DNA of 64,000 bases from the NCBI GenBank assembly GCA_963664705.1, contig OY761556.1, forward strand, positions 2,688,001 through 2,752,000, given 5' to 3'. This stretch comes from Acidobacteriota bacterium (GTDB taxonomy: Bacteria > Acidobacteriota > UBA6911). A model generated the notes under the pieces. That model did no database searches, had not been told where the DNA came from, and saw nothing but the letters and a program-made list of their open reading frames with translations. Both the position numbers and the translations under genes were made by a program. Position 1 is the first letter of the stretch. The number at the start of each line of letters is the position of its first letter. Shown piece after piece: positions 1 to 64,000 of this stretch.

Positions 1-27
1 GACAACCTTCCTAGGTATGCACAAACC

Positions 28-1692
28 CTATTCCAGATAAGCCCCCTTATCGGCGCTTGTTACGTATTTTGCGAAATGCGCGAGATACCCTCTGGTGATC
101 TTCGGTTCTGGCCTTTTCCAGGATTTCAGCCTTTGCTGAATATCCTCATTGCTCAACTCAATGGTCAGCTTTCGCGAAGGAATATCTATTTCGATCACAT
201 CGCCATCTTGCAGAATTGCAATGGGTCCTCCGTCCATTGCCTCAGGTACAATATGACCCACGCATGGTCCGCCTGAAGTCCCCGAGAATCTTCCATCGGT
301 AATGATGGCAACGGATCTATCAAGCCCCATATCTACGAGGAGCCAGGTGGCCATTACCATTTCCCGCATGCCCGGCCCACCCTTCGGGCCTTCGTACCGG
401 ATCACCATGACATCTCCCTCTTTGACTCTGCCGGAAAGGAGAGCCTCTATGCAATCCTCCTCCTGCTCAAAAACTCTCGCCGGCCCTCGATGGGTGTGCA
501 TTTCAGGCCGCACCGCAGTCTGTTTAACGACGGCAGTTCCCAAGTTGCCCTTCAGGATGGCAATGCCGCCATTCCGGCCCTTCGGCCTCGAAAGCGGGCG
601 TATTATTTCCTCATCCCTGATATCCGCCATCAACAGATTTTCGGCTACGGTTTTTCCGCTTGCGGTGATTGCCTCTGTATCAAGAAGAGTCGCCATGGAT
701 TTCATCACCGCTTGCGTGCCACCTGCACGTTCGAAATCCTCCATCAGGTACCTGGAATCAGAGGGCTTGATCTCCATTATCGATGGTGTCTGCCGACTGA
801 TCTCTTCAAAATTATCAAGGGTAAATGGATACTCGAGTTCGTGAGCGATTGCGGGAAAGTGAAGGGTGAGATTCGTCGAACCGCTAGTCGCGCAGCATAC
901 CTTTACGGCATTGGTGAATGCCGCCCGACTCATGACATCGCGGGCTTTGATATTCTTTTCCAGCAACTCCATAACTTTGCGTCCGGCTTCTTCCGCGAGC
1001 TTTTCCAGCGCAGGATCAGTCGCGCACAGAGCGGAGTTGCCGGGCAGTGAAAGGCCCAATGCCTCCGCAGCGATGCACATACTGTTTGCCGTACCCATAA
1101 GGCAGCATGCTCCAGGCCCTGGACACACCGCACCTTCCACTTCACGCAGCTCTTCTCTTGAGATCTTGCCTTGCCGGTGCATGACGAAATACTTACCCAT
1201 GGAAGAACAGTCTAATCTCTCGCCCTTGTAACGGCCCGAAGGCATATACCCCCCGGTGAAAAGGACGGTAGGCAGGTTGCATCGCGCAGCTGCCATGATC
1301 AGACCTGGTACAATCTTGTCGCAAGTACCGATCATGACGGCCGCATCGTAACTTGCATGCTCGATCATCATTTCAACCGAAGCGGCAATCAGGTCGCGGC
1401 TTGGCAGGATATATTTGAAACCCGCGTTGCCACTCCCCTGCCCGTCGCAGGGCGCAAGCACGTTGAAGACAGTCGCCATGCCGCCGGCCTCCTGGATGCC
1501 CCGTTTTACCGCAGCTGCAATCCGGTCGAGATGATAGGATCCAGGCAGTATTTCATTCCATGTATTCGCAATCGCCACCAGAGGCTTTTCAAGGTCTGCG
1601 TCGGTTGCCCCCATCGACTTGAAGAAAACCCTTCGCATATAGTATTGAGGGACATCTGGACTTAATGCTTTGCTTCTCAGTTTTGCACTCAT
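28..1692 (-). CDS. ilvD: IlvD/Edd-family dehydratase (dihydroxy-acid or sugar-acid dehydratase)
   Basis: Motifs PCDG, SRDLIA, TCDKIVPG, GTANSM, YEGPKGGPGMREM and TDGRFSG. Cotranscribed with UxaA-like genes, so a catabolic role is plausible. Confidence 0.9.
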   Translation of the reverse strand: MSAKLRSKALSPDVPQYYMRRVFFKSMGATDADLEKPLVAIANTWNEILPGSYHLDRIAAAVKRGIQEAGGMATVFNVLAPCDGQGSGNAGFKYILPSRDLIAASVEMMIEHASYDAAVMIGTCDKIVPGLIMAAARCNLPTVLFTGGYMPSGRYKGERLDCSSMGKYFVMHRQGKISREELREVEGAVCPGPGACCLMGTANSMCIAAEALGLSLPGNSALCATDPALEKLAEEAGRKVMELLEKNIKARDVMSRAAFTNAVKVCCATSGSTNLTLHFPAIAHELEYPFTLDNFEEISRQTPSIMEIKPSDSRYLMEDFERAGGTQAVMKSMATLLDTEAITASGKTVAENLLMADIRDEEIIRPLSRPKGRNGGIAILKGNLGTAVVKQTAVRPEMHTHRGPARVFEQEEDCIEALLSGRVKEGDVMVIRYEGPKGGPGMREMVMATWLLVDMGLDRSVAIITDGRFSGTSGGPCVGHIVPEAMDGGPIAILQDGDVIEIDIPSRKLTIELSNEDIQQRLKSWKRPEPKITRGYLAHFAKYVTSADKGAYLE

Positions 1693-1701
1693 GTTACCGT
1701 C

Positions 1702-2859
1702 TCAAATATTGGGATTCATTTTGAATATGCTGAAATCTCTCTGATTCAGCCGCTCGGCCCTGGTCTCTTTGCCTGATGCGCAGGCAATTATCTCCTCGAA
1801 AACCCGTTTCCCCGCCTGGGAAATGGTTTCGTTTCCCCGGAGAACCCTGCTTACATCGAGATCCATGTTGTCCCTCATGTTAACGAAGGTGCTGCGGTTT
1901 CCCGTAATCTTGACGACCGGGGCGATAGGAGATCCGCAAGGAGTGCCTCGACCTGTCGTAAAAGCCACAATTTGAGCACCTCCTGCCACCATGGCGGTCA
2001 GCTGCTCGATGTCGTGTGCTGGAGTATCCATGTAGACCAGACCTTTTCTTGCGGGGTTACAGGCATAAGCGATTACTTCCTGGATCTGACTGCTCCCGGC
2101 CTTGTAGATACAACCCAGGGATTTCTCTTCAAGCGTTGTAATGCCTCCGGCGATATTGCCCGGTGAGGGATTGCTCTCTCGTATATTCTGGCCCGACGCG
2201 ATCGCCCTTTGCTCCCACCAAGCAACCGCTTCCACCAGCTGTTTCCCAATTTCCGGCGTTCGAGCTCTTTTCACAAGAAGGTGCTCGGCTCCGATAATTT
2301 CCGGAGTTTCAGAGAGAATTACGGTTCCTCCTTCTGCGACAATCAGGTCACTCGCAATCCCCACAGCAGGATTTGATGACAATCCTGAAGTGTAATCGGA
2401 CCCACCGCACTCTGTACCCAGGATCAATTCGGTAAGCGGTATCGGCTCACGTTCCAATCGAGCGGCCTCATTCAGCATTTCCTTTAGTATCTTTCTGCCT
2501 ACGGCTGTGGTTTTCTTCGTTCCCCTCGTTTCCTGGACTTTTATTACTTCCACCCTTTTGCCGCTGGGCGCAATTGCGTTTGCGATTTCCTCCGGTTGCA
2601 GTTCCTCACATCCATTCCCAACAACGAGAACGGAAAAGACGTTAGGACTCATTCCAAATCCGATAAGCGTCCTTCTCACCAGCGCTTTATCTTCTCCCAT
2701 CTGCCCGCAGCCCAGGGTATTGGGAAGATGAACCGCACCCTTTAATCCTCGCGCTATATCTCGTGCGCAACTCTGCGAGCAGCCAACGCTGGGAATGACC
2801 AGTACAAGGTTCCGCGTTCCCGCTCTCCCATCAGATCGACAGTAGCCATGGAAATTCAT
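1702..2859 (-). CDS. uxaA: UxaA/GarD/SuyB-family dehydratase, large (C-terminal) subunit
   Basis: GYxRxDGRxGxRN N-terminus, ECGGSD, LSETPE, NPSPGNIAGGITTLEEKSLG and FTTGRG. Lacks the SAF domain, which is encoded by the next gene. Confidence 0.88.
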   Translation of the reverse strand: MNFHGYCRSDGRAGTRNLVLVIPSVGCSQSCARDIARGLKGAVHLPNTLGCGQMGEDKALVRRTLIGFGMSPNVFSVLVVGNGCEELQPEEIANAIAPSGKRVEVIKVQETRGTKKTTAVGRKILKEMLNEAARLEREPIPLTELILGTECGGSDYTSGLSSNPAVGIASDLIVAEGGTVILSETPEIIGAEHLLVKRARTPEIGKQLVEAVAWWEQRAIASGQNIRESNPSPGNIAGGITTLEEKSLGCIYKAGSSQIQEVIAYACNPARKGLVYMDTPAHDIEQLTAMVAGGAQIVAFTTGRGTPCGSPIAPVVKITGNRSTFVNMRDNMDLDVSRVLRGNETISQAGKRVFEEIIACASGKETRAERLNQRDFSIFKMNPNI

Positions 2860-3149
2860 GAGGGCTCTCCCTTGGACTGGCTCACCACATTGTGCACATG
2901 GACGTGCTCGCCACGCCGAATCGTTTTCGTGCTCCGGCCTATCATCTCTCCGTATTTAATCACGGCTTCACCCTGGTCAATATGCCTTATCGCGAATTTG
3001 TGGCCGCTGGGGATGTGAGAAATCAACGTTATCTTCTCGATATGTTGTTCTGGCCTAATTGAAACAGTTGTGCCCGCGGGAAGTTCCACCAATGTCACTG
3101 CGACGTTGTCCTGTTCGTTGATAACGATTATTCCCGTACTTGAACGCAT
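2856..3149 (-). CDS. SAF-domain small subunit of a split UxaA/SuyA-type dehydratase
   Basis: DNVAV, IPSGHKFA, VIKYGEMIG and GEHVHVHN motifs. ATG at 3149 follows GAGGGG; 4-bp overlap with the large-subunit gene. Confidence 0.88.
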   Translation of the reverse strand: MRSSTGIIVINEQDNVAVTLVELPAGTTVSIRPEQHIEKITLISHIPSGHKFAIRHIDQGEAVIKYGEMIGRSTKTIRRGEHVHVHNVVSQSKGEPS

Positions 3150-3381
3150 GACCCCTCTCAATAAATATGTTGAGCACGGTCAGTATTTTGGGCCATCCAA
3201 GACAACCATACAAACCGCTCGGGCTATGGACGAAAATACCAGACACATAAGTCCTCCCACATAGCCGCCTCCGTTAACCGATTCTGAAGATGATAATCCA
3301 GAAAGTTAAGACCGCAAGAGTTCTGTTCCACCAATGGAAATTATGGGTTTCTCCCGGACGTTACGCTGATAGAATGAATTA

Positions 3382-3399
3382 TGTCACATCTTTATGACA
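3382..3399. promoter_or_regulatory. Palindromic operator, copy 1: TGTCACA-TCTT-TATGACA
   Basis: One mismatch to TGTCACA-N4-TGTGACA; lies in the divergent intergenic region 3150-3545. Confidence 0.7.
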
Positions 3400-3545
3400 C
3401 AGATCGTGTTAGAGTCGTGATAACAGAAGCATCCTGGACGTAATCGGCTGAAAACATGAGCGACCTGGCGACACCGGCGTTTTTTCCGTCCACGGTCAAC
3501 GCTGTCCCCAAAAAGCATGCTGGCGGCGAAGAGAGGCAATTCCAC

Positions 3546-5162
3546 ATGAAACGAGCTCTTTTATTCACAATGTGCGCAGTTCTTGTATCCGGCTTCTGCC
3601 TGGCACAGGCGCCAGCCCCTGTCACGATTGAGAGTGGATTGGTGCAAGGGACGGTTGAAGACAGCCTGACGGTTTACAGAGGCATCCCGTTTGCTGCGCC
3701 ACCAGTTGCCAACCTTCGATGGCGCGCTCCTCAGCCTGTGGCAAAATGGGATGGCGTGAAGGAAACCACGAAGTTTGCTCCTGCCTGCATACAGGGCATG
3801 ATGATGGGACCCAGCGGCAACGGCCCTGCGCCAAGCGAGGATTGCCTATATTTGAACATATGGAGTCCTGCAAAATCGGCGCGCGATCGCATCCCAGTAT
3901 TCGTATGGATCTATGGCGGTGGGTTTGCCATGGGATCCACTTCGGAAGCCACCTATAGCGGGGAGATGCTCGCCAAAAAGGGAGTGATGCTCGTAAGCAT
4001 CGCCTACCGCGTAGGACAAATGGGATTCTTCGTGCATCCGGAGCTGAGCGCCGAGACCCGAAACCGCGTATCGGGCAACTACGGCCTGCTGGATATGATT
4101 GCCGGCCTCCAGTGGATTCAAAAAAATATTGCTGCATTCGGCGGCGACCCACATCGCGTGACAATCTTCGGAGAGTCGGCCGGAGGAATCGCCGTCAGCA
4201 TGTTGTGTGCTTCGCCTTTGGCCAAAGGCCTGTTCCACGGCGCAATCTCGGAGAGCGGCGGATCGTTCGGACCACCAAGGCCCGCAACCATGCCCGGAGA
4301 GAACATGAAACGGCTGTCCGACGCGGAGCGATCGGGGACAGAAACGCTTAAATCGGCTGGCGTGGCATCCATTGCAGAGGCGAGGAAACTCCCTCCGGAC
4401 AAGCTTTCAGGCAACGGAGGCCGTGGTCCAAGCGGTTCGGCGGCTCGTGGCGGTGGCGGTCCGGCGGGTTTGACCAATTGGCCGATCGTCGACGGCTGGG
4501 CGATTCCGGATGATCAATACAAGCTATATGAATCGATGCGATATAACGATGTGCCAGTTCTAGTCGGCTACAATTCCGACGAGGGCTTGAGCTTCTCTCC
4601 TCCGCGGACGCCTGAAGAATATGTTGCCAATGTGAAGTCCCGATTCGGTCCGTTCGCCGACAAACTCATCGCGGCCTACCCTCCAGGAACAGGAACAGTA
4701 GCCAAGACTGCGCGCGACCTCATGCGCGATGCAGCATTTGGGTGGCAAACTTGGATTTGGGCGCGATTGCAATCAAAAACGGGCAAATCCAAGGTTTTCT
4801 ATTATTACTTTGATCAGCACCCGGAATATCCGGCCGACTCACCGCAGGCAGGTCGCGGATCGCCGCACGGACAGGAAGTGGCGTATGTATTTCGACATTT
4901 GAATCCGAGTCAGAAACCCACCAAATCGGATGAGACGATATCAGAGGCTATGGCTACCTACTGGACAAACTTCGCCAAATCCGGAAACCCCAATGGCACA
5001 GGCCTCCCGGAATGGCCGGCCTTCAGCGATTCCAATCCCACGCTAATGTACTTTGCTCAGACTCCTCATACAGGGCCGGTTCCAAGTGCGGATGCACTCA
5101 AAGTCATGGATCAATATTTCGCGTGGCGAAGGACTCCTGAGGGTGAAGCCTTTGTGAAATGA
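3546..5162 (+). CDS. Secreted type-B carboxylesterase/lipase
   Basis: Signal peptide MKRALL... after GAGAGG; GIPFAAPPV, SEDCLYLNIW, GESAG nucleophile elbow, NSDE acid and SPHGQE His. Confidence 0.92.
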   Translation: MKRALLFTMCAVLVSGFCLAQAPAPVTIESGLVQGTVEDSLTVYRGIPFAAPPVANLRWRAPQPVAKWDGVKETTKFAPACIQGMMMGPSGNGPAPSEDCLYLNIWSPAKSARDRIPVFVWIYGGGFAMGSTSEATYSGEMLAKKGVMLVSIAYRVGQMGFFVHPELSAETRNRVSGNYGLLDMIAGLQWIQKNIAAFGGDPHRVTIFGESAGGIAVSMLCASPLAKGLFHGAISESGGSFGPPRPATMPGENMKRLSDAERSGTETLKSAGVASIAEARKLPPDKLSGNGGRGPSGSAARGGGGPAGLTNWPIVDGWAIPDDQYKLYESMRYNDVPVLVGYNSDEGLSFSPPRTPEEYVANVKSRFGPFADKLIAAYPPGTGTVAKTARDLMRDAAFGWQTWIWARLQSKTGKSKVFYYYFDQHPEYPADSPQAGRGSPHGQEVAYVFRHLNPSQKPTKSDETISEAMATYWTNFAKSGNPNGTGLPEWPAFSDSNPTLMYFAQTPHTGPVPSADALKVMDQYFAWRRTPEGEAFVK

Positions 5163-5231
5163 GTTGTGCAGCGGCGGTACGACTTTTGAGATTTGATTCG
5201 CTCAACAATTGTGGGAATAGGGGAAATTTGT

Positions 5232-7682
5232 ATGAAAACCCAGGTAAACGAAGATTGGCTCAGGGAAATTGACAATCTGGAATTGAGTGATCGAATCCGA
5301 CAATGGCAAAAGGCCATGAAAGCTTGCCCGAGCCAAATTTATGTCGATAGACAAAGACTCGCATTGGAGTCCTGGGTGGAAACAGAGGGCGAGGACATAG
5401 AAATCCGAAGGGCAAAACTATTCAAGAAGATCGTCGAAAATGTCCCAATAAAAATACACGATTTCGATGTTCTGGTAGGACGGCTTACACCGGGGGTTAT
5501 TGGCGCAAGCACAGCAATCGATATTGTGGGGGACTATATTCCTGCTATTTGGAATGATGACGGGAAAATTCGCATTTCAGTAACAAATGATGGGACTTTG
5601 TCTAAGGCGGATTTGGAAATACTGCGAGAGAGCGCCAGCTACTTCCGCGGAAAAACTGCGCCCGATTTGGCGTACAAAGCATTGCGCTCCCTGGTTGGCA
5701 CGTGGGCCGAAGATTACGAGAGTGCAAAGGGCAAGGACCCGGTCTTAAGTTCAGGGATTTTTCCCGGAACAAGCGCAACGGTGATGTGGAAGAAGATTTT
5801 GACAAAGGGTCTGAGAAGCATCATTGATGAGGCTAAGGAACACATAAAAAACTTTGCGGAAAAGCAGCAACACGGCATAGACAAGGTCATATTCTGGCAG
5901 GCAGCCGAGATCGTTTTGGAGGCTGCAATCAACCACGCCCACCGATATGCCACACTTGCGGAAAATATGGCCGAAAATGAGGAAAACACAATTCGGCGCG
6001 ATGAACTAAAAGAGATCGCCAGGATTTGCCGGTGGGTTCCGGAGTACCCGGCACGCACATTCCAAGAGGCGCTTCAATCGCTGGCTATTGTCGGCGTGTG
6101 CAAAAACTTTGAACACCCAATGCACTGTCACCCTCACCTTGCCAGGGCCGACGAATATCTATGGCCATATTTTGAACAGGATGTTAAGGGAGGAAAGCTG
6201 ACTCTGGGAAAGGCCGCAGAGCTGCTCGAAGAGATCATCGGTCGTTGGGGAAGCCAGATTTTTGTTGCGACTTCAAGCTTCCAGCAGACACATCAGATCA
6301 ATTATGGAATTCATAATGTAGTAGTGGGTGGCGTAGATGCGAACGGGAATGAGATATCAAACGAGTTGAGCTATCTCATTCTTCACATTATAGGATTATT
6401 AAGAATGTCTTCGCCGACCGTTAGCCTTCGCTGTAATAAAAACACGCCCGGCTGGCTCCTGGAAAAGGGATTAGAGACCAACACCAAGACAAGGGGCGGC
6501 ATTCCCCTCTTTCAGAATGAAGACCACGTGATCGACAGCTTCGTCCGTGACGGGGTACCGGTAGAGGAAGCCAGGGAGTGGTTCGGTCTCGGATGCGTGC
6601 AGCCTGTCGTCCCATCCAAAGTAAAGCACTCAGGATGCGAGGGCGCCGGAACAGTAAACGTTGCGCTTGTATTGGATTTGGCCCTCCATAACGGAGTGTG
6701 TGCCCTCACGGGCAAAAAGCTGGGCATCGAGACCGGCAACCCGCGCGATTTTAGGACCTTTACTGCCCTATACGATGCGTTTAAGCAGCAGTTTTCATTT
6801 ATTGCAACGAGAACGCTTTGGTTGGCTCGCACAGTCCGCGAGATAAATGAAAAACATCTGCGGCTTCCTTTCATGTCCAGCCTGATAACACAAGGCTGTA
6901 TGGACGCAGGAAAGGACGCTCTATGTCCGGACCCGTCTTTCCACATTTTCGTCATGCAAGATCGGGCAATTGTGGATACAGCAGATTCTCTCATGGCTAT
7001 TAAGAAACTTGTATTTGATGAAAAGAAATTGACTATGGATGAGCTGATGGGAGCGATTGACTCAAATTTCGAAGGCGTAAGCGGCGAACAAATTAGACGC
7101 ATGTGCTTGGCTGCTCCAAAATTCGGGAATGATATTGACGAAGTGGATCACATGGTACGAGACCTGGGCAAATTCACCTCCGGTGTGATTCGCTCGTATG
7201 ACAATCATCCATACAGCAACTATGGCGTCGTGCGGGAAGGTTTGTCGTGGCATTATTTCGGCGGATTGGGAGTAGGCGCCCTTCCCAATGGCCGCAAGGC
7301 AAAGGAACCGCTGAACGACGGCTCCATATCACCCATGCGCGGAGCGGATGTAAACGGTCCCACTGCCGTAATTCGGTCTGCAATAAAGGCAGGATTCGAC
7401 GAAGCACAGGCATCCGTTCTCAACCAGAAGTTTTCACCCTCCGCCGTTCAAAGTCCTGAGAGCAGGAAAAAAGTGGCGGCGTATACAGGTACATTTTTTC
7501 AGAACGGCGGTCAGCACATCCAGTTCAATATAGTGGACACTAAAGAATTGCTCGATGCGAAGACAAACCCCGAGAAATACAAGGATCTGATTGTCCGGGT
7601 GGGAGGCTTTAGCGCTTACTTTGTTCAACTCTCCCCAGAGATTCAGGATGACATCATCCTTCGCACCGAGCACTCGCTTTAA
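5232..7682 (+). CDS. Glycyl radical enzyme (PFL superfamily) of unknown substrate
   Basis: C-terminal HIQFN...LIVRVGGFSAYF glycyl loop (7596-7610) and Cys loop GCVQP (6591-6605); about 816 aa from ATG 5232. Confidence 0.92.
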   Translation: MKTQVNEDWLREIDNLELSDRIRQWQKAMKACPSQIYVDRQRLALESWVETEGEDIEIRRAKLFKKIVENVPIKIHDFDVLVGRLTPGVIGASTAIDIVGDYIPAIWNDDGKIRISVTNDGTLSKADLEILRESASYFRGKTAPDLAYKALRSLVGTWAEDYESAKGKDPVLSSGIFPGTSATVMWKKILTKGLRSIIDEAKEHIKNFAEKQQHGIDKVIFWQAAEIVLEAAINHAHRYATLAENMAENEENTIRRDELKEIARICRWVPEYPARTFQEALQSLAIVGVCKNFEHPMHCHPHLARADEYLWPYFEQDVKGGKLTLGKAAELLEEIIGRWGSQIFVATSSFQQTHQINYGIHNVVVGGVDANGNEISNELSYLILHIIGLLRMSSPTVSLRCNKNTPGWLLEKGLETNTKTRGGIPLFQNEDHVIDSFVRDGVPVEEAREWFGLGCVQPVVPSKVKHSGCEGAGTVNVALVLDLALHNGVCALTGKKLGIETGNPRDFRTFTALYDAFKQQFSFIATRTLWLARTVREINEKHLRLPFMSSLITQGCMDAGKDALCPDPSFHIFVMQDRAIVDTADSLMAIKKLVFDEKKLTMDELMGAIDSNFEGVSGEQIRRMCLAAPKFGNDIDEVDHMVRDLGKFTSGVIRSYDNHPYSNYGVVREGLSWHYFGGLGVGALPNGRKAKEPLNDGSISPMRGADVNGPTAVIRSAIKAGFDEAQASVLNQKFSPSAVQSPESRKKVAAYTGTFFQNGGQHIQFNIVDTKELLDAKTNPEKYKDLIVRVGGFSAYFVQLSPEIQDDIILRTEHSL

Positions 7683-7923
7683 TAACAACCCCCCGGCCCT
7701 TCAGTCCTGGGATATCCGCTGTTCACTTGTTCCTCTGACCAGTGAGAGGCATGCTTTGAGCAGAAAAATGACCAAACCTAATCCCCATGGTATTGAATCT
7801 GTGATTCGAAGCAACTCTAAAGCCGGACACAAAGTCTTGCCTTCCGGCGGCAATGAAACGATCTTGACCAAGGTCGGATTTTTGCCTCCTTTAAGTCCAC
7901 AGCCTATGCGCAAACGAAAAGAC

Positions 7924-9372
7924 ATGGTTCAGGAGAAGGTATTCGGTTTCGAGATACCGCCAGAACCAATTCCTTCTCGTGACATTAAGAAAAATATCTA
8001 TGCTGAGGTAGTAGTGGTAGGCGGTGGGATAGCAGGGTTGAGTGCTGCCATTTCTGCAGCAGAGGCAGGAGCCAATACCGTCTTATTGGAGAAGACGGCA
8101 ACCATTCAAGCTCGCGGCCACGATAACGCTTTTATCGGTAGCCGGCTTCAGGAAAAGCTGGGAATAAAAATCGATAGAGACGAAGTCATACTAAATTTAG
8201 TGAAATATGGAGCCAATAAGCCTGACCAAAGACTAATCAGATTGTGGGCCGAAGGAAGCGGTAAAACTGCCGACTGGCTCATGGATATGACGGACGCCGC
8301 GGGTCTCGAGGTAATTATTAACCACTATCCCCCGCCTCCAGCTTTCACTCATGACAGGGAATACTATCCTCAATATTCAGTTACGCACCATTACCACAAT
8401 GAACGTCCAGTAGCCAGATGTTTACTGGATAATGCCCTCAAGAAAGGCGTTACTGCATATTTTAAAACCCGCGCAAAGCAGCTTCTGCGAAAGAAGAACG
8501 GCCGGGTCACCGGCGTTGTTGCCCAAAATGCGGATGGTGAATATCAGCAGTTCAATGCTTCCAAAGCCGTTATACTCTGCACCGGAGATTACAGCAACAA
8601 CGCTGAGATGATGGCTAAATACTGTCCGCAATCATCATACCTCGAATCCATGATACCCACTTCCAATGGAGACGGGCATATGATGGCGATGTGGGTTGGT
8701 GCAGTCATGGAACCCGGGCCGCATATACCGATGATCCACGGCCCCGCCGGTCCACTTCTCAGTTCGGCCTTCCTTCAAGTAAATCTCAAGGGAGAACGCT
8801 TTCAGAATGAAGATGTCCCAATTCAAAGTAATGTAAATGCCGTCGAGCGACAACCTGGCAGGATAGCCTGGCAGGTATTTGATTCGAAGTATCCGGAGGA
8901 ACTTCCATATCTTGGGATAGGCCTGGGGAAAATTATTATTGCAACTAAAACAATCCGGCAAAAAGTGGATAAAGCAGCAATAAAGGCCAACTCGATCGAA
9001 GAACTGGCAACGAAGATGAAAATACCGGTTGAAGCCTTTGTGGCCACCATCAGGAGATACAACGAACTGGCACGACTGGGAAGAGATCTGGACTTTGGCA
9101 AGCGGCCGGATCGCTTGTTTGCTATTGATAATCCCCCATATTGTGCGGGTAAAAGTGGTTACGAATTACTGGCTGTTTTGGGAGGCCTTAATATCAATTG
9201 GAAATTGCAGCCTCTGGATAAGGATTGGGAAATCATTCCAGGAATCTATCTTGCAGGAAATACAATGGGCAATCGCTTTGCCGTAGATTACCCAACGATG
9301 TGCCCCGGGCTTAGCCATGGAATGGCAATACACTTTGGCCGGGTTGCCGGGTTAAATGCTGCCTCGCAATAA
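7924..9372 (+). CDS. FAD-dependent oxidoreductase (flavocytochrome c / fumarate reductase / 3-ketosteroid dehydrogenase-like)
   Basis: VVVVGGGIAG FAD motif, LCTGD, GDGHMMA, GERFQNE, DLDFGK and IPGIYLAGN. Start uncertain (7906 or 7924); the upstream ORF extension overlaps the GRE gene. Confidence 0.85.
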   Translation: MVQEKVFGFEIPPEPIPSRDIKKNIYAEVVVVGGGIAGLSAAISAAEAGANTVLLEKTATIQARGHDNAFIGSRLQEKLGIKIDRDEVILNLVKYGANKPDQRLIRLWAEGSGKTADWLMDMTDAAGLEVIINHYPPPPAFTHDREYYPQYSVTHHYHNERPVARCLLDNALKKGVTAYFKTRAKQLLRKKNGRVTGVVAQNADGEYQQFNASKAVILCTGDYSNNAEMMAKYCPQSSYLESMIPTSNGDGHMMAMWVGAVMEPGPHIPMIHGPAGPLLSSAFLQVNLKGERFQNEDVPIQSNVNAVERQPGRIAWQVFDSKYPEELPYLGIGLGKIIIATKTIRQKVDKAAIKANSIEELATKMKIPVEAFVATIRRYNELARLGRDLDFGKRPDRLFAIDNPPYCAGKSGYELLAVLGGLNINWKLQPLDKDWEIIPGIYLAGNTMGNRFAVDYPTMCPGLSHGMAIHFGRVAGLNAASQ

Positions 9373-9568
9373 TGACCTAGCAGCGATATGGCAAAGGCCA
9401 TCAGCTACATTTACGGCCGCCGGATGGACGACAACTCCGATGATTGCAGTCCACAGAGTCATCGCCAATTTGATTCGCTGAGTTCACGACGCCATTGGGC
9501 TTTCTTCCGCGCTAATATGCGTTGGCAGCCCGCATCTGCAATATTTGAAATCGGACAAATCAGACCTT

Positions 9569-11005
9569 TTAGAGAGATATGCCGATTCTGATTGGTTGTA
9601 TTTTTGTCAAATCAGAATACCCGGACTTGATCTGCAGACTCTCTGTAATAGAAAGGTATCGGTCGTCAGTCTCTTCCCAGGCCGGCCACTCGATAAGTCC
9701 CTTTACGCTTGGGTTTCCTGTTCTGGCAAATTGAGTCCATATGCGCATCATGGATTCTGAAACAGTTCTGTCAATATCCGAAATGGTTGGCACCGGGGAT
9801 TTGGCGCCGGAAAGCGCAAAACCCCCATAGTGAGCCTCCCAGGCTTCAGTAACGTCCAGGGATCCGAACATATAATGCAATTCCATCCCGTGGGCTGCAA
9901 CACAACCTTCGCTTCTCCAGTTATCCGGCACACGGTCAAAAACTGCAGCATATCCTCTCGAGTCGTCTTTGCTCGGAGCTTTTAGCATGGCTATATAGTC
10001 TGCAACCATCTTGTCCGCGATGACCAACCCCGGCCCCGTCAGTTCCCCCATGTCAGATACAACAAGATAAGGCACTTCATTGCGTTGACCGGTCCGGAAC
10101 ATATTGATGATTGAGTCCGGCAGGAACCATCCATCTTGAGCCACGCTCCAGGGCCCCATGAATTCATACTCTGCGCCCAAATCCTCATTCAAAGACTGTT
10201 CCACTTCGACAATTTTTTCCCAGGAAACAGCACGGGCTGCTGCAAGCGGATCCACTGCGCTGTCGACACCGAGTTTGGAGAAAAATCTCTCACCGAACGC
10301 TTCCAGCCTTTTCAGTTGCGTTGGTTCAAAGTCCTTCCCCCCGCTCTGGATGATGGCTCGATGAAACATTCCCTTTGCCAGAGGGGAGGCGACTAAGGCA
10401 GCTACCTTGAGCCCGCCTCCCGATTGACCAATGATCGTCACGCTATCCGGGTCGCCACCAAAAGCGGCGATATTTTTTCTGACCCATTGAAGGGAATCAA
10501 TCAAATCCAGAAAGAGATAATTACCGGATACTCCTTGGGGGGATTCACGAGATATTAGTTCGTGTGCGAACAAACCGAATATGCCGAGCCGGCTATTAAC
10601 AGTAACCAGCACAACATCGTGGCAGGGCAAACCGAGGCTGTTACTGATGGGAAGATTCCCATTTCCATATCGAGTACCGCCGCCATGAAACCAAACCATA
10701 ACCGGCAATTTTTCGCCCGCCTCTCTGGCGGGCGTCATCACATGGAGGTATAGACAATCTTCGCTCGAAGACAATGATTGCAATTTCCCCGAAGCATGAA
10801 CATCCGGATATTGGGCAGCCTGGTTGCTGTATTCTGTGCATCGGCGGATACCAGACCATGGGGCCGGCGGTTGCGCCGGCTTCCAGCGCAAAATTCCGAC
10901 AGGCGGAGCAGCATAGGGTATGCCCCTAAATATGGAGAGCTCCCGCTCCCCTTGTCTTACCTTCATGCCGGAAATGGAGCCGGTATTCAGCGTGACGCGA
11001 TCCAT
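9569..11005 (-). CDS. Cytoplasmic type-B carboxylesterase
   Basis: GIPYAAPPVG, SEDCLYL, GQSGG and AAHGMEL motifs; GGAGGAGG RBS; no signal peptide. Confidence 0.9.
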   Translation of the reverse strand: MDRVTLNTGSISGMKVRQGERELSIFRGIPYAAPPVGILRWKPAQPPAPWSGIRRCTEYSNQAAQYPDVHASGKLQSLSSSEDCLYLHVMTPAREAGEKLPVMVWFHGGGTRYGNGNLPISNSLGLPCHDVVLVTVNSRLGIFGLFAHELISRESPQGVSGNYLFLDLIDSLQWVRKNIAAFGGDPDSVTIIGQSGGGLKVAALVASPLAKGMFHRAIIQSGGKDFEPTQLKRLEAFGERFFSKLGVDSAVDPLAAARAVSWEKIVEVEQSLNEDLGAEYEFMGPWSVAQDGWFLPDSIINMFRTGQRNEVPYLVVSDMGELTGPGLVIADKMVADYIAMLKAPSKDDSRGYAAVFDRVPDNWRSEGCVAAHGMELHYMFGSLDVTEAWEAHYGGFALSGAKSPVPTISDIDRTVSESMMRIWTQFARTGNPSVKGLIEWPAWEETDDRYLSITESLQIKSGYSDLTKIQPIRIGISL

Positions 11006-11209
11006 CGCCTCCTCCTCTTTTTCCTATGCGCGCTGGTCTCCAACGAAATTCCTGATTCACACGCATAATGGGGTAGAGCCATTTCTTTGTTGCTATCGGG
11101 GTTTTGACGAGCGTACCAGGCCTTATTCCCGTGGCGTACTCCGATGCTCCTATGTGTCCTCCTGCGGAGTTTGCCCTACCCCCAGGAGTCTTTTTCGATT
11201 TCCAGACTG

Positions 11210-12055
11210 TCACTGTTTCGAAGCCGGAATTTTGGGACACCCGTTTGGACAAAGCGTAATGACGTGTACAAAGCGCAGCTTCCCATTTTCCAGTCGGAAA
11301 GTGTGTGCGTCGGGCAATCCTTTCTCGCCACCGAAGTCGATCTGTCCCATGACAGCTCCCAGGTCGACGTCCACTATGTAGCGTCGATTATTCATTGGCA
11401 CGCCCCCACCTTTGGGAACTCCTTCGGTGCAGGCTGGGTTTGGGTGGTTATCGGCGTTGGTGTAGTACCCGCCCTCAATACGGCTGCAAGGAATGCCCCA
11501 GGGCAATTTATTGAAGGCTGAATAATCCTGGAAAATGTCGAAATAATCGTCCGCGACCTTGATCAGTGCCTTACGATCCATGCGCTTATCGGACGGAATA
11601 ATTTCCCACTTCTCTGTGGACGAGTATTTCAGATAACTCTTTGCATCGAACAGCCAGTCTCGCTTATCGCTTGCAAGGCTTTCAATCTCGGCAATCCTGC
11701 CATCGGAGATTTTCAACCGGGTTCCGATGACCCATGGGTGATCGCTATTCGACTGAATGATCTCAGTGTAAGATTCGCAGATATCCACATCGTAAATGCT
11801 GCGACTGAAATCGATTGGGAAAGGCTTTTTCCAGAGGCCCTGTCCCAACGGAATTACCTTTCTTCTTTCGATATATTTTGCCTGAGTGACGAGAGGCATC
11901 AGAGATGGATCCCCTTTTTTCAAGGCACTTAGATATTTGTTGGTCACTTCCTGAAGTCCTGTTCGCGTGCATCCTTTGCCTGCTGAAGTCAGGACGGGCT
12001 CCGCCGAGGCAGGAATAGCAAAACAAAGCAGCAAAAACGAAATGATTATCCGCAT
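11210..12055 (-). CDS. Secreted protein of unknown function (paralog of 52750..53634)
   Basis: Signal peptide; shares C-x-R-x-x-L...KYL-x-A...PSL-x-P, LG-x-GLWK, RLKI-x-D-x-x-I-x-E-x-E and R-x-E-x-G blocks with 52750..53634. Confidence 0.8.
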   Translation of the reverse strand: MRIIISFLLLCFAIPASAEPVLTSAGKGCTRTGLQEVTNKYLSALKKGDPSLMPLVTQAKYIERRKVIPLGQGLWKKPFPIDFSRSIYDVDICESYTEIIQSNSDHPWVIGTRLKISDGRIAEIESLASDKRDWLFDAKSYLKYSSTEKWEIIPSDKRMDRKALIKVADDYFDIFQDYSAFNKLPWGIPCSRIEGGYYTNADNHPNPACTEGVPKGGGVPMNNRRYIVDVDLGAVMGQIDFGGEKGLPDAHTFRLENGKLRFVHVITLCPNGCPKIPASKQ

Positions 12056-12091
12056 CCTATCTCCTTTTTGTTGAGTTCGAATAGTTTTATC

Positions 12092-13198
12092 CTAACGTCT
12101 CGCCGGATGGCGTACTTCGGAAAGCGAGGAATCATTGGCCTGTAGCCGCAGGATTCGGTTGCCCTGGAAGCTGCCGACAAAAATAGAGCCTTTTAGCTGA
12201 AGAGCAACAGAGGCGCCCGCGATCAACGCACGCTTCCCATGAGAATCAAAAACGGTTTTAGCCTGCATTTTCACCGGATCAATTATTGCAACACCAAAAC
12301 CTTGGATACATGGCTCGCCACTGCCGCCAGGGCAATCACCCTGCACTCCCTTGATTCCAGCTGCGAGTATTTGCCCCTTGGCAGTCCAGGAGAGGTTATC
12401 CGGCATGAATTCCAACCTAATTACGGAAATATCGCGGCCTGCGGCGAGATCATATTTGTGCACTTCCCTAGCGGTCCACGCCGCATAGTATATGTAGCGG
12501 CCTTGTGAATCAGCGATAACTCCATTCGGATAACCGAATTTCGTTCCTGACAGTTCCGTTTCGCCTTTTCCCGCGGTCCACCGAGCCACAACACCGCTGG
12601 GTTTTCCGCTGATAAGATCCGGGCCTTTGATACCCATCGCGTTTGGATGGGTTGCGACGAAACCGCCGTCGGGGAGCGTGGCGACGTCATTATAATCATT
12701 ATTTGCAATAACACAGCCGTGCCACACAAGTCCCCAGACACCTGCCGTCCGTTTCACTTCGAACATTTCTATCGATTCGCGGCCGCCGTGATTGACAACA
12801 TACAGCTGTATAACGCCACTTGGCCTTTTCGACAATGAGATACCGTGAGGGGCAAATCTGTCACCCGCATCTCCGGGACACGCGGGATCGCCCCAATCCT
12901 TACGGGGTTCCACCGTAACCTTCATTTCGGTAAAACTATTTTGTTTTGGATCGTATAGTGCGATTCCGCCACGCGAGCTGTCCCTGCCTGCCATCTGACT
13001 CACGATCAGCCGTCGACCATCGGGTGCGGGTTCCATATCCTCCGGAGAGTGAGTGCCACATATAACTTCCGCAACACCAGCCGCCCCGCACTCTATTAGC
13101 GCTGGCTGCGGCTCCGGGCTGCGTTGCTGAGCATGCATGGCAGTTGCATATACAGCCATAACCAAGGCCATCCTGTGGAATATTGATCTGGCTTTCAT
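12092..13198 (-). CDS. Secreted SMP-30/gluconolactonase/paraoxonase-like beta-propeller hydrolase
   Basis: Signal peptide; SPEDM, FAPHGIS, LYVVNHGGRESIE, NDV, YPNGV and PDNL are paraoxonase-like metal-ligand motifs. Confidence 0.8.
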   Translation of the reverse strand: MKARSIFHRMALVMAVYATAMHAQQRSPEPQPALIECGAAGVAEVICGTHSPEDMEPAPDGRRLIVSQMAGRDSSRGGIALYDPKQNSFTEMKVTVEPRKDWGDPACPGDAGDRFAPHGISLSKRPSGVIQLYVVNHGGRESIEMFEVKRTAGVWGLVWHGCVIANNDYNDVATLPDGGFVATHPNAMGIKGPDLISGKPSGVVARWTAGKGETELSGTKFGYPNGVIADSQGRYIYYAAWTAREVHKYDLAAGRDISVIRLEFMPDNLSWTAKGQILAAGIKGVQGDCPGGSGEPCIQGFGVAIIDPVKMQAKTVFDSHGKRALIAGASVALQLKGSIFVGSFQGNRILRLQANDSSLSEVRHPARR

Positions 13199-13282
13199 TC
13201 CGTTCTCCTATTTACCAAGGTATCCATCGAGCCGCAGTGGGCTTGATCAGATACAGGCCCGCATTTCCAATGCCTCAATCAC

Positions 13283-15259
13283 TTATCTGTGAGTCACCGG
13301 GTTTTTGTAATGGAATGGGGCGACAAAGGTCGCAGGGTACGAATCATACGCATCCGTCGGCGGCCGATCCGGTAGGAACGTCTTCTCCGGATGGGTATTC
13401 GGCAACGCACTCTTACCCCACCCCTCCGCATAAGGTGTGCAGAACCTGGAGTAGGCGTGCAACGCTTTGATCTTCCAGATCGCACCCTCCTTAACATATT
13501 CATTTTCATAGGTGCCGCCGCCCCAGCTTGCAGATTTCAGATGTTCACCAATTTCGTTGAGAAATCGCCAGCGGCCTTTAGCGGTCATCCCGCCGGGAGC
13601 GACGTCAACGATGGGCTGCAGCTGAATATGGTTATAAAGCGTACCTCGTGCCAGACCATCCGGAGAAATCCGGACAAGGTACTCAAGCACTCTTGACTTG
13701 CCGGCAAATACACCCTTCCCACCCATTTCGAGAGTTCCGTCATCAGCGAAAAGGTCGGCGGCTTCTTTCCAGAGCTGCTTGTCGATATAAAAACCATAGA
13801 TCCGTTGCAGATTTTCGATCGCCCTCTCGTCTTCGAGCTGTAGTATACGGTTGCTTACGCGAATGTACGCGGCTCGCAATTCCTCCGGGATCGGCAATGC
13901 CGCTATTTCAGATTTCTCCGGCTTGCTTTGAACCGCGGTTGGATTCTTATAGTGAAACGGAGGAATATAGATCCCCGGGAAACTTTCATAGGTTTCGCTG
14001 GGTGGCTTGTCTGGAGGGATTTTGTCGCTGCGCTTAGGTGCCTCACGCGGGGCCATAGCCCAACCCTTATCGTATGGAGCAAAGAAAGTAGTGTAGAGGT
14101 GATCCTTTTTAAACTTCCAGTTGCCCCCTTCCATGACAAGCTCGTTCTCGTATACGCTGTCGCCCCAAATCCCGGTGCTTCCGAAAGTACCTAGCTGGCT
14201 AAGAGCTCGGCTGCGCACATTCGCGTGTTGTCCATCCGGAGCCAGATGAATGACCGGTTGCATTTGGATGTGATTGTGTAAGTGGCCCGGCTCAATATTC
14301 TGCGGTCCGAACAATTCCCACGCACGTCTCACGCCCTTTTTGCCAACATAAATGCCGCGCTGAGAAATTTCCATGGTCGAATCTTCAACAAACAGATCCG
14401 TGAGTTGGGCCCATTGCTGTTTGTCGAGATAGTACCCATACATAGAAACAAGGTTTTCAATTTCCTCAATGTCTTGAAGACTTCTGATGCGGCGGGCCAT
14501 TGCCTCGAGAGCCGCATCAGTTTCAATCGCTTTTCCTGAAGAAGCATGCGCTGAGGTTTGGTAGTGGTAAGGTGGCGTATACACACCAGGCCACACTTCA
14601 TACTGTTCGCTTGGAGGTCGATCCGGAGGAAGCTGCGTTGAAACATGGATTCCGTTCGTGCTATCCCTGTTTGCGGCCCATCCACCTTGATAGGGCACCA
14701 TGAAAGTCTGATACCAATGCAGTTTGCTGATCTTCCAGATTCCGTTATGTTTGATGTACTCATTCTCGTAAACGCCTTCACCCCAAAAAGCGCTTTTATT
14801 CAGCTGTCCCGACATGATGACCGCGCGCCAGCGCGCCTTCGCCGTGTGGCCTTCGTCCGAGACATGCACTACCGGCTGGAGTATAAAATGTTCGTTGAGC
14901 TGGCCATGTCTCAAACCATCGCGACCACCGCCATAAGCCAGCAAGTATTGGCGAATTCGTTTCTGGCCGACATAGATCCCATCAAGGCCGATTTCGATTG
15001 TGCCTTGTGGCGCAAAAAGATCCGCAGCCTGATTCCACATTCCGCAATCGAGGTAATATCCATAGGCACGCTGCAAGCGCTTCAGATCGCTTACATCTCG
15101 AATGCGATCAACCTCCTTTTCGAGCTGCTCGAGTTGTCTCCGGAAAACGACATCCTTTTCCCGGTCTTCTGCTTTATTGCGCGATTGCCCGTTGTCGGCA
15201 CCTGTATGTATCCACACGGCTGCAAGCATTGTGACCCCGATGCAAAGTAGAGGTTTCAT
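13283..15259 (-). CDS. Secreted protein with three tandem SnoaL-like (NTF2-fold) domains
   Basis: Three repeats of YG[YF]Y[LI]D...W...DLF...H...QP[VI]...YENE...WK...PY..GW; signal peptide MKPLL... Confidence 0.85.
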   Translation of the reverse strand: MKPLLCIGVTMLAAVWIHTGADNGQSRNKAEDREKDVVFRRQLEQLEKEVDRIRDVSDLKRLQRAYGYYLDCGMWNQAADLFAPQGTIEIGLDGIYVGQKRIRQYLLAYGGGRDGLRHGQLNEHFILQPVVHVSDEGHTAKARWRAVIMSGQLNKSAFWGEGVYENEYIKHNGIWKISKLHWYQTFMVPYQGGWAANRDSTNGIHVSTQLPPDRPPSEQYEVWPGVYTPPYHYQTSAHASSGKAIETDAALEAMARRIRSLQDIEEIENLVSMYGYYLDKQQWAQLTDLFVEDSTMEISQRGIYVGKKGVRRAWELFGPQNIEPGHLHNHIQMQPVIHLAPDGQHANVRSRALSQLGTFGSTGIWGDSVYENELVMEGGNWKFKKDHLYTTFFAPYDKGWAMAPREAPKRSDKIPPDKPPSETYESFPGIYIPPFHYKNPTAVQSKPEKSEIAALPIPEELRAAYIRVSNRILQLEDERAIENLQRIYGFYIDKQLWKEAADLFADDGTLEMGGKGVFAGKSRVLEYLVRISPDGLARGTLYNHIQLQPIVDVAPGGMTAKGRWRFLNEIGEHLKSASWGGGTYENEYVKEGAIWKIKALHAYSRFCTPYAEGWGKSALPNTHPEKTFLPDRPPTDAYDSYPATFVAPFHYKNPVTHR

Positions 15260-15365
15260 GGCCAACCCTCACCAGGCGTGAAAGTTCCTGCATTTATGGT
15301 TCCTTTGTACTGCATGTGGCCGGAAATCGAAGAGTTGTCTAAAAGCGATACCTTAGCACAATTGT

Positions 15366-15395
15366 TGTCACATAGCTGTGACAATATTCTTGACA
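15366..15395 (+). promoter_or_regulatory. Palindromic operator, copy 2 (TGTCACA-TAGC-TGTGACA), followed 6 bp later by a TTGACA -35 element
   Basis: Perfect palindrome at 15366-15383; TTGACA at 15390-15395; possible -10 GATAGT at 15412-15417, upstream of the ABC operon. Confidence 0.8.
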
Positions 15396-15462
15396 AGGCG
15401 CGGACAGCTCAGATAGTAAGGACTCACGCAAGTTCCTAAATGTATCAAGAAAGGGCAAGGAC

Positions 15463-16809
15463 ATGGTTCGGTTGAAAGGCTGTGTTTCTTCAAGGTTGGC
15501 AGTTGCGCTGCTGTGTATCGTTTGCGCTATGCTCTTCGGCCAATGTTCAAAGAACAATGCCAGAGCGCCTGAAATCCACCTACTGTTAAACCGCCATCCC
15601 TTTACCGAGGCAATCTTGCGATTCATACCGGAATATGAGCAAAAAACGGGAATCAAGGTTAATATGCTGCTTCTTTCCGAAGAGGAGTACTTTGAAAAGT
15701 TAATCACAGAGCTTTCCAGCCGCAGTTCATATTACGATTTGTTCATGCTGGGTTTTCCGCATATATGGCAGTATGCCAAGGCAGGATGGCTCGAACCACT
15801 GAATCCATACATCCAAAATACCAACCTTACACCGACAGACTGGGATCGCGATGATTTTTTCCCGGAACTCATTGCTTGCTCCAGATGGAATCTTAAACAA
15901 GGCACGGGTTTGGGTGAAGGCCCTCTATGGGCGCTCCCGGTAAACGAAGAAGCTTACGTGATTTTCTATCGCAAGGATCTGTTCGAGCGTTTCCACATTA
16001 AACCGCCCGCTACCTATGAGGATGTTTACAAAGCAGCAAAGGCCCTGACTCGCAATGTGGACGGCCAGCAAATCTATGGATTCGGTCATAGGGGCGTGCG
16101 GAGCTGGTCAACAATCCATCCGGGATACCTGACTGCCTTTGCCACCTGGGGAGCGAGGGATTTTGACGACTCGATGCGTTGCGTGATCGATAGTCGCCAA
16201 GGCGTCGAAATCACGGATCTGTTCATCCGGACTTTGAAAGAAGGCGGGCCGCCCGGTTGGCCTAGCTATACCTGGTATGAAGGTAAAGAGGCATTCCTTT
16301 CAGGCAAATTCGCAATGTGGTTCGACGCAAATCATCAGGCGGCAGCGTTTGAGAACCCCACCAAATCTCAGGTATCTGGTAAAGTCGGGTATTTGCTTCC
16401 TCCAGCGGGACCGGATGGCGAGATTAAGTCCAGCACATGGGTGTGGAGTCTAGCGATGAATGCCGCATCAAAAAACAAAGAAACAGCCTGGAGATTTCTC
16501 GCATGGGCAACTACCAAGGAAATGCTGCAGCGAACCGTTCCCTATGAAAACATCAATCCTACGCGCAGATCCGTATGGGAAGATCCTAGAACCGTTGCGG
16601 CCACAAATTGGGCAGGGGGTGAGTATCGTCGCACGGCTCAGTTGCTCCTCTCGAAGTATGCCAGAATCCGATGGACTCCCTCGACCTATGTCACACAGGC
16701 CGGAGACCGCTGGGCCGCAGCGCTGCAGGAAGCATTCGAAGGCACTCGGACCACCGAACAGGCTTTAAAAAGCGCAGCGGAGGATATCAATCAGCTGGTG
16801 AGGAAGTAA
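15463..16809 (+). CDS. Carbohydrate ABC transporter substrate-binding protein
   Basis: N-terminal signal with possible lipobox (FGQC); CUT1-type SBP features such as YDLFM, WALPV, FYRKDLF and AWRFLAW. Confidence 0.9.
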   Translation: MVRLKGCVSSRLAVALLCIVCAMLFGQCSKNNARAPEIHLLLNRHPFTEAILRFIPEYEQKTGIKVNMLLLSEEEYFEKLITELSSRSSYYDLFMLGFPHIWQYAKAGWLEPLNPYIQNTNLTPTDWDRDDFFPELIACSRWNLKQGTGLGEGPLWALPVNEEAYVIFYRKDLFERFHIKPPATYEDVYKAAKALTRNVDGQQIYGFGHRGVRSWSTIHPGYLTAFATWGARDFDDSMRCVIDSRQGVEITDLFIRTLKEGGPPGWPSYTWYEGKEAFLSGKFAMWFDANHQAAAFENPTKSQVSGKVGYLLPPAGPDGEIKSSTWVWSLAMNAASKNKETAWRFLAWATTKEMLQRTVPYENINPTRRSVWEDPRTVAATNWAGGEYRRTAQLLLSKYARIRWTPSTYVTQAGDRWAAALQEAFEGTRTTEQALKSAAEDINQLVRK

Positions 16810-16814
16810 TCCGC

Positions 16815-17717
16815 ATGGCCGATTACGCTTTACGCACGAAACGCCGGGAACCGCTTCATAAAAGCTTGCCCTATCTTATGACTTTTCCCGCGCTCGCCGC
16901 GCTGATCGGTATTCTGTATCCCTTTGTTTTGGGTGTGTACTACACATTCACAAATTACACTCTGACTGAACCCGATAATATCGGCTGGATAGGCCTGACA
17001 AACTATGTCGCGATTTTTAAAAATCCCGATTTCTGGAAGGCCTTCAGTTTGACCTTTGTTTTTGCCGGATCGGTGGTGGTTATCGAATTGGCCATGGGGC
17101 TGGGAGTTGCTTTGCTCCTTAAGGACCCATTCCCCGGAGTTCGCCTTCTGCGATCTTTTCTGGTTATCCCGATGATGATCCCGCCCATTGTCAGTGCGCT
17201 GATGTGGAAGGTTATTCTTCTTCCCACGGACCAAGGCGTGCTGAACCACATTCTGAGTTTTGTGCGAATCAAGCCTATCGCGTGGCTGGGCGACTCTTCT
17301 ACGGCACTTCTTTCGCTGATCATTATCGATGTTTGGATTTACTCGCCATTTGCGATCATGATTTTCCTGGCCGGATTGCAGTCTCTGCCCAAAGAACCCT
17401 ATGAGGCAGCGCAGGTAGACGGAGCATCAGGCTGGTTTGCCTTCCGTAAGCTTACGCTGCCGTTGCTCACTCCCTGCATTGTTCTTGTCACGCTCTTCCG
17501 ACTGATCGATTCACTCAAGGTTTTTGATATTGTTTATGCCACTACCAAGGGCGGCCCTGCGGGAGCTACCACAACGCTGCATATCCAAAGCTATTTTGAG
17601 GCCATCCGGTGGTTCAGGATGGGCAGGGGTATGGTTTACCTTTTTGTCCTTTGGTTTCTGTGTTTCATTCTTTCCAAAACTCTATCCAGGCTTTGGACCA
17701 GGGTTCTGATCAGATGA
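16815..17717 (+). CDS. Carbohydrate ABC transporter permease (MalF/UgpA-like)
   Basis: Multiple TM segments; EAA loop LQSLPKEPYEAAQVDGA. Confidence 0.92.
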   Translation: MADYALRTKRREPLHKSLPYLMTFPALAALIGILYPFVLGVYYTFTNYTLTEPDNIGWIGLTNYVAIFKNPDFWKAFSLTFVFAGSVVVIELAMGLGVALLLKDPFPGVRLLRSFLVIPMMIPPIVSALMWKVILLPTDQGVLNHILSFVRIKPIAWLGDSSTALLSLIIIDVWIYSPFAIMIFLAGLQSLPKEPYEAAQVDGASGWFAFRKLTLPLLTPCIVLVTLFRLIDSLKVFDIVYATTKGGPAGATTTLHIQSYFEAIRWFRMGRGMVYLFVLWFLCFILSKTLSRLWTRVLIR

Positions 17718-18571
17718 CGCGCTCAAGTAAACTCATGGGCATTCTAAGAATTCTGGGGCTTGCCGCATATTTCACCTTTGCGCTGGGACCCATCATTTGG
17801 ATAGCCATGATGTCCTTGAAGAACCCCAACGACGTCATCGCCAGTCCTCCAAAGTTTTTATTCACGCCCACCGCAGAGAACTATAAAGCGATTACCGTTG
17901 GCCAGCATGGGCAGAGAACGGAAACGGTGAAACCTGATTATCCAAAATACTTTTTGAACACCCTGATTATTGCATCTGCCACAGTAGCGGTTTCTCTGCT
18001 ACTGGGAACATTTGCGGCATACAGCCTGGCTCGATTTTCTTTCCGATTCAAAGAGGACATCGCCTTCACTTTTCTGAGCTTCCGGTTCGCCCCGGAACTC
18101 ATGGTTATTCTCCCGCTGTATGTCGTTTTCCAAAAAACAGGCCTGATCGATTCATATTCCGGCCTTACTGCAGCCTATCAGCTGATTACTTTGCCATTCA
18201 TGATTTGGGTACTGCGAGGATTCTTCGAAGATATTCCTCGAGAGATCGAACAGGCTGCACGAGTGGATGGCTATACCTGGCACGGCGTTTTCCGCAAGAT
18301 CTCGCTGCCTTTGGTTAAGCCCGGAATCGCTGCGGTGGTAATTCTTTCATTCATCTTCGCGTGGAATAATTTCATATTTTCTATGATCCTCGGAGGAGAA
18401 CGCACCCAAACCATCACCTTGGGTATTTTGGGATTTATCGGATACGAGCGGGTTCTTTGGGGACAAATGGCTGCTGCCACCATGATCTGCGTTATCCCGG
18501 AGCTTATCCTGGCGTTTTTTGTGCAGAGTTACATTGTGCGCGGACTCACTTTCGGTGCGCTAAAGAGGTAA
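17714..18571 (+). CDS. Carbohydrate ABC transporter permease (MalG-like)
   Basis: EAA loop FFEDIPREIEQAARVDG; ATGA overlap with the previous gene. Confidence 0.92.
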   Translation: MTRSSKLMGILRILGLAAYFTFALGPIIWIAMMSLKNPNDVIASPPKFLFTPTAENYKAITVGQHGQRTETVKPDYPKYFLNTLIIASATVAVSLLLGTFAAYSLARFSFRFKEDIAFTFLSFRFAPELMVILPLYVVFQKTGLIDSYSGLTAAYQLITLPFMIWVLRGFFEDIPREIEQAARVDGYTWHGVFRKISLPLVKPGIAAVVILSFIFAWNNFIFSMILGGERTQTITLGILGFIGYERVLWGQMAAATMICVIPELILAFFVQSYIVRGLTFGALKR

Positions 18572-18574
18572 TCG

Positions 18575-19681
18575 GTGGCGAATATCATTTTTCAGCATGT
18601 CCGAAAATGCTATGGCGATCACGAGGTCATTGATGATCTGAACCTGGAAATCCGGGACAGGGAGTTCTTTGTAATTCTCGGCGAATCCGGTGCCGGGAAA
18701 ACCACTATTCTCAAAATGATCGCCGGTGTCGAGCCCGTTACATCAGGCACAATCATTCTTGACGGGCAGCCGATCGAAAACCTGGCTCCTGAAAAGCGGG
18801 ATTGTGCCATGGTTTTTGAAACATATGCTCTGTATCCACACCTGTCCGTATTTGAAAACATTGCCTTTCCGCTTCGAGCTCCCGGGCGCCGGATCGATGA
18901 AGATCGGATCAAGCAGGCTGTAGTCCGGGTAGCCCGTACTCTGGGAATCGAGGCCTTTCTTGACCGCAGGCCGGCCGCCCTGAGTGGAGGTCAAAGACAA
19001 CGCGTATCTCTGGGACGTGCCCTGGTTCGGCAACCTGCCGTCTTTCTCATGGATGAACCACTCTCTCATCTGGATGCACGACTGCGCAACGAAATGAGAA
19101 CCGAGATCAAAACCATGCGAGAGTCTTTCGGGACCACAATTGTCTATGTTACACACGACTATAGTGAGGCTTTGGCCCTGGGAGATCGAATAGCAATTCT
19201 GCATCAGGGGCGCATTGAGCAGGTAGGGACGCCATCCCAGGTATTCCGTCGGCCCGCAAATCGCCTGGTGGCTGAATCCTTAGGCGATCCCCCAATGAAT
19301 TTTCTTTCAGGCATAATAGAATTCGATCAAAACCGAGCTTTGTTTGCGACCGGGAATCTGCAAATTCCCTTGTTCGATAACGCTCGACTTCGGGCGTATG
19401 AGGGAGAAAAAGTCTGGCTCGGACTCAGGCCGCAGCATATCCGACTGGAGCGCAACAGGCCGGACAATCCCTTCAACTTACCTTCAAAGCTATTTGTTCA
19501 AGAACTGATGGGAGACCATACCGTGGCTTCCGTTTTGGTAGAAGACCGCCTGTTCACCGCCTTGTGTAAACCCGCTCAGGTTTATCACATCGACGAGCCT
19601 CTGTATTTGGAATGGGCCCCTGAGCATCTATACCTGTTTTTGGAAGAGACAGGCGAGACACTGCTGGCAGAGGGCGACTGA
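18575..19681 (+). CDS. ABC transporter ATP-binding protein (MalK-like)
   Basis: Walker A GESGAGKT, LSGGQ signature and Walker B FLMDEP. Confidence 0.93.
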   Translation: MANIIFQHVRKCYGDHEVIDDLNLEIRDREFFVILGESGAGKTTILKMIAGVEPVTSGTIILDGQPIENLAPEKRDCAMVFETYALYPHLSVFENIAFPLRAPGRRIDEDRIKQAVVRVARTLGIEAFLDRRPAALSGGQRQRVSLGRALVRQPAVFLMDEPLSHLDARLRNEMRTEIKTMRESFGTTIVYVTHDYSEALALGDRIAILHQGRIEQVGTPSQVFRRPANRLVAESLGDPPMNFLSGIIEFDQNRALFATGNLQIPLFDNARLRAYEGEKVWLGLRPQHIRLERNRPDNPFNLPSKLFVQELMGDHTVASVLVEDRLFTALCKPAQVYHIDEPLYLEWAPEHLYLFLEETGETLLAEGD

Positions 19682-20793
19682 TGGCTGAGATAATTCTAAG
19701 CCACATAAGCAAGCGTTATGGCAAGGCGCACGGGTCTTTTGCCGTAAATGACTTATCACTCAGGATACGAGACAAGGAGTTTATTGTGCTCCTGGGACCT
19801 TCTGGCTGCGGCAAAACCTCCACTTTACGAATGATTGCAGGACTGGAGGAAATTTCCGAGGGAAACCTATCCTTTGACGGCAAGCGCATCAACGATCTTC
19901 CGCCCCAATCCAGAGATATTGCCATGGCCTTCGAGAATTATGCACTGTATCCCACGCTCGACGTTAAAGATAACATAGCGTTTCCGCTCATAATTCGCCG
20001 CTGGCCACAATCGCGAATAGATGAAAAAATCGCGTGGGTGGCTCAGGCGGTACAGATCACCGATATTCTCCACCGAAAACCGGTCGAACTGAGCGGCGGA
20101 CAACAACAGCGAGTTTCCCTGGCTCGCGCCCTCGTTCGGGAACCGCAGGTATTCCTGTTCGACGAACCCCTTTCACATTTAGACACAAAACAAAGACAAA
20201 CGATGCGCGCGCTGATCAAAAGGCTGCATTCCCAACTCCGGAAGACAGTGGTTTATGTCACTCACGACCAGAATGAAGCGATGGCTCTGGCAGACAGGAT
20301 TGCCATCATGCACCAGGGAGAACTTCAGCAGGTGGGCACCCCCGAGGAAATTCTGAACGAACCAGCGAATGCTTTTGTGGCCGCATTTGTGGGAGAGCCT
20401 GCCATGAATTTTCTGGATATTGAGATATTATCGGAGGATGACGGGGCGGCATGGGTCACTCATGCCGGCAACCGTTTGGCAGCCCTGCCCCTGACAATGA
20501 ATATGAAAGATCGGAAAGCACCCTTCGAGCCTTTGCAGGCTGGAATCCGTCCCCATCACATTGAGTTTTCCGAAACCAAGATGCGAGCCACAGATATTGC
20601 CGCGGAGGTCGGCACATACGAATCTCTTGGAGAAAGGGGCGTATTGACGATGCACGTCCAATCTCAAGACCTAACCATTCTGACACTCCCGGATATGCCA
20701 TTTCGGAAAGCCCAGCAGCTATGGATCCATTATCCTTTTGAACATATGCATTTCTTCTTTAAGGGAACAGGGGAAAGATTTCGTTGGATTTGA
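19681..20793 (+). CDS. ABC transporter ATP-binding protein (second MalK-like subunit)
   Basis: GPSGCGKT, LSGGQ and FLFDEP. Confidence 0.93.
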   Translation: MAEIILSHISKRYGKAHGSFAVNDLSLRIRDKEFIVLLGPSGCGKTSTLRMIAGLEEISEGNLSFDGKRINDLPPQSRDIAMAFENYALYPTLDVKDNIAFPLIIRRWPQSRIDEKIAWVAQAVQITDILHRKPVELSGGQQQRVSLARALVREPQVFLFDEPLSHLDTKQRQTMRALIKRLHSQLRKTVVYVTHDQNEAMALADRIAIMHQGELQQVGTPEEILNEPANAFVAAFVGEPAMNFLDIEILSEDDGAAWVTHAGNRLAALPLTMNMKDRKAPFEPLQAGIRPHHIEFSETKMRATDIAAEVGTYESLGERGVLTMHVQSQDLTILTLPDMPFRKAQQLWIHYPFEHMHFFFKGTGERFRWI

Positions 20794-20836
20794 TCAACAG
20801 TGGAAATGACTTCATGAAAAAGAGGGAGCAGGCCAA

Positions 20837-22891
20837 ATGAAAATGCGCTGCAGATGGAGTATGAATATTTTGCCTCTAGTTTGGTTGTTGTGCTTCTCTG
20901 TGAATCCATCCATGGCGCAAGTATCAAAACCGGGTGAATACAATGGATATTCATCGATACTGTATTCCGAAACAGTCCGCACTTCACAATATGTCGCCGC
21001 TCGAGATGGCACGAAACTGGCAGTAGACATATTAAGACCAGCCCAAAACGGGCTTGCGGTCAGCACACCTTATCCAGTGCTCTGGGTATATAACTGGGGA
21101 GGCAGATCGGCAAACGGCCGTCATGCAGTTGACAATTATGCGGAACTTGTTAAGCACGGATATGTTGTTGCATTTGCCGATGCCAGAGGAACGGGAGCGT
21201 CCTTTGGCGCCATGATTGGAAGTTATGCCCGTACCGAAGCCCGGGATGCTTACGATCTGACCGAATGGCTTGGAACTCAGCCTTGGAGCAATGGGAAAGT
21301 AGGCATGATGGGGTGTTCGCACTCCGGTCAAATAGAATGGCATGCAGCCAGCATGAGGCCGCCCCATCTCAAGGCAATCTTCCCGCAGTGTTACAGCTTC
21401 GATTATTACTTCGGGAAATCTCAGGGCGGTATTCACGGCACATTCCGCTCCGCAAACTCGTACGATCGCGAGAAAACGCTGGCCCCTGTAGATGAGGACC
21501 CGACCGGTGCCATGCGCGACGAAGCCATTGAACAACACAAAAAGGGCAAATCGGATCATGACGTTTTCAATTCCTTGCCCTTCAGGGACAGCTATTCTGC
21601 AATAACCAAGAGCAAGCCATGGGAAGAATCCAGTCCCGGCACCTACCTCAAAGACATCCAGTCGGCAGGAATTCCCATTTATCAGTGGGCAAGCTGGAAT
21701 GATTTTGCAACCAAGGTCATGCGGGATGCTTTCATATACCGGGCGAATGTATCCAGCGTCTATAAAACCAGCATTGGTCCGCTCGGGCATTGTGGATTTG
21801 GAAATTTCAACATTCTTGCCGAAGAGCGCCGCTGGTTCGACTACTGGCTTAAGGGAATTGACAACGGCATAACGAATGAGCCACCAATCTATTTCAATAT
21901 TTTGAATGCAGAAGCAGGCAAAGAATGGGAATTTTCCTGGAAATGGCCCTTGCCGAATGAAAAACGTGTAACCTATTATCTTGCGCAGGGGCCATCAGGA
22001 AGCGCAAATGCCGGTGCAAATGACGGCATGTTAAGTCCAACTGCTTCAGAGAGCCTGTCAGCCAAAGACAGCCTCCCGGCCAATTACAAAATTGCCGCAG
22101 CCAACCGGGATGCATTGGGAACTACTTATACCACGGCAGCTTTTACATCCGACACAGCGCTTATAGGTTATGTGCGTGCGGAGCTCTGGGCGTCCTCTTC
22201 AGCCGCGGACCAGGATTTCTTCGCCTTTCTTGAAGACATTGACGGGACTGGCAAAGCTTCAGTTATCACGCAATTCCAATTGAGAGCATCCCATCGAGCC
22301 CTCAGCAAACCCCAATTCAATAATTTGGGACTTCCCTGGCGAGCCAATCTCGAATCAGAAGCTGCACCGCTCGCACCAAATCAACCGGTAGAACTGGTAT
22401 TTGATCCCATGCCGGTTTCGTACATTGTCAAAGCCGGCCGCCGTATTCGGCTGACGATTGTCAATGCATACCCGGCATCCGCGTTCCTTACGCCTGAAGA
22501 TGCGATCGTCAATATTTACCGAGATGCGCGGCACACTTCCCGCATTTCCCTGCCAATCGCTACGGATCCTATAAAGGTGGACATTGAGGTTAAGCCGGAA
22601 ACCCTCAACCTTAACAGCAATGGAGAATTCAGTATTTCCATATTGCCATCACCCAAATTGGGCAAAGGATACACAGCCGAGGATATTGATGTCGCGTCTT
22701 TACGATGTAATGGCGCCGGAGCGGTGAGTTCGAAGGTGATTCGACATTCCCTTGTAGCAAGGTTTAGGATACGGGACCTTGGCAAATTGTCATCGGGCCT
22801 CCCGCTTAAGTTGGATTTGGCCGGAAAGTTTCGCTACGACATTCCTTTCGCGGGCAACACAACTGTGCATGTGCCAGGCCCGAATAGATAG
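20837..22891 (+). CDS. Secreted CocE/NonD-family (peptidase S15-like) hydrolase with extra C-terminal domain
   Basis: RDGTKLAVDI, DARGTGAS, QPWSNGKVGM, GCSHSG nucleophile and GPLGHC His; C-terminal PETLNLNS-type extension. Confidence 0.88.
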   Translation: MKMRCRWSMNILPLVWLLCFSVNPSMAQVSKPGEYNGYSSILYSETVRTSQYVAARDGTKLAVDILRPAQNGLAVSTPYPVLWVYNWGGRSANGRHAVDNYAELVKHGYVVAFADARGTGASFGAMIGSYARTEARDAYDLTEWLGTQPWSNGKVGMMGCSHSGQIEWHAASMRPPHLKAIFPQCYSFDYYFGKSQGGIHGTFRSANSYDREKTLAPVDEDPTGAMRDEAIEQHKKGKSDHDVFNSLPFRDSYSAITKSKPWEESSPGTYLKDIQSAGIPIYQWASWNDFATKVMRDAFIYRANVSSVYKTSIGPLGHCGFGNFNILAEERRWFDYWLKGIDNGITNEPPIYFNILNAEAGKEWEFSWKWPLPNEKRVTYYLAQGPSGSANAGANDGMLSPTASESLSAKDSLPANYKIAAANRDALGTTYTTAAFTSDTALIGYVRAELWASSSAADQDFFAFLEDIDGTGKASVITQFQLRASHRALSKPQFNNLGLPWRANLESEAAPLAPNQPVELVFDPMPVSYIVKAGRRIRLTIVNAYPASAFLTPEDAIVNIYRDARHTSRISLPIATDPIKVDIEVKPETLNLNSNGEFSISILPSPKLGKGYTAEDIDVASLRCNGAGAVSSKVIRHSLVARFRIRDLGKLSSGLPLKLDLAGKFRYDIPFAGNTTVHVPGPNR

Positions 22892-22942
22892 TGATCGGAG
22901 AAACGTCAACGTAGATTTTGCAGATCGACCACACCCGCATTT

Positions 22943-24139
22943 TTACTGATTATTCCGCCACAGGTTGGGCAGAAATCTATAGTAGAGAAGGTGCCGCCAC
23001 GTAGCCCAGTCGTGGCCTCCGTAGCCGCCTACATAGTATTCGTGCCGAATATTGTGCTTCAAGAGAGCTTCATGCAGTGCTGTGCACCGGGCCCCCATCG
23101 GCCCTTTGGCCTCTTCCGATCCCTGCCCTACAAACAAATAGACTAGCTTCTTGTTTACCTCTGGATCGTTAAGGAACTTGGCTATGCCCTTTTCTGCATC
23201 CACATCCCCTGCGCTGAGAACACCGAAGGAAGCGAACAAATCAAGCGAACGAAATCCAACAAACATCGTGTGTCGACCACCCATCGAAAGACCCGACAGT
23301 GCGCGGCCTTGAGGATTTTTTCGCACGCTATAGTTTGCCTCTACGAGCGGGATGACATGCTTGCGCATCTCTGCCTCAAACAGGTCAAACGTAAGCTCGG
23401 CGTGCTTGGGATGATTTCTGTGCAGCATCTGGTTATTTGGAATTGCAATCACCATCGGTACGGCCTTGCCCTCAGTCAGCAGATTATCCAGCATGAAATT
23501 GGCGCGGCCTTCATATATCCAGTTGTGAGGCAAATCGCCGCTGCCACCCACAAGATAGAGTGTTGGATAGGCCTTCGTGTGATCGTAGCCCGGCGGAGTA
23601 TAGACATACAACTCACGCTCACCCTTTGTCACATCGGAGTAGTAGACATGGCGTGTTACCAAACCATGAGGAATGTTGCGGGCATCATAATAGGCGGGGC
23701 CATCTCCATGCACCACCAGTGTGCTGAAAGGCGGCATCGCGGTAAACCCGGCCACCGTGTTGTTGGGATCGGCAATTCTGACTCCGTCCACAATGAAGTG
23801 ATACTGGTACATATCAGGCCTCAGCGGTCCCACAGTTAATGCCCACACGTCATTCTCGCCTTTCGTAAAAGGCACGGCTTTGTTCCCAGCCCCAAGCGCC
23901 GTAAGCAACGCAACACCCGATAATGAAACCTCCTTGGCAGCCGGGGCAGTCAGACGAAAAGTAACCGTCCGATCGTCACGAACTTCCGGAGAATTGGCGG
24001 CCGCACTGAACGGTATGAGGTTCTCGATGTTCTTCTGCGGATTGTAATCCAGGTTGACGTTCGCCTGCTGGGCCCTAAGAAGGCACGGCCCGATCAGGCA
24101 AACAATGGTAAAAGCGGCCACTCTTAGTCGAATAGGCAT
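22943..24139 (-). CDS. Secreted CE1-like esterase with N-terminal E-set/CBM48-like domain
   Basis: SPEV...VTFRL domain, YVYTPPGY, GLSMGG nucleophile and GHDW His; start at 24139 or 24148. Confidence 0.87.
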   Translation of the reverse strand: MPIRLRVAAFTIVCLIGPCLLRAQQANVNLDYNPQKNIENLIPFSAAANSPEVRDDRTVTFRLTAPAAKEVSLSGVALLTALGAGNKAVPFTKGENDVWALTVGPLRPDMYQYHFIVDGVRIADPNNTVAGFTAMPPFSTLVVHGDGPAYYDARNIPHGLVTRHVYYSDVTKGERELYVYTPPGYDHTKAYPTLYLVGGSGDLPHNWIYEGRANFMLDNLLTEGKAVPMVIAIPNNQMLHRNHPKHAELTFDLFEAEMRKHVIPLVEANYSVRKNPQGRALSGLSMGGRHTMFVGFRSLDLFASFGVLSAGDVDAEKGIAKFLNDPEVNKKLVYLFVGQGSEEAKGPMGARCTALHEALLKHNIRHEYYVGGYGGHDWATWRHLLYYRFLPNLWRNNQ

Positions 24140-24203
24140 CAGATCCATGACCTCCAATCGGGCTCAGACAGTTTATAGGTATTCACCTTACCCGTATTCT
24201 TCA

Positions 24204-24254
24204 TTGTATTATATCTGCATTATTATTGCATTTTACTTGCATATATGTTGCATT
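24204..24254. repeat. Five phased 11-bp-period direct repeats (TTGYATT-N4) in a divergent promoter
   Basis: TTGTATT 24204, CTGCATT 24215, TTGCATT 24226, TTGCATA 24237 and TTGCATT 24248. Confidence 0.75.
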
Positions 24255-24320
24255 TGTATTTTCCCATGCCTGACACTTTGCTCAGAGGTGCAAACCTATT
24301 CGCTATAAAAGGAGATCGAC

Positions 24321-26174
24321 ATGATGAAACGATACTCTGTGTTGATGAGCCTAATTCTGTGCATTCATGTTTTTGCATCGGGGGGCAATACGAACAATGC
24401 TCCCGGTGCTGCAAACGTGAACACCAACGCAGGGACTGGAAACTCCGAGTCCAACTCGTCAGCAAGTAATCGCGTCTCCAAACCTGGCCAATATGCCGGC
24501 TATGGCGATGCGGTTTACGATGATAAATACGAGCTTATCTCTCAGTACGTCCCAGTGAGCGATGGAGTAAGGCTCGCCGTAGATATATATCGTCCCAAGG
24601 ACAAAAATACAGGCAAGGTGGTCGATACCAGACTTCCGGTTCTGTGGATGCATACCCCTTACAACCGCAGATATAGCAGCGACAAGGTGCTGACAGGAGA
24701 GGGCTACCCGGGAACGGCAGCCAAGCTGGTAAAATATGGATACGTGGTCGCCATTGTTGACTTTCGCGGACTATACGCTTCTTACGGACATAACGTCGCG
24801 TATAATCGTGGCGAATGGCTCACAGCTGCGCGCCGGGATGCATACGACATCACCGAATGGCTTGCCAAACAATCATGGAGCAACGGCAATATCGGCATGT
24901 GGGGCTGTTCGGCCACCGGCGGGAGCCAACTGCAGGCTGCGACCACTGCGCCTCCTCACCTGAAGGCGATATTTCCAATGAGCTGCGAGTTCGACGCCTA
25001 TTCGTTCCGTGTGCCAGGTGGAATGGCGCCAGCCATAAATACCGGAACCAATCCTCCACCCAAAATTCAATCCGGTCAAAAATCCCGCGATGCCTCGGCG
25101 GAACCGGTAGATGGCGACACCGATCGATCACAGCTGAATCAGGCGATTGCGGATCATGCCGGCACCGTTGAAAACGAGGGCTATGCTCCCTACAGAGACA
25201 GCTTCGCAGACGCCATCGTTGATACAGGCTCCCAACCGTGGTGGATCAAAAGCAGCCCTCATGCCTACATTGTACAGATCAAGGCATCTAAAACCGCCAT
25301 GTACCTCGCAGCCAACTGGGACGAAGGAGCCACCAAGCACGGCGCATTCTTTACGTTCAACAATGTAACCAACCCGGCAAAACTGATCATAGGTCCCGGA
25401 GGACACTGCGGCTGGTCCATGGTTCAGAGCCAAACGAAGTTTGACATCACCATTGAAGAACGTCGCTTTTTTGATTACTGGCTGAAGGGTATCGACAACG
25501 GCGTCATGAAGGAAGATCCCGTATATTTCTATACGTATAATGCTCCGCCCGGTTCCGAGTGGCAATCGGCGAAACAATGGCCGCTGCCTAACGAGAAAAG
25601 AACCAAATACTACCTGGAAAAAAACTCATTGACCTCGGCAGCGCCAACGGGAATTGACCAAAAAGACACAATCGCGGTCGATTACGCGGTTGCTCCCGCA
25701 AACACGACGGCCAAGGGCCTTGTATACACAACCGCTCCGCTTGGTTCCGATGTTCAAGTCACCGGACATCCTTCCGTCAATTTGTGGGCGTCTTCAACTG
25801 CCAATGACGGAGACTTCATTGCCACCATTCAGGACGTCGCCCCTGACGGTACCGCCACATCGTATAATGTAAACGGAAGGCTGCGCGCGTCGTTGCGCAA
25901 GCTGAAAAACTCGCCGTACAACAATCTCGGACTTCCCTGGCATGGCTTTGAAAAGGCAGACGCCGCTCCTTTGGATCCGGGCAAGCCAACCGAGCTCGTA
26001 TTCGAAATATTGCCGATATCAATGATATTTAGGGCCGGCCACAGCATACGGCTGGTGATAACTTTTGCCGATGCAAGGTCAACCCCAAGGCTTGATCCGG
26101 CGCCGAATGTTACGATTTATCGCGATTCAACTCACAGATCCTATGTTACGTTGCCAATTATCGAAGCAAGGTAG
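24321..26174 (+). CDS. Secreted CocE/NonD-family hydrolase
   Basis: SDGVRLAVDIYRP, HTPY, SWSNGNIGMW, GCSATG and GPGGHC. Paralog of 20837..22891 (shared VSKPG.Y.GY and WPLPNEKR). Confidence 0.88.
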   Translation: MMKRYSVLMSLILCIHVFASGGNTNNAPGAANVNTNAGTGNSESNSSASNRVSKPGQYAGYGDAVYDDKYELISQYVPVSDGVRLAVDIYRPKDKNTGKVVDTRLPVLWMHTPYNRRYSSDKVLTGEGYPGTAAKLVKYGYVVAIVDFRGLYASYGHNVAYNRGEWLTAARRDAYDITEWLAKQSWSNGNIGMWGCSATGGSQLQAATTAPPHLKAIFPMSCEFDAYSFRVPGGMAPAINTGTNPPPKIQSGQKSRDASAEPVDGDTDRSQLNQAIADHAGTVENEGYAPYRDSFADAIVDTGSQPWWIKSSPHAYIVQIKASKTAMYLAANWDEGATKHGAFFTFNNVTNPAKLIIGPGGHCGWSMVQSQTKFDITIEERRFFDYWLKGIDNGVMKEDPVYFYTYNAPPGSEWQSAKQWPLPNEKRTKYYLEKNSLTSAAPTGIDQKDTIAVDYAVAPANTTAKGLVYTTAPLGSDVQVTGHPSVNLWASSTANDGDFIATIQDVAPDGTATSYNVNGRLRASLRKLKNSPYNNLGLPWHGFEKADAAPLDPGKPTELVFEILPISMIFRAGHSIRLVITFADARSTPRLDPAPNVTIYRDSTHRSYVTLPIIEAR

Positions 26175-26271
26175 ATAATCGCTCTTAAACATAGGCAATC
26201 GCATCTCGACGAATTGGGAATTACGATAGTCGATCTCTTCGTCAATCTTCAGTTTTAAGCCGACAAATAGT

Positions 26272-27894
26272 TCATCTGCCGGAATCAAGCAGGATTTGGC
26301 GTATCTCCCGATAGGGATCGTTCTGTATCGTACTGTTGAGATTAAAAATCATCGTTGCACGGCTCTTAAGATCGTAAGGCTTCCACGGCGGCAGGCCTGT
26401 CGCATTCGGATTCCCTAATCGGGCGAAAGCAATCCAAGCGGCGCTCATTTGATCTGCAACCTTTTGCGGTTCCGATCCCGGTCCAACCATACTGCGCGAG
26501 GTCTCAACATTATTGAAAACCAGTGGAAGATCGAGCGCATGGTGAGCCCGGAGGCGCCCTCCATCCACCGGTGTTTCCCATGCCAGCATGTACACATAAG
26601 CCGGGGCTGCATTTTGAGCCGCTTTGCGTTCCGCCTGAAGCACCGTGGCGATCCAATAACCTTTCAAGGTCTCTACAACCGTAATCAGATGGCTAGGGGA
26701 ATAGTCAGGAAAAGTCTTACGCAATACGGGTATCAATGCCTCCGCTTTTCCGGGAAGCTGTTTGCGCATGTATTCCGCAAAATCCTCATACGTGGCAGCG
26801 CCGAACTTCGGATCTCGAGCCCGGAAGATGGTCATTTCATCCTTATTTGAACCGATGAGCATCGGGATCCCCGCGGAAATGGGAGGACCGTCCGGTATAA
26901 ATGGCTTTCGCGGCAAAGCAATTCCGTCCACGCATGGAACAAAGCCGCTGATCGGCATTGTCAATTGACCGGCCGGCGATGCCGCAGGAGGCAATACAGG
27001 TTGAGCATCGAAGATCTTCTGTGTGCTGGCTCGTTTAAGGGCCTCTTGATCACCTTCCGCAATTCCAAGTTTCTTTAATAATTCCCGTCCCAAAGTGACC
27101 GCTTCTTCTGCGGAAGGGGCGTCCAGTCCGGAGCCGCTTTGAATAATGGCTTTGTGGAACAGTCCCCTTGCCGCTGGCATTGCCATCAACATAGGAACCT
27201 TGCGGGCGCCTCCGCTTTCCCCGAATATGGTTACATTGGCAGGATTGCCACCAAAACGAGAGATGTTGTCGCGCACCCATTCAAGGCTCAAGACAATATC
27301 CAGCATTCCGGCCTGCCCTGATGAAGCATACTCAGGCCCCCACTCCTTGCCGAGCTGGAGATAACCAAAAACATTCAACCTATGGTTTACTGAAACAATC
27401 ACCACATCGCCTTTGAGGGCAAGATTTCCACCCTCTGTAATGGCGTCTCCACCTGAGCCTGATGAAAATCCGCCGCCATGCAGCCAGACCATCACGGGTC
27501 TCCTTTTGTTGTCGATCCCGGGCGTCCATACGTTGAGAAACAGGCAGTCTTCGCTCATCCCTGGAGTGCCAACCTCAGCCGATGGCCCGCTGGAAGTCTG
27601 AACCGCACGTGCTCCAAATTTAGATGCATCCGCAATATTGGTCCAGGGTTCAGGTTTGCGGGGAGGCTTGAAACGTAGATTGCCTAGAGGCGGGGCGCCA
27701 TAGCGCACACCCTTAAAAACATGGAGTCCCCTATTGTCCGCATATCCGCGGACAGGTCCGTTTGAGGTTTTCACAATCTGCGTGGGAGATTCTGTTTCCA
27801 CGGCGCTGCTGGCATATCCTGCAAGCACGATGACCATCAGGATTGCTGCCATCCGGAGTACTCTTTTCCGGCAACTGAAAGTTGATTGCATCAT
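26272..27894 (-). CDS. Secreted type-B carboxylesterase
   Basis: SEDCLFLNVW, HGGG, GESGG, NKDE and AHHALDL; signal peptide. Confidence 0.92.
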   Translation of the reverse strand: MMQSTFSCRKRVLRMAAILMVIVLAGYASSAVETESPTQIVKTSNGPVRGYADNRGLHVFKGVRYGAPPLGNLRFKPPRKPEPWTNIADASKFGARAVQTSSGPSAEVGTPGMSEDCLFLNVWTPGIDNKRRPVMVWLHGGGFSSGSGGDAITEGGNLALKGDVVIVSVNHRLNVFGYLQLGKEWGPEYASSGQAGMLDIVLSLEWVRDNISRFGGNPANVTIFGESGGARKVPMLMAMPAARGLFHKAIIQSGSGLDAPSAEEAVTLGRELLKKLGIAEGDQEALKRASTQKIFDAQPVLPPAASPAGQLTMPISGFVPCVDGIALPRKPFIPDGPPISAGIPMLIGSNKDEMTIFRARDPKFGAATYEDFAEYMRKQLPGKAEALIPVLRKTFPDYSPSHLITVVETLKGYWIATVLQAERKAAQNAAPAYVYMLAWETPVDGGRLRAHHALDLPLVFNNVETSRSMVGPGSEPQKVADQMSAAWIAFARLGNPNATGLPPWKPYDLKSRATMIFNLNSTIQNDPYREIRQILLDSGR

Positions 27895-27931
27895 CTCAGA
27901 TTCTCCTCAATTCGAACGCAAACCCGACGGA

Positions 27932-29365
27932 CTAATCGATAGCCGCCAATACATCGGCACAAAACTTCTCGATTTTAAAACCGGCGCCGGCATCGAAGCC
28001 GCGCCGTACGATCACGGCCTTGTGTGATGGGATAATCATCGCATATTGTCCCTGGCCGCCGCTCGGGGAGTAGGCGTCTGCGGGAAGTCCTTCAATTCCG
28101 CCATAAATCCAGAATTGAGCACCATATCGTGCGCCCTTGCCTTCGGGCTGAACCGGTCCCATGGTTGAAACAAATTTCGACCAACCTTCCGGCAGAATGC
28201 GATTACCGTTCCATATGCCATCATTTAGATAGAGCAACCCAAATCTTGCGAAGTCCCGCGCAGAAGAATATGTTTGGCCAGACATCAAAAAGTCGCCATT
28301 CCAATCACTCGCAGGAGTGGTTCGCGTCATGCCTATTTTCCAGAAAAACTGCTGAAATGGCATCGCCCAAAAAGTTTTGTCATCTTTGACCGCCTCGCGC
28401 ACTGCACGCATCAGGAGCATCGTATCGGGCGGATTATAAAGAAAACGAGTGCCGGGCAGGGTATCGAGCATATTGGTAACTGCGCGGTCCGCAACGGTGG
28501 CACCACCGGCATAAATATCCGCCTGCGGACTGCCATCGCCTTCGCCATATAGCCCACTCGACATGTGGAGCAGATGACGCGCTGTGATGGCACTTCGCGG
28601 ATCGCCCGGTTTGCGCCACTCCTCAAGCGCTCCCGGGCGGTCGAGATTGAGTCCATATTTCCAGGTTGCGATCCCGACCAGTGAAGCCGCGAAGCTTTTG
28701 GCCGCCGAATGCGTTTGCGCTGACTGATGCATGTCGAAACCCATTGCATAGCGCTCTGCAACGATCTTGCCGTTTTTGACAACGATGATGCTCCAGGTGC
28801 GTCCCCCATAGGTCTTGCCGTCAAAGCCTGCTTCCACGATTGAGTTGAGCGTTCGCTGCTTCGTCTCCGGCAAATGGCCTATAGCGTTCGCATCTCCAAT
28901 AGGCCAATCTTGTGCGTCAAAATCCGGGCGCACAACATTTGCCGCCACCTGCGGCACAAATCGCAAATCGTCTTCGACCGCACCGATCGGCAACTGAACA
29001 CAGCCAAGAACCGGACGCCATGCCACAATGCGCGGCGGCATAACATCGGAATACCGGATAGAAACTATTTTATGCGAATAGTCGATATCGGTCTTCATGG
29101 ATTCCGTGCCGCCTGGGCCTCCATTGTCGGCATCGATCTGTTCGATACTTCGTCCGCCGTTCCACAGGCCGCTGCACAGCGCCACCGCCCGCGTTGCCGC
29201 CTGCGATGCTGCGAGCCGTCGAGCCGTGGGCCGGCCGCCGATGCCGAATGTGGTTTGTCCGGCCGCCGGAGGAGTTGGGCGCAAGGGATCTTGCTGCGCG
29301 CCGGTTACGCCAATGACACAAAAAAAAGCTGCAACACAAATACCGGCTCTGCGCACGGGATGCAT
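27932..29365 (-). CDS. Secreted beta-lactamase-fold serine hydrolase (class C / NylB-like amidase-esterase)
   Basis: SxxK (SAAK), LLHMSSG, PGTRFLY and ARDFARFGLLYL; signal peptide. Confidence 0.85.
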   Translation of the reverse strand: MHPVRRAGICVAAFFCVIGVTGAQQDPLRPTPPAAGQTTFGIGGRPTARRLAASQAATRAVALCSGLWNGGRSIEQIDADNGGPGGTESMKTDIDYSHKIVSIRYSDVMPPRIVAWRPVLGCVQLPIGAVEDDLRFVPQVAANVVRPDFDAQDWPIGDANAIGHLPETKQRTLNSIVEAGFDGKTYGGRTWSIIVVKNGKIVAERYAMGFDMHQSAQTHSAAKSFAASLVGIATWKYGLNLDRPGALEEWRKPGDPRSAITARHLLHMSSGLYGEGDGSPQADIYAGGATVADRAVTNMLDTLPGTRFLYNPPDTMLLMRAVREAVKDDKTFWAMPFQQFFWKIGMTRTTPASDWNGDFLMSGQTYSSARDFARFGLLYLNDGIWNGNRILPEGWSKFVSTMGPVQPEGKGARYGAQFWIYGGIEGLPADAYSPSGGQGQYAMIIPSHKAVIVRRGFDAGAGFKIEKFCADVLAAID

Positions 29366-29458
29366 AATGCCTCCAAATCAGGTTTCAGAATAATTGGATC
29401 TGCCGTTTGTATCCCTTCTTCAATCCGAATCGCTTTTTCGCGAGCCCGGGCGTCATAC

Positions 29459-31414
29459 TCACGGCCGTGGTCCATAGTGCGGAAGAGGCTGATCGACTTC
29501 ATACGCACCCAGGTCCGGCGCACGTCCAGTGAAATCGTCATTAATGTTTTGGAGTCGAGTCCCGCCATCCACGGCCGCCGCTCCCGGTCGGAGCCGGAAA
29601 TCAAATGCCTCGGGTTTATAGATTTTTTGCGGGTCGGCCGGATCTGGTGCCGAAATCCTCTGAAATACATCGTAATCGATCAGAATGCTGTGCTTGTCCT
29701 GGCCAGTGGCCTGGGTGAAAGCCTGGAGCGTTTTGAACTTCCGCTCTTCCCGTTTCGAAGTAAAATCCGCACGCGTCCCGAAAGGAGGAGAATTCCACAT
29801 GAAAGAAACATCGGCGTCCTCATTGGGACGGAACCCATTGTAGTCAGAGCTCGAGTAGTTGGTAAATGTATCAACCGTGAAAATTTCTGCGACTTCGCTT
29901 CGGCTGAGAATCAGGTTGTTGCGGAAATGCAAATTGGATACAGCCGAAAGCATCCATCGCGCAGGCGCAATCAGCGTGTTGTGATAGACCAGGATTCCCG
30001 ACGATCCATACATGAACTTCAAAGCTCCACCTTCCGGGACGTGGTACACAACATTGCGCATGAAGTACACCGGGCCGCCAAAGACAGGTTGAGTACTCAG
30101 CGCGCGATGAGCATCATTGAAGCACCGGTTGCGAAATACCCGGATGTTATGGGCAGCGCCGTCGGCCTCGATGCAGTTGTCGTCGACATTTGTGATGTCG
30201 TTATTGTAAAAATCTATCGAAACCGGCAGCCGGTCCCGAATCGGATTCGGCGTACCGTCCGGGTCGCCGTACGTGGCGTGATCGATCCCGTCATGAAAAT
30301 TGGCAACATAGTTATATGCAACCACATGGCCTGAACCATAAACCTTCACGGCAAACTCAGAAAGCATCCGGTTGGGAAACCCCGGGAGATTTCTCCAGGT
30401 ATTTCCGATCCAGCCCATCAGCACGTCGGATCTGTTCCTACCGACAAAAATATTGTCTGCGATATAATAGTCTTTTGAGCCGGACCAGTCGGTGTATATT
30501 CCACGGCCGATGTTTTCGAAGCGGCATTTCTTAACAGTAAGACCGCTGGAACCCGCAATATTCTTCAGCCCCGCCACAAATGCAATATCGGTATTGCGGA
30601 TGGTCAACCCCTCGAAGTAGTTGTAATTTGCGGCCATCACATTGAACAAGGTATGCGCCCCGTCGCCATCGAATATCACCTCTCCATCACCTGCAGACTT
30701 AATGACGATGGGTTTGTCGGCCGTTCCGCTTTGCGTCAGGAAAAACGTTCCATCCGATGGAGCGGTGCCCGCATCACCTCCCTGCGCGTAGGAAAACCGG
30801 TTGTCTTTGTATAAACCCGCATGCACAAGAATCGTATCGCCAGGCCTCACGCGTGGCGGAAACGTATTGTGATTATCCGTGTGCGAGGAGCCCATGAAAT
30901 ATGCGGCTCCCAATCCAGTGAAGGCTGGTATCTCTTTCGGGCCCTTATAGCCTCCAGGGTAGACATGATAAACCTGTCCTCCCGCGAATGGCATTGGTTC
31001 CGGGCGTGTGCGCACAGCAATCAGGTATTCCGCTTTTCCTCTAACGCCATCAGGATCGCTCAACACAAATCGGCACTCATATTCGGCTCCCGGGGTTAAA
31101 TCAAAGATGCTCCCAGCGAACATATTGGGCGCGGTATAGGACATGGGGCCGCTGATGGTCGGCTCGCGCTGCAGCCGCAATAATGGCAGCCCCTGTTTCC
31201 ATTCCTTTTTCCCCATCTGCCGATAAAAAACGGCGACTCCCGCATTTCGGTTATCATCGCCGTCTATCTGCCACTCAAATCCGAGGGAAATCAGGGTTGG
31301 AGGCTCCGCGATGAATTCTTTGGAAACAACGCCATCGCCCGCTTCAAGAGCATGTGCGAGAAACGGCAGAATGGACAATAGGATCGCGATTCGGCATTGT
31401 GCAAATATTCGCAT
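29459..31414 (-). CDS. Secreted right-handed beta-helix (pectin-lyase-fold) protein
   Basis: Signal peptide; PGDTILVHAGLY, GTADKPIVI, Asn-rich coil repeats and C-terminal APDLGAYE. Confidence 0.78.
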   Translation of the reverse strand: MRIFAQCRIAILLSILPFLAHALEAGDGVVSKEFIAEPPTLISLGFEWQIDGDDNRNAGVAVFYRQMGKKEWKQGLPLLRLQREPTISGPMSYTAPNMFAGSIFDLTPGAEYECRFVLSDPDGVRGKAEYLIAVRTRPEPMPFAGGQVYHVYPGGYKGPKEIPAFTGLGAAYFMGSSHTDNHNTFPPRVRPGDTILVHAGLYKDNRFSYAQGGDAGTAPSDGTFFLTQSGTADKPIVIKSAGDGEVIFDGDGAHTLFNVMAANYNYFEGLTIRNTDIAFVAGLKNIAGSSGLTVKKCRFENIGRGIYTDWSGSKDYYIADNIFVGRNRSDVLMGWIGNTWRNLPGFPNRMLSEFAVKVYGSGHVVAYNYVANFHDGIDHATYGDPDGTPNPIRDRLPVSIDFYNNDITNVDDNCIEADGAAHNIRVFRNRCFNDAHRALSTQPVFGGPVYFMRNVVYHVPEGGALKFMYGSSGILVYHNTLIAPARWMLSAVSNLHFRNNLILSRSEVAEIFTVDTFTNYSSSDYNGFRPNEDADVSFMWNSPPFGTRADFTSKREERKFKTLQAFTQATGQDKHSILIDYDVFQRISAPDPADPQKIYKPEAFDFRLRPGAAAVDGGTRLQNINDDFTGRAPDLGAYEVDQPLPHYGPRP

Positions 31415-31694
31415 GGTTCAAAACCTCCTATGTTTCGAGTCCTGCTCGCCCAAGGGGACCGCTGAACCGCGCTGCAAACGCCTGGAACCCGGCATCCTCA
31501 GCGGTTAATCCATCATCGATAGCGCGGGATGCCGATTCAAAATCTTTTCGTAGCCCGGTGCCAAAGTCACCATGGAATGCGGGTTCCCCGGAGCGCCTCC
31601 GTCTCAGCGGCCAGGCGCTCCGGCTTTGGGGCTGAAGCAAAACCCCAGGGACTCCACCTCCGGCAAGACACTTCTGTGTGCCGGCGACTACCGT

Positions 31695-33320
31695 TTACTT
31701 TGCCGATGTGCGCTTTTCGTTCTCCATAAACACATCGCAGACTGGCCGTCTCAAGCCTTCTTTGACAACCGGCCCGGCATCCATGAAATCAACATAAGCG
31801 CGCCTGGTTGCATCGAACTTCGGCCATTTCACCAGGCTTGCCCCGTTAGGATCGCCGGTCTTGGCAAAGTTGATCCAATACTGGCGTAGCATCTTCCCAT
31901 ATTGCTGATCCGAATCGTCGTAATGCCGCATTTGTTGCCACACGGAAAAGGTACCGAAAATAAATGGGATTTCAGAGGCGTGAGCGGCGCCCTGAGCTTC
32001 CTGTCCATGGACGGTGCGGGAAAATTGATATTGGTAACCCGGATTCCCGGCAGCCGTGTGCCAGATCAACTCCTGAACCGAACCGCAACGAAACGCGTTA
32101 TCCGTGCTCCACTGCGTCATCACGCTGCCGTCTTCGGGATCCGGCGGCGGTTCGCTTCCATTGGTCAGTCCGTACGCAGCCAGCGCGCGATCGGAGAGCG
32201 GGCCATATCGTTGGGAGATCATCTGACGAATATCCGTCGGGGGCGCAACGCCTCTTCCTCCTCCCATGCCCGGCATTCCGGCTCCAAACTCCTGAGAGTT
32301 ATTCCCGATCATCAGCGCCACTTTCTGCTGACGGCCTTCCGCATAAATCTTTGTGGGCTGCTCCGGAAGCACCCATCCATCCACGATAATTGAAAGCGCA
32401 GGACCGCCGCCGCCCATCCCCGGCATTCCCATACCGCCTCCCTGTCCCAATTTCCCCATCAACTCTTTATCGGGGATCGCGCGCAGCTTTGCCAGCGCCT
32501 GATCTCCGGAAATGTCCTGCTTGGCAGCCCACTCTACATTCCTTTTTTCTGCATCTGCCAACAGCGTTTGATTGCTTACCGGGCCGCTCTGTGCAATCAC
32601 CCGCAGGAACAGTCCCTTCGTCAAAGGGGTTGCAATCAACGCATTCACGTCGGCAGCGCCAGCGGATTCACCGAAGATCGTGACATTGGCCGGGTTGCCG
32701 CCGAATTTGGCGATGTTCTGCTGCACCCAGCGCAGGGCTTGAATCTGATCCATCAGCCCATAATTGCCGGAGGCATGGTGTGAAGACTCTTTGGTGAGTT
32801 CAGGATGCGCAAAGAATCCGAAGATGCCTAGCCGGTAATTTGCCGTTACCAGCACCACTCCGTTGCGGGCCAGGACTTCACCGTTGAAGAGAGCTTCCAC
32901 CCCTGATCCTGCCGTATTGCCTCCACCGTGAAACCACACCATCACAGGCGTAGAGGACTTCATGGGCCACACCGGCGTCCACACGTTTAATTGCAGACAG
33001 TCTTCACTATGAGGCAACTGCTGGTTGCCGCTTTGATGACACATGGGTCCGAAGGATGTTGCATCACGGACGCCGGTCCAGGATTTTGCAGGAGCCGGCT
33101 CTTTCCAGCGCAGATCGCCGACCGGCGGTTGTGCAAAGGGAATGTTCTTAAAAACCGCAACTCCATCGGGGGCGATGCTGCCGCGCAGCTGTCCCGTGCT
33201 GACCGAAACGGTCGGGTTGGCTCCGGAGCCTGACGCCGATTGCGCAGAACACGCGGGCGTAATGGCCTGGCCTAAACACAGGATGCATGCCAACAAGATA
33301 ATGCCTTTTATCAAATTCAT
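31695..33320 (-). CDS. Secreted type-B carboxylesterase
   Basis: SEDCLQLNVW, GESAG, NSQE and AAHASEI; ATG 33320 follows GGAAGGGA. Confidence 0.92.
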   Translation of the reverse strand: MNLIKGIILLACILCLGQAITPACSAQSASGSGANPTVSVSTGQLRGSIAPDGVAVFKNIPFAQPPVGDLRWKEPAPAKSWTGVRDATSFGPMCHQSGNQQLPHSEDCLQLNVWTPVWPMKSSTPVMVWFHGGGNTAGSGVEALFNGEVLARNGVVLVTANYRLGIFGFFAHPELTKESSHHASGNYGLMDQIQALRWVQQNIAKFGGNPANVTIFGESAGAADVNALIATPLTKGLFLRVIAQSGPVSNQTLLADAEKRNVEWAAKQDISGDQALAKLRAIPDKELMGKLGQGGGMGMPGMGGGGPALSIIVDGWVLPEQPTKIYAEGRQQKVALMIGNNSQEFGAGMPGMGGGRGVAPPTDIRQMISQRYGPLSDRALAAYGLTNGSEPPPDPEDGSVMTQWSTDNAFRCGSVQELIWHTAAGNPGYQYQFSRTVHGQEAQGAAHASEIPFIFGTFSVWQQMRHYDDSDQQYGKMLRQYWINFAKTGDPNGASLVKWPKFDATRRAYVDFMDAGPVVKEGLRRPVCDVFMENEKRTSAK

Positions 33321-33373
33321 GGCTCTTTCCCTTCCAGAAATACTGGCCAATCCTTTATGCAGAACTCCCATGC

Positions 33374-34192
33374 TCATTGGAGTGTCTTCAGCCAGTCATT
33401 TAACGCTGTTTTGAATGCATTGTACTGCTCACGTCGAATGCTGTGCCCTGCGCCTTTGATGTATACCCACTTAAATGGCGCACTGGATTTCCATAGTTGA
33501 GCCGCATTCTCCGCCGTTTCTCTGGACACAATGCCCCGTTCCGCAATGATGAGGAACGTAGGGCACTGAATCCTGGTAACAATTTCTTCATAAGGGAGTG
33601 AAGGGACGCCGACATCATTAAAGATGGCCGCATCCCAACGTTTCCTGGAATTTGCCCAGGGTACTATTTCATCTTCGGGCCAGGTAGGATTGTCCTTCCG
33701 CCCTCTGGCTTTTATCTCCTCCAGCGGCAGCTTCGCCAATTCTGTTTGATAAGCCCGTATCGCCTCATGGTTCTTCTTCGCAATTTCAAAGTCTTGCGGT
33801 TTTGGCGGGAACAAACCCCAGGATGGATCTTCAAGAATGATGGCTCGGGGCAAGTCAGGGTAATCCATTGCAACGCTGCAGGCAATTCCCGCACCCATGG
33901 AATGCCCCATTACGATCGGCTTTTCGAGCCCCAGCTGTGTGGCCAGTCCGGCAATATGTTTGGTATGGTTATCAAATGAAAAATCCGCGCCTAATCTATC
34001 AGATTGTCCATGCCCCTGCGCATCCGGCATGATGACGTCATATCGTTCAGCAAGTTCCCGGGCTGTCCGCCCCCAGCAAAGCCCATCGTCTGTGCCGCCG
34101 TGCAATAACACAATAGGAGGCTTGTTCCCACCGGATCGGTAGTAGTGGATTTTGATCCCATCTATGACGATATCGCATTCTTGAAATTCCAT
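33374..34192 (-). CDS. Cytoplasmic alpha/beta hydrolase
   Basis: LLHG, DAQGHGQS, GHSMG and GAGHSI motifs. Confidence 0.9.
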   Translation of the reverse strand: MEFQECDIVIDGIKIHYYRSGGNKPPIVLLHGGTDDGLCWGRTARELAERYDVIMPDAQGHGQSDRLGADFSFDNHTKHIAGLATQLGLEKPIVMGHSMGAGIACSVAMDYPDLPRAIILEDPSWGLFPPKPQDFEIAKKNHEAIRAYQTELAKLPLEEIKARGRKDNPTWPEDEIVPWANSRKRWDAAIFNDVGVPSLPYEEIVTRIQCPTFLIIAERGIVSRETAENAAQLWKSSAPFKWVYIKGAGHSIRREQYNAFKTALNDWLKTLQ

Positions 34193-34218
34193 ACTCATCT
34201 CCAAGCTCCGGCTTCCCT

Positions 34219-36867
34219 TTAGTACTTGAGCGTGCCTCGCACGTGCGGTATGCCGGGTAAGGGTTGGCCGCCACCAACGCTGATCTCCACTGTAGACTTT
34301 GATAGGTCACTGGAACCAAGCGTAAAACTCACCCGACGGCGTTCACCCGCGCGCAGATGAATTCGCTTGAACCCGCGCAGGCTCCGAATCGGCGACTCCT
34401 CGCCAGCGCCACCTGCGACATACAACTGAACGACTTCATCGCCATTCAGGGCGGAGGTATTCTTTACCGTCGCCTGAATTTCGGCACCCGTACTCGTCCG
34501 TTTTGCCCTCAGTCCGGAATATTCAAAATGCGAATAGCTCAGACCGAAGCCGAATGAATACAGGGGATCTCCTTTAAAGTATCGGTAGGTGCGGCCCTTC
34601 ATGGCATAGTCGGCAAAGGAAGGAAGCTGATCCACGCTCTTATAGAACGTTACAGGAAGACGCCCCGCCGGGTTGTTCACCCCCGCCAGTGTCTCCGCGA
34701 TAGCCGTGCCGAGTTCTTCTCCGCCATACCATGCAGCGAGCAGTGCATTGGCATGCGCCGCCGCATAGTTAGCGGAAATGGCGCTGCCACTGGTCAGGAC
34801 TACAACCACGGGCTTTCCTGTAGCAATAGCCGCCCTTACAAGACTTTCCTGAGGCTCGGGCAAATCAAGGCTGGTACGATCGCCGCCAAGGAAGCCCGGG
34901 ATTTTTACGCCGGGCATCTCTTCCCCTTCCAACTCAGAACTCAGGCCGACGAAAACAATGGCGATATCAGAATCCTTTATAAGCGCCTCAGCCTCGCTCA
35001 GGATCACACCGGCTGGCGGAATCCATCCGAGCTGCATGGTGCCTCCGGAACCTGGCTGCCGGTATTCCACACGCAAGGAATACCTCCGACCACCTTCCAA
35101 TCGCACGGAGCCGCGCGGCTGCCTTCCGGATCCCATAGCCGATTGCATCGAAGTCATTTGAGTGGAAGGCCCCATGCCAAAGGCGATTTCCCTGTCGTCA
35201 AGAAATAAGCGAGCTGTAGCCGAGCGATTCCACATGCCGGCATGAACGGTCAGATCATATTCGCCTGATGCCGGTGGTGTCAGGGTGCCCGTCCAGCGCA
35301 CTGAATATTTTTCATTGCCAATCGCTGCTATAACCGCGGGATCTTCCATCCCCGTATCGAGATAACCTCGGGGTTCGCGCCGGCGGAGCTTCGGGTCTCC
35401 CTGAAGATCAGGATTGTTGAAGTACTCGGCCACCAATCCGCGCCCGTTGCCGCTCGAGGGCGACAGGAATGTCGAGGGAACTAATGCGTGCGTGCTTGCC
35501 GTATAGGTGGCGCCGAGAGCATACCGCACTTGCGCAGCAGAAAACTGCTGTTCGATTCCTTCCAGCGGCGTTACCTGTTTGGACGAAATGCCGTTGTAAT
35601 TGCCAAGCAGCGCAACAGGATCATCCGCGGAAGGCCCGATGACGGCGATCTTGCGAACCGATGGGCTCAACGGAAGAATCCCCTTATGGTTCTTGAGAAG
35701 CACGATCGCCTTCTCTTCCGCTTCCCGCGCCACTAGCCGGTGTGCGCTCGAATCATTCTCGGAGATGGGAATTTTCGAGTATGGAACCCTATCCGGAGGA
35801 TCAAACATACCCAGGCGAATCCTTGCCACAAAGAGCCGCTCGAGGGAACGATTGATCTCGGCTTCCGCGATTCGTCCTGCTTTCATCTCGTCCAGTAATG
35901 TTCGATATTCGGTTCCGCAGGTGAGGTCGGTGCCCGCTTTGACTGCTGCAGCGGCTGCGCCGCCGAGCGCAGGCGTATATTTATGATTTGCATAGATATC
36001 GTTTATGGCACCGCAATCACTCACGACGTATCCCTGGAAACCCCATTGCTCCCGCAACCGTTTCTGCAGCAAATCTGTACTTGCGCATCCGGGCACACCG
36101 GCAACCGAGTTGTAGACGCACATGATCGAATCGGCCTTCCCCTCTGTAACTGCTATGCGGAACGCCTCCAGATAGGTGTTCACCAGGTCGTACTCGCTCA
36201 CCTTCGCGTCAAAGACATGCCGCTGTGGTTCCGGACCACTGTGCACGGCATAGTGCTTGGGCGTGGAGATGACTTTCAGGTAATTCGGATCCTTCCCCTG
36301 CATCCCGGTAACGAATGCGACGCCCATGCGTCCGGTCAGATGGGGATCTTCTCCGTAGGTTTCCTGGCCCCGTCCCCAACGGGGATCCCGGAAGATGTTG
36401 ATATTCGGCGACCAGTATGTCAGTCCGGCAGTGCGTCCTGGAAGGACAGCAAGGGCGTCTGGTCCGGAAGGAGCCGGACGCGTCAAGGCATCGTTGTATT
36501 TAGCCCTGGCCTCGGTGGAGATAATATCGGCAACGCGATACATCAGACCCGTATCCCACGTGGCGGCAAGTCCAATGGCCTGCGGAAAGACGGTGGCCCT
36601 GCCTTGGGCCACACCGTGCAACGCCTCATTCCACCAGTTATAGGCAGGCACACCGAGACGTGGGATCGCCGGAGCAGTACTCTGCATCTGAAGTACCTTT
36701 TCCTCAGGTGTCATGCGGGAAACAAGATCAGCCGCGCGCCGCTCTGGAGTCAGATTTGGATTCAGATATGGCATTTCGCTTTGTTGTTGTGCGAAGGAGA
36801 CAGAAGCAATCAACCAAATCAAAGCGATCACAAGTCTGTTGATCTTCAATTCAATATCTCCCGTCAT
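34219..36867 (-). CDS. Secreted GH3 beta-glucosidase/beta-xylosidase with PA14 insertion
   Basis: WWNEALHG, WSPNINIFRDPRWGRGQETYGEDP, KHYAVH and VVSDC nucleophile; PA14-like insert and Fn3-like end. Start may be TTG 36849. Confidence 0.93.
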   Translation of the reverse strand: MTGDIELKINRLVIALIWLIASVSFAQQQSEMPYLNPNLTPERRAADLVSRMTPEEKVLQMQSTAPAIPRLGVPAYNWWNEALHGVAQGRATVFPQAIGLAATWDTGLMYRVADIISTEARAKYNDALTRPAPSGPDALAVLPGRTAGLTYWSPNINIFRDPRWGRGQETYGEDPHLTGRMGVAFVTGMQGKDPNYLKVISTPKHYAVHSGPEPQRHVFDAKVSEYDLVNTYLEAFRIAVTEGKADSIMCVYNSVAGVPGCASTDLLQKRLREQWGFQGYVVSDCGAINDIYANHKYTPALGGAAAAAVKAGTDLTCGTEYRTLLDEMKAGRIAEAEINRSLERLFVARIRLGMFDPPDRVPYSKIPISENDSSAHRLVAREAEEKAIVLLKNHKGILPLSPSVRKIAVIGPSADDPVALLGNYNGISSKQVTPLEGIEQQFSAAQVRYALGATYTASTHALVPSTFLSPSSGNGRGLVAEYFNNPDLQGDPKLRRREPRGYLDTGMEDPAVIAAIGNEKYSVRWTGTLTPPASGEYDLTVHAGMWNRSATARLFLDDREIAFGMGPSTQMTSMQSAMGSGRQPRGSVRLEGGRRYSLRVEYRQPGSGGTMQLGWIPPAGVILSEAEALIKDSDIAIVFVGLSSELEGEEMPGVKIPGFLGGDRTSLDLPEPQESLVRAAIATGKPVVVVLTSGSAISANYAAAHANALLAAWYGGEELGTAIAETLAGVNNPAGRLPVTFYKSVDQLPSFADYAMKGRTYRYFKGDPLYSFGFGLSYSHFEYSGLRAKRTSTGAEIQATVKNTSALNGDEVVQLYVAGGAGEESPIRSLRGFKRIHLRAGERRRVSFTLGSSDLSKSTVEISVGGGQPLPGIPHVRGTLKY

Positions 36868-36878
36868 TTGTAAGCCCG

Positions 36879-38225
36879 TTATTTGCTGGAGTTCTGAACC
36901 TTCCCGTCTGTGCTTTGCGTGCCCAGCAAGATGCCTAGAGGGATATAGTCTGCCATTGCCTTGTACCCTGATGCACCCGGGTGCACGTGATCTCCTGAAT
37001 CGTACTCCGCGCGCATCTTTGTCGGCGCATCGGGGTCTCTCATCAACTTATCGAAATCGATGACCGCATCAAACGCATTCGAAGTGCGGATCCACTGGTT
37101 TACCGCCTGCCGGATAACCTCTCTCTCCGCAGAATACGTATTGACGCCTTCGCAGGGCATTATTGTCGCCCCATAAACCTTGATGCCATGAGCGCGAGCT
37201 CGGGTGATGATCTGTTGCAAGCCCACAATCAGTTCTTCTGCCGATACAGCCTGCGCGCTGAATGGGCCATCCGCAGAACTCCCATTCCCGGATTTTCCTC
37301 CCGGCAGCTTAATATGCGAAAATGTGATGTCGTTGATTCCTTCCAGCACTATCAAGTGGGTGACACCCGGCAGGGACAGAACATCGCGGTCAAAGCGAGC
37401 GAGGGCGCTTGCGCCGGCGCCATCATGCAGGATACGATTCCCACTGATTCCCTGGTTCACAACGGCAAGCTTCGTTGACTTTTGCGCGGCCAATCGCTGC
37501 GCAAGTTGCGAAGGATAATCAATGTAGCTGGCACTTTTCGCTCCATAGCCCTGCGTTATGGAGTCGCCAAAGGCCACCAGGGTGGAAACTCCGGTGGGCA
37601 CCCACATATCGATGCCGGAGAGGAAGTACCATGACTGCCTTTCATCCGCATCCGGCAATTCCGTTTTGGAGGTCAAATCGCCTGGACCCAAAACATAGGC
37701 ATCGTGTAATGCCTGTCCGTGCATGCTCATGCCCGGTATTGAACCAGGCAAATAAACGCTGATTGACACCTCTGCAAATGACTTCACGGCCAAATCAACC
37801 GGGTCGCTAAAAGCGGGAGCTCCCGCAGGAATAGTAATCCGGGATCGTCCGCCAAAGGTCAGCGCATGATCTGTCGCCCGCTGGATTTTGGATCCTGCAT
37901 CCGTTAAAGCAATGCGCGCGGATGCAATATTCAATGGAGCCGAGCCAAATTCATTCGAGAACCGCACTCGCAGATGCTGTCCGCCAATTCCCGGCCGGAC
38001 AATCATGCGAATGGTTTTATCAGCGATTGCCGGCTCGGCAGCGACTCCCGGGATAGGATTTGGAGCATAGAGAGCCGTTGTCCAGGCGCTCACCCAATGG
38101 CCGCCAGGAACGGCCTTCTGTGCGGCAGCTTGTCGACACGGCATTATTGCCACAAACAGAACAACGAGTCCTATCTCTATATGTTTCTTAAGCACAGGAA
38201 TCCTTTCTAAAAGCGGGACATTCAA
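36879..38225 (-). CDS. Secreted SGNH/GDSL hydrolase (acetyl esterase-like)
   Basis: GDSIT block I, GISGN block II, GIND block III and DHVHP block V. Confidence 0.9.
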   Translation of the reverse strand: MNVPLLERIPVLKKHIEIGLVVLFVAIMPCRQAAAQKAVPGGHWVSAWTTALYAPNPIPGVAAEPAIADKTIRMIVRPGIGGQHLRVRFSNEFGSAPLNIASARIALTDAGSKIQRATDHALTFGGRSRITIPAGAPAFSDPVDLAVKSFAEVSISVYLPGSIPGMSMHGQALHDAYVLGPGDLTSKTELPDADERQSWYFLSGIDMWVPTGVSTLVAFGDSITQGYGAKSASYIDYPSQLAQRLAAQKSTKLAVVNQGISGNRILHDGAGASALARFDRDVLSLPGVTHLIVLEGINDITFSHIKLPGGKSGNGSSADGPFSAQAVSAEELIVGLQQIITRARAHGIKVYGATIMPCEGVNTYSAEREVIRQAVNQWIRTSNAFDAVIDFDKLMRDPDAPTKMRAEYDSGDHVHPGASGYKAMADYIPLGILLGTQSTDGKVQNSSK

Positions 38226-39445
38226 TTCTTTGCGCCATTGGCTTTAAACAGCATCGGCACCGTTTCGTTCAAATAGTTGCGCCAGACACTCCAAACATGG
38301 CTGCCTTCCGTCTCGTGATACAACACACGTACACCTTTTTTGCCTAACAACTCCACAAACCTTAGATTCGCCTGGTAGAGGAAATCCTGCTTGCCGCAGC
38401 CAATCCAGAGCAATCGAAGATTGGAATTGAGGCCTCTCGAGTTCGCGAAAGCCTCTTTGAACTCCGTTTCCGCGTTCATGAAAGGCCCGCCGACAGCGGC
38501 ACTGTATCCCAATACGAAATGAAACAGATCCGTGTGTGCAAGCCCGATTGACAGAGCCTGTCCGCCCCCCATGGAAAGTCCTGCGATCGCTCGGTGATCT
38601 GAATCCGCATATACTCGATAACTCCGTTCCACCAACGGAATGACATCCTGGATCAGATCAGGCGCAAACCGCTTCGAAAACATATCCGTCTCGCCTTCAA
38701 GGCGAACGAGAGGGCCGACATTGGCGCCTTGCAGCGCATGCCCCTGCGGCATAACCACGAGCATGGGCAGTGCCTTTTTATCCGCGATAAGGTTGTCCAG
38801 GATGATGTTTGCCCGGCCATTCATGACCCAGCCGTTTTGTGCTTCGCCATTTCCATGCAGAAGATAAAGCACCGGATACTTCGCACGGCTTTTGTCATAG
38901 TCCGGAGGCGTATAGACCCAGAGCCAGCGAGTTACCCCCATGGTCTTCGAGTCATAGAGGACCATCCGGACTTCCCCATGCGGAACAGGCCTTGAATCAT
39001 AAAAAGCCGGTCTGTCACCCGGCACTTCGACAAAACTGGACATCGCAAAGCCCGGCGGAACAGGCTTGATGGCAGGATTTGACGGGTCTGTGATTTCTAT
39101 GCCCTGGATTCGAAAGTTGTAACTCCAGATTTCGGCCGGCAGCGGACCGAGAGTGGCAGTCCAGATTCCATCTCCCCCTTTTGTCATAGCAAGCGCGCCC
39201 TTGCCCTGAAGTATCTCTCCGACCACATCCACCTGAGTCGCGTTGGGCGCAAGGAATCGCAGGGTCACGGTGCGATCCGGGTGAACCTCGGGCGAATGAA
39301 GGGCTGTATAAGGGGTGAGGATCCCCCCGCCTCTGCCGGCGCCGCCCTCCCCCGCCGGCCGCGTTTGCTGCTGGGCGCTGGTAAGAGCCACCGTTAACAG
39401 AATGGTAATCACGCTTGTCGTGTGCTTTGCAAGTCTTCTCTGCAT
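38222..39445 (-). CDS. Secreted CE1-like esterase with E-set/CBM48-like domain
   Basis: SPEVHPDRTVT, VYTPPDY, YLLHG, GLSMGG and GSHVW motifs. Confidence 0.88.
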   Translation of the reverse strand: MQRRLAKHTTSVITILLTVALTSAQQQTRPAGEGGAGRGGGILTPYTALHSPEVHPDRTVTLRFLAPNATQVDVVGEILQGKGALAMTKGGDGIWTATLGPLPAEIWSYNFRIQGIEITDPSNPAIKPVPPGFAMSSFVEVPGDRPAFYDSRPVPHGEVRMVLYDSKTMGVTRWLWVYTPPDYDKSRAKYPVLYLLHGNGEAQNGWVMNGRANIILDNLIADKKALPMLVVMPQGHALQGANVGPLVRLEGETDMFSKRFAPDLIQDVIPLVERSYRVYADSDHRAIAGLSMGGGQALSIGLAHTDLFHFVLGYSAAVGGPFMNAETEFKEAFANSRGLNSNLRLLWIGCGKQDFLYQANLRFVELLGKKGVRVLYHETEGSHVWSVWRNYLNETVPMLFKANGAKN

Positions 39446-39542
39446 GAGATCCTTTGCCGTGCTAACTCCCAAAGTAGGGGGAGGAAACTGGGATCGGTCC
39501 ACCCGGACCGATCCATACCGATTCTCATATCAGTTTGCACAT

Positions 39543-39572
39543 TGTCAAGAAATATGTCACATATGTGTGACA
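39543..39572 (-). promoter_or_regulatory. Palindromic operator, copy 3 (TGTCACA-TATG-TGTGACA), with minus-strand TTGACA 6 bp away
   Basis: Palindrome at 39555-39572; TGTCAA at 39543-39548 reads TTGACA on the minus strand. It heads the minus-strand run 39445 to 26272. Confidence 0.8.
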
Positions 39573-39622
39573 TCATTTGTCTCTTGATTTGTTGTTTTTA
39601 ACGTTCAGAAGGGGAAAAGCTC

Positions 39623-40138
39623 ATGATCTGGAGAGTAGGAGTGCTTGCGACATTGGTTGTGTTGATGGGATGCAGTGCAGTTCCGGCCAGGGCCCAGAAT
39701 AAAGTCTCAAATATGGTCACGATATCGGAGGATCGCATGGCAATAGAGGAAACCCTGCGCCGCTACGTGCGAGCCCTCGACGAATCGGACCTGGATGCCT
39801 ATCTTGCTACCCTCACCGATGATGCAAAATTCGTTTCCGCGGAAAGCAGCTATGCAGGCAAGGAAGCGATCCGCAAATATGTGGAACCTGTAATGCAATC
39901 ACGCCAGCAACGCCGAAAGACGGAAGGCGCCCAGGCGACGGCCACGCATCATGTGGTGACCAACCAGTCGATTGAATTCACCGATCGAAATAGCGCCGTG
40001 GTGCGCGCCTACTGGATGTTTGTTGTGGCGCATGGTGCAAACAAACCAATGACCATCGATATCATGGGATCGTCAGAAGACTATTTGATCCGACAAAATG
40101 GCAAGTGGCTGATCCGGGAACGCCGCGTTGCACCCTAA
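39623..40138 (+). CDS. Secreted single-domain SnoaL-like (NTF2-fold) protein
   Basis: EDRMAIEE..RY..ALD, THHVVTN and G.W.I..R pattern; signal peptide. Confidence 0.82.
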   Translation: MIWRVGVLATLVVLMGCSAVPARAQNKVSNMVTISEDRMAIEETLRRYVRALDESDLDAYLATLTDDAKFVSAESSYAGKEAIRKYVEPVMQSRQQRRKTEGAQATATHHVVTNQSIEFTDRNSAVVRAYWMFVVAHGANKPMTIDIMGSSEDYLIRQNGKWLIRERRVAP

Positions 40139-40376
40139 TCGCCTTGCCAAAAGAAAAAAATAGCCTTTGCTGGCGAAAGGTATACGAAACCGTTCGTCGA
40201 TCCCATGCAAGCGGATACGAATGATTTCCGGTCGAGTGCTCCAATCCCTGTTGCATTGCCGCAACAGAGGAAACCGCCAATCCTCTAACTGGGGAATTGA
40301 ATCATCCTTCTGGCAAAGCCTGGATTGAATAGGGAATCTCGCTGCCGCTCCCAGAATGGACTTTGTTGTGTTGGGA

Positions 40377-42152
40377 TTACCTCCACATGTCCACTGATGC
40401 TGAGGCCAGGCAAAAGAAGTCGCCGGTCATCCAAAATGCATCGGTTCCCCCACCAACAACAAATATCTCCACCGGAGCATCCTGCAGAATCAGTGGCCGC
40501 GGCGAATTCGATTCGGGTGGTTGTTTTAGTAACGATGCAAATGGCTCTATCCCTTCCTTGGCGGAATCCAAGTCTCCAGGCATCGCTGCCCAATAGTTCC
40601 AAAGAGTCATATAGGTATTTTCCTTGAGCCACCGGCCTAACGCTTCCTTGCTTTTGAATCCTTCATTCAGAAGATCGTTTGCCGTTATAGGACTCAGCAA
40701 TAGAGCCGCTTGAGTTCCAGGATTGATCCCGGGAGTATGATGCGTACCGGCGCCACTGGTTTCAAAACTTAACAATTGCCGCTTCAGAATTTCGTGATGC
40801 GGGTGCGGTTTATAGGCGGCATAGTTCAGCAGACTCCAACCCGTAAAAATACTGATGACACTTTCTTCGGCTTTGAAACCCTTCTGCACATGAAAAGGAT
40901 TCCATCCTTCAGGCAGCGCCCTCTCATTCTCGGCAAAACACATGTTGTTGTAATTGGTATTATTCCCTATATCACCCAGATACGTCTCACGTGGCTTCGC
41001 TCCTCCGAGGTTTTTGGAAATTAGTGTCCACGCTCTCCCAATGACCGCATTGGCTTGATTGAACGGGCCCAATGCACCAATTCCACAATTCATATTCATT
41101 TCCTCACACATAGGCCCATTGGCTACGACCATCCGGGTGAAAGAGGTTGCGGAACTGAAAAATGAGGTTATTCCGGTCGACGCTATAGCCAATATCGCCG
41201 GAAGATGCTCGGCTTTGGCTCCTGCCATCACGGCATTGATGGCAACGTGTTCCACGGTATATTCCCAAGCCTCGTGGGGAGGAGAGGGTTGCATAGCTAC
41301 CGGGATATGTTTTGCGCCCTTAATCACAGCTCTGGCGCCTAGATTTGCTACAGATTGATCCCAATATTCATGGGGAGGCGATGTCTGCATTCTGCCGACA
41401 ATTTCATCCGGCCTGTGGCTCGTCCCCCTGAGCATTTCGGCCACTCTTTCCTCTGTAGGGAGCACGATCGGCAGATAATCCGTCCATCCATTTTCGAGAA
41501 ATAGATTTTCCAAATTTTCCGAAGTATCAGGACCCAAGCGCCTTGGCTGCGGCCTTTCAATCGTTCCTGTCTTCTTTTCCTCATCGGTAGTCGGCAAGGT
41601 CAGCGCATCAACGATTCCCTGCATGACAGGCTTGCCGCTGATGGGATCATTCCCTTCGAGGTAGCTTCGGTGCATCTCGAAAGGCCTGTTTGCAAAAGGA
41701 TGAGGCACAAAGGTGAATCGCAGTTCAGGAACGCCCTTCTTGTAGGCAAAATTCCTGATAAGATCGGTAAACGCGTTCGTAACAACAGGAGCTGTGGGCA
41801 CCCCCAATTTTTCCAACATTGAGCAGAAAATCGTCACGGATGGAGCACAGGTATCCAGTTGACCAATGCCCATTACAACACCATGCCCCTTTTCTTTGAT
41901 TTCAGCCCAAAGCTGCGGGTCATTGTGAAAATATGTCCCAATTTTGGTTCTGAGTATCCAGGTGGTGCCGGGGTATCTCGCGGTGAGCAGCTTTTGCATT
42001 TCCTCAAAGAATTGATGCGTTCGCGGAAAATTAACATCCACGATATAGATTGTCTTGCCCTCCAGCGTATCCAGCCGGGGCGCCATGGCAATCAATTGGA
42101 TGGGAGGAGCAATTCCTCGTGGACTCAAAACTGTGATTTTTTCATTCGTCAT
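40377..42152 (-). CDS. UGSC-family-like protein (thioredoxin-like N-domain fused to GWTD-LP-x-PT domain)
   Basis: APRLDTLEGKTI, GIGQLDTC, LEKLGVP, GWTDYLPIVLPT, VAINAVMAG and ANAVIGRA; ATG 42152 follows GGAGG. Confidence 0.75.
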   Translation of the reverse strand: MTNEKITVLSPRGIAPPIQLIAMAPRLDTLEGKTIYIVDVNFPRTHQFFEEMQKLLTARYPGTTWILRTKIGTYFHNDPQLWAEIKEKGHGVVMGIGQLDTCAPSVTIFCSMLEKLGVPTAPVVTNAFTDLIRNFAYKKGVPELRFTFVPHPFANRPFEMHRSYLEGNDPISGKPVMQGIVDALTLPTTDEEKKTGTIERPQPRRLGPDTSENLENLFLENGWTDYLPIVLPTEERVAEMLRGTSHRPDEIVGRMQTSPPHEYWDQSVANLGARAVIKGAKHIPVAMQPSPPHEAWEYTVEHVAINAVMAGAKAEHLPAILAIASTGITSFFSSATSFTRMVVANGPMCEEMNMNCGIGALGPFNQANAVIGRAWTLISKNLGGAKPRETYLGDIGNNTNYNNMCFAENERALPEGWNPFHVQKGFKAEESVISIFTGWSLLNYAAYKPHPHHEILKRQLLSFETSGAGTHHTPGINPGTQAALLLSPITANDLLNEGFKSKEALGRWLKENTYMTLWNYWAAMPGDLDSAKEGIEPFASLLKQPPESNSPRPLILQDAPVEIFVVGGGTDAFWMTGDFFCLASASVDMWR

Positions 42153-42409
42153 GCGGATCGGTGCCTCCATGCCATCTTCGTGTATGTTTTCCACAGAATA
42201 GATGCTGTTGGCCTTAATCTACAGCTTTGTCAAAACTGGAGCAATGACTCAATTGTCACCCAGCCATAGAATTCAATATTCCTATTTTGCCTGGAGTTTC
42301 ACAATTAACCACAACCCTGATAGATCAAAAAATGAAACAATGTAATAATGGACTCCGGCATCTTGATTTCTACTTTATTGCACAAACGCTTTGGGAAGGA
42401 GTGGGATAT

Positions 42410-44179
42410 ATGAGCGGAACAGTGTCCTTGGTGTGTCTCAACCCTCAAGGTGCAGTTGAATCTCCTGCAATTTCGGGGCTCATCAATCCTCGTATAGAAA
42501 ATCTGGAAGGAAAGAAGATAGCGATAATCTGGGATGGCAAAAAGGGTGGGGATAAATTTTGTATCGCGATTGAAGAGTTGCTGAGGAAAAGGTTTCCTAC
42601 GGCAACAACCATGCGGCTGGTTTGGGGAGATGCTGAAGCTGCCGCAAAAGCAAAAAAGGAAATGGACACCTTTATTTACGGAGTCGCAGACAATGGGATG
42701 GGAGGATGGATTCAGTGCCGGCAGGTAATCGCCCTGGAAAAAATCGGAAAACCGGGCGTTTTCGTTATTGGAGATAACGCGATTCACACGACCAGAATGT
42801 CGGTTGAGCATGCCGGAATGCCGGCAATACGAGTCGTAAGTCTCCCCTCCATTGACTATTATCCAAACAGATTGACAGTGGAAGATATCCGGCCTGTTGC
42901 GGAAGCATCGTTGGATCGCATCATCGATGCGCTTACCAAGCCTCTTGCAGCGGAGGAGAAAGATCCTCCGGTCAAGGATAATAGAGAGACTGCTCACACA
43001 GTCGAAGTCAATGCAGAGAGTTACGATTCCGCCCTCGAATCATTCAATGCGCTGTATCTCAACAATCACTGGGGTGACGGGCTGCCGCTGATTCCTCCTA
43101 CGGAGTCTGCCGTCAAGCGGATGTTGGCGGGAACCAAACGCCCCCCCGATGAAGTTGTAGGCCGAGTTCCCTATCGAAACGGCATTGCCACAGTTGAAAA
43201 GATAGCCATAAATGCCGTCATGGCCGGCGCAAGACCTGAGTATTTCCCGGTAATACTGGCAGCCATGGAATGCCTGGCTGAAGAGAGCACATTCACTCAT
43301 ATGATGAGTTCAGAAGGTTCCTTCACACTCGCAATAATGGTAAGCGGGCCTATTGGCAAGGAAATAGGAATGAATTGCGGGGTAGGATTGTTGGGGCATG
43401 GCTGGCAAGCCAACAATACCATCGGCCGCGCCGTTCGGCTGAATCTGATCAATATCGGATGCCTCTGGCCGGGCGAGATCGATATGGCGCTTATTGGCCG
43501 ACCGTCTTCGCACACTTTCTACACTTTTGCTGAGAACATAGAGCTCACTCCCTGGGAAACCTTTAATGAAGGCTTAGGCTATCGATCGGAAGACAGCTGT
43601 GTAACGGTATCCACCGTGACAAGCGTAGGCGCCGGAATGGCCATGAAATTATTGGGCGGTGGAGTGGTCGAACCCTGGGATGTGAATGCGGTGCTCAAGG
43701 ATATTGTGATGGATGTTGCCGAGGACCGAGGCACATTCGCTCAATACAAACTTGGGGTGGCGAATCCCATGGCGCATCTAAGAAAACATATAATAGTTGT
43801 CCACCCTGAACTGGCTGTCATGCTGCATCGTCGCGGCTTCAAAACCAAACAAAGCCTGCGTGATTACATTTATGAGAATACGATGGTTCCATTTGAAGAG
43901 CTAAGCGAAGACGAAATACGCGGCTTGAATGACCGGATGAACACCAGGCGTCCCGATATGGACATCTTCTATGCTCACGATGCTATTCCGGCGGAACGCT
44001 TGCCGGTGCTCAAGGAAGCCCTGAAACCGGGAGGCAAGGTTCCGGTCGTGAACCCTGAAGACATCCATATCATCGTATCCGGCAGTATTCCGGGCTATTC
44101 CTTCGGAATGGCCTACTTCCGTACTGCCCACAAAACAAAACCAATAACGGGTGCTGCTTTTACCAAATCCGGCCGCTAG
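42410..44179 (+). CDS. UGSC-family-like protein, divergent paralog
   Basis: PRIENLEGKKI, GVADNGMG, LEKIGKP, WGDGLPLIPPT, ATVEKIAINAVMAGARPEY and ANNTIGRA; ATG 42410 follows AAGGAG. Confidence 0.75.
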   Translation: MSGTVSLVCLNPQGAVESPAISGLINPRIENLEGKKIAIIWDGKKGGDKFCIAIEELLRKRFPTATTMRLVWGDAEAAAKAKKEMDTFIYGVADNGMGGWIQCRQVIALEKIGKPGVFVIGDNAIHTTRMSVEHAGMPAIRVVSLPSIDYYPNRLTVEDIRPVAEASLDRIIDALTKPLAAEEKDPPVKDNRETAHTVEVNAESYDSALESFNALYLNNHWGDGLPLIPPTESAVKRMLAGTKRPPDEVVGRVPYRNGIATVEKIAINAVMAGARPEYFPVILAAMECLAEESTFTHMMSSEGSFTLAIMVSGPIGKEIGMNCGVGLLGHGWQANNTIGRAVRLNLINIGCLWPGEIDMALIGRPSSHTFYTFAENIELTPWETFNEGLGYRSEDSCVTVSTVTSVGAGMAMKLLGGGVVEPWDVNAVLKDIVMDVAEDRGTFAQYKLGVANPMAHLRKHIIVVHPELAVMLHRRGFKTKQSLRDYIYENTMVPFEELSEDEIRGLNDRMNTRRPDMDIFYAHDAIPAERLPVLKEALKPGGKVPVVNPEDIHIIVSGSIPGYSFGMAYFRTAHKTKPITGAAFTKSGR

Positions 44180-44243
44180 GCGGAGCCCTTGGAGCGCGGT
44201 GGCTTGCCACCGCCTTTTAGGCTTTGTTGCCGCACTCCAAGGC
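44180..44243. repeat. REP-like palindromic element, family A
   Basis: CCTTGGAGCGCGGTGGCTTGCCACCGCC...GCCGCACTCCAAGG between convergent genes; its reverse complement matches 55694 and 57970. Confidence 0.8.
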
Positions 44244-44245
44244 GG

Positions 44246-45274
44246 TTAATCCTTCGACCGGATACCTTTTGAGTAGTTCACTCGTCCTATATAAAATTCC
44301 TCTTCAGGCTCGCGGGGCGTTACACCAGCTGCTTTCAAACCGGCTCTCATCGCATCTTTAAAATGCTGAAACAAAAACGTTGTCGGCTTTCTGAACATGC
44401 CGCCGTTTCCGCCGGTCAACCATTGCATGTATTTCATTCCCAGCATACCGCACTGAAATGCGGCATCTCTGGCGCCCAAAGTAATTGGAGCAAGCTCCCA
44501 ATAGAGTTCCATGGCCTTGGCGAACTCTCCCCGGGCGAACAGATTGAACATTCGAACTATTCTGGGATTTTCCCCGGTTTGATCGAAGATGACATAGTCG
44601 GCCGGCCCTGCCCACTGCTGTCCGTATTGGGCAACAGTGATCGGCCATTCCGCCATTTCCGCGGCTTGAAGCAGCACTTGATCACCCACGCGGTGATGAA
44701 CCTCAGCCCACTTGCCGATTCCGTCACTAAGATACGCCTTTATGGCGACCACATTGGGAATTTGGCAAATCCGCTCTATTAGCGCCGGATTAAATCCGCT
44801 TGGGTGGAATCTACCAAAGTCATAAAAGGGTTTGGGCCAAAGGTCAATGGCAAGGTTGGTGGAGTCGCACATCTTTTTGGCGACCCGAAAGATATCCTCC
44901 TCTGATTTTGCATAAAAATTGCCCGGCCAACCCAACAGAGTATGGGTTCCTCCCACACTCTCGAAATATTTCAATAATTCTATGGATTGATCGGCGTCAT
45001 CAAAGGCACCGAACATGGAAACCAGGACTTTGCCTTTTGCTTCCTCGGCAACGATCCTTACAAACTGCTTTCGCTCTTCGTGACTCAAAGCGGAAACTTC
45101 AGCGGCACAGAAAACGCTGAACACGCCCTTGGCCATATTATGCCGGACGTCATGCCGGATTCCTTCTTCATCCAGGCTTTCCAGATCCGGAGTATAGGAC
45201 GGCTGAATGACTCCATCCAAACCGCGATAGTTTTTTCTAGCCCATTCCTTTGCCTCTGATTTCGTGAACTCCAT
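44246..45274 (-). CDS. DHDPS/N-acetylneuraminate lyase-family aldolase
   Basis: LDEEGIRHDV, LSHEERK and Schiff-base Lys in NVVAIK; ATG 45274 follows GGAGGAG. Confidence 0.85.
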   Translation of the reverse strand: MEFTKSEAKEWARKNYRGLDGVIQPSYTPDLESLDEEGIRHDVRHNMAKGVFSVFCAAEVSALSHEERKQFVRIVAEEAKGKVLVSMFGAFDDADQSIELLKYFESVGGTHTLLGWPGNFYAKSEEDIFRVAKKMCDSTNLAIDLWPKPFYDFGRFHPSGFNPALIERICQIPNVVAIKAYLSDGIGKWAEVHHRVGDQVLLQAAEMAEWPITVAQYGQQWAGPADYVIFDQTGENPRIVRMFNLFARGEFAKAMELYWELAPITLGARDAAFQCGMLGMKYMQWLTGGNGGMFRKPTTFLFQHFKDAMRAGLKAAGVTPREPEEEFYIGRVNYSKGIRSKD

Positions 45275-45288
45275 AAACCGCTCCTCCA

Positions 45289-46335
45289 TCAGACCTCATA
45301 TTTTTTAAGCCTGTACCCCTTTGCATAATTCACGCGGCCCACGTAAAACTCTTCCTCCGGCTCACGTGGAGTAATTCCCAGAGCTTTCATGCCTCCTCGA
45401 ATAGCATCTTTCTGGTAATCGTACAGACGGCCGGTAGGCTGACGGACCGTGCCTCCATTTCCTCCCGCGCACCAATGAGCGTATTTATCAGTCAAAGCGG
45501 TTACTATACCGGTGTGAAAATAGGAATCGGCCAACGATCCCTGCGGACCCGGGTGGGACAACTCCCAGATGCATTCCATGGCCTTTTCAGTCTCGCCTTT
45601 GATCAAGTTATTAAACATCCGCACTACCCTCGGATTTTCGGGGGTCTGCATGCAATAAAAGGGGCCTGCGCCGGCCCACTGCTGGCCATACTTGGGAATC
45701 GTAAAGAGCCATCGGTCCGGCATCGGGTCGCTGACCAGAATCTGATCCCCGCAAAGCAGAAAAGCTTGGACCGTTAATGCAACCGAACTGCCCCCGGTGA
45801 CCTTCATGGCCACGACGTTCTGGATTTCGGCAATCCGACGCATGACATCGGGCGGAAAGTAGCTGGGATGGAAATGCCATGTGTGCAGCCTGCCGGGATA
45901 GAAAGTTATGGCCAGGTTGGTGGAGTCGCACATGAGTTTATACATCCGATAAATATCTTCTTCCGACCTGGGATAATATTGCACCGGATGAGCAAGCGTG
46001 GCATGCGTTCCACCGACCTTTTCAATATGCTGCAGCATTTCGATATCCTGCTCAACCGTGTCCTGCATAACGCTGGCAGAGCTGTGCATTTTGCCCTTGG
46101 CTTCGTCGCACACTATCTGAACAAATCGCTTTCGTTCTTCAAATGTCATACCGCAGGCTTCAGGGGCAGCCATTACTGAAGCAAAGCCATTTGCGAAGAT
46201 TTGATTGACATCAAAACGGATCCCTTCTTCGTCCAAATCACGAAGATCCGGGGTAAAGGAAGGGAATATCGGAACTTCCAAGCCCTTCATTTTATTCTTT
46301 GCCCACACTTTAGCTTCCGACTTTAGATACTCCAT
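45289..46335 (-). CDS. DHDPS-family aldolase, tandem paralog
   Basis: LDEEGIRFDV, MTFEERK and NVVAMK; shares KSEAK.WA and TPREPEEEFY.GRVNY with its neighbour. Confidence 0.85.
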   Translation of the reverse strand: MEYLKSEAKVWAKNKMKGLEVPIFPSFTPDLRDLDEEGIRFDVNQIFANGFASVMAAPEACGMTFEERKRFVQIVCDEAKGKMHSSASVMQDTVEQDIEMLQHIEKVGGTHATLAHPVQYYPRSEEDIYRMYKLMCDSTNLAITFYPGRLHTWHFHPSYFPPDVMRRIAEIQNVVAMKVTGGSSVALTVQAFLLCGDQILVSDPMPDRWLFTIPKYGQQWAGAGPFYCMQTPENPRVVRMFNNLIKGETEKAMECIWELSHPGPQGSLADSYFHTGIVTALTDKYAHWCAGGNGGTVRQPTGRLYDYQKDAIRGGMKALGITPREPEEEFYVGRVNYAKGYRLKKYEV

Positions 46336-46377
46336 GGCTGTTTCGCCTCCTTAACGCACTTGCTCGTTCCACCTCGA

Positions 46378-47250
46378 TCAGGCATGCAATCCAAGCAAAT
46401 TGCCCGGATTGGTTTTAGTCATAAGATTGATTTCATTTTCCGTAATGCCGTATTTAAGCAATGTGACAATAAACATCCTCAGTCCTTCGACAGGCGGCGG
46501 ATTCCAGATTTGCCCGAGATCTGTCGACATGATGCACCGTTCCGCCCCCACATCCTTGATCATGGCCACCATCTCAGCGGGATCATGTCTGAATTCGGAG
46601 GCTTGAAAAGCAAGATAGGTGCATTCAATGAAAGCTCCATTTTTTGCCAGTTGAATCAGGTCCTGCTTGCTGAAAGCCTGGGAGAAAAATTCGTGATCCA
46701 ACGGGTGCGTAATAACAAACTTGTGAATCCCCAGCTTCCGGGCTTCCTCTTCAAGGGCAAAAGTTTCTGCCGGTGACATATGGCCGCTGGCCAATACCAT
46801 GTCGTATTGTTTGATGATAGCCAGTATGGGATGGATCTCCGGCACCAACTGCCCTTTGCCGTCCAGGATTGAATATCCTTCGCCTTTGAGATCAAGGCCA
46901 AGTTCCCTCATTTTGGAGATTGAGTTTCTCGAGGAGAAGGTCGGCATCCATACCATCCTCGCGCCTGCTTTGGCTGAATATTCAACCGCATACTCATTCA
47001 ATCCCCCCATTTCATAATCCAGGCAAACACTGCCATAGACCTGGAAGTCGGAGATCAGCTGATTAACCATCAGGGCTATCGGCGCGGTGGGATAGAAGTG
47101 ATTTTTCAGCACAATGGCTTTCATCCCGGCCTGCTTGGCCTGAGCAGCAGCTTCCAAGGCGTCAACCCGGCATTTAAAAAAGTCCGGACCGGGATGGAGG
47201 TGCATGTCAATAGAGCCGGACACCAGCCTGTCATAATCGATAATTTCCAT
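46378..47250 (-). CDS. Metal-dependent TIM-barrel amidohydrolase-like protein (DUF6282-like)
   Basis: DMHLHPGPD (HxH), LKNH, SGH, THP, STDLGQ and NP terminus. Confidence 0.8.
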   Translation of the reverse strand: MEIIDYDRLVSGSIDMHLHPGPDFFKCRVDALEAAAQAKQAGMKAIVLKNHFYPTAPIALMVNQLISDFQVYGSVCLDYEMGGLNEYAVEYSAKAGARMVWMPTFSSRNSISKMRELGLDLKGEGYSILDGKGQLVPEIHPILAIIKQYDMVLASGHMSPAETFALEEEARKLGIHKFVITHPLDHEFFSQAFSKQDLIQLAKNGAFIECTYLAFQASEFRHDPAEMVAMIKDVGAERCIMSTDLGQIWNPPPVEGLRMFIVTLLKYGITENEINLMTKTNPGNLLGLHA

Positions 47251-47385
47251 AGGTCCGTCCTTTCAAGATCGTCTCTGCACTTGCCCGAAAAAGCCGCAGA
47301 GGGCAGGCGCCCTTCACCTTGAAATGCTTCACCGCTGATTTTGCTGATTGAGATATCGAATTCTCTCAGATAGTACTCTGGAGAA

Positions 47386-47419
47386 ATGAAAAATGTCACA
47401 TAATTGTGACATTTTTCAT
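47386..47419. promoter_or_regulatory. Palindromic operator, copy 4, extended: ATGAAAAATGTCACA-TAAT-TGTGACATTTTTCAT
   Basis: Perfect 15-bp arms with core at 47394-47411; divergent region between the amidohydrolase/aldolase operon and the MFS/tannase operon. Confidence 0.82.
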
Positions 47420-47478
47420 GCTAAAGTCTTGACTCCCGAAGGACTCAAACGGTTTCCCACTCTACGATTGAGGGGTCA

Positions 47479-49080
47479 ATGTTAAAAGGAAATGCCGCAG
47501 CTGAAGATCGGTCTGTCAAAAAGTATGCATCCATGGGACTGATATCCGTTTTCTTAACCTATTTTTTGTTCTCACTCATGACATTTGGGCAAAACGTTGC
47601 TGCACCCATGATCGCAGCGGACTTAAACGGGATGTCCCTGTATTCGTGGGCTATATCATTACCCATGCTGGGTGCGGCATTTGTCACCCTCCTATTCGGC
47701 AAGCTCTCCGACCTGTATGGGCGCAGAACCATGCTGCTTTTTTCTTTGGGTCTATTTCTGACGGGAGCCATCTTGACTGCCGTCAGTCCAACTTTTGCTT
47801 TCAATATCGCGGCGCGCATTGTTAATTCCATGGGATTCGGAGCCCTTGCAGCACTCTGCTTTTCCGTTATAGGCGATCTCTTTGCGCCGGTTGAGCGAAG
47901 CAAGTGGACGGGCTTGCTGCAAATTTCGGCCGGAATTGCCGCAGTCATAGGGCCTACCCTGGTTGGAATAATCACCGACAATCTTAGTTGGCGATATTTT
48001 TATTGGGCTATCGTCCCCATGGCCGTGTTCTGTGCGGTACTCGTAATGATAGGCATACCCGGCCGCACCCAACGGGTAGCACATCAAATTGATTACGCCG
48101 GCGCTTTCCTGTTGGCAATTGCTTCCTCCACAATGATCCTGGGTTTTTCTTTTGCGGACAAAAATCCCTGGCACTCCTTCCGCGTCGTCGGTTTGCTTAT
48201 TATCTCCATTGTCTGTTGGATCGCATTCGTCATGATAGAACGCAGAGTTAAGGAACCGATTCTTGATCCCCAGACGTTCACAAACCGCACATTTCTCACC
48301 GTTACGACAGCTGCGCTGATGTCCTTCTTTGGATTTGTGGGAATTATAAATTATTACCCGCTCTTTCTTCAGGGCATCCAGGGGGCCAATGCAACGATAA
48401 GCGGCCAGGTGTTGACGCCGTTTACAGCACTTATGTCCTTCATGGGAGTTCCGGCCGGTTTGCTGCTCGCCAAAACAAAACGATATAAGTGGATGCTGGT
48501 TGGAAGTTATGCCGTCCTTACCACTGCATTGCTCTGCCTGGCATTTTTCACGTCTGCAACCCCTCTCTGGTTGGGCGTTCTCGTCATGGTTTTGGGAGGC
48601 CTGGGGGTGGGGTCCATTCCGACAATTAATATTCTAGTTGTACAATTTGCTCTTCCCAAAAGGTTGTTGGGGATAGCGGTAGCGGCTACATTTTTCATGG
48701 TGGCTCTCGGCAATGCGGTCGCGCCTGCCATCCTGGGAACAGCAATGAACTCCACATATGAAAAAAATCTGGAAAAGCTGCTGCCATCCGGACTGGACCG
48801 ACATATCGATCCCTCGAAGCTTGCGTCGCTGGCCGACCCTCGCGTTTTGATGTCACAGGATGCGATGAAGGAATTAGAGAACGGCTTCAGCAATATCGAG
48901 GGCAAGGGAGAACTTCTTTTCAACCAGACGGTGCTGGCTATCCGAAGTTCGCTTCAGTCCGGTCTACGGGTACTCTTTCTCGTGGGAACGGCAGCGCTAT
49001 TTCTGGCATTCCTGCTAATTCTGACTATTCCGGAAATTTCAATGGATGTGGAGGTAGAGGATAAAAAAATAGCTTCATAG
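47479..49080 (+). CDS. MFS transporter, DHA2 (14-TMS) type
   Basis: Motif A GKLSDLYGRR, WRYFYW and EPILDP; about 14 hydrophobic segments. Confidence 0.9.
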   Translation: MLKGNAAAEDRSVKKYASMGLISVFLTYFLFSLMTFGQNVAAPMIAADLNGMSLYSWAISLPMLGAAFVTLLFGKLSDLYGRRTMLLFSLGLFLTGAILTAVSPTFAFNIAARIVNSMGFGALAALCFSVIGDLFAPVERSKWTGLLQISAGIAAVIGPTLVGIITDNLSWRYFYWAIVPMAVFCAVLVMIGIPGRTQRVAHQIDYAGAFLLAIASSTMILGFSFADKNPWHSFRVVGLLIISIVCWIAFVMIERRVKEPILDPQTFTNRTFLTVTTAALMSFFGFVGIINYYPLFLQGIQGANATISGQVLTPFTALMSFMGVPAGLLLAKTKRYKWMLVGSYAVLTTALLCLAFFTSATPLWLGVLVMVLGGLGVGSIPTINILVVQFALPKRLLGIAVAATFFMVALGNAVAPAILGTAMNSTYEKNLEKLLPSGLDRHIDPSKLASLADPRVLMSQDAMKELENGFSNIEGKGELLFNQTVLAIRSSLQSGLRVLFLVGTAALFLAFLLILTIPEISMDVEVEDKKIAS

Positions 49081-49141
49081 GGAATTGCACTCGCAATTTT
49101 GAAAATAATCGACTGGATCCCAAATAATAAAGGAAAAAGAC

Positions 49142-49999
49142 ATGAGAATTCGCAGCAAATGCGTCCTGAATCTTGTACTTTCATTTTTGGTTGCACTGCT
49201 TGGCACCCAATGCATGCTTGCCCAGGCTCCGAAACCGGACAGAGGGCCCATGCCCAAAATGCCTCTTCAGATCAAACCGGATCCGAGAGTGCAGCAGCGC
49301 AAATATCACTTCGCCGACACCAATGAAGATTTGAGCTATGTTCTTTATGTGTCTTCCAAAGTATCGAAGGACAAGAAAAATCCATTGATCGTAGCGCTGC
49401 ATGGAATGGGCGGAGACGGCAACTTTTTGGTGCGCGAGCGCGTGGTCGATCTTGCGGAAGAAGGCGGATACATAGTCGTAGGGCCCCTGGGATATAACGT
49501 AACCGGATGGTACGGATCTCCCGTGATTGTAATGGGCGGGCGTCCCATCGAGCCGCCCAATTTGGCGGAGTTGAGCGAAAAAGATGTTATGACTGTCCTG
49601 GACATGATGCGGAAGGAATTCAATATCGACGATAAACGCACTTACTTGATGGGTCACTCCATGGGTGGTGCCGGCACCCTGTTCCTGGGATCAAAATATC
49701 CATCCAACTGGGCCGCCATCGCAAGTATCGCACCGGCGGCTTTTCTTATGCAGAAGGATCAAAAGGATTATTTAGGCAAAATTAAAAAGGCCGATATCCC
49801 TGTCATGCTCGTCCAGGGCGGCGCAGACACGGTTGTGCCTCCGGACAATACGCGCACATGGAATGCGGCCGCGAAAGAACTGGGCATGAAATTTGAATAT
49901 ATAGAAATTCCGGACGGAGACCACGGCACGGTTATCTCGGGTGGCATGCCTAATATCTTCAAGTTCTTTGCTGATCACCCCAAAACCGGTGCTCAATAG
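49142..49999 (+). CDS. Secreted alpha/beta hydrolase (PHB-depolymerase-like esterase)
   Basis: Signal peptide; PLIVALHG, GHSMG, QGGAD and GDHG catalytic triad motifs. Confidence 0.85.
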   Translation: MRIRSKCVLNLVLSFLVALLGTQCMLAQAPKPDRGPMPKMPLQIKPDPRVQQRKYHFADTNEDLSYVLYVSSKVSKDKKNPLIVALHGMGGDGNFLVRERVVDLAEEGGYIVVGPLGYNVTGWYGSPVIVMGGRPIEPPNLAELSEKDVMTVLDMMRKEFNIDDKRTYLMGHSMGGAGTLFLGSKYPSNWAAIASIAPAAFLMQKDQKDYLGKIKKADIPVMLVQGGADTVVPPDNTRTWNAAAKELGMKFEYIEIPDGDHGTVISGGMPNIFKFFADHPKTGAQ

Positions 50000-50017
50000 T
50001 ATTCTTTTTTCCTTTTA

Positions 50018-50065
50018 GCCACGGAGAACACGGAAAGCTCTTTGGGTTTCCGTGTTCTCTGTGGC
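50018..50065. repeat. Long intergenic hairpin (REP-like family B) or possible terminator
   Basis: GCCACGGAGAACACGGAAA...TTTCCGTGTTCTCTGTGGC inverted repeat. Confidence 0.65.
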
Positions 50066-50100
50066 GACAGGGCAGTTAAAGACGGCTGAGGAGAATTATC

Positions 50101-51684
50101 ATGGCAACGAAAATGATTTCATCCACCGCACTCGTGGTCATACTCGCCATTGCGTGTGCAGGGCCGGCCAGCTTTGCTCAATCGCAAAATAAGTGCACGG
50201 AGATGACGAAATTCAAGCTTCCCGGTATTCAGTTGGAAATCACGAAGGCCGCATGGGTTCCGGCCGGGCCGGCTCCCGCGATGGGACCAGGGGGACCAGG
50301 GGGAGGGATTTCCCTGCCGGCTCATTGTCGTGTGGACGGCATGATAGATCGCCGCACAGGAACAGGCGGAGACACATACGGCATCGGATTTGCGGTTTCG
50401 CTGCCCGAAAATTGGAATGGCCGATTCCTGCAGCAGGGCGGAGGCGGCTTAAATGGAACCGTTGCCGAACCGATTGGGAATCAAGTCGCCGGCAGCCAAC
50501 CGGCCCTGTTAAGAGGATTCGCCGTGGCAACCACCGACACCGGCCATCAGGCCAAAGGAGGCGGTGGATTCGATGCCAAATTCATGCAGGACCAGCAGGC
50601 ACTAATTGACTTCGAGTACGCTGCCATAGGCAGAGTGGCCGTTATAGCCAAGCAGATCGTGGAAGTCTACTATGCAAAACCGCCGGCGCACTCCTATTTT
50701 GCCGGCTGTTCCACCGGCGGGAGGGAGGCGATGCTAATGACGCAACGTTACCCTCTCTATTTTGACGGCGTTATTTCCGGCGCCCCGGCAATGCGCACCG
50801 GACACTCCAACTTGGCCGACCGCACTGTAAGCGTAGCCTTGAGCCGCATCGCCCCCAAGGGCGCCGACGGCAAGCCCGTCCCGGGCGGAGGCCTCTCCGA
50901 CAGTGACAGAAAACTGATCATAAGCAAGCTCCTGGAAAAATGCGACGCCATCGATGGCGCAAAAGACGGCATGATCTTTGATGTGCTCGGCTGCGGTTTC
51001 GACCCGGCCTCGCTTGTGTGCTCCGGTCCGAAAACGGATGCCTGCCTTTCGCAACCGCAAGTTGCGGCGCTTAAAGAAGGGTTCGCGGGCCCGAAAGATT
51101 CCCGTGGTAACCAGGTTTACCCAGGTTTCTTCTTCGACACAGGGATTACAGCCACCGGCCAAGGAATTCCAGGATTAATCGGATCAGGGCCGAGTCCATT
51201 AGGAAATGTGAACTCCGGAGCGGAGCAAAATATCGATAAGGAAGCCGCCGCAGCCGATTCCAATCCGGGCTCGCGATTGGGCGACTCTAATTACTGGACA
51301 AACCTCAACACATTCTCGTCGCGCGGCGGAAAATTGATTTTTTACCACGGGGTCAGCGACCCCTGGTTCTCCGCGAAAGACACGATTGGCTATTACGAGA
51401 GGATGACAGAGGCCAACGGCGGAACAGCGCAGGTCAAAAATTGGAGCCGGCTTTTCCTGTCGCCTGGTATGGGACATTGCAGCGGAGGCTCAGCAACCCT
51501 CGATAGCTTTGATCTGCTGAGTGCGATTGTAGACTGGGTGGAAAAAGGCACGGCGCCAGATTCGGTAAAAGCTACGGGACGCGCCTTTCCAGAACGCAGC
51601 CGTCCGCTTTGCCCCTTCCCTTCCCATGCGCAGTATAAAGGCCAGGGCAGCACGGAAGATGCAGCCAACTTTGACTGCAAGTAA
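50101..51684 (+). CDS. Secreted tannase/feruloyl esterase-family hydrolase
   Basis: WNGRF, TDTGH, GCSTGG (50704), HGVSD and PGMGHC (51472) form the CS-D-HC motif; RSRPLCPFP. Confidence 0.92.
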   Translation: MATKMISSTALVVILAIACAGPASFAQSQNKCTEMTKFKLPGIQLEITKAAWVPAGPAPAMGPGGPGGGISLPAHCRVDGMIDRRTGTGGDTYGIGFAVSLPENWNGRFLQQGGGGLNGTVAEPIGNQVAGSQPALLRGFAVATTDTGHQAKGGGGFDAKFMQDQQALIDFEYAAIGRVAVIAKQIVEVYYAKPPAHSYFAGCSTGGREAMLMTQRYPLYFDGVISGAPAMRTGHSNLADRTVSVALSRIAPKGADGKPVPGGGLSDSDRKLIISKLLEKCDAIDGAKDGMIFDVLGCGFDPASLVCSGPKTDACLSQPQVAALKEGFAGPKDSRGNQVYPGFFFDTGITATGQGIPGLIGSGPSPLGNVNSGAEQNIDKEAAAADSNPGSRLGDSNYWTNLNTFSSRGGKLIFYHGVSDPWFSAKDTIGYYERMTEANGGTAQVKNWSRLFLSPGMGHCSGGSATLDSFDLLSAIVDWVEKGTAPDSVKATGRAFPERSRPLCPFPSHAQYKGQGSTEDAANFDCK

Positions 51685-51690
51685 CCTGAG

Positions 51691-51726
51691 ATTTGGAGTG
51701 GGGTGGCAAGCCACCCCACTCCAAAT
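51691..51726. repeat. REP-like hairpin (family A derivative), likely a bidirectional terminator
   Basis: Perfect 17-bp arms ATTTGGAGTGGGGTGGC-AA-GCCACCCCACTCCAAAT between convergent genes. Confidence 0.8.
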
Positions 51727-52682
51727 TATTTAAGCGTTTTGGCCACTCGAAAGCCGAGATAGCTTCGGCCACGGGTATCTGGTGCATACACGAAAGCCCG
51801 GTTTGCAGACCGCAGCGTCTTGGAATTGCTCTCAAACGAGTTTGAACGGAATCCGCGTACGGAGCAGTTGCCTGTTTTAACCGCAGAACCATCCCTGGGC
51901 AGCAAGGGAATGTTTGTTTCGTAGCAATCTTCCACCCATTGATAAATATTGCCGTACATGTCGCACAATCCGAAAGCATTCGTCGGAAATGAACACACGG
52001 GAGATGTCGAATCTACCCATATATCGCGCCCTTCGGCCAATCCCCCCACATCCATTCCGGCTTCCTTCCCGTAATTGGCATATTCGTGGCTGGGATCGTT
52101 CCCCCACCAATAGATCGTCGTAGTTCCTGCCCGCGCCGCGTATTCGAATTCCGATTCTGATAAAAGGCGATATTTTTCTTTACCGGTCTTTTTGTTGAGC
52201 CAGCGGACGAAAGCCTGGGCATCGTACCAACTGACGCCCACAACAGGATGATTGCCGCCCGCATGACCGGGATAGTTCTGGATCGGCTTGCCGTTACGAT
52301 CTAACTTAAGTGCCGCATCCACCGCGGCGCCATCGCACACCTTGTCGCGAACACACGCACTCCACTCATCCCAGGTAATCGGGCCCTTACTGACCGCAAA
52401 CGAATATGAAATCTCAACCGCATGCTGCCCTTCGTCTGCATCCCGATCCTTTTCCATTTCGGGCGAACCCATCGTAAATGTGCCGGGTGGAACGACCACC
52501 ATCTCGGGGCATCCTTTGCAATCTTTGAAAACTTTGACATGATCTGCCGCCTCAGCATCAATGCTTACCGCCAAGGCTATTGCCACAATTACCGCAAAGA
52601 CCATCGGGAATATTCCAATGCACGCTCTGTGAAAATACATCCAGGATAGTTCGGCCGAGGCTATTCTTTGTTTGAGCAACAT
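51726..52682 (-). CDS. Formylglycine-generating enzyme (SUMF1)-fold domain protein, exported
   Basis: FKDC..CPEMVV, FTMGS, HPVVGVSW, RLLSESEFEYAARAG, NAFGL.DM.GN and GFRVA; ATG 52682 follows GGGAGG. Confidence 0.87.
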   Translation of the reverse strand: MLLKQRIASAELSWMYFHRACIGIFPMVFAVIVAIALAVSIDAEAADHVKVFKDCKGCPEMVVVPPGTFTMGSPEMEKDRDADEGQHAVEISYSFAVSKGPITWDEWSACVRDKVCDGAAVDAALKLDRNGKPIQNYPGHAGGNHPVVGVSWYDAQAFVRWLNKKTGKEKYRLLSESEFEYAARAGTTTIYWWGNDPSHEYANYGKEAGMDVGGLAEGRDIWVDSTSPVCSFPTNAFGLCDMYGNIYQWVEDCYETNIPLLPRDGSAVKTGNCSVRGFRSNSFESNSKTLRSANRAFVYAPDTRGRSYLGFRVAKTLK

Positions 52683-52749
52683 CGATTTTCCTCCCACTAT
52701 TTCTATAATAATGCATTAAGCTATATCCATATTACTATCGAGGTGGCAA

Positions 52750-53634
52750 ATGGATTTGCATAAAAATAAATTAGGATTTTTGGCTTTGCTGTTTGCAGAG
52801 ATGATGTTTGTAGCTCTCGCCACATCCACCGCAGCAGACACACGCTGCAACCGGGAATGCCTGGGCGGTTTCATTTCGAAATACCTGGATGCCATGCTGG
52901 CGCACAATCCAAGCCTTCTTCCGCATTCCGCCAATCTAAAGTTCACGGAAGATTCGGAGCCGATGAAGCTGGGCGAGGGACTCTGGAAAACTGTTTCCGG
53001 AATTCGCCCTTACCGACGTGACGTTCTGGACGTGCCTCAAGCCATCGCCACATCCAAGGTTGTGGTTGAGGAAGCGGGGTCGCCGGTTCTTCTGCAGATA
53101 AGACTGAAAATCGCGGATCAAAAAATAACTGAAGTCGAAACCATGACCGTGCGTACTCAGAAAGAGGGTGCGCTCTTTACACCGGAAACACTGAAGGAAG
53201 CAAAGAAAGAAATGTCTCTTGTGCCGGAACGGGGCCAAATCCCGACGCGCGCGGATATGATTAAAATAGCGGAAACTTATGCCGCCGGCTTGAAGATTGG
53301 AAGTTTTGCCAAGGCGGACGCTCAGTTCGCTTCCGATGCCTACCGTCTCGAGAATGGAGTAACCACCGCCGGAGTCGGCTGTGCCCGTGCGGGATGCGAG
53401 AACATGAGGACACAGCAAATCATAGAACACCCTAAAATCACCTGGCGCACAACAGCGGTGGACGAGGACCTCGGCATCGTTTTAATGCGTTTGGATTTCG
53501 GTGAAACAAGTTCCTATGCAGCAGGCAAATCACTGGTTGTGTGGGAAGAGTTCAAAATATATGGCAGTGCGATGCATGCTGTCGAAGCATTTATGCGCTA
53601 CATGCCCTCCACCAAGGGATCCGGCTGGGAATAA
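52750..53634 (+). CDS. Secreted protein of unknown function (paralog of 11210..12055)
   Basis: Signal peptide; CNRECL...YLDAM, LGEGLWK, RLKI...ITEVE, RLENG and EEFKI...VEA. Confidence 0.8.
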   Translation: MDLHKNKLGFLALLFAEMMFVALATSTAADTRCNRECLGGFISKYLDAMLAHNPSLLPHSANLKFTEDSEPMKLGEGLWKTVSGIRPYRRDVLDVPQAIATSKVVVEEAGSPVLLQIRLKIADQKITEVETMTVRTQKEGALFTPETLKEAKKEMSLVPERGQIPTRADMIKIAETYAAGLKIGSFAKADAQFASDAYRLENGVTTAGVGCARAGCENMRTQQIIEHPKITWRTTAVDEDLGIVLMRLDFGETSSYAAGKSLVVWEEFKIYGSAMHAVEAFMRYMPSTKGSGWE

Positions 53635-53641
53635 GTTCTTT

Positions 53642-53698
53642 GAGCCCTTGAGTCTTTGAGCTTAGCGCTTCTTCAGTAACCTCAAAGACTCAAGGCTC
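53642..53698. terminator. Hairpin of 8-bp tandem units between convergent genes
   Basis: GAGCCCTTGAGTCTTTGAG...CTCAAAGACTCAAGGCTC inverted repeat. Confidence 0.6.
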
Positions 53699-53705
53699 GA
53701 AGCCC

Positions 53706-55655
53706 CTATTTGATATACGGGTTGTATTTGATTGCGCCGGTTTTCTGATCACGGGAATAGTGTTTGAAGAAATCCCATGCAAGCCTGGCATACTCGGGAT
53801 AGAGGGCGTGAATCAGATTCTCCGTATAGTTTAGCGCTACCATCGGAACCCCGCTGCCATTATTCAGATACCAGCTATAGTTATCATACTCGTTATTGAG
53901 CCTAGTCCTCTCCAAACGATCCGCCTTGAAGCCGGCTATCGGGTACGTCGCGAAATCATAGGGACCAATCGTCTTCATACCATTGTAGCCAAGAAAGAGA
54001 TTGAGCTGGGTCTGGTACCCGACGGCGATGCTTCCATTAGCTTGATCGAATGCACCCCCCAAATCGAACGAAGAAGTGGTGAACATCACCGGCAAATTAG
54101 CCTTCTTCAGCTGCACGGCCTGTTCCGGGGTAGCGGTATAAGGCGCAGCCGCCATGGGAACCGCGGCTGCAAACACAAAGGGATCGCCATTGATTGCTTT
54201 GAGTGTTCCGGCCCCGCCCATTGAGTAGCCGGTAACATAAACGCGCGATGGATCCAATGCCGGGTAGGTTTTGAGAATGCTCTTAACGAACCGGGGCAGG
54301 ATATTGCACAACAAGCCTTGAAGCGTGGGATCGTTCGTTCTCGAGAAATTCAGAGACTGATGCTCCGGCGCAACCATGGCAAAGCGTTCGGAACCCGCCA
54401 GGTCCAGCAAGCCGATTTCGTCCACAAACACGCGGGGGTCATCTCCGCCTCCATGCATGGCCAGAATCAGCGGCACGGTTCCCGCAGGCGCCGTTCCCTT
54501 CAGCACTTCTTCCGGAAGATATTCAAACCAGGTCTGCAGGTATTCGCCCTCTTTCGACTTAATGTCGCTGAATGCTTCCGAAGTCTTTCGGATTAGGTGG
54601 ATACCGTCTTGCGTCACTCCGCTGATTACGGCATTTCTGCGGCACAATGAATATGGGGCCTCATCGAAGTTGTATCCCTGGTAAGGAGTGGATGCGGAGT
54701 ATAGCCCCTGCTTGATGACGGGCACACGCATCGCTTTAATGAACAGGTTGTAGTAGGCATCTTTTATATATCTGGCGGCATCCGACTTTCCTGTTTCCTT
54801 TGCGACGACAACTCTTTTGAGAGGAAGCGCCTGGTTATAGTGTGTTTCAACGCCGCCGGCGCTTATGTACGCATCGACATCATTGGCCTTTTTATATTTT
54901 GCAACGATTGATTCAGCTGTATTCACGAGATACACGGGAACGAGTGCCGCAACCCCGCGAATGCTATCCATTTTGCCGTTGATCAAAAGCATGCCGGCAA
55001 TGCGGCTTACGTAATCGAAAGTTCCGGCGACATAGTTATTGAGAAATGTTGCGCCGCCGTCCAGGCCGATCACATAGGTATAACCATATCCCCCGAAGTA
55101 CTCTGCATCCGAATAACTTATGGCCGTACTCCCACTTCTTTCAGAAGCCTTTTGGGCCAACATGGCAGTCTGAAGAGCGTAATAATATTTCTGGTCATTT
55201 GCGGTAAAGCCCGCTTTGGGATCCGATGGAGTGACAAGCACGATGCTGCCAACTGCCTGGTCAATGATCTTGGTCAAACCCAAGTCCTTGAGATATGCAA
55301 GCGCGGCATCTTTGCCGGCAAATGATATTTCGGCGAACACCAGAATATTTGTGTTCAGCCTTGCCGCGGCGCGTCCGCCGAACAGATTGGCGGATCGATA
55401 GACATACGTAATCCCTTTGGGATAGTTGTCCAAAACGGGGTGAGACTTGAACGTTTTTCCATTATTGGTTTCCAATGGAGCGACGGCCGCGGGACTGCTA
55501 GCGCGGGTTTCTTCCAAGGTTTCGAAGGTAACCGGATTCCCCTGGCTGCCGGAATAATTCAGCGCAAAAACACGGTAGGAGGGTAGGCAGCTCGCTACCA
55601 GCGCCATAAAAATCGCTAAAAACAACCTCTGCTTGAACATAACCTGATTCTCCAA
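53706..55655 (-). CDS. Secreted two-domain esterase (C-terminal PHB-depolymerase-like alpha/beta hydrolase)
   Basis: PLILAMHGGG, RVYVTGYSMGG and LIHALYPEY; large uncharacterised N-terminal domain. Confidence 0.8.
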   Translation of the reverse strand: MENQVMFKQRLFLAIFMALVASCLPSYRVFALNYSGSQGNPVTFETLEETRASSPAAVAPLETNNGKTFKSHPVLDNYPKGITYVYRSANLFGGRAAARLNTNILVFAEISFAGKDAALAYLKDLGLTKIIDQAVGSIVLVTPSDPKAGFTANDQKYYYALQTAMLAQKASERSGSTAISYSDAEYFGGYGYTYVIGLDGGATFLNNYVAGTFDYVSRIAGMLLINGKMDSIRGVAALVPVYLVNTAESIVAKYKKANDVDAYISAGGVETHYNQALPLKRVVVAKETGKSDAARYIKDAYYNLFIKAMRVPVIKQGLYSASTPYQGYNFDEAPYSLCRRNAVISGVTQDGIHLIRKTSEAFSDIKSKEGEYLQTWFEYLPEEVLKGTAPAGTVPLILAMHGGGDDPRVFVDEIGLLDLAGSERFAMVAPEHQSLNFSRTNDPTLQGLLCNILPRFVKSILKTYPALDPSRVYVTGYSMGGAGTLKAINGDPFVFAAAVPMAAAPYTATPEQAVQLKKANLPVMFTTSSFDLGGAFDQANGSIAVGYQTQLNLFLGYNGMKTIGPYDFATYPIAGFKADRLERTRLNNEYDNYSWYLNNGSGVPMVALNYTENLIHALYPEYARLAWDFFKHYSRDQKTGAIKYNPYIK

Positions 55656-55693
55656 TGGTTGATATAAAAAACAAGAGAAGCACCCGAAAGGAG

Positions 55694-55769
55694 CCTTGGA
55701 GTGCGGCGCCTTGCCGTCTTAAACAGCCGAAAGGCGGTGGCAAGCCACCGCACTCCAAGGGCTTCGCCT
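55694..55769. repeat. REP-like palindromic element, family A
   Basis: CCTTGGAGTGCGGC...AAAGGCGGTGGCAAGCCACCGCACTCCAAGGGCTTCGCCT. Confidence 0.82.
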
Positions 55770-55786
55770 TCTACGAAAAGCTGTGA

Positions 55787-57238
55787 TTACGGCCTTTTGA
55801 AGGTCCAGCGCGATTTATCGCTCTTAAGGTCAAACTTAGCTAAAGTCGGGGTACTGCGGCCCGCTGCCGTCAATACAAACGGTTCCGGGGAACCGGCAAC
55901 CGATTTGGACATGATTCGGAAAGTGCCGTCAGTGAGTTGATCGATACGCCACAGCTGTTCGGGAGCGCCGGAGAATGACGGAACCGTCACAACATCATTG
56001 TCAGCAGTTGCCGATAAAGCGCGATCGGTACCCGCGACTACAATCTTAAAATAGGGCGACCCGGGATAACCGCCGACATCGGCAACCGGCGTGATTGTCC
56101 ATTTTTGATGGGGGCGAGACATGAAGTCGCCGATGCGCAGATCTATGTTGCCGGACGGCCAGTTTGCTTGCACCTGCGCCAGTTCCTGAGGCGGGACCGG
56201 GGCTATCGGTCCGCTGGGCGGGCCGAAACCTCGCATTCCGCCGGGCATTCGCACAAAATCGACCGCCAGTTCAAGAGCAAATCCGCTGCGCTCTGACTGG
56301 ATCTCATAGGTTCCTCCGACAAAGTTGTCGCCGCCTATTGGCCATCCGTCCTTCCAAAGCAGCGGGCGAATGTCCATTACGCTTCGGCCGCTGCGGTCCA
56401 GGTCGGCCTCGTAATGGCAGGAGAATTTCTGTACGTCATCACCAAGGTCCAACAGGCCAAAGTGGCCCGGCCCTACAAAACGGCCGCTCGCGGCTACCAC
56501 CAGTTTGCCGCCCCCCTTAAGCAGTTCAACGCCCATATTATCCACATAGGGGCCGAGCACATTTCTGGAGCGGCCCACGCGGATATTGTAGGTGGAGTTT
56601 GCTCCATCGCAGCAAGTGCCATGTGTTCCGAGCAGATAATACCAGCCATCCCGATACATCATCGCGGTGGCTTCCATATCAATAGCAACGTTGACAGGCT
56701 GATTGCCGGTTATGCGCTTCCCTGTTTTTGGATCGAGTTCCACTAAGCGGATAAATCCAAAGTAGGTCCCATAACTGAGCCACAGGCGGCTGGTGACAGG
56801 ATCGAGCAGGAATGCCGGGTCAATGGCATCGCAGTCTTCGACGCCGTCACTCGAGGCGACGATGTTCTCATCGTGAAATCCAAATTCGGGCGACTTGGGA
56901 TCGAGGCTTTTTGTCCACACGGTTTTGATGTTGCTGGCGTGCCCTCCGGACATACCTCCGCCGCCCACGGCGTAGGTCACGAGATATTGTTCTCCGATTT
57001 TGATGATGTCGGGAGCCACTCCCCCACCGGGACGCACCGCCCCGCTGTGCCAGGTCCAGCCATCTTCAGATATGAGCCCCCCACCGCCGGTGCCGAAAGC
57101 GAAATACTCACCGTTGCTGAATGCAATGGTCGACGGATCGTGGATATAGGGTTCGCCATTCAGAGCGGGCGCCTGCGCGGACACTGGAGAAATCACTGTG
57201 GCCAGTAACATTGCTGTCGCCAGCAAATTTGATTTCAT
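55787..57238 (-). CDS. Secreted GH43 glycoside hydrolase (arabinanase/arabinofuranosidase-like) with C-terminal ricin-like module
   Basis: IHDPS, APD, AIDP, MEA and GPGH GH43 motifs; Q.W repeats at the C-terminus; ATG 57238 follows GGGAG. Confidence 0.88.
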   Translation of the reverse strand: MKSNLLATAMLLATVISPVSAQAPALNGEPYIHDPSTIAFSNGEYFAFGTGGGGLISEDGWTWHSGAVRPGGGVAPDIIKIGEQYLVTYAVGGGGMSGGHASNIKTVWTKSLDPKSPEFGFHDENIVASSDGVEDCDAIDPAFLLDPVTSRLWLSYGTYFGFIRLVELDPKTGKRITGNQPVNVAIDMEATAMMYRDGWYYLLGTHGTCCDGANSTYNIRVGRSRNVLGPYVDNMGVELLKGGGKLVVAASGRFVGPGHFGLLDLGDDVQKFSCHYEADLDRSGRSVMDIRPLLWKDGWPIGGDNFVGGTYEIQSERSGFALELAVDFVRMPGGMRGFGPPSGPIAPVPPQELAQVQANWPSGNIDLRIGDFMSRPHQKWTITPVADVGGYPGSPYFKIVVAGTDRALSATADNDVVTVPSFSGAPEQLWRIDQLTDGTFRIMSKSVAGSPEPFVLTAAGRSTPTLAKFDLKSDKSRWTFKRP

Positions 57239-57278
57239 GAAAACTCCCAAACAAATAATTTTTGATTCGTGAACCACG

Positions 57279-58097
57279 CTATATTCCAGCGCTATCGAGG
57301 CTCACCGTAATATCCTTGATCGGAATTCCATTCTCATCAATAAAGCGGACGCAGAAATCACTCAGGCCAGGACCGTTGATAACAGCCCCATAAATGATAT
57401 TCGAACCCTTTTTCAGGGTGAGTCGTTTAGATACGACATCATCCATGACCATGCGTCGATCGTCAAACAGTGCGACGGCCTCCTTGCCGTTCACCCACCA
57501 GATGGATGCCGAATTGGAACCTGCGGCCAAACGGACACTCTTGATCTCTTGGGGGCTGTTCACTACCGTCGCCACCCAGAAGATGACGCCATAGGTTGGT
57601 TTGTTCAGGCCATAGGCAAAACGAAATAGTTTGACGTTGAAATCAACGGAATCGAGAGCATGCCATGTCAATTCCTGGTTTCCGATCATTACCTTTTCGC
57701 CGTCCCTGGGAATGACAGCGAACTGGTTGGGGAGGCATTCTGAAAAAGCTTTCCGAATGTAAGTTCCAGTGAATACTGTATTGGTGCGGTTGGGCTTGTT
57801 GATCGGTTCAAGCAGCAGCCACCGCTGGATGAATCCATCCTTGTCCGGACTCTTCGGCTTTGAAGTGGCCGGGCTGAAGTATGACGCGACGCTGCGATCG
57901 GGTGTATCCCCGGGAATTGCGAGTTGAAATCCAGTTATCACCAGGACTGCCACTGCAACATGCAGTCGCTTTGGAATGCAGCAGTTTGCTGCCGCCTTAC
58001 ACAGCCGAATGGCGGTGGCAAGCCACCGTATTCCAAGGGCTTCGCCTGAATCAAACTGAGGTGTAGAGGCCTTTGTAATCTTTATTGTGGGCTTCAT
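57279..58097 (-). CDS. Conserved secreted hypothetical protein upstream of GH43 (start uncertain; REP in 5' region)
   Basis: Protein-like core FIQRWLLLEPI...WHALDS...GSNSAS...RRMVMDD...INGPGLSDFC. A hydrophobic signal-like segment begins near 57965. Confidence 0.65.
   Translation of the reverse strand: MKPTIKITKASTPQFDSGEALGIRWLATAIRLCKAAANCCIPKRLHVAVAVLVITGFQLAIPGDTPDRSVASYFSPATSKPKSPDKDGFIQRWLLLEPINKPNRTNTVFTGTYIRKAFSECLPNQFAVIPRDGEKVMIGNQELTWHALDSVDFNVKLFRFAYGLNKPTYGVIFWVATVVNSPQEIKSVRLAAGSNSASIWWVNGKEAVALFDDRRMVMDDVVSKRLTLKKGSNIIYGAVINGPGLSDFCVRFIDENGIPIKDITVSLDSAGI
57970..58047. repeat. REP-like palindromic element, family A (degenerate)
   Basis: TTGGAATGCAGCAG...ACAGCCGAATGGCGGTGGCAAGCCACCGTATTCCAAGGGCTTCGCCT, closely matching the 55694 copy. 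Confidence 0.78.
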
Positions 58098-59904
58098 AGT
58101 TTTTCTTGAGATCACCCCAGTAAGCATGCGGCATTTCTCCGATCTTCACTTTACCGTCTACCAGCTTAAGCGTGATGAACTTCTTCCATTCAGGCGGATC
58201 CATTTGGGGGTAGTCAATTCTTTGGAAATTCAAATGCCTGCTGCTGGCCTTGCGCGCCAGTGAACCCTCGATAATCAATTGCGAGAACTTGAGTATGTTC
58301 AGATCTTCCAGGCTGCGCAAAAGCTTGTGTGGGTCAAGAGCGTAGAGGCTGGGAACAAAGTCTTTTTCTATTTCCTTGAGCGCATCCAAGCCCATATTAA
58401 GCAGTTTTTCGGTCTTATATTCGCTGCAGAAGTACTGCATCATACGCGCCATTCCCGCATGCAGTTCTTTCCACTCGATTCCTTCTCTCCTTTTAATCGG
58501 AGCATAAACGCGGGCTTTCTCCCGCACAACCTGATCCCTTGATATTGCCGGCCGGCTTGCCTGAGAAGCATAGGCAGCTGCTTTTCTGCCAGCATATCTG
58601 CCGGTAGATGCTGCATAGCCGTGAGCTGCGGGAGCAAACATTTGTTCTCCCGCGGCATACAATCCTTCCAAAGTAGTTCTCAAATCCCAGTCGACCACAA
58701 CGCCGCCTCGGTCATTCATGCTGTCGGGAGAGCGGAAATGGGCCGGCGTGGATCCTTCCAGAAGCGTGTGATTCATCATCAAGTCTTTGGTCGGATCATA
58801 CCCGGCACTCTCAAAAACCCGTCTCATGGCAATTGCCGTCGATTCCTCCCTATATCCCAAATCCCAATTGATCTTCCTCCAGCCCTCTGACATGGCAGGA
58901 AAATCTCCCCAGAAAGGCAAAGAGAGTTCTCCTTTGAGCACCGCATCACGGGCTGCCGCGGTCGATGGCAATGCTCTTCCATTGTCATCGACCGATGGAA
59001 CATTTTCGAAAACTGGATCGTTCCCGGCAGAATCGATTTTATGTTTGTGGCCTGTCCCCAGATAAAGAAGACCTGACTTCTCCGTCAGGGTCAATTCGGC
59101 ACCAGCTCCATAAGCCATCACCGTTCCGTCCCCAGACGCATTGCGCGACCTGAAAGTGGAAATCCCGGCCAACTCTGTATTGAAAACCCAAACGGATCCG
59201 ATTCCGGCTGTGGCCAATACAACTGCCTTCGCCTTGAAAATCATGAATTCGCCTGTTCGCGTATTGATTCCGGTTGCGCCTGCCACCCTGGCACCGTGAA
59301 GACCCTTTTCGTTTAAAAGGCTGGTCCCCGCGATCCTGTCATAAACCTGCACCCCTAAACGCTCGCATTCTTTTTTCAATGCAGGCTTGACCGTCGTTCC
59401 CCAAAAGCGAAGCGAAATACCCTCAGGCTGGTACCTGTCCGCAACGACAATTTTTGTTTTATCGTCCCGTCCCGGAGCGCCAACGAATTCATCATTGGTG
59501 TCCCTCATCTTGGCGCCCATTTTTTCCAATTCCTGAAACGCGTCATAGCCTTCCTGGCATTCGATTGCGTGCCCAATCCCGTTGCTGTAACCGCCCTGAC
59601 TGTCGATAAGGCGCTGGCACTGCACGAATGGATCGACCTTTGCCAACGGACAGGTCATTGGATAGTCCCAGTGATCGCCGCCCGGTCCTCCGGCCCCGCT
59701 TCTCAAAGTAGCCGCCTTTTCGACAAGCGCAACCTTTACTCCCTTTGTCCTGGCCGCACTGAGAGCCGCCCAGCAACCGGCGATGCCGCCGCCGATCACA
59801 AGCACATCCGTCTCGATTTCCTGCTCCTGCTCATATCGTATTTGATAAGGCCACTCCGGAACACGACCGTCATTTTCCATCAATTCATGCCATGAAGAAG
59901 TCAT
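58051..59904 (-). CDS. AprA/succinate dehydrogenase flavoprotein-like FAD oxidoreductase
   Basis: DVLVIGGGIAG, RSGAG, LATAG, GDG, TTLEGLYAAGE and SLARKAS...RIDYP C-terminal domain; no signal peptide. Confidence 0.85.
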   Translation of the reverse strand: MTSSWHELMENDGRVPEWPYQIRYEQEQEIETDVLVIGGGIAGCWAALSAARTKGVKVALVEKAATLRSGAGGPGGDHWDYPMTCPLAKVDPFVQCQRLIDSQGGYSNGIGHAIECQEGYDAFQELEKMGAKMRDTNDEFVGAPGRDDKTKIVVADRYQPEGISLRFWGTTVKPALKKECERLGVQVYDRIAGTSLLNEKGLHGARVAGATGINTRTGEFMIFKAKAVVLATAGIGSVWVFNTELAGISTFRSRNASGDGTVMAYGAGAELTLTEKSGLLYLGTGHKHKIDSAGNDPVFENVPSVDDNGRALPSTAAARDAVLKGELSLPFWGDFPAMSEGWRKINWDLGYREESTAIAMRRVFESAGYDPTKDLMMNHTLLEGSTPAHFRSPDSMNDRGGVVVDWDLRTTLEGLYAAGEQMFAPAAHGYAASTGRYAGRKAAAYASQASRPAISRDQVVREKARVYAPIKRREGIEWKELHAGMARMMQYFCSEYKTEKLLNMGLDALKEIEKDFVPSLYALDPHKLLRSLEDLNILKFSQLIIEGSLARKASSRHLNFQRIDYPQMDPPEWKKFITLKLVDGKVKIGEMPHAYWGDLKKNYEAHNKDYKGLYTSV

Positions 59905-59979
59905 GGTTCATTCTCCCTCCGAGCTCCATTCGGTGTGGATGCCAGATATTCGGCTAATAGATCCAGAACCGGCTGCGAA

Positions 59980-60393
59980 TCAGACCCTAAATATTTCCCC
60001 GGTTGCTTTGCGTTTATAAAATCCTCTCTGTTGAAGCGGCCAATTAAATTTTATGGCGCCCTGCGTTCGACGAGGACACTCATTCACACAGCAGCCGCAA
60101 TACCAGCACTCATCCGGGTGCAAAGTAATCGGAGGCTTTCCCTTTATGGGATTGGGCACATACACATCAATCTGGCATATGTTGACGCATGTATTGCAGC
60201 CGTTGCAGATTTCGGCATTTCGGATGACGGGCCTGTTCGGCGTGGATATGTTGGGTAATATGTACACCTTGTCTTTCTTGTCTTCCGCTCCCTTAAGAAC
60301 CTCGCCGGCCCCTTCGAGCGTTGCCGCGGCACCGGCAACAGCTCCCGCCTTCAAAAATTCTCTGCGTTTCATTGCTGTGCTTTTCTTTTTCAT
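59980..60393 (-). CDS. AprB-like 2x[4Fe-4S] ferredoxin with twin-arginine signal peptide
   Basis: CNGCNTCVNIC and CWYCGCCVNECP clusters; N-terminal KRREFLK followed by an Ala/Gly h-region. Start at 60393 or 60372. Confidence 0.85.
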   Translation of the reverse strand: MKKKSTAMKRREFLKAGAVAGAAATLEGAGEVLKGAEDKKDKVYILPNISTPNRPVIRNAEICNGCNTCVNICQIDVYVPNPIKGKPPITLHPDECWYCGCCVNECPRRTQGAIKFNWPLQQRGFYKRKATGEIFRV

Positions 60394-60583
60394 TTTCGTT
60401 CATCCGCAAATAATCCGAGCCTTGGAAGCCTCAAAGAAACCCAAGCTCGATAATTGATTTGAACCTCATTGCAGCAATAACTGAGTTATCGGCTTCCATA
60501 ATCTCTATGGAGGAGCCAATTGGGTTTAAGTGGAGAGGGAGAGCCAATCTCCCGCCAGCCAAACTATCGGCCTGTTCACAAGT

Positions 60584-60613
60584 TGTCAAGAAATATGTCA
60601 CATATCTGTGACA
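60584..60613 (-). promoter_or_regulatory. Palindromic operator, copy 5 (TGTCACA-TATC-TGTGACA), with minus-strand TTGACA 6 bp away
   Basis: Palindrome at 60596-60613; TGTCAA at 60584-60589; 30/31 identical to 39542-39572. Confidence 0.82.
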
Positions 60614-60619
60614 CCTTTT

Positions 60620-62143
60620 TTACAATTGATTGTTCCTGGAATACTGTCGGATCAGAAACTCCATGATACTGTCCGGGCCCTTGTTGCTGGCATATGCGCA
60701 GTCATAGAAACACATTTTGTTGGGGTCGTTTTCCGTAAAGGGTTTCCACACGGGCATATCAGACCCATCAGCATCTTTGCCGTTGGGATCGCCAGAACGG
60801 ATGAAATTAGCCCAGTAATTGCACATTGTACGTGCAAGATCGTAGTGCTTGCCGACAAAAGGTCTCCAACACTTAGCCAGCGTCTCAAAAAAGAACCAGA
60901 GGTCCACGGAGTGGAAAGCGCCTGGATTATCCCAACCAGGAATCTCCGGATTGAAGATCCAGTAGTATATCGGTGTCTTTTCGGCCGTCCTGGCTTTTGC
61001 CTTGCCGAAAAGTCTGATCGAATACTCCAGGTAGCTGACACTGGCTTTATGAAGCATTTCCATAATGCTTCCGTTATACGATGCACAAAGCTTAAGAAAT
61101 TCGCCGGATTCGTCACCATAAGCTTCCTGCGCAAACGCTTTGAATGCTTCCGCTGACTTGACCTTGGGCCGGTCGGGAAATTCGGTAGCCGTATGGCCGA
61201 GCATCATGGGAACCAGTTGACATCTGTTTTCCATGAAAAGCTTGTTGGCATCACCGACAATAAACTTGCCATCGATTACCGGACCCCAGAATGCTTTATA
61301 TTCCACCATCTTGTCTCTGAGGAAGACCGCATCCAACCGGCGAGCTTCCGCAAGGGAGGATACGCCCAGAATTTTAAAGAACTCTACGCCGTCTTGCTCA
61401 GCCTCGGTTAAATCCTTTTCACGGTGAAAAAAGCCTCCAGGGTAAGCCGTTATCGTCAGGCCGGAATCGACAATGGCTTTCTGAAAAAGTCCGGCATTCT
61501 GTGGCGACGTCACCTGGGCCATGACGCTGCCTCCTCCCGCAGATTGTCCCCCAATCGTAATGTTATCGGGGTCTCCGCCAAAGGCGGCGATATTCCGTTT
61601 CACCCATCGGGTCCCGAACTGTTGGTCCAGGTGTCCGAAATTTGCAGGGGCTCCGGGACTTTCCGCTGTGATCTCCGGGTGGCAGAGGAACCCAAAGGCA
61701 TTCAGCCGGTAATTGAGAGTGACTACCACAATGCCTCGTCTGGCAATGCGCTCGCCGTCAAATTCCATTTCTGCGGTGTTGCCTTCCTGGAGTCCGCCGC
61801 CGAAATACCACACGAAAACAGGAAGTTTTTCGTTGGCGCTTTTTGCAGGCGTCCAAACATTGAGATGCAAGGAATCCTCATCCATTGCGATGGACGTATC
61901 TACATTCCATTCTCTTGAATAAATGTTTTCCGGGTCCTCTCCGGGAATGTGCTGCATAGAAATCGGAGCGAAATTATATGCCTTCAGAACTCCTTCCCAA
62001 TTGTATGCGGGCTGAGGAGCTCGCCAGCGGTTGCGGCCGACAGGAGGTGCGGCAAAGGGAATCCCTTTGAAGGAGGTGATACGCGGATCAGCAGCCGGCA
62101 AACCTTCAATGGGGCCGTTCTCGACAACAACGCTTCTTAGCAT
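60620..62143 (-). CDS. Cytoplasmic type-B carboxylesterase
   Basis: GIPFAAPPVG, DEDSLHLNVW, GQSAG and GAFHSVDL; ATG 62143 follows AAGGAG. Confidence 0.92.
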   Translation of the reverse strand: MLRSVVVENGPIEGLPAADPRITSFKGIPFAAPPVGRNRWRAPQPAYNWEGVLKAYNFAPISMQHIPGEDPENIYSREWNVDTSIAMDEDSLHLNVWTPAKSANEKLPVFVWYFGGGLQEGNTAEMEFDGERIARRGIVVVTLNYRLNAFGFLCHPEITAESPGAPANFGHLDQQFGTRWVKRNIAAFGGDPDNITIGGQSAGGGSVMAQVTSPQNAGLFQKAIVDSGLTITAYPGGFFHREKDLTEAEQDGVEFFKILGVSSLAEARRLDAVFLRDKMVEYKAFWGPVIDGKFIVGDANKLFMENRCQLVPMMLGHTATEFPDRPKVKSAEAFKAFAQEAYGDESGEFLKLCASYNGSIMEMLHKASVSYLEYSIRLFGKAKARTAEKTPIYYWIFNPEIPGWDNPGAFHSVDLWFFFETLAKCWRPFVGKHYDLARTMCNYWANFIRSGDPNGKDADGSDMPVWKPFTENDPNKMCFYDCAYASNKGPDSIMEFLIRQYSRNNQL

Positions 62144-62249
62144 ACGATTCTCCTTAGAAAACAATGGGTTCAGTGGCGGGAGCGCCGGCGCTCCCATAGA
62201 CGCCCGTTTCGTATTAGATTTAAAATTATGGCACAACAGGAGAGGATGA

Positions 62250-62267
62250 TGTCATAATTATGTGACA
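62250..62267. promoter_or_regulatory. Palindromic operator, copy 6 (TGTCATA-ATTA-TGTGACA)
   Basis: One mismatch to consensus, in the divergent region 62144-62352; followed by a second palindrome TACTTTTGCAAAAGTA at 62274-62289. Confidence 0.72.
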
Positions 62268-62334
62268 TACTTTTACTTTTGCAAAAGTACACTTGCGCGA
62301 GTCTAGGATTGTTGCACCCATATATCGGCAGTAG

Positions 62335-63516
<1,182 letters not shown>

Positions 63517-63535
63517 ACCTGGACGCCCAAGCTAT

Positions 63536-63586
63536 CCGCTGACTTACGCTGACATATTCAATTCGTGCATCAGCGTAGGTCAGCGG
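63536..63586. repeat. Intergenic hairpin (REP-like family C) or bidirectional terminator
   Basis: CCGCTGACTTACGCTGA...TCAGCGTAGGTCAGCGG between convergent genes. Confidence 0.65.
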
Positions 63587-63613
63587 CTCCTATTTTCCCA
63601 GCCTTAGGACCAG

Positions 63614-64000
63614 CTATTTTACATATGGCATGTAACTGATCGCGCCTGTCTGCGAATTCCGTGAATAATGCTTGGCGAAATTCCACATGATCCCTGCATA
63701 CTCCGGATAGAGCGCGTGGACCAAACCTTCCGTAATACTTAAAGCCATCATTGGAATGCCGTCGCCATTGTTTATGTACCAGGTGGTGTTGCTATATTCG
63801 TTATTGAGTTTGGAATTGTCAATGCGATCCGCCTGGAACCCCGCAATCGGATAAGCATTGAAATCAAAGGCATCGAACTTCTTCATACCATTGAATCCCA
63901 GGAATAAAGGGATTTGCGTCTTGAAGCTCGACCCGATGGTTCCCTTGTCCGGATCGAATGGGCCATTGAGATCATACGTGGAAGTCGTGAACATGATGGG
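63614..64000 (-). CDS. C-terminal part of an esterase paralogous to 53706..55655 (runs off the window)
   Basis: MFTTS.[YF]DL, YPIAGF.ADR, LNNEY and HALYPEYA...KHYSR...TGAI.Y.PY are shared with 53706..55655. Confidence 0.82.
   Translation of the reverse strand, partial: PIMFTTSTYDLNGPFDPDKGTIGSSFKTQIPLFLGFNGMKKFDAFDFNAYPIAGFQADRIDNSKLNNEYSNTTWYINNGDGIPMMALSITEGLVHALYPEYAGIMWNFAKHYSRNSQTGAISYMPYVK

Follow-up and report, generated by a model that had tools for sequence, protein, structure and literature searches.

The window (the whole 64,000-nucleotide stretch analysed, from G000, the genome under study) begins on the minus strand with an IlvD/Edd-family dehydratase and a split UxaA-type dehydratase (GD_AH and SAF; 28–3161), genes not found in the five relatives tested. 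An 18-bp palindrome, the predicted operator, occurs six times in the window. Copy 1 (3382–3399, one mismatch) lies upstream of the plus-strand type-B carboxylesterase COest1 (3456–5162; signal peptide, GESAG) and is kept 5' of COest1 orthologues in at least six other genomes. A glycyl radical enzyme (GRE; 5193–7682), found at this locus in this genome only, and an FAD_binding_2 flavoprotein of the flavocytochrome c/urocanate reductase superfamily (7591–9372, the start probably being near 7900) follow on the same strand. The minus strand then carries COest2 (9569–11005), which has no signal peptide, and genes for a secreted DUF8021-like protein, an SGL lactonase-like protein, and a triple SnoaL protein (11210–15265). 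Perfect copy 2 (15366–15383), with TTGACA 6 nt downstream on the plus strand, precedes a CUT1-type ABC importer (binding protein, two permeases, and two ATPases; 15463–20793, plus) and, 43 bp past it, the CocE/NonD hydrolase S15a (20837–22891, plus).

No operator was found upstream of the CE1-type esterase CE1a (22943–24157, minus) or at the locus of the second CocE/NonD hydrolase, S15b (24321–26174, plus), whose orthologues adjoin an operator in two relatives. COest3, a beta-lactamase-fold esterase, and a secreted beta-helix protein (26272–31414, minus) are separated by a 280-bp gap from the run led by perfect copy 3 (39555–39572; TTGACA 6 nt downstream on the minus strand), which encodes CE1b, an SGNH esterase, a Xyl3A-like GH3, an Abhydrolase_1 protein, and COest4 (31695–39502, minus). 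Beyond copy 3 are a secreted SnoaL protein (39623–40138, plus), a divergent pair of UGSC-domain genes (40377–44179) with neither an operator between them nor an in-frame UGA, and genes for a DUF6282 protein (HxH motif) and two DHDPS/NAL-family lyases with the invariant Lys (44246–47250, minus). Perfect copy 4 (47394–47411) lies between DUF6282 and an MFS transporter, which is followed by an alpha/beta hydrolase and a tannase/MHETase-family esterase (47479–51684, plus). No operator was found for an FGE-domain protein (minus) and a DUF8021 protein (plus) at 51726–53634. Perfect copy 5 (60596–60613; TTGACA 6 nt downstream on the minus strand) leads an AprB-like ferredoxin, an AprA-like flavoprotein, a 282-aa protein, a GH43 with a ricin-type domain, and a PHB-depolymerase-like hydrolase (53706–60393, minus). 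Copy 6 (62250–62267, one mismatch) lies between COest5 (60620–62236, minus; no signal peptide) and the CBM48-CE1 esterase CE1c (62353–63516, plus). The window closes with the 3' end of a 650-aa PHB-depolymerase-like hydrolase (63614–64000, minus), which stands downstream of another AprAB-like pair and of an operator at G000 2756144.

Pfam and NCBIfam scans of 46 and 39 window proteins identified 17 serine hydrolases from eight families: five type-B carboxylesterases (starts 3456, 9569, 26272, 31695, and 60620), two CocE/NonD hydrolases (20837 and 24321), three CBM48-CE1-type esterases (22943, 38222, and 62353), three PHB-depolymerase-like hydrolases (49142, 53706, and 63614), and one each of the beta-lactamase-fold (27932), Abhydrolase_1 (33374), SGNH (36879), and tannase (50101) types. 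Adding the SGL lactonase-like gene (12092) and DUF6282 (46378), to which a model and Foldseek assign an amidohydrolase fold, gives 19 genes from 10 families, in agreement with the original prediction of about 18 hydrolases from at least eight. The nucleophile-elbow Ser is kept in all 14 alpha/beta hydrolases tested, GDSI and DxxH in the SGNH esterase, and SxxK in the beta-lactamase-fold protein. Most of the enzymes do appear to carry signal peptides, as had been noted: 11 of 16 passed a crude three-rule signal-peptide test (the 17th was judged by eye), with 22943 and 49142 failing one rule despite strongly hydrophobic N-termini and no signal peptide being found in 9569, 33374, or 60620. The only glycosidases among the 46 proteins scanned are GH3 and GH43, also as predicted.

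No window enzyme reached a curated equivalog cut-off for xylan or aromatic activity in the NCBIfam scan. CE1c closely resembles the ferulic acid esterase 6RZO (E=1.7e-145, residues 29–386), called wtsFae1A in PMC8040265; the solved structure closest to COest1 is labelled a fumonisin B1 esterase (E=9.8e-84); and GH3 scores 832 bits on the Xyl3A model, under its cut-off of 1250. The SGNH esterase resembles xylan acetylesterases and lacks the GNSI signature given for the FjoAcXE family in PMC9105624. The type-B carboxylesterase, CocE, and tannase families are promiscuous.

Hydrolase genes number 16 in the window tile as compared with a mean of 0.87 over 108 tiles (94 genome-wide), and the richest sliding 64 kb holds 18, whereas none of 5000 label shuffles exceeded 9; these counts relied on eight family lists, three of which had been seeded with window proteins. 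The runner-up tile (8 hydrolases) adjoins the window tile, and the dense region extends from ~70 kb before the window to ~12 kb after it. By composition, the window is no foreign island. Lignin–carbohydrate esters, one of the targets suggested, are not favored either, as the three CE15-like genes of G000 are all distant from the region.

The window GRE has an RVGGF Gly loop and a GCVQ Cys loop, lacks the CxE Glu, has no activating enzyme beside it, and has no orthologue in 29 relatives; a second GRE and its activase adjoin COest1, COest2, or flavoprotein genes in relatives. The flavoprotein is beside COest1 and/or COest2 in four of the seven relatives having it. It lacks a signal peptide. The cytoplasmic location first assigned to these modules is doubtful for the AprAB-like pair, because the ferredoxin bears a twin-arginine-type leader (TAT_signal E=1e-5) kept in two relatives. 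The AprA-like protein falls well short of the APS-reductase cut-off (93.7 against 641.75 bits). G000 has about 10 paralogues of the fumarate/urocanate-reductase superfamily. Operator-led flavoproteins beyond the window (G000 1137k, 2646k, 4775k, and 1128k) have twin-arginine-type leaders as judged by eye, and these flavoproteins recur beside sites in relatives. DUF6282, the two lyases, and the UGSC genes form a conserved cassette, seen also in Dehalococcoidales.

The esterase, importer, and flavoprotein units have in common the palindrome TGTCAC-N6-GTGACA. The six window copies compare with 0.06 expected (none of 100 shuffles reached six), and the 12 perfect copies genome-wide with 0.11 expected, the highest enrichment among all hexamer-arm palindromes with a 6-bp spacer. 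With one mismatch allowed, spacer 6 gives 25 copies, against 5–9 for spacers 3–5, 7, and 8, and 17 of the 25 fall in a 146-kb region (G000 2.617–2.764 Mb). All 21 strong copies in the 6.9-Mb genome are intergenic, and 14 have a −35-like TTGAC 6–7 nt away; the same spacing is found for 27 of 47 sites in relatives (33 site-chosen loci, 12 relatives). The palindrome is present in 22 of 29 other genomes of the genus, in none of 21 genomes from 10 other genera of the family, and in none of 16 class genomes; a reversed-pattern control gave no match in the genus. Gene order in relatives is strongly shuffled, but the palindrome is kept 5' of orthologues even as neighbors change, and of 64 genes standing first beside a site in relatives, 51 find their top G000 hit at 2.61–2.77 Mb, a stretch that makes up 2.3% of the genome.

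Within the window, 12 of the 17 hydrolases sit behind a site in same-strand runs with gaps of at most 200 bp; of the other five, two have no site and three lie beyond gaps of 204–280 bp. Most hydrolase genes elsewhere in G000 have no site, and neither the nearby GH10 nor the genome's benzoyl-CoA genes carry one. The palindrome lies 5' of the COest1–GRE–flavoprotein, AprAB-like, and DUF6282–DHDPS runs just as it does of esterase runs, which supports co-regulation and with it the proposed coupling of esterases to redox modules, a link that gene order does not provide. The inclusion of the window GRE and the UGSC pair in this coupling is not supported: the former lacks an orthologue in the 29 relatives, and the latter has no operator.

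A GntR regulator whose gene lies 5.8 kb ahead of the window (G000 2681267–2682214, plus) is a candidate for the palindrome-binding protein. The palindrome fits the GntR NyGT-Nx-ACNy rule (PMC4494728), and a site lies directly 5' of the GntR gene in 10 genomes (G000, eight relatives, and G019). Of 24 genus genomes, 16 encode an orthologue (at least 51% identity), and every one of these has sites, though only one strict site each in G015, G016, and G018; of the eight genomes without it, six have no site and two have one (Fisher p=2e-4, with kin not independent). Sites and GntR are both absent from several genomes estimated to be 96–99% complete (G011, G013, and G020). G000 also has a GntR paralogue (40% identical), from which the orthologue is separated by G009 and G021 only, and conceivably this paralogue or another protein is the binder. 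No solved relative of the effector domain (the ~230-aa C-terminal domain) was found; the Atlas offered PF27163 as a lead (score 0.91, 20% of cluster members).

Among the predicted members of the regulon are two TonB receptors, a sugar-type ABC importer, xylan-type CE1, GH3, and GH43 enzymes, tannases, flavoproteins, and an aromatic-acid-type transporter. The 46 window proteins include no TonB receptor or SusC/D, as had been noted, but this is an effect of the window edge: receptors with an operator and −35 box lie 7 kb (G000 2677116–2680616, minus) and 35 kb before it. Given TonB import in a diderm cell, a periplasmic location for the esterases is a simpler reading than the extracellular one first advanced. 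The importer's gene order and operator are conserved in relatives, and the nearest relative of its binding protein is a sorbitol binder rather than an oligosaccharide binder. A ribulokinase in the region scores above cut-off. The earlier view that the target is the substituent rather than the sugar is too strong, as the importer (sugar/polyol-type), Xyl3A-like GH3, GH43, and CBM48-CE1 enzymes belong to the same predicted regulon and few backbone glycosidases are found throughout the family (bioRxiv 10.1101/2021.04.09.439258). An aromatic-acid side is plausible from the tannase-family enzymes, an MFS protein beside sites (aromatic-acid:H+-symporter-like, below cut-off), and a benzoyl-CoA pathway encoded away from the region at 3.81–3.83 Mb, where Oah and Had score above cut-off and are accompanied by a Dch-like hydratase and an AOR-family/HdrA cluster. 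The original prediction is confirmed in its observation and partly supported in its interpretation.

The CUT loci of Xanthomonas and Caulobacter similarly combine a TonB-dependent receptor, inner-membrane transporter, carbohydrate-active enzymes, and local regulator for scavenging plant compounds, but are small and mostly syntenic among relatives (PMC1790865), whereas here ~17 operator copies span 146 kb, esterases outnumber glycosidases, flavin and radical enzymes are present, and order is shuffled between species. Bacteroidota xylan PULs likewise deploy CBM48-CE1, Xyl3A-like GH3, and GH43 on decorated xylan (PMC8040265); this region differs in lacking a SusC/SusD pair, in having acidobacterial-type receptors and a GntR regulator, and in the near absence of backbone-cleaving enzymes from its predicted regulon. 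The regulator's winged-helix domain is closest to YtrA/YvoA-type proteins, and as in the YtrA/PlmA subfamilies the palindrome has GT and AC far apart and occurs 5' of the regulator's own gene; however, its C-terminal domain far exceeds the ~50 aa of YtrA, PlmA is described as cyanobacterial only (PMC4494728), and the regulon here is large and catabolic. Eggerthellaceae-type flavin reductase arsenals also comprise multiple superfamily flavoproteins, some of exported type, in an anaerobe, but number tens to hundreds (bioRxiv 10.1101/2022.12.26.521950), whereas the ~10 paralogues here are predicted to be co-regulated with esterases.

We favor, with reasonable though limited confidence, a reading in which the window is the densest part of the 146-kb region and the palindrome-sharing esterases, importers, and flavin enzymes form one GntR regulon that would import and de-esterify decorated plant-derived fragments. 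A GntR dimer would bind the palindrome, centered ~51 bp before the transcription start, and a small molecule on its C-terminal domain would switch the genes, with GntR acting as either activator or repressor. Through the TonB receptors, oligosaccharides that are acetylated or esterified with aromatic acids, along with related acyl esters, would reach the periplasm, where signal-peptide esterases, GH3, and GH43 would free acetate, aromatic acids, and sugars. Sugars or polyols would enter through the ABC importer and acids through MFS carriers, and flavoproteins, glycyl radical enzymes, and lyases under the same control would process the released pieces without oxygen.

The same regulon could instead serve aromatic-ester respiration, with freed hydroxycinnamic or benzoic acids as electron acceptors for partly Tat-exported flavoproteins and sugars as a side benefit. 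This idea, close to the original prediction, has a precedent in gut Eggerthellaceae, which reduce cinnamates as electron acceptors (bioRxiv 10.1101/2022.12.26.521950), and draws on the Tat-type leaders described above, the tannase richness of the genus (15 in G000 and 3–13 in 24 of 24 relatives versus 0–6 in 16 class genomes), the symporter-like MFS, and a CoA-transferase III and 2-hydroxyacyl-CoA dehydratase pair near the regulator. Vinylphenol reductase VprA heads the NCBIfam matches for the flavoprotein in the window, but at 175 against a cut-off of 600; cinnamate specificity arose at least four times (same source), so sequence does not predict it; this flavoprotein has no signal peptide; and relatives, too, have the importer and GH43 placed behind sites, while in G000 GH3 also lies behind one. 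We consider respiration a distinctly less probable purpose. Somewhat less probable again is a wide-ranging physiological regulon, answering to carbon starvation or exerting catabolite control over scavenging genes, in which a common switch would serve no common substrate and the esterases would hit unrelated esters and amides. Its mixed membership (sucrose-phosphorylase-like, URO-D-like, DUF8021, SnoaL, CocE, and GRE), the lineage-specific IlvD–UxaA–SAF and GRE genes behind sites, and the quite different neighbors of the UGSC–DHDPS–DUF6282 cassette in other genomes agree with this; the small number of strong sites (21, of which 17 are in one region around the GntR gene), the siteless hydrolases elsewhere, and the near-complete genomes lacking both sites and GntR, which is unlike a global regulator, do not.

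That paralogues piled up passively in a plastic region, with the palindrome a recombination or mobile-element scar driving the shuffling, is improbable. Short-read contigs do break at a 40-nt repeat around operator copy 3, and the similarity of some copies reaches over the adjacent promoter, but the fixed 6-bp spacing to the −35 box, the strictly intergenic sites, their persistence 5' of the same orthologues, their co-occurrence with GntR, and the 46 window plus 78 flanking proteins, which gave no match to an integrase or transposase, argue against it. A chimeric or mis-assembled contig is very improbable indeed: contamination is estimated at 6.18% and the junction at 39544–39563 is overlapped by only 20 nt and bridged by none of the contigs listed, but a 54,523-nt contig of run X1 is collinear with 1–20000 and 38000–39563 and a 28,172-nt contig matches 39544–57995, both with zero differences and from runs that may be the source sample; orthologues from either side of the junction co-locate in relatives, and GC skew is continuous.

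Under the favored reading of one GntR regulon for decorated plant fragments, an operator for every small transcription unit would leave gene order free to change, and new paralogues, such as the extra GRE of G000, would be recruited by inserting downstream of a site already in place. Named records L015 and L019 are 93% and 88% identical to a window protein, and their accession prefixes are assigned to family UBA6911 (group 18 Acidobacteria) in bioRxiv 10.1101/2021.04.09.439258. That source reports sugar use, a family-wide scarcity of backbone glycosidases, and benzoate degradation in genus UBA6911; its main text uses "esterase" once and describes no esterase expansion, cluster, or regulon. The hydrolases do not form a recent island but represent old paralogues from families that have expanded throughout a UBA6911-type Acidobacteriota genus, and the regulon probably serves to remove acetyl and aromatic groups from plant fragments once these have been imported.

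The window carries six copies of an 18-bp palindrome, TGTCAC-N6-GTGACA, at one mismatch or fewer (0.06 expected). These copies, at positions 3382, 15366, 39555, 47394, 60596, and 62250, are all intergenic, and five of the six lie between divergent genes. The palindrome was traced from a short repeat that broke public contigs. Genome-wide, it is the most over-represented palindrome with hexamer arms and a 6-bp spacer (12 perfect copies, 0.11 expected). At one mismatch or fewer there are 25 copies with this spacer, where each of five alternative spacers gives 5–9; genome positions 2.617–2.764 Mb contain 17 of these 25. A TTGAC sequence lies 6–7 nt from the site in 14 of 21 strong copies, often with a TAGYHT-like −10 box 18 nt later (identified by eye), an arrangement that would put the site near −43 to −60. 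A genome search with a position weight matrix (PWM) revealed no further strong site; since 21 of the sites served as its training set, the site count it gives is not independent.

The strict palindrome occurs in 22 of the 29 other genomes of the genus, and in none of 21 genomes representing 10 further genera in the family or 16 genomes of the class. We collected 33 loci of 12 relatives by site position alone (7 of 40 fetched loci had been widened for homology and were excluded). TTGAC lies exactly 6 nt away in 24 of their 47 sites and 7 nt away in 3, and 51 of the 64 first genes adjoining sites have their best source-genome match inside 2.61–2.77 Mb.

Other elements were also seen in the noncoding parts of the window. 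A REP-like palindromic element, for which BLAST gave as many as 34 matches genome-wide, occurs at 44178–44245, 51690–51725, 55690–55770, and 57990–58047, between convergent genes or inside runs. The divergent promoter at 24140–24320, between genes for a CBM48-CE1 type esterase (CE1a) and a CocE/NonD hydrolase (S15b), is AT-rich, has several TGCAT/TTGCA repeats and no strong operator, and may bind another regulator. A generic promoter and terminator scan of 26000–40400 gave no excess over shuffles, and an Rfam scan of the window gave no match.

A candidate regulator of these sites, a GntR-family protein of 315 amino acids, is encoded 5.8 kb before the window (2681267–2682214 of the genome; 13267–14214 of fetched locus L008), with the top-scoring site 240 bp upstream of its gene. 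A site precedes the regulator gene in the source genome, in relative G019, and in eight relatives (≥55% identity). Orthologues (51–75% identity; frameshifted in relative G017) occur in 16 of 24 genomes of the genus, and all 16 have sites; six of the eight genomes without an orthologue have no site, and two have one. This co-occurrence is significant (Fisher p=2e-4, 24 genomes), with the reservation that related genomes are not independent samples and that part of the genomes are incomplete. The N-terminal winged helix (PF00392) scores above cut-off and is closest to YtrA/YvoA-type proteins. The palindrome also fits the GntR operator rule NyGT-Nx-ACNy (T-GT-CAC-N6-GTG-AC-A), with GT and AC far apart as the accessible text of PMC4494728 describes for the YtrA subfamily. 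The GntR sites in the available part of PMC2018728 are different and shorter. We infer that the GntR protein likely binds the palindrome and controls the regulon. Its C-terminal part extends for ~230 amino acids after the winged helix, whereas YtrA-subfamily C-terminal domains have ~50. Structure-database comparison found no solved relative of this long domain, and a language model offered a single lead, to PF27163.

Three other regulators in the region (TetR at 2653k, LacI at 2654k, and GntR-FCD at 2657k) were considered and set aside, none having the operator directly upstream. A paralogue of the regulator with 40% identity is located at 4766k. Within 4766079–4772050, its gene lies downstream of one for a TonB receptor; the receptor promoter carries a related palindrome, TGTTTC-N6-GAAACA, and three identical short palindromes lie between the two genes. 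As head of a separate regulon, the paralogue would have a related palindrome with two copies genome-wide, one of them before the adjoining TonB receptor.

Counting same-strand runs with gaps of ≤200 bp, 12 of the 17 serine hydrolases of the window are behind a site; three more are beyond gaps of 204–280 bp, and two have no site. Also behind sites are GH3, GH43, the run of type-B carboxylesterase COest1, glycyl radical enzyme (GRE), and flavoprotein, the AprAB-like pair, the DUF6282-DHDPS genes, a CUT1 ABC importer (second operator copy), and an MFS transporter (fourth copy); the UGSC pair has no operator. The original prediction noted no TonB receptor, which is true of the window, but two receptors with operator and −35 box are located outside it, at 2648837 and 2677116–2680616, and a TonB receptor is the first gene beside a site in three relatives. 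Further site-led genes outside the window encode more esterases, FAD oxidoreductases with twin-arginine-type leaders, a Zn-dehydrogenase, URO-D-like proteins, and an aromatic-acid-symporter-like MFS protein. Across 17 relatives or loci, the most recurrent members are an unknown 238-aa protein, the regulator, the CE1 esterase, and carboxylesterases, followed by the FAD oxidoreductase, tannase, and ABC binding protein. From the pattern of sites, the esterases, importers, and flavin enzymes very probably form one regulon.

A cassette of sucrose-phosphorylase-like, MFS, ceramidase-like, and PfkB genes occurs at 2,617k–2,622k, with two operator sites, and at 5,083k–5,091k. Secreted DUF8021-type proteins, encoded at 11210–12055 and 52750–53634 of the window, have 24–27 paralogue matches in this genome.

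The hydrolase richness expected of the window was borne out by domain scans, which identified the 17 serine hydrolases, in eight families, and in addition DUF6282 and a protein resembling SGL lactonases. The nucleophile motif is intact in all 14 α/β hydrolases tested, and in a crude signal-peptide test of 16 window hydrolases, 11 passed, two were borderline, and three had none. Of the 94 hydrolase genes that were mapped across the genome, 16 fall in the window tile (the mean of 108 tiles is 0.87); the richest sliding 64 kb has 18, and no more than 9 were reached in 5000 shuffles. These figures somewhat favor the window, as three of the family lists were seeded from it. A second, weaker hydrolase-rich region at 5.75–5.95 Mb (13 genes in 200 kb) has a single one-mismatch operator copy.

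The genome is a single contig of 6.89 Mb and is 98% complete. Public-run contigs are identical (0 differences) to the window over 1–20000, 38000–39563, and 39544–57995; the sample behind these runs may be the source itself. Another study's run, X5, covers these stretches in short pieces only. The assembly looks sound, with the junction at 39.55 kb unbridged by public-run contigs. Apparent polymorphism at 55007–55536 was rejected, as the variant letters derive from a paralogous gene further along the same contig.

How such a cluster arose can be judged from composition, paralogy, and relatives. Recent acquisition is not what relatives show: orthologues of the window genes occur across the genus at about 70–90% identity and are not absent from close relatives. 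GC content is 0.520 (median 0.534) and tetranucleotide distance ranks 12 of 107 tiles, which is a mild deviation. Tandem duplication was rejected as the source of the five carboxylesterases, whose best paralogues are only 32–46% identical; for three of them the best match lies outside the window, and all five occupy separate parts of a quick tree. The rate of strand switching, taken as a possible sign of mosaic origin, is ordinary (rank 39 of 107). Carboxylesterases (2–22 matches per genome) and tannases (3–13) occur in all 24 relatives of the genus, as does UGSC (8–45, versus 0–1 in 16 genomes of the class). The cluster appears to be neither a recent island nor a tandem expansion, and its families are expanded across the genus.

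Synteny in relatives upheld one part of the expected cohesion: window orthologues share neighborhoods, but their order differs. Neighbor pairs were kept in 9 of 13 testable cases in G043 (400 kb fetched around matches) and 4 of 9 in G014 (340 kb). Every kept pair comes from the ABC operon, the UGSC-DHDPS-DUF6282 cassette, or the pair of flavoprotein and carboxylesterase COest2, and the GH3-SGNH and SGNH-CE1b adjacencies are broken in G014. The region is a clear case of cohesion by regulation and neighborhood despite lost gene order.

The GRE of the window (5193–7682) has an intact Gly loop, RVGGF, which fits the RVxG[FWY] motif in the accessible part of PMC13450708, and a Cys loop of GCVQ. The same text gives a CxE motif for GRE 1,2-eliminases (GD, PD, CutC, HypD, and IslA); this is missing in the window GRE, which has CVQ. 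Every equivalog score is below cut-off, and there is no activase beside it in the window; the genome has four activase genes, the nearest about 80 kb upstream. No orthologue was found among 29 relatives; in 27 of them the best match (56–61% identity) is the orthologue of another GRE, a GCVY paralogue at 4683k, and the window GRE never lies between COest1 and the flavoprotein in relatives. The link of esterases to GREs does recur, because G043, G024, G006, and G005 have a different GRE adjoining these esterase and flavoprotein genes, accompanied in G006 by its activase. The flavoprotein is a member of the fumarate/urocanate reductase superfamily; 7 of 29 relatives have it, and it abuts COest1 or COest2 in four of the seven. 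A genus-wide tie of the GCVY GRE (4683002–4686470; L070–L089 in relatives) to esterases was rejected. This enzyme is single-copy, usually with an adjacent activase, in 27 of 29 relatives; its other neighbors vary, the activase being the only steady one in 20 loci. None of these 20 has an operator at PWM score ≥17, and one has a one-mismatch copy.

Assignment of the AprA-like protein as an APS reductase was rejected (TIGR02061 score 93.7, cut-off 641.75; eight paralogue matches in the genome). The ferredoxin that pairs with it carries a Tat-like leader, which is conserved. The UGSC-DHDPS-DUF6282 cassette forms a conserved unit and is found in Dehalococcoidales too (56–75% identity), there beside CoA-transferases and a radical enzyme. 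Structure models suggest assignments for its proteins at the superfamily level only. The DHDPS-like pair was left unassigned as PhdJ/NahE-type hydratase-aldolases, since many DHDPS/NAL members tie at Z 22–25 in a fold search, with PhdJ at rank 16. DUF6282 was not counted as an esterase; its modeled fold appears to be that of an amidohydrolase, with hydrolases, lactonases, and decarboxylases tied.

The UGSC domain has 35 matches in the genome, of which 31 contain one in-frame TGA that likely encodes selenocysteine. The two window copies (40377–44179) are among the four without TGA, and TGA-free copies recur beside DHDPS-like genes in relatives. ARAGORN found three tRNA-SeC candidates, and also an unassigned tRNA-like match at 2,597,966–2,598,055, 20 kb ahead of the first operator. 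In two fetched loci (L025, 9614–12115, + strand; L026, 11156–13657, + strand), radical enzymes next to the DHDPS-UGSC cassette have RVASY, with Ser replacing the radical Gly, and an activase next door. They resemble the seryl-type aminoacyl radical enzymes in the available text of PMC11528403, and the cassette may hint at their pathway.

Xylan-type and aromatic-type evidence are both present as to substrate. CE1c matches the ferulic acid esterase 6RZO over residues 29–386 (E=1.7e-145) and has GLSMG; 6RZO is among the CBM48-CE1 enzymes in the accessible part of PMC8040265. CE1b aligns with CE1c across both domains at 32%. CE1c has the two-domain CBM48-CE1 architecture with Ser-His motifs, and feruloyl/acetyl esterase activity is predicted. 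The GH3 is Xyl3A-like and the GH43 arabinanase-like, both below cut-off, and a ribulokinase is encoded in the region. The SGNH protein is related to xylan acetylesterases (best PDB match 7TOG), but it has GDSI in place of GNSI, the block-I signature of FjoAcXE-type acetyl xylan esterases in the available text of PMC9105624. On the aromatic side are a CoA-transferase and 2-hydroxyacyl-CoA dehydratase pair near the regulator and the aromatic-acid-symporter-like MFS protein. The tannase-family esterase has the CS-D-HC active site, with GCSTGG and GHC aligned to MHETase; residues 353–399 failed to align when the terephthalate-binding lid was compared. A benzoyl-CoA pathway is 1.08 Mb away and has no operator. 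Positions 3,815,000–3,831,000 (loci L090 and L091), with Oah and Had above cut-off and genes for a Dch-like hydratase, an AOR-family protein, and HdrA-like and NuoF-like proteins, look like a class II benzoyl-CoA reductase cluster.

The original prediction placed the target in the ester-linked substituent rather than the sugar backbone; because both types of evidence are present, sugars and acids both appear to be served. Lignin-carbohydrate esters found no support as a target, with CE15-like PF22244 only at 223k, 3210k, and 6003k and none in the region. The low glycosidase count of the window is a lineage trait, since scarcity of backbone-cleaving glycosidases is reported family-wide for UBA6911 in the accessible part of bioRxiv 10.1101/2021.04.09.439258, which also reports benzoate degradation in genus UBA6911. 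The nearest relatives of one window protein are Acidobacteriota MAGs (84–93% identity), and two named records among them bear accession prefixes listed there for this family (group 18). Most simply, this would take place in the periplasm after TonB import. We lean toward the full reading, that the regulon targets decorated plant fragments.

In its working, the predicted regulon resembles a CUT locus as described in the available text of PMC1790865: TonB receptors (outside the window), an inner-membrane transporter, and carbohydrate-degrading enzymes (GH3, GH43, CBM48-CE1, and SGNH) are three features in common. For the sugar-related regulator of a CUT locus, the GntR protein, whose effector domain has the PF27163 lead only, is a candidate counterpart. 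Unlike a CUT locus, it is far larger, esterase-dominated, and includes redox enzymes, and its gene order is lost. It also differs from a Bacteroidota PUL in having no tandem SusC/SusD pair, as anticipated; no SusD-family match was found among 46 window proteins (E≤1e-4) or 78 flanking ones (E≤1e-10). No prior description of the operator, regulator, or regulon was found in the openly accessible literature searched on UBA6911, on acidobacterial esterase regulons, and on GntR motifs.

The boldest interpretation, which we consider rather unlikely, is that an anaerobic Acidobacteriota genus has a new kind of regulon for de-esterification, fed by TonB receptors. An undescribed GntR subfamily would control ~20 esterases and exported flavin reductases, aromatic acids cut from plant fragments in the periplasm would be respired there or transformed by radical chemistry, and the region would evolve as a pool of cassettes that operators hold together while their order shuffles freely.

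With the predicted regulon, whichever its purpose, an apparently random hydrolase pile becomes a testable unit: a single operator, a candidate regulator, and a defined gene list in an uncultured lineage. Its esterases, among them paralogues from the MHETase family and the carboxylesterases, offer enzyme screening a compact set. The effector of the regulator would name the substrate, suggest an enrichment route, and give a handle on the orphan families DUF8021 and DUF6282, the AprAB-like pairs, and the GCVQ glycyl radical enzyme.

Follow-up and report, generated by a model that had tools for sequence, protein, structure and literature searches.

An 18-bp palindrome in an Acidobacteriota genome as the candidate operator of a 315-residue GntR protein

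Distribution of the palindromic site

Six copies of an 18-bp palindrome stand upstream of operons for otherwise unrelated enzymes in the window (the whole 64,000-nucleotide stretch analyzed here), which raises the questions of which protein reads them and how it acts on the promoters alongside. The operator consensus in this Acidobacteriota bacterium genome is TGTCAYA-N4-TRTGACA. The initial annotation had described four perfect copies and two with one mismatch, all intergenic and five of the six between divergent genes, and we confirmed each of these statements; the copy at 60596 lies between tandem minus-strand genes. The expected mean was 0.07 sites, and six were never reached in 100 shuffles. 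No site lies at three of the window's divergent gene pairs (24157/24321, 42194/42287, and 52697/52750). When the matrix of the six window sites was run over the whole genome, as had been proposed, 22 sites scored at least 21 bits and all 22 were intergenic in a genome that is 87% coding, which answers the concern that the motif might be as common inside coding sequences; 10 column-permuted matrices gave only 0 to 3 matches at 20 bits. A search that allowed at most one mismatch likewise returned 22 sites, every one intergenic, with the spacer of 4, and 0 to 2 for each other spacer from 0 to 10. The set, first described for the window, extends well past it: 17 of the 22 sites fall within one 146-kb region reaching beyond the window, and five are remote.

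The palindrome was correctly distinguished from the CRP and Rex sites, and no fit to another described motif was found. The half-site order is opposite to that of CRP, FNR, and HcpR, whose TGTGA-N6-TCACA orientation is absent here (the accessible part of PMC545781 gives TTGTGA-N6-TCACAA for HcpR/CRP sites), and the reversed order T(R)TGACA-N4-TGTCA(Y)A has 0 occurrences. Literature searches, which did not extend to RegPrecise, CollecTF, or the supplements of PMC4494728 and PMC6191309, returned no description of the motif or the system in print. Printed matches to the strings included tables of HcpR/CooA sites, the MtlR site of B. subtilis, and a MarR site from a mycobacterium; in the portions of those sources that were available, these are other motifs.

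A GntR protein probably paired with the palindrome

The initial annotation had reported that the window encodes no DNA-binding protein. This holds for its 45 main ORFs (of at least 90 residues), but the likely regulator is not missing: a gene for a 315-residue GntR protein lies at genome positions 2681267-2682214 (+), 5.8-6.7 kb to the left of the window, and the suggested search for a transcription factor gene carrying the site ended here, with a perfect operator 240 bp upstream. Its neighbors encode a TonB-dependent receptor and a 4Fe-4S protein. The N-terminus matches the GntR winged helix PF00392 (32.6 bits against a cut-off of 27), the only domain precomputed for the regulator's own clade, and the DNA-binding domain is closest to the YtrA subfamily (profile E of 5e-23), which also supplies the top Foldseek matches (Sulfolobus YtrA, PDB 6sbs; Listeria Lmo2241, PDB 4ham). 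The motif, written T-GT-N12-AC-A, fits the GntR consensus NyGTNxACNy and resembles YtrA palindromes in having GT and AC far from the center, as given in the accessible text of PMC4494728.

Beyond this domain, the protein continues for about 190 residues more than YtrA in two further alpha/beta lobes (residues 129-310). Foldseek returned only weak matches of this part to ferrochelatase and XylFII (TM about 0.3), the fold assignment being drawn from Foldseek, Atlas, and one HHalign comparison. No Peripla_BP domain matched the C-terminal part at E up to 1, and the AraR subfamily, which joins GntR to a LacI-type domain, was rejected given that the regulator contains no GalR/LacI periplasmic-binding domain. 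A ligand would bind the two-lobed domain. That a single dimeric factor is involved, as first proposed, is supported, and the regulator is predicted to form a homodimer: the model scored 0.64 versus 0.00 for the best control, with a pLDDT of 84 and at least 95% of contacts agreeing between runs. Of 30 solved pairs, 20 attain this mark, as does 1 of 23 single chains. The modeled interface is formed by helices 86-123, the two helices that follow the DNA-binding domain.

The site accompanies one version of the recognition helix. Among 47 metagenome homologues with the helix N-R-G, 34 have the site at most 600 bp upstream and 13 do not, compared with 0 of 11 homologues with N-R-S or N-R-N and a background of 34 in 4776 genes; this contrast between helix and site amounts to essentially one split on the tree, which comprised 43 rows picked by pattern and left out N-R-G-K paralogues, some other loci, and genes with less than 400 bp upstream. 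For the genus, a site lies no more than 750 bp from 11 of the 16 N-R-G regulators. Sixteen of 24 same-genus genomes contain both regulator and motif, none the regulator only, two the motif only, and six neither, so that the motif is present in 18 of the 24; it was found in 0 of 16 genomes of other families. The operator followed after 6 bp by TTGACA occurs 50 times in 185,579 species genomes, 49 of them in records titled Acidobacteriota or Acidobacteria. This motif was not upstream of distant family members, and a de novo palindrome search over paralogues with other helices and 19 distant members yielded no shared motif. TGTCT-type palindromes occur at two N-R-N loci, a number too small for a conclusion.

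On these sequence comparisons, the palindrome is very probably bound by the 315-residue GntR protein. It is improbable that the site instead belongs to another factor for which the GntR gene is just one target, the candidates being a nearby GntR-FCD, LacI, or TetR protein, the paralogue at genome position 4766079, or a protein of OmpR/PhoB or CRP type. From an upstream site it follows only that the GntR gene belongs to the regulon or has a regulated neighbor, a GntR-FCD gene is often linked to the region, and the two genomes with the motif only (G009, 100% complete in 380 contigs, and G023, 71% complete) would fit another factor, as would a half-site that we take to resemble the pho-box half-site and a promoter type, described below as B, that presumably places it at the pho-box position. 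Nevertheless, the GntR gene keeps the site upstream even where its spacing and the type of promoter beside it vary, and the direct repeats with an 11-bp period of the PhoB/OmpR type do not occur, the motif being present in 16 inverted and 0 direct-repeat versions. The GntR-FCD and LacI proteins were rejected: all 13 GntR-FCD loci lack a site of at least 14 bits and the gene was not found in five motif-bearing genomes, one with 9 sites, and just 2 of 24 genomes yielded a LacI orthologue. The paralogue at 4766079 has a different helix and sits in a clade without the site.

Promoter geometries and proposed mode of action

The initial annotation recognized one arrangement, with the palindrome exactly 6 bp from TTGACA and centered near -51. 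This was borne out at 15366 (+), 39555 (-), and 60596 (-), as was the identity of copies 3 and 5 over 30 of 31 bp, and it constitutes what we call type A (center at about -51.5). It is, however, one of three geometries, with all promoter positions assigned by the sigma-70 consensus. In type B, an extended -10 that lacks a -35 follows the site after 7 bp, and the site is centered at about -31.5; this form had been missed at 47394, 3382 (+), and 15366 (-). The TTGACT located 17 bp from the copy at 47394 is probably not a -35 element as had been supposed, as the extended -10 TGCTAAAGT stands 7 bp from the site and TTGACT lies downstream of TGCTAAAGT. In type R, seen at the regulator's own gene and pointing to repression, the site is 2 bp before a strong extended -10. 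The distance from the end of the site to the -10-like hexamer is 29-30 bp in type A, 10 bp in type B, and 5 bp in type R.

Table 1. Copies of the palindrome in the window with adjacent putative promoter elements and the genes they face
Feature	Position	Strand	Description
Operator copy 1	3382-3399		1 mismatch; type B, facing the operon for carboxylesterase / glycyl-radical enzyme / flavoprotein, 3456-9372 (+)
Extended -10 TGTTAGAGT	3407-3415	+	Putative; 7 bp from operator copy 1; -35 hexamer absent
Operator copy 2	15366-15383		Perfect; center of complete back-to-back A+B promoter unit
Extended -10 TGCTAAGGT	15350-15358	-	Putative; 7 bp from operator copy 2; faces SnoaL-domain operon 11210-15265 (-)
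Type A promoter	15390-15419	+	Putative; TTGACA, 18 bp, TAGTAA; faces ABC importer and CocE/NonD hydrolase, 15463-22891 (+)
Operator copy 3 and TTGACA	39543-39572	-	Operator 39555-39572 perfect; TTGACA 6 bp away; faces esterase / GDSL / GH3 / carboxylesterase cluster, 26272-39502 (-)
Operator copy 4 and extended -10	47394-47427	+	Operator 47394-47411 perfect; TGCTAAAGT at 47419-47427; faces genes for an MFS transporter and esterases, 47479-51684 (+); on the divergent side are DUF6282 and two DHDPS-family genes
Operator copy 5 and promoter	60561-60613	-	Operator 60596-60613 perfect; TTGACA 60584-60589, 17 bp, TAGTTT; faces TAT 4Fe-4S protein, AprA-like flavoprotein, GH43, and esterase genes, 53706-60393 (-)
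Operator copy 6	62250-62267		1 mismatch; between carboxylesterase (-) and esterase (+); geometry neither A nor B; degenerate second half-site overlaps candidate CATAAT -10 on the minus side

TTGACA at offset 6 occurs in 13 of 44 flanks in the genome itself (background 1%) and in 45 of 124 flanks of relatives; the corresponding counts for an extended -10 at offset 7 are 6 of 44 (background 0.1%) and 34 of 124, and A and B stand back to back on 24 of 62 sites of relatives. After near-identical contexts had been merged (122 sites, 244 flanks), TAnnnT peaked at offsets 5 (21 flanks), 10 (40), and 29-30 (55). An additional -10-like peak at offset 19 was rejected as a fourth geometry, since most of it comes from the end of a degenerate tandem copy of the site. 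The sites cannot be counted as independent samples, and the fixed spacing is in part inheritance, because the flanks are related by descent (36 of the 45 type A flanks of relatives fall in one cluster) and promoter units appear to have been copied. The linker was stricter in A than in B in a smaller set (58 of 60 versus 40 of 48, p = 0.02), but this was not upheld in a larger one (67 of 76 versus 38 of 46).

We lean towards a GntR regulator that activates the catabolic promoters and represses its own gene, a reading that we regard as somewhat probable and prefer to pure repression. A dimer bound near -51.5 would activate type A promoters; in type B, the site would stand where a -35 is expected, displaced by two helical turns relative to type A; and at the regulator's own gene, a dimer on the type R site, which overlaps a strong promoter, would repress. 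Activation at type A is suggested by two features. First, the distance to the -10 is kept when the -35 decays, as seen in 9 of 60 flanks (about five lineages) that have neither TTGACA nor type B and retain TAnnnT at offset 29. Second, the perfect -35 is paired with a minimal -10: the mean match to the -10, out of 6, is 3.5 for type A, below the 4.0 of type B, the genome-wide 3.9-4.0, and the 5.0 of type R, the last from 23 promoters that are all orthologous. The type R promoter of the regulator gene is itself degenerate in this genome.

The same protein on the same operator could instead be a pure repressor, a less probable but still substantial alternative in which the dimer would block both back-to-back promoters until an inducer releases it, covering the -35 position of type B and the upstream alpha-CTD region of type A. 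Type B and type R sites do overlap the core promoter region, and the enzyme families driven by A and B promoters overlap as well. A perfect TTGACA and an extended -10 both mark promoters that need no activator. The 18-bp spacer of type A gives no sign of a weak promoter, since 18 bp is normal here (41 genome spacers, versus 48 of 17 bp). Precedent also favors repression: the characterized YtrA of Sulfolobus is a repressor (accessible text of PMC6746942), and a single site in a GntR divergon usually controls both operons, according to the part of PMC4494728 that was available. Pure repression nevertheless leaves unexplained why the distance from site to -10 outlasts the -35, why type A joins a perfect -35 to a 3/6 -10, and why the regulator's own promoter has the site in a different position with a much stronger -10. 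A repressor site wholly upstream of -43 is moreover unusual.

For type B, we incline modestly to activation rather than blocking, given that the enzymes under A and under B promoters are of the same kinds. To our knowledge, activation through two such geometries is known for response regulators and not for GntR proteins. The two positions, -51.5 and -31.5, are 20 bp apart, as are the class I and class II positions of CRP/FNR (-61.5 and -41.5), although protein fold and motif differ. Type B can be likened to the pho box of PhoB, where 10 bp separate an 18-bp site from the -10 downstream, but the site here is an inverted rather than a direct repeat and the protein fold is different. The A+B unit recalls lambda PR/PRM, two promoters arranged back to back, about 82 bp apart, around a shared operator.

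Apparently copied promoter units, regulon content, and related systems

The unit at 15366 is identical over 87 of 111 bp, and more so in its core, to a unit at genome position 1130028, 1.57 Mb away before unrelated genes; the unit at 39555 matches one at 2617658, also before an unrelated gene, over 68 of 76 bp; and a third pair before unrelated genes shares 61 of 79 bp. Such units are 78-89% identical, and similarity stops near the predicted start sites. From these comparisons, the regulon appears to have grown by the copying of an 80-110 bp operator-promoter unit before new genes. A transcription factor regulon is ordinary as a kind; what is new here is the type of regulator, the fixed two-way geometry, and the apparent copying. 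A fuller scheme combining them is tentative and, taken whole, rather doubtful: one dimer of an undescribed GntR subgroup would activate in both directions from a two-way unit of 80-110 bp, upstream of the -35 on one side and in its place on the other, and repeated copying of this unit before unrelated hydrolase, transporter, and reductase genes would have assembled a genus-specific regulon in uncultured Acidobacteriota.

Copied units with outward-facing promoter elements on both sides, clustered in one region, would also suit a mobile-element remnant with abutted TG...CA ends, whose center CA-N4-TG we take to read like joined IS ends; this explanation, like a matS/parS-like organizing site, is very improbable. 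No longer inverted repeats flank the sites, scans of proteins within and near the region turned up no transposase, Rfam gave 0 matches in 138 kb, and the distribution follows one regulator. Chromosome-organizing sites also fall within genes, against 22 of 22 top sites between genes here, and the site cluster lies 0.6-0.75 Mb from the nearer GC-skew extreme.

The pair with 68 of 76 bp identical is within the definition of putative mobile promoters (at least 80% identity over at least 50 nt before unrelated, non-paralogous genes of one genome) used by Nijveen, Matus-Garcia, and van Passel (PMC3575422). The cases in that work are mostly pairs with no assigned factor, whereas the unit here is two-way, has a single operator, is linked to a named regulator, and turns up repeatedly across the genus.

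That the sites control catabolic genes, as initially proposed, is supported by the predicted regulated set, which comprises feruloyl/tannase-type and other esterases, GH3 and GH43 proteins, TonB-dependent receptors, an ABC importer, and flavoprotein reductases. Judged from these genes, the regulon probably serves to hydrolyze, import, and reduce complex organic compounds and is probably switched on by the GntR regulator. Judging by the kinds of genes involved, the most likely ligand of the two-lobed domain would be a product released when esterified plant polymers are degraded. Its identity would point to the substrate of many orphan enzymes, and one signal would unite many hydrolase, transporter, and reductase genes that otherwise have no relation to each other in this uncultured genus of acidobacteria.

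Typical YtrA proteins have about 50 C-terminal residues in two helices and in most cases act through a single site on one ABC operon, which is rarely divergent, according to the available text of PMC4494728; the present regulator differs in its 315 residues, the two extra alpha/beta lobes, and about 22 sites, mostly in divergent regions. A precedent for activation is the PlmA-type GntR protein PMM1637 (323 residues), which binds a palindrome that begins at -55 to -57 and increases the expression of a reporter, as described in the accessible part of PMC6191309, and it shares with the regulator a length of about 320 residues, a YtrA-related N-terminus, a palindrome just upstream of the -35 region, and, under our preferred reading, activation. 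PlmA is restricted to cyanobacteria in the portion of PMC5083789 available, whereas the hosts here are Acidobacteriota by the titles of the motif-bearing records. Its CGRE1 site, GTT(G/A)-N13-14-inverted (21-22 nt), is a different palindrome, and PMM1637 does not bind its own promoter (same portion of PMC6191309), unlike a regulator whose candidate site precedes 34 of 47 of its own N-R-G genes. The nearest Atlas clusters (score 0.95-0.96) contain GntR proteins with PF27163 (YmtS_Ross), a combination found in 14-80% of their members, and a Calothrix plasmid protein whose close relatives carry PF27163 aligned with the regulator over 292 columns with 99.6% probability (HHalign). The regulator's clade differs in listing PF00392 only, and the distant members are without the motif upstream; a literature search found no paper on YmtS regulators. 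Full-length relatives of the regulator are present in 19 of 151 genomes of the phylum.

The palindrome would thus provide a first candidate operator and regulon for a widespread, uncharacterized group of GntR proteins of about 320 residues, a ready test case for whether a GntR protein can activate from two positions, and a traceable example of regulon growth by promoter-unit reuse. The compact two-way inducible promoter may also be of use in biosensors.

The region is not clearly the island it was first taken for: GC content is 52.3% versus 53.2%, tetranucleotide divergence lies between the 62nd and 83rd percentiles, and the motif, though patchy in the genus, is present in 18 of its 24 genomes. 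One tRNA-like end was observed, shared with a separate atypical block.

Distribution of the candidate operator

The initial annotation had placed six copies of an 18-bp palindrome in the window, four perfect and two with one mismatch, and all six were recovered as described (see table), against a mean of 0.07 in 100 shuffles. The genome is a single contig (C1) of 6.89 Mb, the window being C1:2688001-2752000, and it contained 10 perfect and 12 one-mismatch palindromes at a spacer of 4, compared with 0 to 2 at each other spacer between 0 and 10. When scored with a matrix derived from the six window sites, the same 22 sites reached at least 21 bits; the next score was 16.9, and ten column-permuted matrices gave 0 to 3 matches at 20 bits. 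The consensus was TGTCAYA-(A/T-rich N4)-TRTGACA (26 bits). A PhoB-type direct repeat was excluded (0 direct versus 16 inverted versions). All 22 top sites were intergenic in a genome that is 87% coding; the equal frequency in coding DNA that would speak against a regulon was not seen. The operator followed by 6 bp and TTGACA was matched 50 times across 185,579 species genomes, 49 of them in records titled Acidobacteriota or Acidobacteria. No published description of the motif or its regulator was found in a search that did not reach RegPrecise, CollecTF or paper supplements. A transcription-factor regulon is an ordinary kind of system; what is new here is the type of regulator, the conserved two-way geometry and the signs of spread by copying.

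Because 17 of the 22 sites span 2,617,658-2,763,430 (2.1% of the genome), the window covers less than half of the site cluster. In composition the region departs only mildly from the genome (GC 52.3% versus 53.2%; 62nd-83rd percentile for tetranucleotide divergence), and the label "island" was therefore not established. The regulon region starts directly after a block whose composition is atypical, reaching the 98th percentile, and which contains phage-like ORFs and is bounded by tRNA-Ser and a tRNA-like copy; this block is probably an integrated element, with the two as its att sites.

Coordinates of operators and other features (genome, position on C1; L, locus; G, same-genus genome)
Feature	Coordinates	Remark
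Operator	window 3382	type B
Operator	window 15366	full A+B unit
Operator	window 39555	type A
Operator	window 47394	type B
Operator	window 60596	type A
Operator	window 62250	neither A nor B
315-aa GntR gene	genome 2681267-2682214	5.8-6.7 kb left of window
Block left of regulon region	genome 2539673-2598055
Regulator orthologue	L033, G017:C1:43590-44537	frameshifts
Regulator paralogue	L031, G021:C303:10892-11839	internal TAG
Glycyl-radical enzyme	window 5193-7682
Second glycyl-radical enzyme	genome 2612901-2616324	likely activase
AprA-like/4Fe-4S pairs	window 58051-60393; L006:3590-5825	type A ahead of each
~640-aa secreted esterase-like proteins	window 53706-55655; window 63614 onward (L006:1614-3566); genome 5827585
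Uncharacterised ~285-aa proteins	window 11210-12055; window 52750-53634; genome 5826665
U-S-S-C gene	L002:13600-15420 (genome about 2633620-2635419, +)	faced by type A promoter at genome 2633062
Second U-S-S-C gene	genome about 4763500-4765347 (+)	adjoins paralogous GntR gene
UGSC-domain genes	window 40377-42194; window 42287-44179

A GntR-family candidate regulator

In line with the initial annotation, no DNA-binding domain was found in any of the 45 main ORFs of the window. The cluster outside the window encodes four regulators, namely a LacI, a TetR, a GntR-FCD and a 315-aa GntR protein, and the highest-scoring site of the genome lies 240 bp upstream of the gene for the last. Of 78 metagenome loci with homologues, 58 offered a readable recognition helix plus 400 bp or more of upstream sequence. 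A site lay in the 600 bp upstream for 34/47 homologues with helix N-R-G versus 0/11 with N-R-S or N-R-N, against a background of 34/4776 genes. Divided by identity class, the homologues gave 29/35 versus 6/24. In the tree, this contrast between helices comes down to essentially a single split, and the site label changes 7 times versus 14 when shuffled. Same-genus regulator genes with helix N-R-G had a site within 750 bp in 11 of 16 cases. In 24 same-genus genomes, regulator and motif occurred together in 16, the regulator alone in none, the motif alone in 2 (one site each; one genome is 71% complete) and neither in 6, and 16 genomes of other families contained no motif, without exception; related genomes are not independent samples.

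Three other candidates fit the motif worse: GntR-FCD lacked a site at 13/13 loci and 5 of the genomes with the motif yielded no GntR-FCD gene, a LacI orthologue was found in only 2/24 same-genus genomes, and the paralogue at genome 4766079 is 40% identical but has helix H-H-S. One same-genus orthologue (L033) is broken by frameshifts in a genome that still has sites, and a paralogue (L031) carries an internal TAG; both could be assembly errors. At L080 and L101 two members of the GntR group are encoded on one contig, separated as well as flanked by sites, an arrangement suggestive of local duplication or a small cascade. Variant palindromes in the frame TGTC-N10-GACA lie about 80-210 bp downstream of N-R-G-L paralogues (L095, L097, L104) and upstream of N-R-N paralogues (L100, L119), whose helices are altered, and are possible paralogue-specific operators.

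The AlphaFold model of the 315-aa protein (pLDDT 88) comprises a winged helix (residues 1-76), two long helices (84-125) and two alpha/beta lobes (129-310). Among three controls the best scored 0.00, whereas a homodimer model scored 0.64 (the mark was attained by 20/30 solved pairs and 1/23 single chains); the model's pLDDT was 84, at least 95% of contacts agreed between runs, and the interface involved residues 86-123. The N-terminal part is nearest to YtrA proteins, and the whole would work like a YtrA protein plus a putative ligand domain, although it falls outside the YtrA definition in PMC4494728. The lobes had no family match in local Pfam or NCBIfam and gave only weak fold matches (ferrochelatase and XylFII, TM about 0.3). 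PF27163 (YmtS_Ross) was present among the Atlas neighbours, and a protein from a cyanobacterial plasmid, with relatives that carry PF27163, aligned over 292 columns. Full-length relatives were found in 19/151 genomes of the phylum.

Promoter geometry and direction of control

Three arrangements were recognized, their positions presupposing standard sigma-70 spacing. In type A the operator is followed by 6 bp, TTGACA, mostly 18 bp and TAGnnY (predicted site span -60 to -43); in type B by 7 bp and TGnTAnnnT without a -35 (-40 to -23); and in type R by 2 bp and TGnTA(A/G/C)AAT (-35 to -18). In this genome type A was found at 13/44 operator flanks, plus one at 7 bp (background 1%), and type B at 6/44, plus one at 6 bp (background 0.1%). 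For 62 of 64 perfect sites in relatives, the two upstream of the regulator gene being omitted, the values were 45/124 and 34/124. Back-to-back types A and B shared a single operator at 24/62 of these sites and at 3/22 in the own genome. After collapsing near-identical contexts, 122 sites yielded 70 A, 46 B, 16 R and 112 other flanks. Type R gave 23 matches at regulator orthologues, every one at offset 2; it is often the second of two sites 21 bp apart, and also occurs at genome 2667653/2667674.

Judged from sequence, we lean slightly towards activation at type A combined with autorepression of the regulator gene. Several features count for activation: in 9/60 flanks with neither TTGACA nor type B (about five lineages) the -35 had decayed yet the distance from operator to -10 was retained; type A pairs a perfect -35 with a minimal -10 (mean match 3.5/6 versus 3.9-4.0 genome-wide); and the regulator's own promoter, which the operator overlaps, is strong (mean -10 match 5.0 plus TG). 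Relative to type B, the type R operator is shifted by half a helical turn. The A and B positions lie 20 bp apart, as do CRP class I and class II sites. A PlmA-type GntR regulator of equal size, a possible relative of ours, activates from a palindrome whose start lies at -55 to -57 (PMC6191309). Against activation, the characterised YtrA is a repressor (PMC6746942), the 18-bp spacer of type A is normal in this genome, the fixed operator spacing is partly inherited, and a difference in linker strictness did not persist in a larger flank set. A pure repressor using the same operator and protein is a rather unlikely reading.

When family members were counted by the promoter ahead of them, type A mostly preceded flavoprotein oxidoreductases (13/13 and 4/6), TonB-dependent receptors (4/4), tannases (5/5) and ABC binding proteins (4/6), and type B mostly esterases (9/14 and 9/12) and MFS transporters (4/4). 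Esterase, Zn-dehydrogenase and one unnamed family occurred behind both, which favours same-direction regulation over a switch.

Putatively copied promoter units and gene content

Similarity between sites reaches past operator and hexamers and ends near the predicted start sites. Site 15366 matches genome 1130028 at 87/111 bp (ahead of an ABC binding protein and an FAD oxidoreductase) and genome 2756144 at 61/79 bp (-23 to +38, the span of the two-way unit), and 39555 matches genome 2617658 at 68/76 bp, spacer 17/18 (ahead of an esterase and a membrane protein). Such units correspond to putative mobile promoters as defined in PMC3575422; duplication of a gene with its promoter and later replacement of the gene would leave the same pattern.

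Among the products of the 45 main ORFs in the window are carboxylesterases, PF00756 esterases, CocE/NonD hydrolases, tannase/feruloyl esterase, GDSL, GH3 and GH43 proteins, SnoaL proteins, a sugar-type ABC importer, an MFS transporter, a glycyl-radical enzyme, flavoproteins, an AprA-like/4Fe-4S pair, two DHDPS-family proteins and sugar-acid dehydratases; the cluster outside adds TonB-dependent receptors, sucrose phosphorylase, more esterases and TAT flavoproteins. From gene content, the substrate may be esterified plant polymers and their phenolic or sugar products at low oxygen: the regulon comprises secreted esterases (tannase/feruloyl types among them), glycosidases resembling xylosidases and arabinanases, importers, and flavoprotein reductases whose similarity to vinylphenol reductase and flavocytochrome c lies under the cut-offs, the support for these enzymes reaching broad family names only.

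The window glycyl-radical enzyme scored under all specific NCBIfam cut-offs and has no adjoining activating-enzyme gene. The AprA-like protein of the window is far under the AprA cut-off and its ferredoxin has a TAT-like signal; the L006 pair is named from Pfam and likeness only. The recurrent ~640-aa and ~285-aa proteins point to repeated gene duplication in the system. The U-S-S-C gene at L002 has an in-frame TGA, read through within that motif, and its product is probably a selenoprotein resembling the UGSC family.

Follow-up and report, generated by a model that had tools for sequence, protein, structure and literature searches.

An activase-less glycyl radical enzyme gene in an Acidobacteriota genome is a conserved second copy from a widespread, unstudied clade

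The 64-kb stretch of DNA analysed here (hereafter, the window) encodes an oxygen-sensitive glycyl radical enzyme (GRE). The gene is intact and conserved, and it is the second copy in its genome from a GRE clade that is widespread but unstudied. The explanation that we tentatively favor, at a probability of roughly 0.3, is that this extra clade copy is activated in trans by the activase encoded beside its paralog, and acts as a radical lyase on a hydroxylated carboxylic acid freed from an ester. The new elements are a subgroup of the clade with a Cys-loop Gln and a remodelled pocket, its testing against the residues of PhdB, and genomic evidence for shared activation. A literature search, covering few subscription journals, found no paper describing the clade. 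The main features of the window are the following:

3546-5162, + strand: carboxylesterase (PF00135), ending 69 nt before the GRE start
5220-5224, + strand: Shine-Dalgarno-like GGGGA, 7 nt before the GRE ATG
5232-7682, + strand: GRE gene, PFL-like, 816 aa, Gln subgroup of the uncharacterised clade (from the open reading frame, family scan, and model)
6591-6605, + strand: Cys loop GCVQP, residues 454-458, with catalytic C455 and with Q457 at the eliminase Glu position
6960-6965, + strand: D577-R578, in 90/90 aligned clade rows; R578 putatively pocket-facing, D577 the putative partner of R668
7233-7238, + strand: R668-E669; E669 a candidate acid/base, at the position of PhdB Tyr691 in alignments
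7596-7610, + strand: Gly loop RVGGF, residues 789-793, with radical-bearing G792
7924-9372, + strand: flavocytochrome-c/fumarate-reductase-like flavoprotein (PF00890, FAD_binding_2), start uncertain

The 816-aa translation contains no internal stop, and the GCVQP and RVGGF loops named in the original prediction are both in place, with the full C-terminal GRE fingerprint (RVxG[FWY]x6-8[FL]x4Qx2[IV]x2R; PMC13450708) at R789-R811. The gene order is also as it had been described, with the PF00135 carboxylesterase 5' and the FAD_binding_2 flavoprotein 3' of the GRE, and flanking gaps of 69 nt upstream and about 240 nt downstream. That no activase is encoded in the window was confirmed as well: the six CxxxCxxC strings found over its six frames all belong to frames that are short or of the shadow type (22-181 codons) and none is activase-like, and the TIGR02494 profile returned no activase over its cut-off there. 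A scan of the region for promoters and terminators gave chance-level matches only. A contig from a public run, spanning positions 3400-9400, is identical to the window DNA and may be its source. The GC3 of the gene, at 0.54, is below the genome median of 0.61 and places it in the 8th percentile among 1604 long ORFs, which weakly hints that it was acquired.

The homologs of the window GRE are 57-90% identical to it among the 120 matches listed. Over the query and these homologs, the residue two positions after the catalytic Cys is Tyr in 107 sequences, Gln in five, Thr in four, and Asn, Ser, Met, Arg, or Trp in one each. Glu occupies this position in none of these 121 sequences and in none of the 90 aligned clade rows, seven of which carry Gln. 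The members of this Gln subgroup are 83-90% identical, and they are nested, with starred support, among rows with Tyr, Asn, Thr, Ser, or Met in a quickly built tree of 33 rows with SH-aLRT support only. CxQ also occurs in sister lineages outside the clade (P0126, P0128, and P0129), so the Cys-loop Gln is not diagnostic. The Cys loop reads GCSQ in the uncharacterised sister lineages P0126, P0128, P0129, P0130, and P0132, and the GCSQ proteins that were aligned share the R578/R668 and W673-H674 equivalents with the clade. In the Gly loop, both G791 and G792 are found in 90/90 clade rows, and the invariance of G792 rules out an aminoacyl radical enzyme with Ala, Ser, or Thr in place of Gly. Thr or Ala does replace the radical Gly in the outgroup proteins P0168, P0182, P0184, P0193, and P0200, as in described aminoacyl radical enzymes.

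When a genome collection was scanned with the single protein as query, no match was returned; an alignment-based scan yielded 646 related stretches, from which 78 clade loci were kept. Their hosts are Acidobacteriota, Dehalococcoidia, Desulfobacterota (including Desulfatiglans), Sporobacter, Papillibacter, Peptococcaceae, Spirochaetes, and Actinomycetota, and, judging by these clade relatives, the host Acidobacteriota is probably anaerobic. In the host genus, 27 of the 29 other genomes hold exactly one clade copy, 56-61% identical to the window GRE, and within the genus only the host genome holds two. No clade match at E < 1e-200 was obtained in the 107 genomes of other genera of the class, and no Gln-type copy in the 136 other genomes of the class; a metagenome scan provided two Gln-type loci (L112 and L113). 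In two Dehalococcoidia genomes, the clade protein is the only GRE at E < 1e-70. Databases label clade proteins as formate C-acetyltransferase, which is a mislabel, and an Atlas search returned generic PFL-like names.

A non-functional relic that has lost its activase would be consistent with the sufficiency of a single copy in nearly all of the genus and with the lack of an upstream activase at all three Gln-type genes with available context, namely those of the window, L112, and L113, which make up the entire context sample for the subgroup. This reading is nevertheless highly improbable, because the dN/dS ratio between the window GRE and its metagenome orthologs in L112 and L113 is 0.062-0.074 (at dS 0.8-1.2), which argues that its function has been maintained. 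Moreover, the five closest 90% clusters hold 52 member sequences, and with eight GREs for four activases, sharing appears to be routine in the host genome.

The structure model, built from 150 sequences, reached a pLDDT of 94.1 and a pTM of 0.93, while an earlier model from 22 sequences had a pLDDT of 77.9 and was poor in the active-site loops. It matches solved GREs over about 780 residues, with Z scores up to 47, and confidently places the invariant C455 in a central Cys loop within a ten-stranded barrel. The closest structures are diol and glycerol dehydratases (Z 46-47), with AAD, HPAD, and BSS lower (Z 40-42). Every NCBIfam GRE model scored the protein below its cut-off, and its structural matches are 17-31% identical, so that, as initially proposed, it is an uncharacterised GRE. 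Several family assignments were discarded. The 1,2-eliminases and isomerases (GD, PD, CutC, HypD, IslA, HpsG, YbiW, and PflD) have a CxE motif that is absent here, and all their models fall below cut-off. Formate lyases (PFL, TdcE) are excluded by the single loop Cys of GCVQP and by a score of 82.6 bits against a cut-off of 994, and X-succinate synthases (BSS, MASS) by the absence of small Fe-S subunit genes in the flanking gaps. IAD and HPAD membership is contradicted by the lack of CxE and by scores of 383 and 279 bits against cut-offs of 1100 and 1150, and AAD orthology by 29% identity and a Z score of 41.6.

The host genome (G000) is a single 6.89-Mb contig with eight PFL-like GREs and four activases over the TIGR02494 cut-off; a genome devoid of activases is thus not at issue. 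The activase nearest to the window lies about 79 kb upstream (G000:2612967-2613839). The other clade copy and its activase are found 2 Mb away:

G000:4683002-4685446: clade paralog, 57% identical to the window GRE
G000:4685505-4686410: clade activase, adjoining the paralog

Judging from gene content across genomes, the window GRE is probably activated in trans by this paralog-side activase. When 10 of the 78 clade loci, cut within 100 nt upstream, were set aside, 68 with at least 600 nt upstream were kept, and 60 of these contain an activase (one as a fragment), mostly 15-150 nt from the GRE. All 60 match the paralog-side enzyme best among the four activases of the host genome, at 47-85% identity. 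A clade copy devoid of a neighboring activase was found in nine other genomes (G013 and G046 being counted once; G050, also searched, has no orphan). Seven of them encode elsewhere an activase 55-66% identical to the paralog-side one, for example, 2.4 Mb away in G047 and 0.4 Mb away in G045, which lends support to the activation in trans that had been predicted. The displaced activase adjoins tannase-family esterases in G045 and G047, and a cupin in G046 and G008. In G049, three clade GREs accompany one clade-type activase. The paralog is also the only other host GRE with GG in its Gly loop, and its C-terminal 87 aa share 63% identity with those of the window GRE, versus 37-54% for the other six host GREs. 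The Gly-loop sequence reportedly directs which activase acts on a GRE (PMC13450708, section 2.5). The host genome also contains two more activase-less GREs (G000:5766476-5768881 and 6260435-6262882) and a GRE pair flanking one activase (G000:1557418-1564990).

Two observations go against the favored explanation: in the orphan genomes G043 and G048 (2/9), the best activase match is only 44-45% identical, and in L113 the Gln-type gene is followed, 1 kb downstream, by an activase of a different type. This L113 activase is 81% identical to the one located 79 kb upstream of the window, which could then be the activator of the window GRE; in L154, two different GREs in tandem follow an activase of this type. 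This alternative is rather unlikely, given that orthologs of the nearby activase (75-78%) adjoin orthologs of another GRE (82-85%) in L107, L108/L159, L154, and L161, that the GRE partnered with it has RVAGYSA and a C-terminal identity of 49%, and that the 60 clade-adjacent activases all match the paralog-side enzyme better.

For the active site, side-chain orientation was derived from alignments and strand register, using the substrate contacts of HypD and IslA as mapping reference (PMC7077986, PMC8473560). HypD S334, F340, Y450, and T645 map to Q355 (cap helix), I360, T474, and L671, respectively, and IslA R678 maps to V667. HypD His160, which tunes the CxE Glu (PMC7077986), is replaced by S181. 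Over the 90 clade rows, H354, Q355, H466, G468, E669, L671, and W673 are nearly or fully invariant, while being rare outside the clade; E669, for example, is present in 89/90 clade rows and in 0/75 outgroup rows. D577, R578, and R668, which never vary within the clade, are also found in a wider group, and Arg or Lys occurs at position 578 in 22 of the 46 outgroup rows lacking CxE, compared to none of the 29 with it. We infer that R578 and E669 line the pocket. Residues 571-578 form a strand in the model and, if 576 faces the pocket, residues 574, 576, and 578 would point in and 577 out. In the 75 outgroup rows, the counterparts of D577 and R668 are both present in 14, both absent in 49, and found singly in 12 (the rows being related and not independent), a co-occurrence expected of an outward salt bridge. 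The BSS numbering (W613/N615/I617) fits this strand register only within one residue, so the pocket register is uncertain.

The Gln subgroup departs from the 83 other clade rows at Q457, H361 (Asn in all 83), T474 (Ala in 74), V574 (Gly in 71), and Q576 (Ser in 75). Because these pocket positions differ, the alignment suggests that the Gln-type copy and the paralog use different substrates.

The gene neighborhoods constitute another source of information on the substrate. Of 66 clade loci, 23 have an esterase within 2 kb, compared to four of the 45 loci of other GREs covered by the same search; within 5 kb, the counts are 27/66 and 10/45 (39 of the 66 clade loci having none). This enrichment is overstated, as the esterase panel was built from clade neighbors and kin are not independent; 14 clade loci with less than 4 kb of flank were dropped. 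These esterases belong to unrelated families (HSL, carboxylesterase, tannase/feruloyl esterase, beta-lactamase type, CocE type, and GDSL). In the window, esterase or alpha/beta-hydrolase families account for 15 of the 34 large proteins scanned (window 3546-63516), and because of this density the local pairing is weak evidence alone. The link to esterases made in the original prediction is, therefore, sustained at the clade level and weak from the window itself. The window esterases comprise five carboxylesterases, two CocE-type enzymes, a tannase, a GDSL, a beta-lactamase-type, and a PF00756 protein, and the same region holds GH3, GH43, sugar-acid dehydratases, and a sugar ABC transporter.

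L113 keeps the carboxylesterase-GRE pairing (88% identity over the 83 esterase residues present there). A fixed esterase-GRE-flavoprotein operon was rejected, since only an N-terminal remnant of the downstream flavoprotein persists in L113 (2819-3079) and similar flavoproteins occur in 4/80 clade loci. Homology searches with the flavoprotein and the esterase gave distant, uninformative matches only. Cupin-like proteins lie within 5 kb of the GRE in 30/66 clade loci versus 7/45 other-GRE loci; a cupin small subunit was discarded for the window GRE, which has none within 5 kb. A small cupin-like family with no Pfam match (L008:6147-6542) is expanded in the host genome, at about 20 sites, and is frequent beside clade GREs. 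Short-chain dehydrogenases are found near 11 clade loci and flavin ene-reductase-like genes near 13; other recurrent neighbors are SnoaL proteins, IclR regulators, and TRAP transporters. Genes for a molybdopterin enzyme and an Fe-S subunit lie near clade GREs at L123:1-3275, L012, L024, and L039; they presumably resemble pyrogallol transhydroxylase. Overall, the clade neighbors point loosely to plant ester and polyphenol breakdown, and no conserved pathway at the clade loci names a substrate. Elsewhere in the window, a 660-aa protein with three SnoaL_4 domains (13283-15265, - strand) is encoded beside a gluconolactonase-like gene and a family-less protein, two divergent genes with N-terminal UGSC domains lie at 40377-44179, and two proteins of about 650 aa (29459-31414 and 53706-55655) have no Pfam match at 1e-6.

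In the radical lyase reading, esterases would free a hydroxylated carboxylic acid from plant esters, and the window GRE would perform a radical C-O elimination on the released hydroxy-acid, with R578 as substrate anchor and E669 as a substitute base for the missing CxE Glu. In its favor are the proximity of the model to diol/glycerol dehydratases rather than to AAD, HPAD, and BSS, the near or full invariance of E669, Q355, H354, H466, and R578 in the 90 rows, and the frequency of esterases near clade loci. It is challenged mainly by the retention of the CxE Glu in every eliminase and isomerase characterised (PMC13450708). The clade has neither this Glu nor the equivalent of HypD His160, and the characterised GREs that lack CxE (PFL, BSS, and PhdB) perform C-C chemistry.

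A close rival, which we hold to be nearly as likely, is a radical decarboxylase of a new type, acting on an aryl or hydroxy acid that esterases set free; E669 would be the proton donor in place of PhdB Tyr691, and R578 would bind the ring or the carboxylate. PhdB, like the clade, has no CxE: its motif is CXQ, while IAD and HPAD have Glu there, and its Q484, W495, and Y691 are essential (PMC7079210). The starting premise that PhdB and IAD both lack the Glu thus holds for PhdB, which has Gln, and fails for IAD. Arg226 of IAD is covered in PMC13232127 and PMC9248008.

PhdB residues were mapped indirectly, through a stand-in, P0217, chosen on motifs: it carries CxQ, a Trp at +13, and S-x-Y-x-V near +208, has no His327 equivalent, and is not PhdB itself. 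Through it, W495 falls on G471 (no Trp occurring at residues 466-474), and Y691 on E669, the P0217 Tyr being aligned through glycerol dehydratase. The correspondence of E669 with the proposed proton donor, the invariant, putatively pocket-facing Arg, the acid-releasing esterases, and the CxQ of the sister lineages P0126, P0128, and P0129 all fit a decarboxylase. Decarboxylase active sites also differ widely from one another (PMC13450708). On the other hand, Q484 is essential in PhdB, whereas its counterpart Q457 varies across the clade, and HPAD Glu637 falls on Q576 in an ungapped local match. Assuming that IAD Arg226 occupies the position of HypD His160, its counterpart is S181. P0217 is 32% identical to the window GRE and separated from it by many starred branches, and the two motif-based PhdB stand-ins branch apart from it in the quick tree of 33 rows. 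AAD and HPAD rank low in the structure and sequence comparisons; over residues 441-707, the catalytic half, they come 25th and last, respectively, of 31 solved sequences. A PhdB-type identity was rejected, with Gln nested in 7/90 rows, W495 on G471, and Y691 on E669. The proposal that the Gln marks a PhdB/IAD-type decarboxylase found no support, as IAD has Glu, the essential PhdB Trp and Tyr are absent, and the Gln is unconserved. None of the 120 listed matches of P0217 is named PhdB. With P0313-P0431, P0217 belongs to a large unnamed GRE family (119 relatives listed, 57-67% identity, including Desulfoscipio and Chloroflexota), which may contain arylacetate decarboxylases, PhdB-like motifs having been checked in P0217 alone.

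Another chemistry, such as fumarate addition, radical C-C scission, or the ring-opening isomerisation of a polyphenol or sugar-acid fragment, is a less likely option. It would agree with the C-C chemistry of non-CxE GREs, and with hosts and neighbors (molybdopterin oxidoreductases, corrinoid proteins, IclR regulators, and transporters of the TRAP and branched-chain types) that suggest anaerobic aromatic metabolism. Nevertheless, the activase-GRE gaps in the clade, mostly 15-150 nt, leave no room for BSS-like small subunits, and none is encoded in the window. The fumarate-binding Arg of BSS, R508, falls on the Gly-rich stretch G468-G471, and the single loop Cys excludes formate lyase chemistry. 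Isomerases, for their part, keep CxE (PMC13450708).

More speculatively, and with little likelihood, the clade could be the anaerobic radical C-O lyase so far missing for esters and ethers derived from lignin or polyphenols. Esterases would strip acyl groups, the thiyl radical would abstract a benzylic or carbinol hydrogen, and the barrel glutamate would set off cleavage of the neighboring C-O(aryl) bond in a redox-neutral manner, while paralogs with different pockets and one shared activase would cover different substrates. If true, this would add an as yet undescribed reaction class to the GREs.

Orphan GREs are ordinary in themselves, and the window GRE should be seen as a lead for enzyme discovery, not as a surprise. 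GREs have, however, repeatedly been a source of new chemistry, and this clade, near-universal in one Acidobacteriota genus (27/29 other genomes), does without the Cys-loop Glu on which every characterised eliminase depends. The host genome offers a test set: two clade paralogs that differ in their pocket residues, a single activase that they may share, and three further activases as controls. It is suited for testing both the reaction and activase specificity, whose rules have been little studied.

Compared to known systems, the proposed sharing of an activase has precedents in pairs of GREs with similar Gly loops, TdcE being activated by PFL-AE in E. coli and BSS by IBSS-AE (PMC13450708, section 2.5). 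These are different enzymes, and the cross-activation of the window GRE is deduced from genomes alone. AAD and HPAD have the GRE fold in common with the window GRE (Z 41.2-41.6). PhdB shares with it the C-x-Q Cys loop and the lack of a small subunit, but the Gln is essential in PhdB and not conserved in the clade. The closest systems are the glycerol/1,2-propanediol dehydratases (1r8w, 5i2a, and 9rco) and HypD (6vxc), with Z scores of 45.6-47.3 and rmsd of 1.9-2.0 Å over about 780 residues, at 29-31% identity. They have the same single-subunit GRE barrel, with one loop Cys and the standard Gly fingerprint. Whereas these enzymes rely on the CxE Glu and its His partner, the window GRE is devoid of both, and its R578 and E669 are new relative to them.
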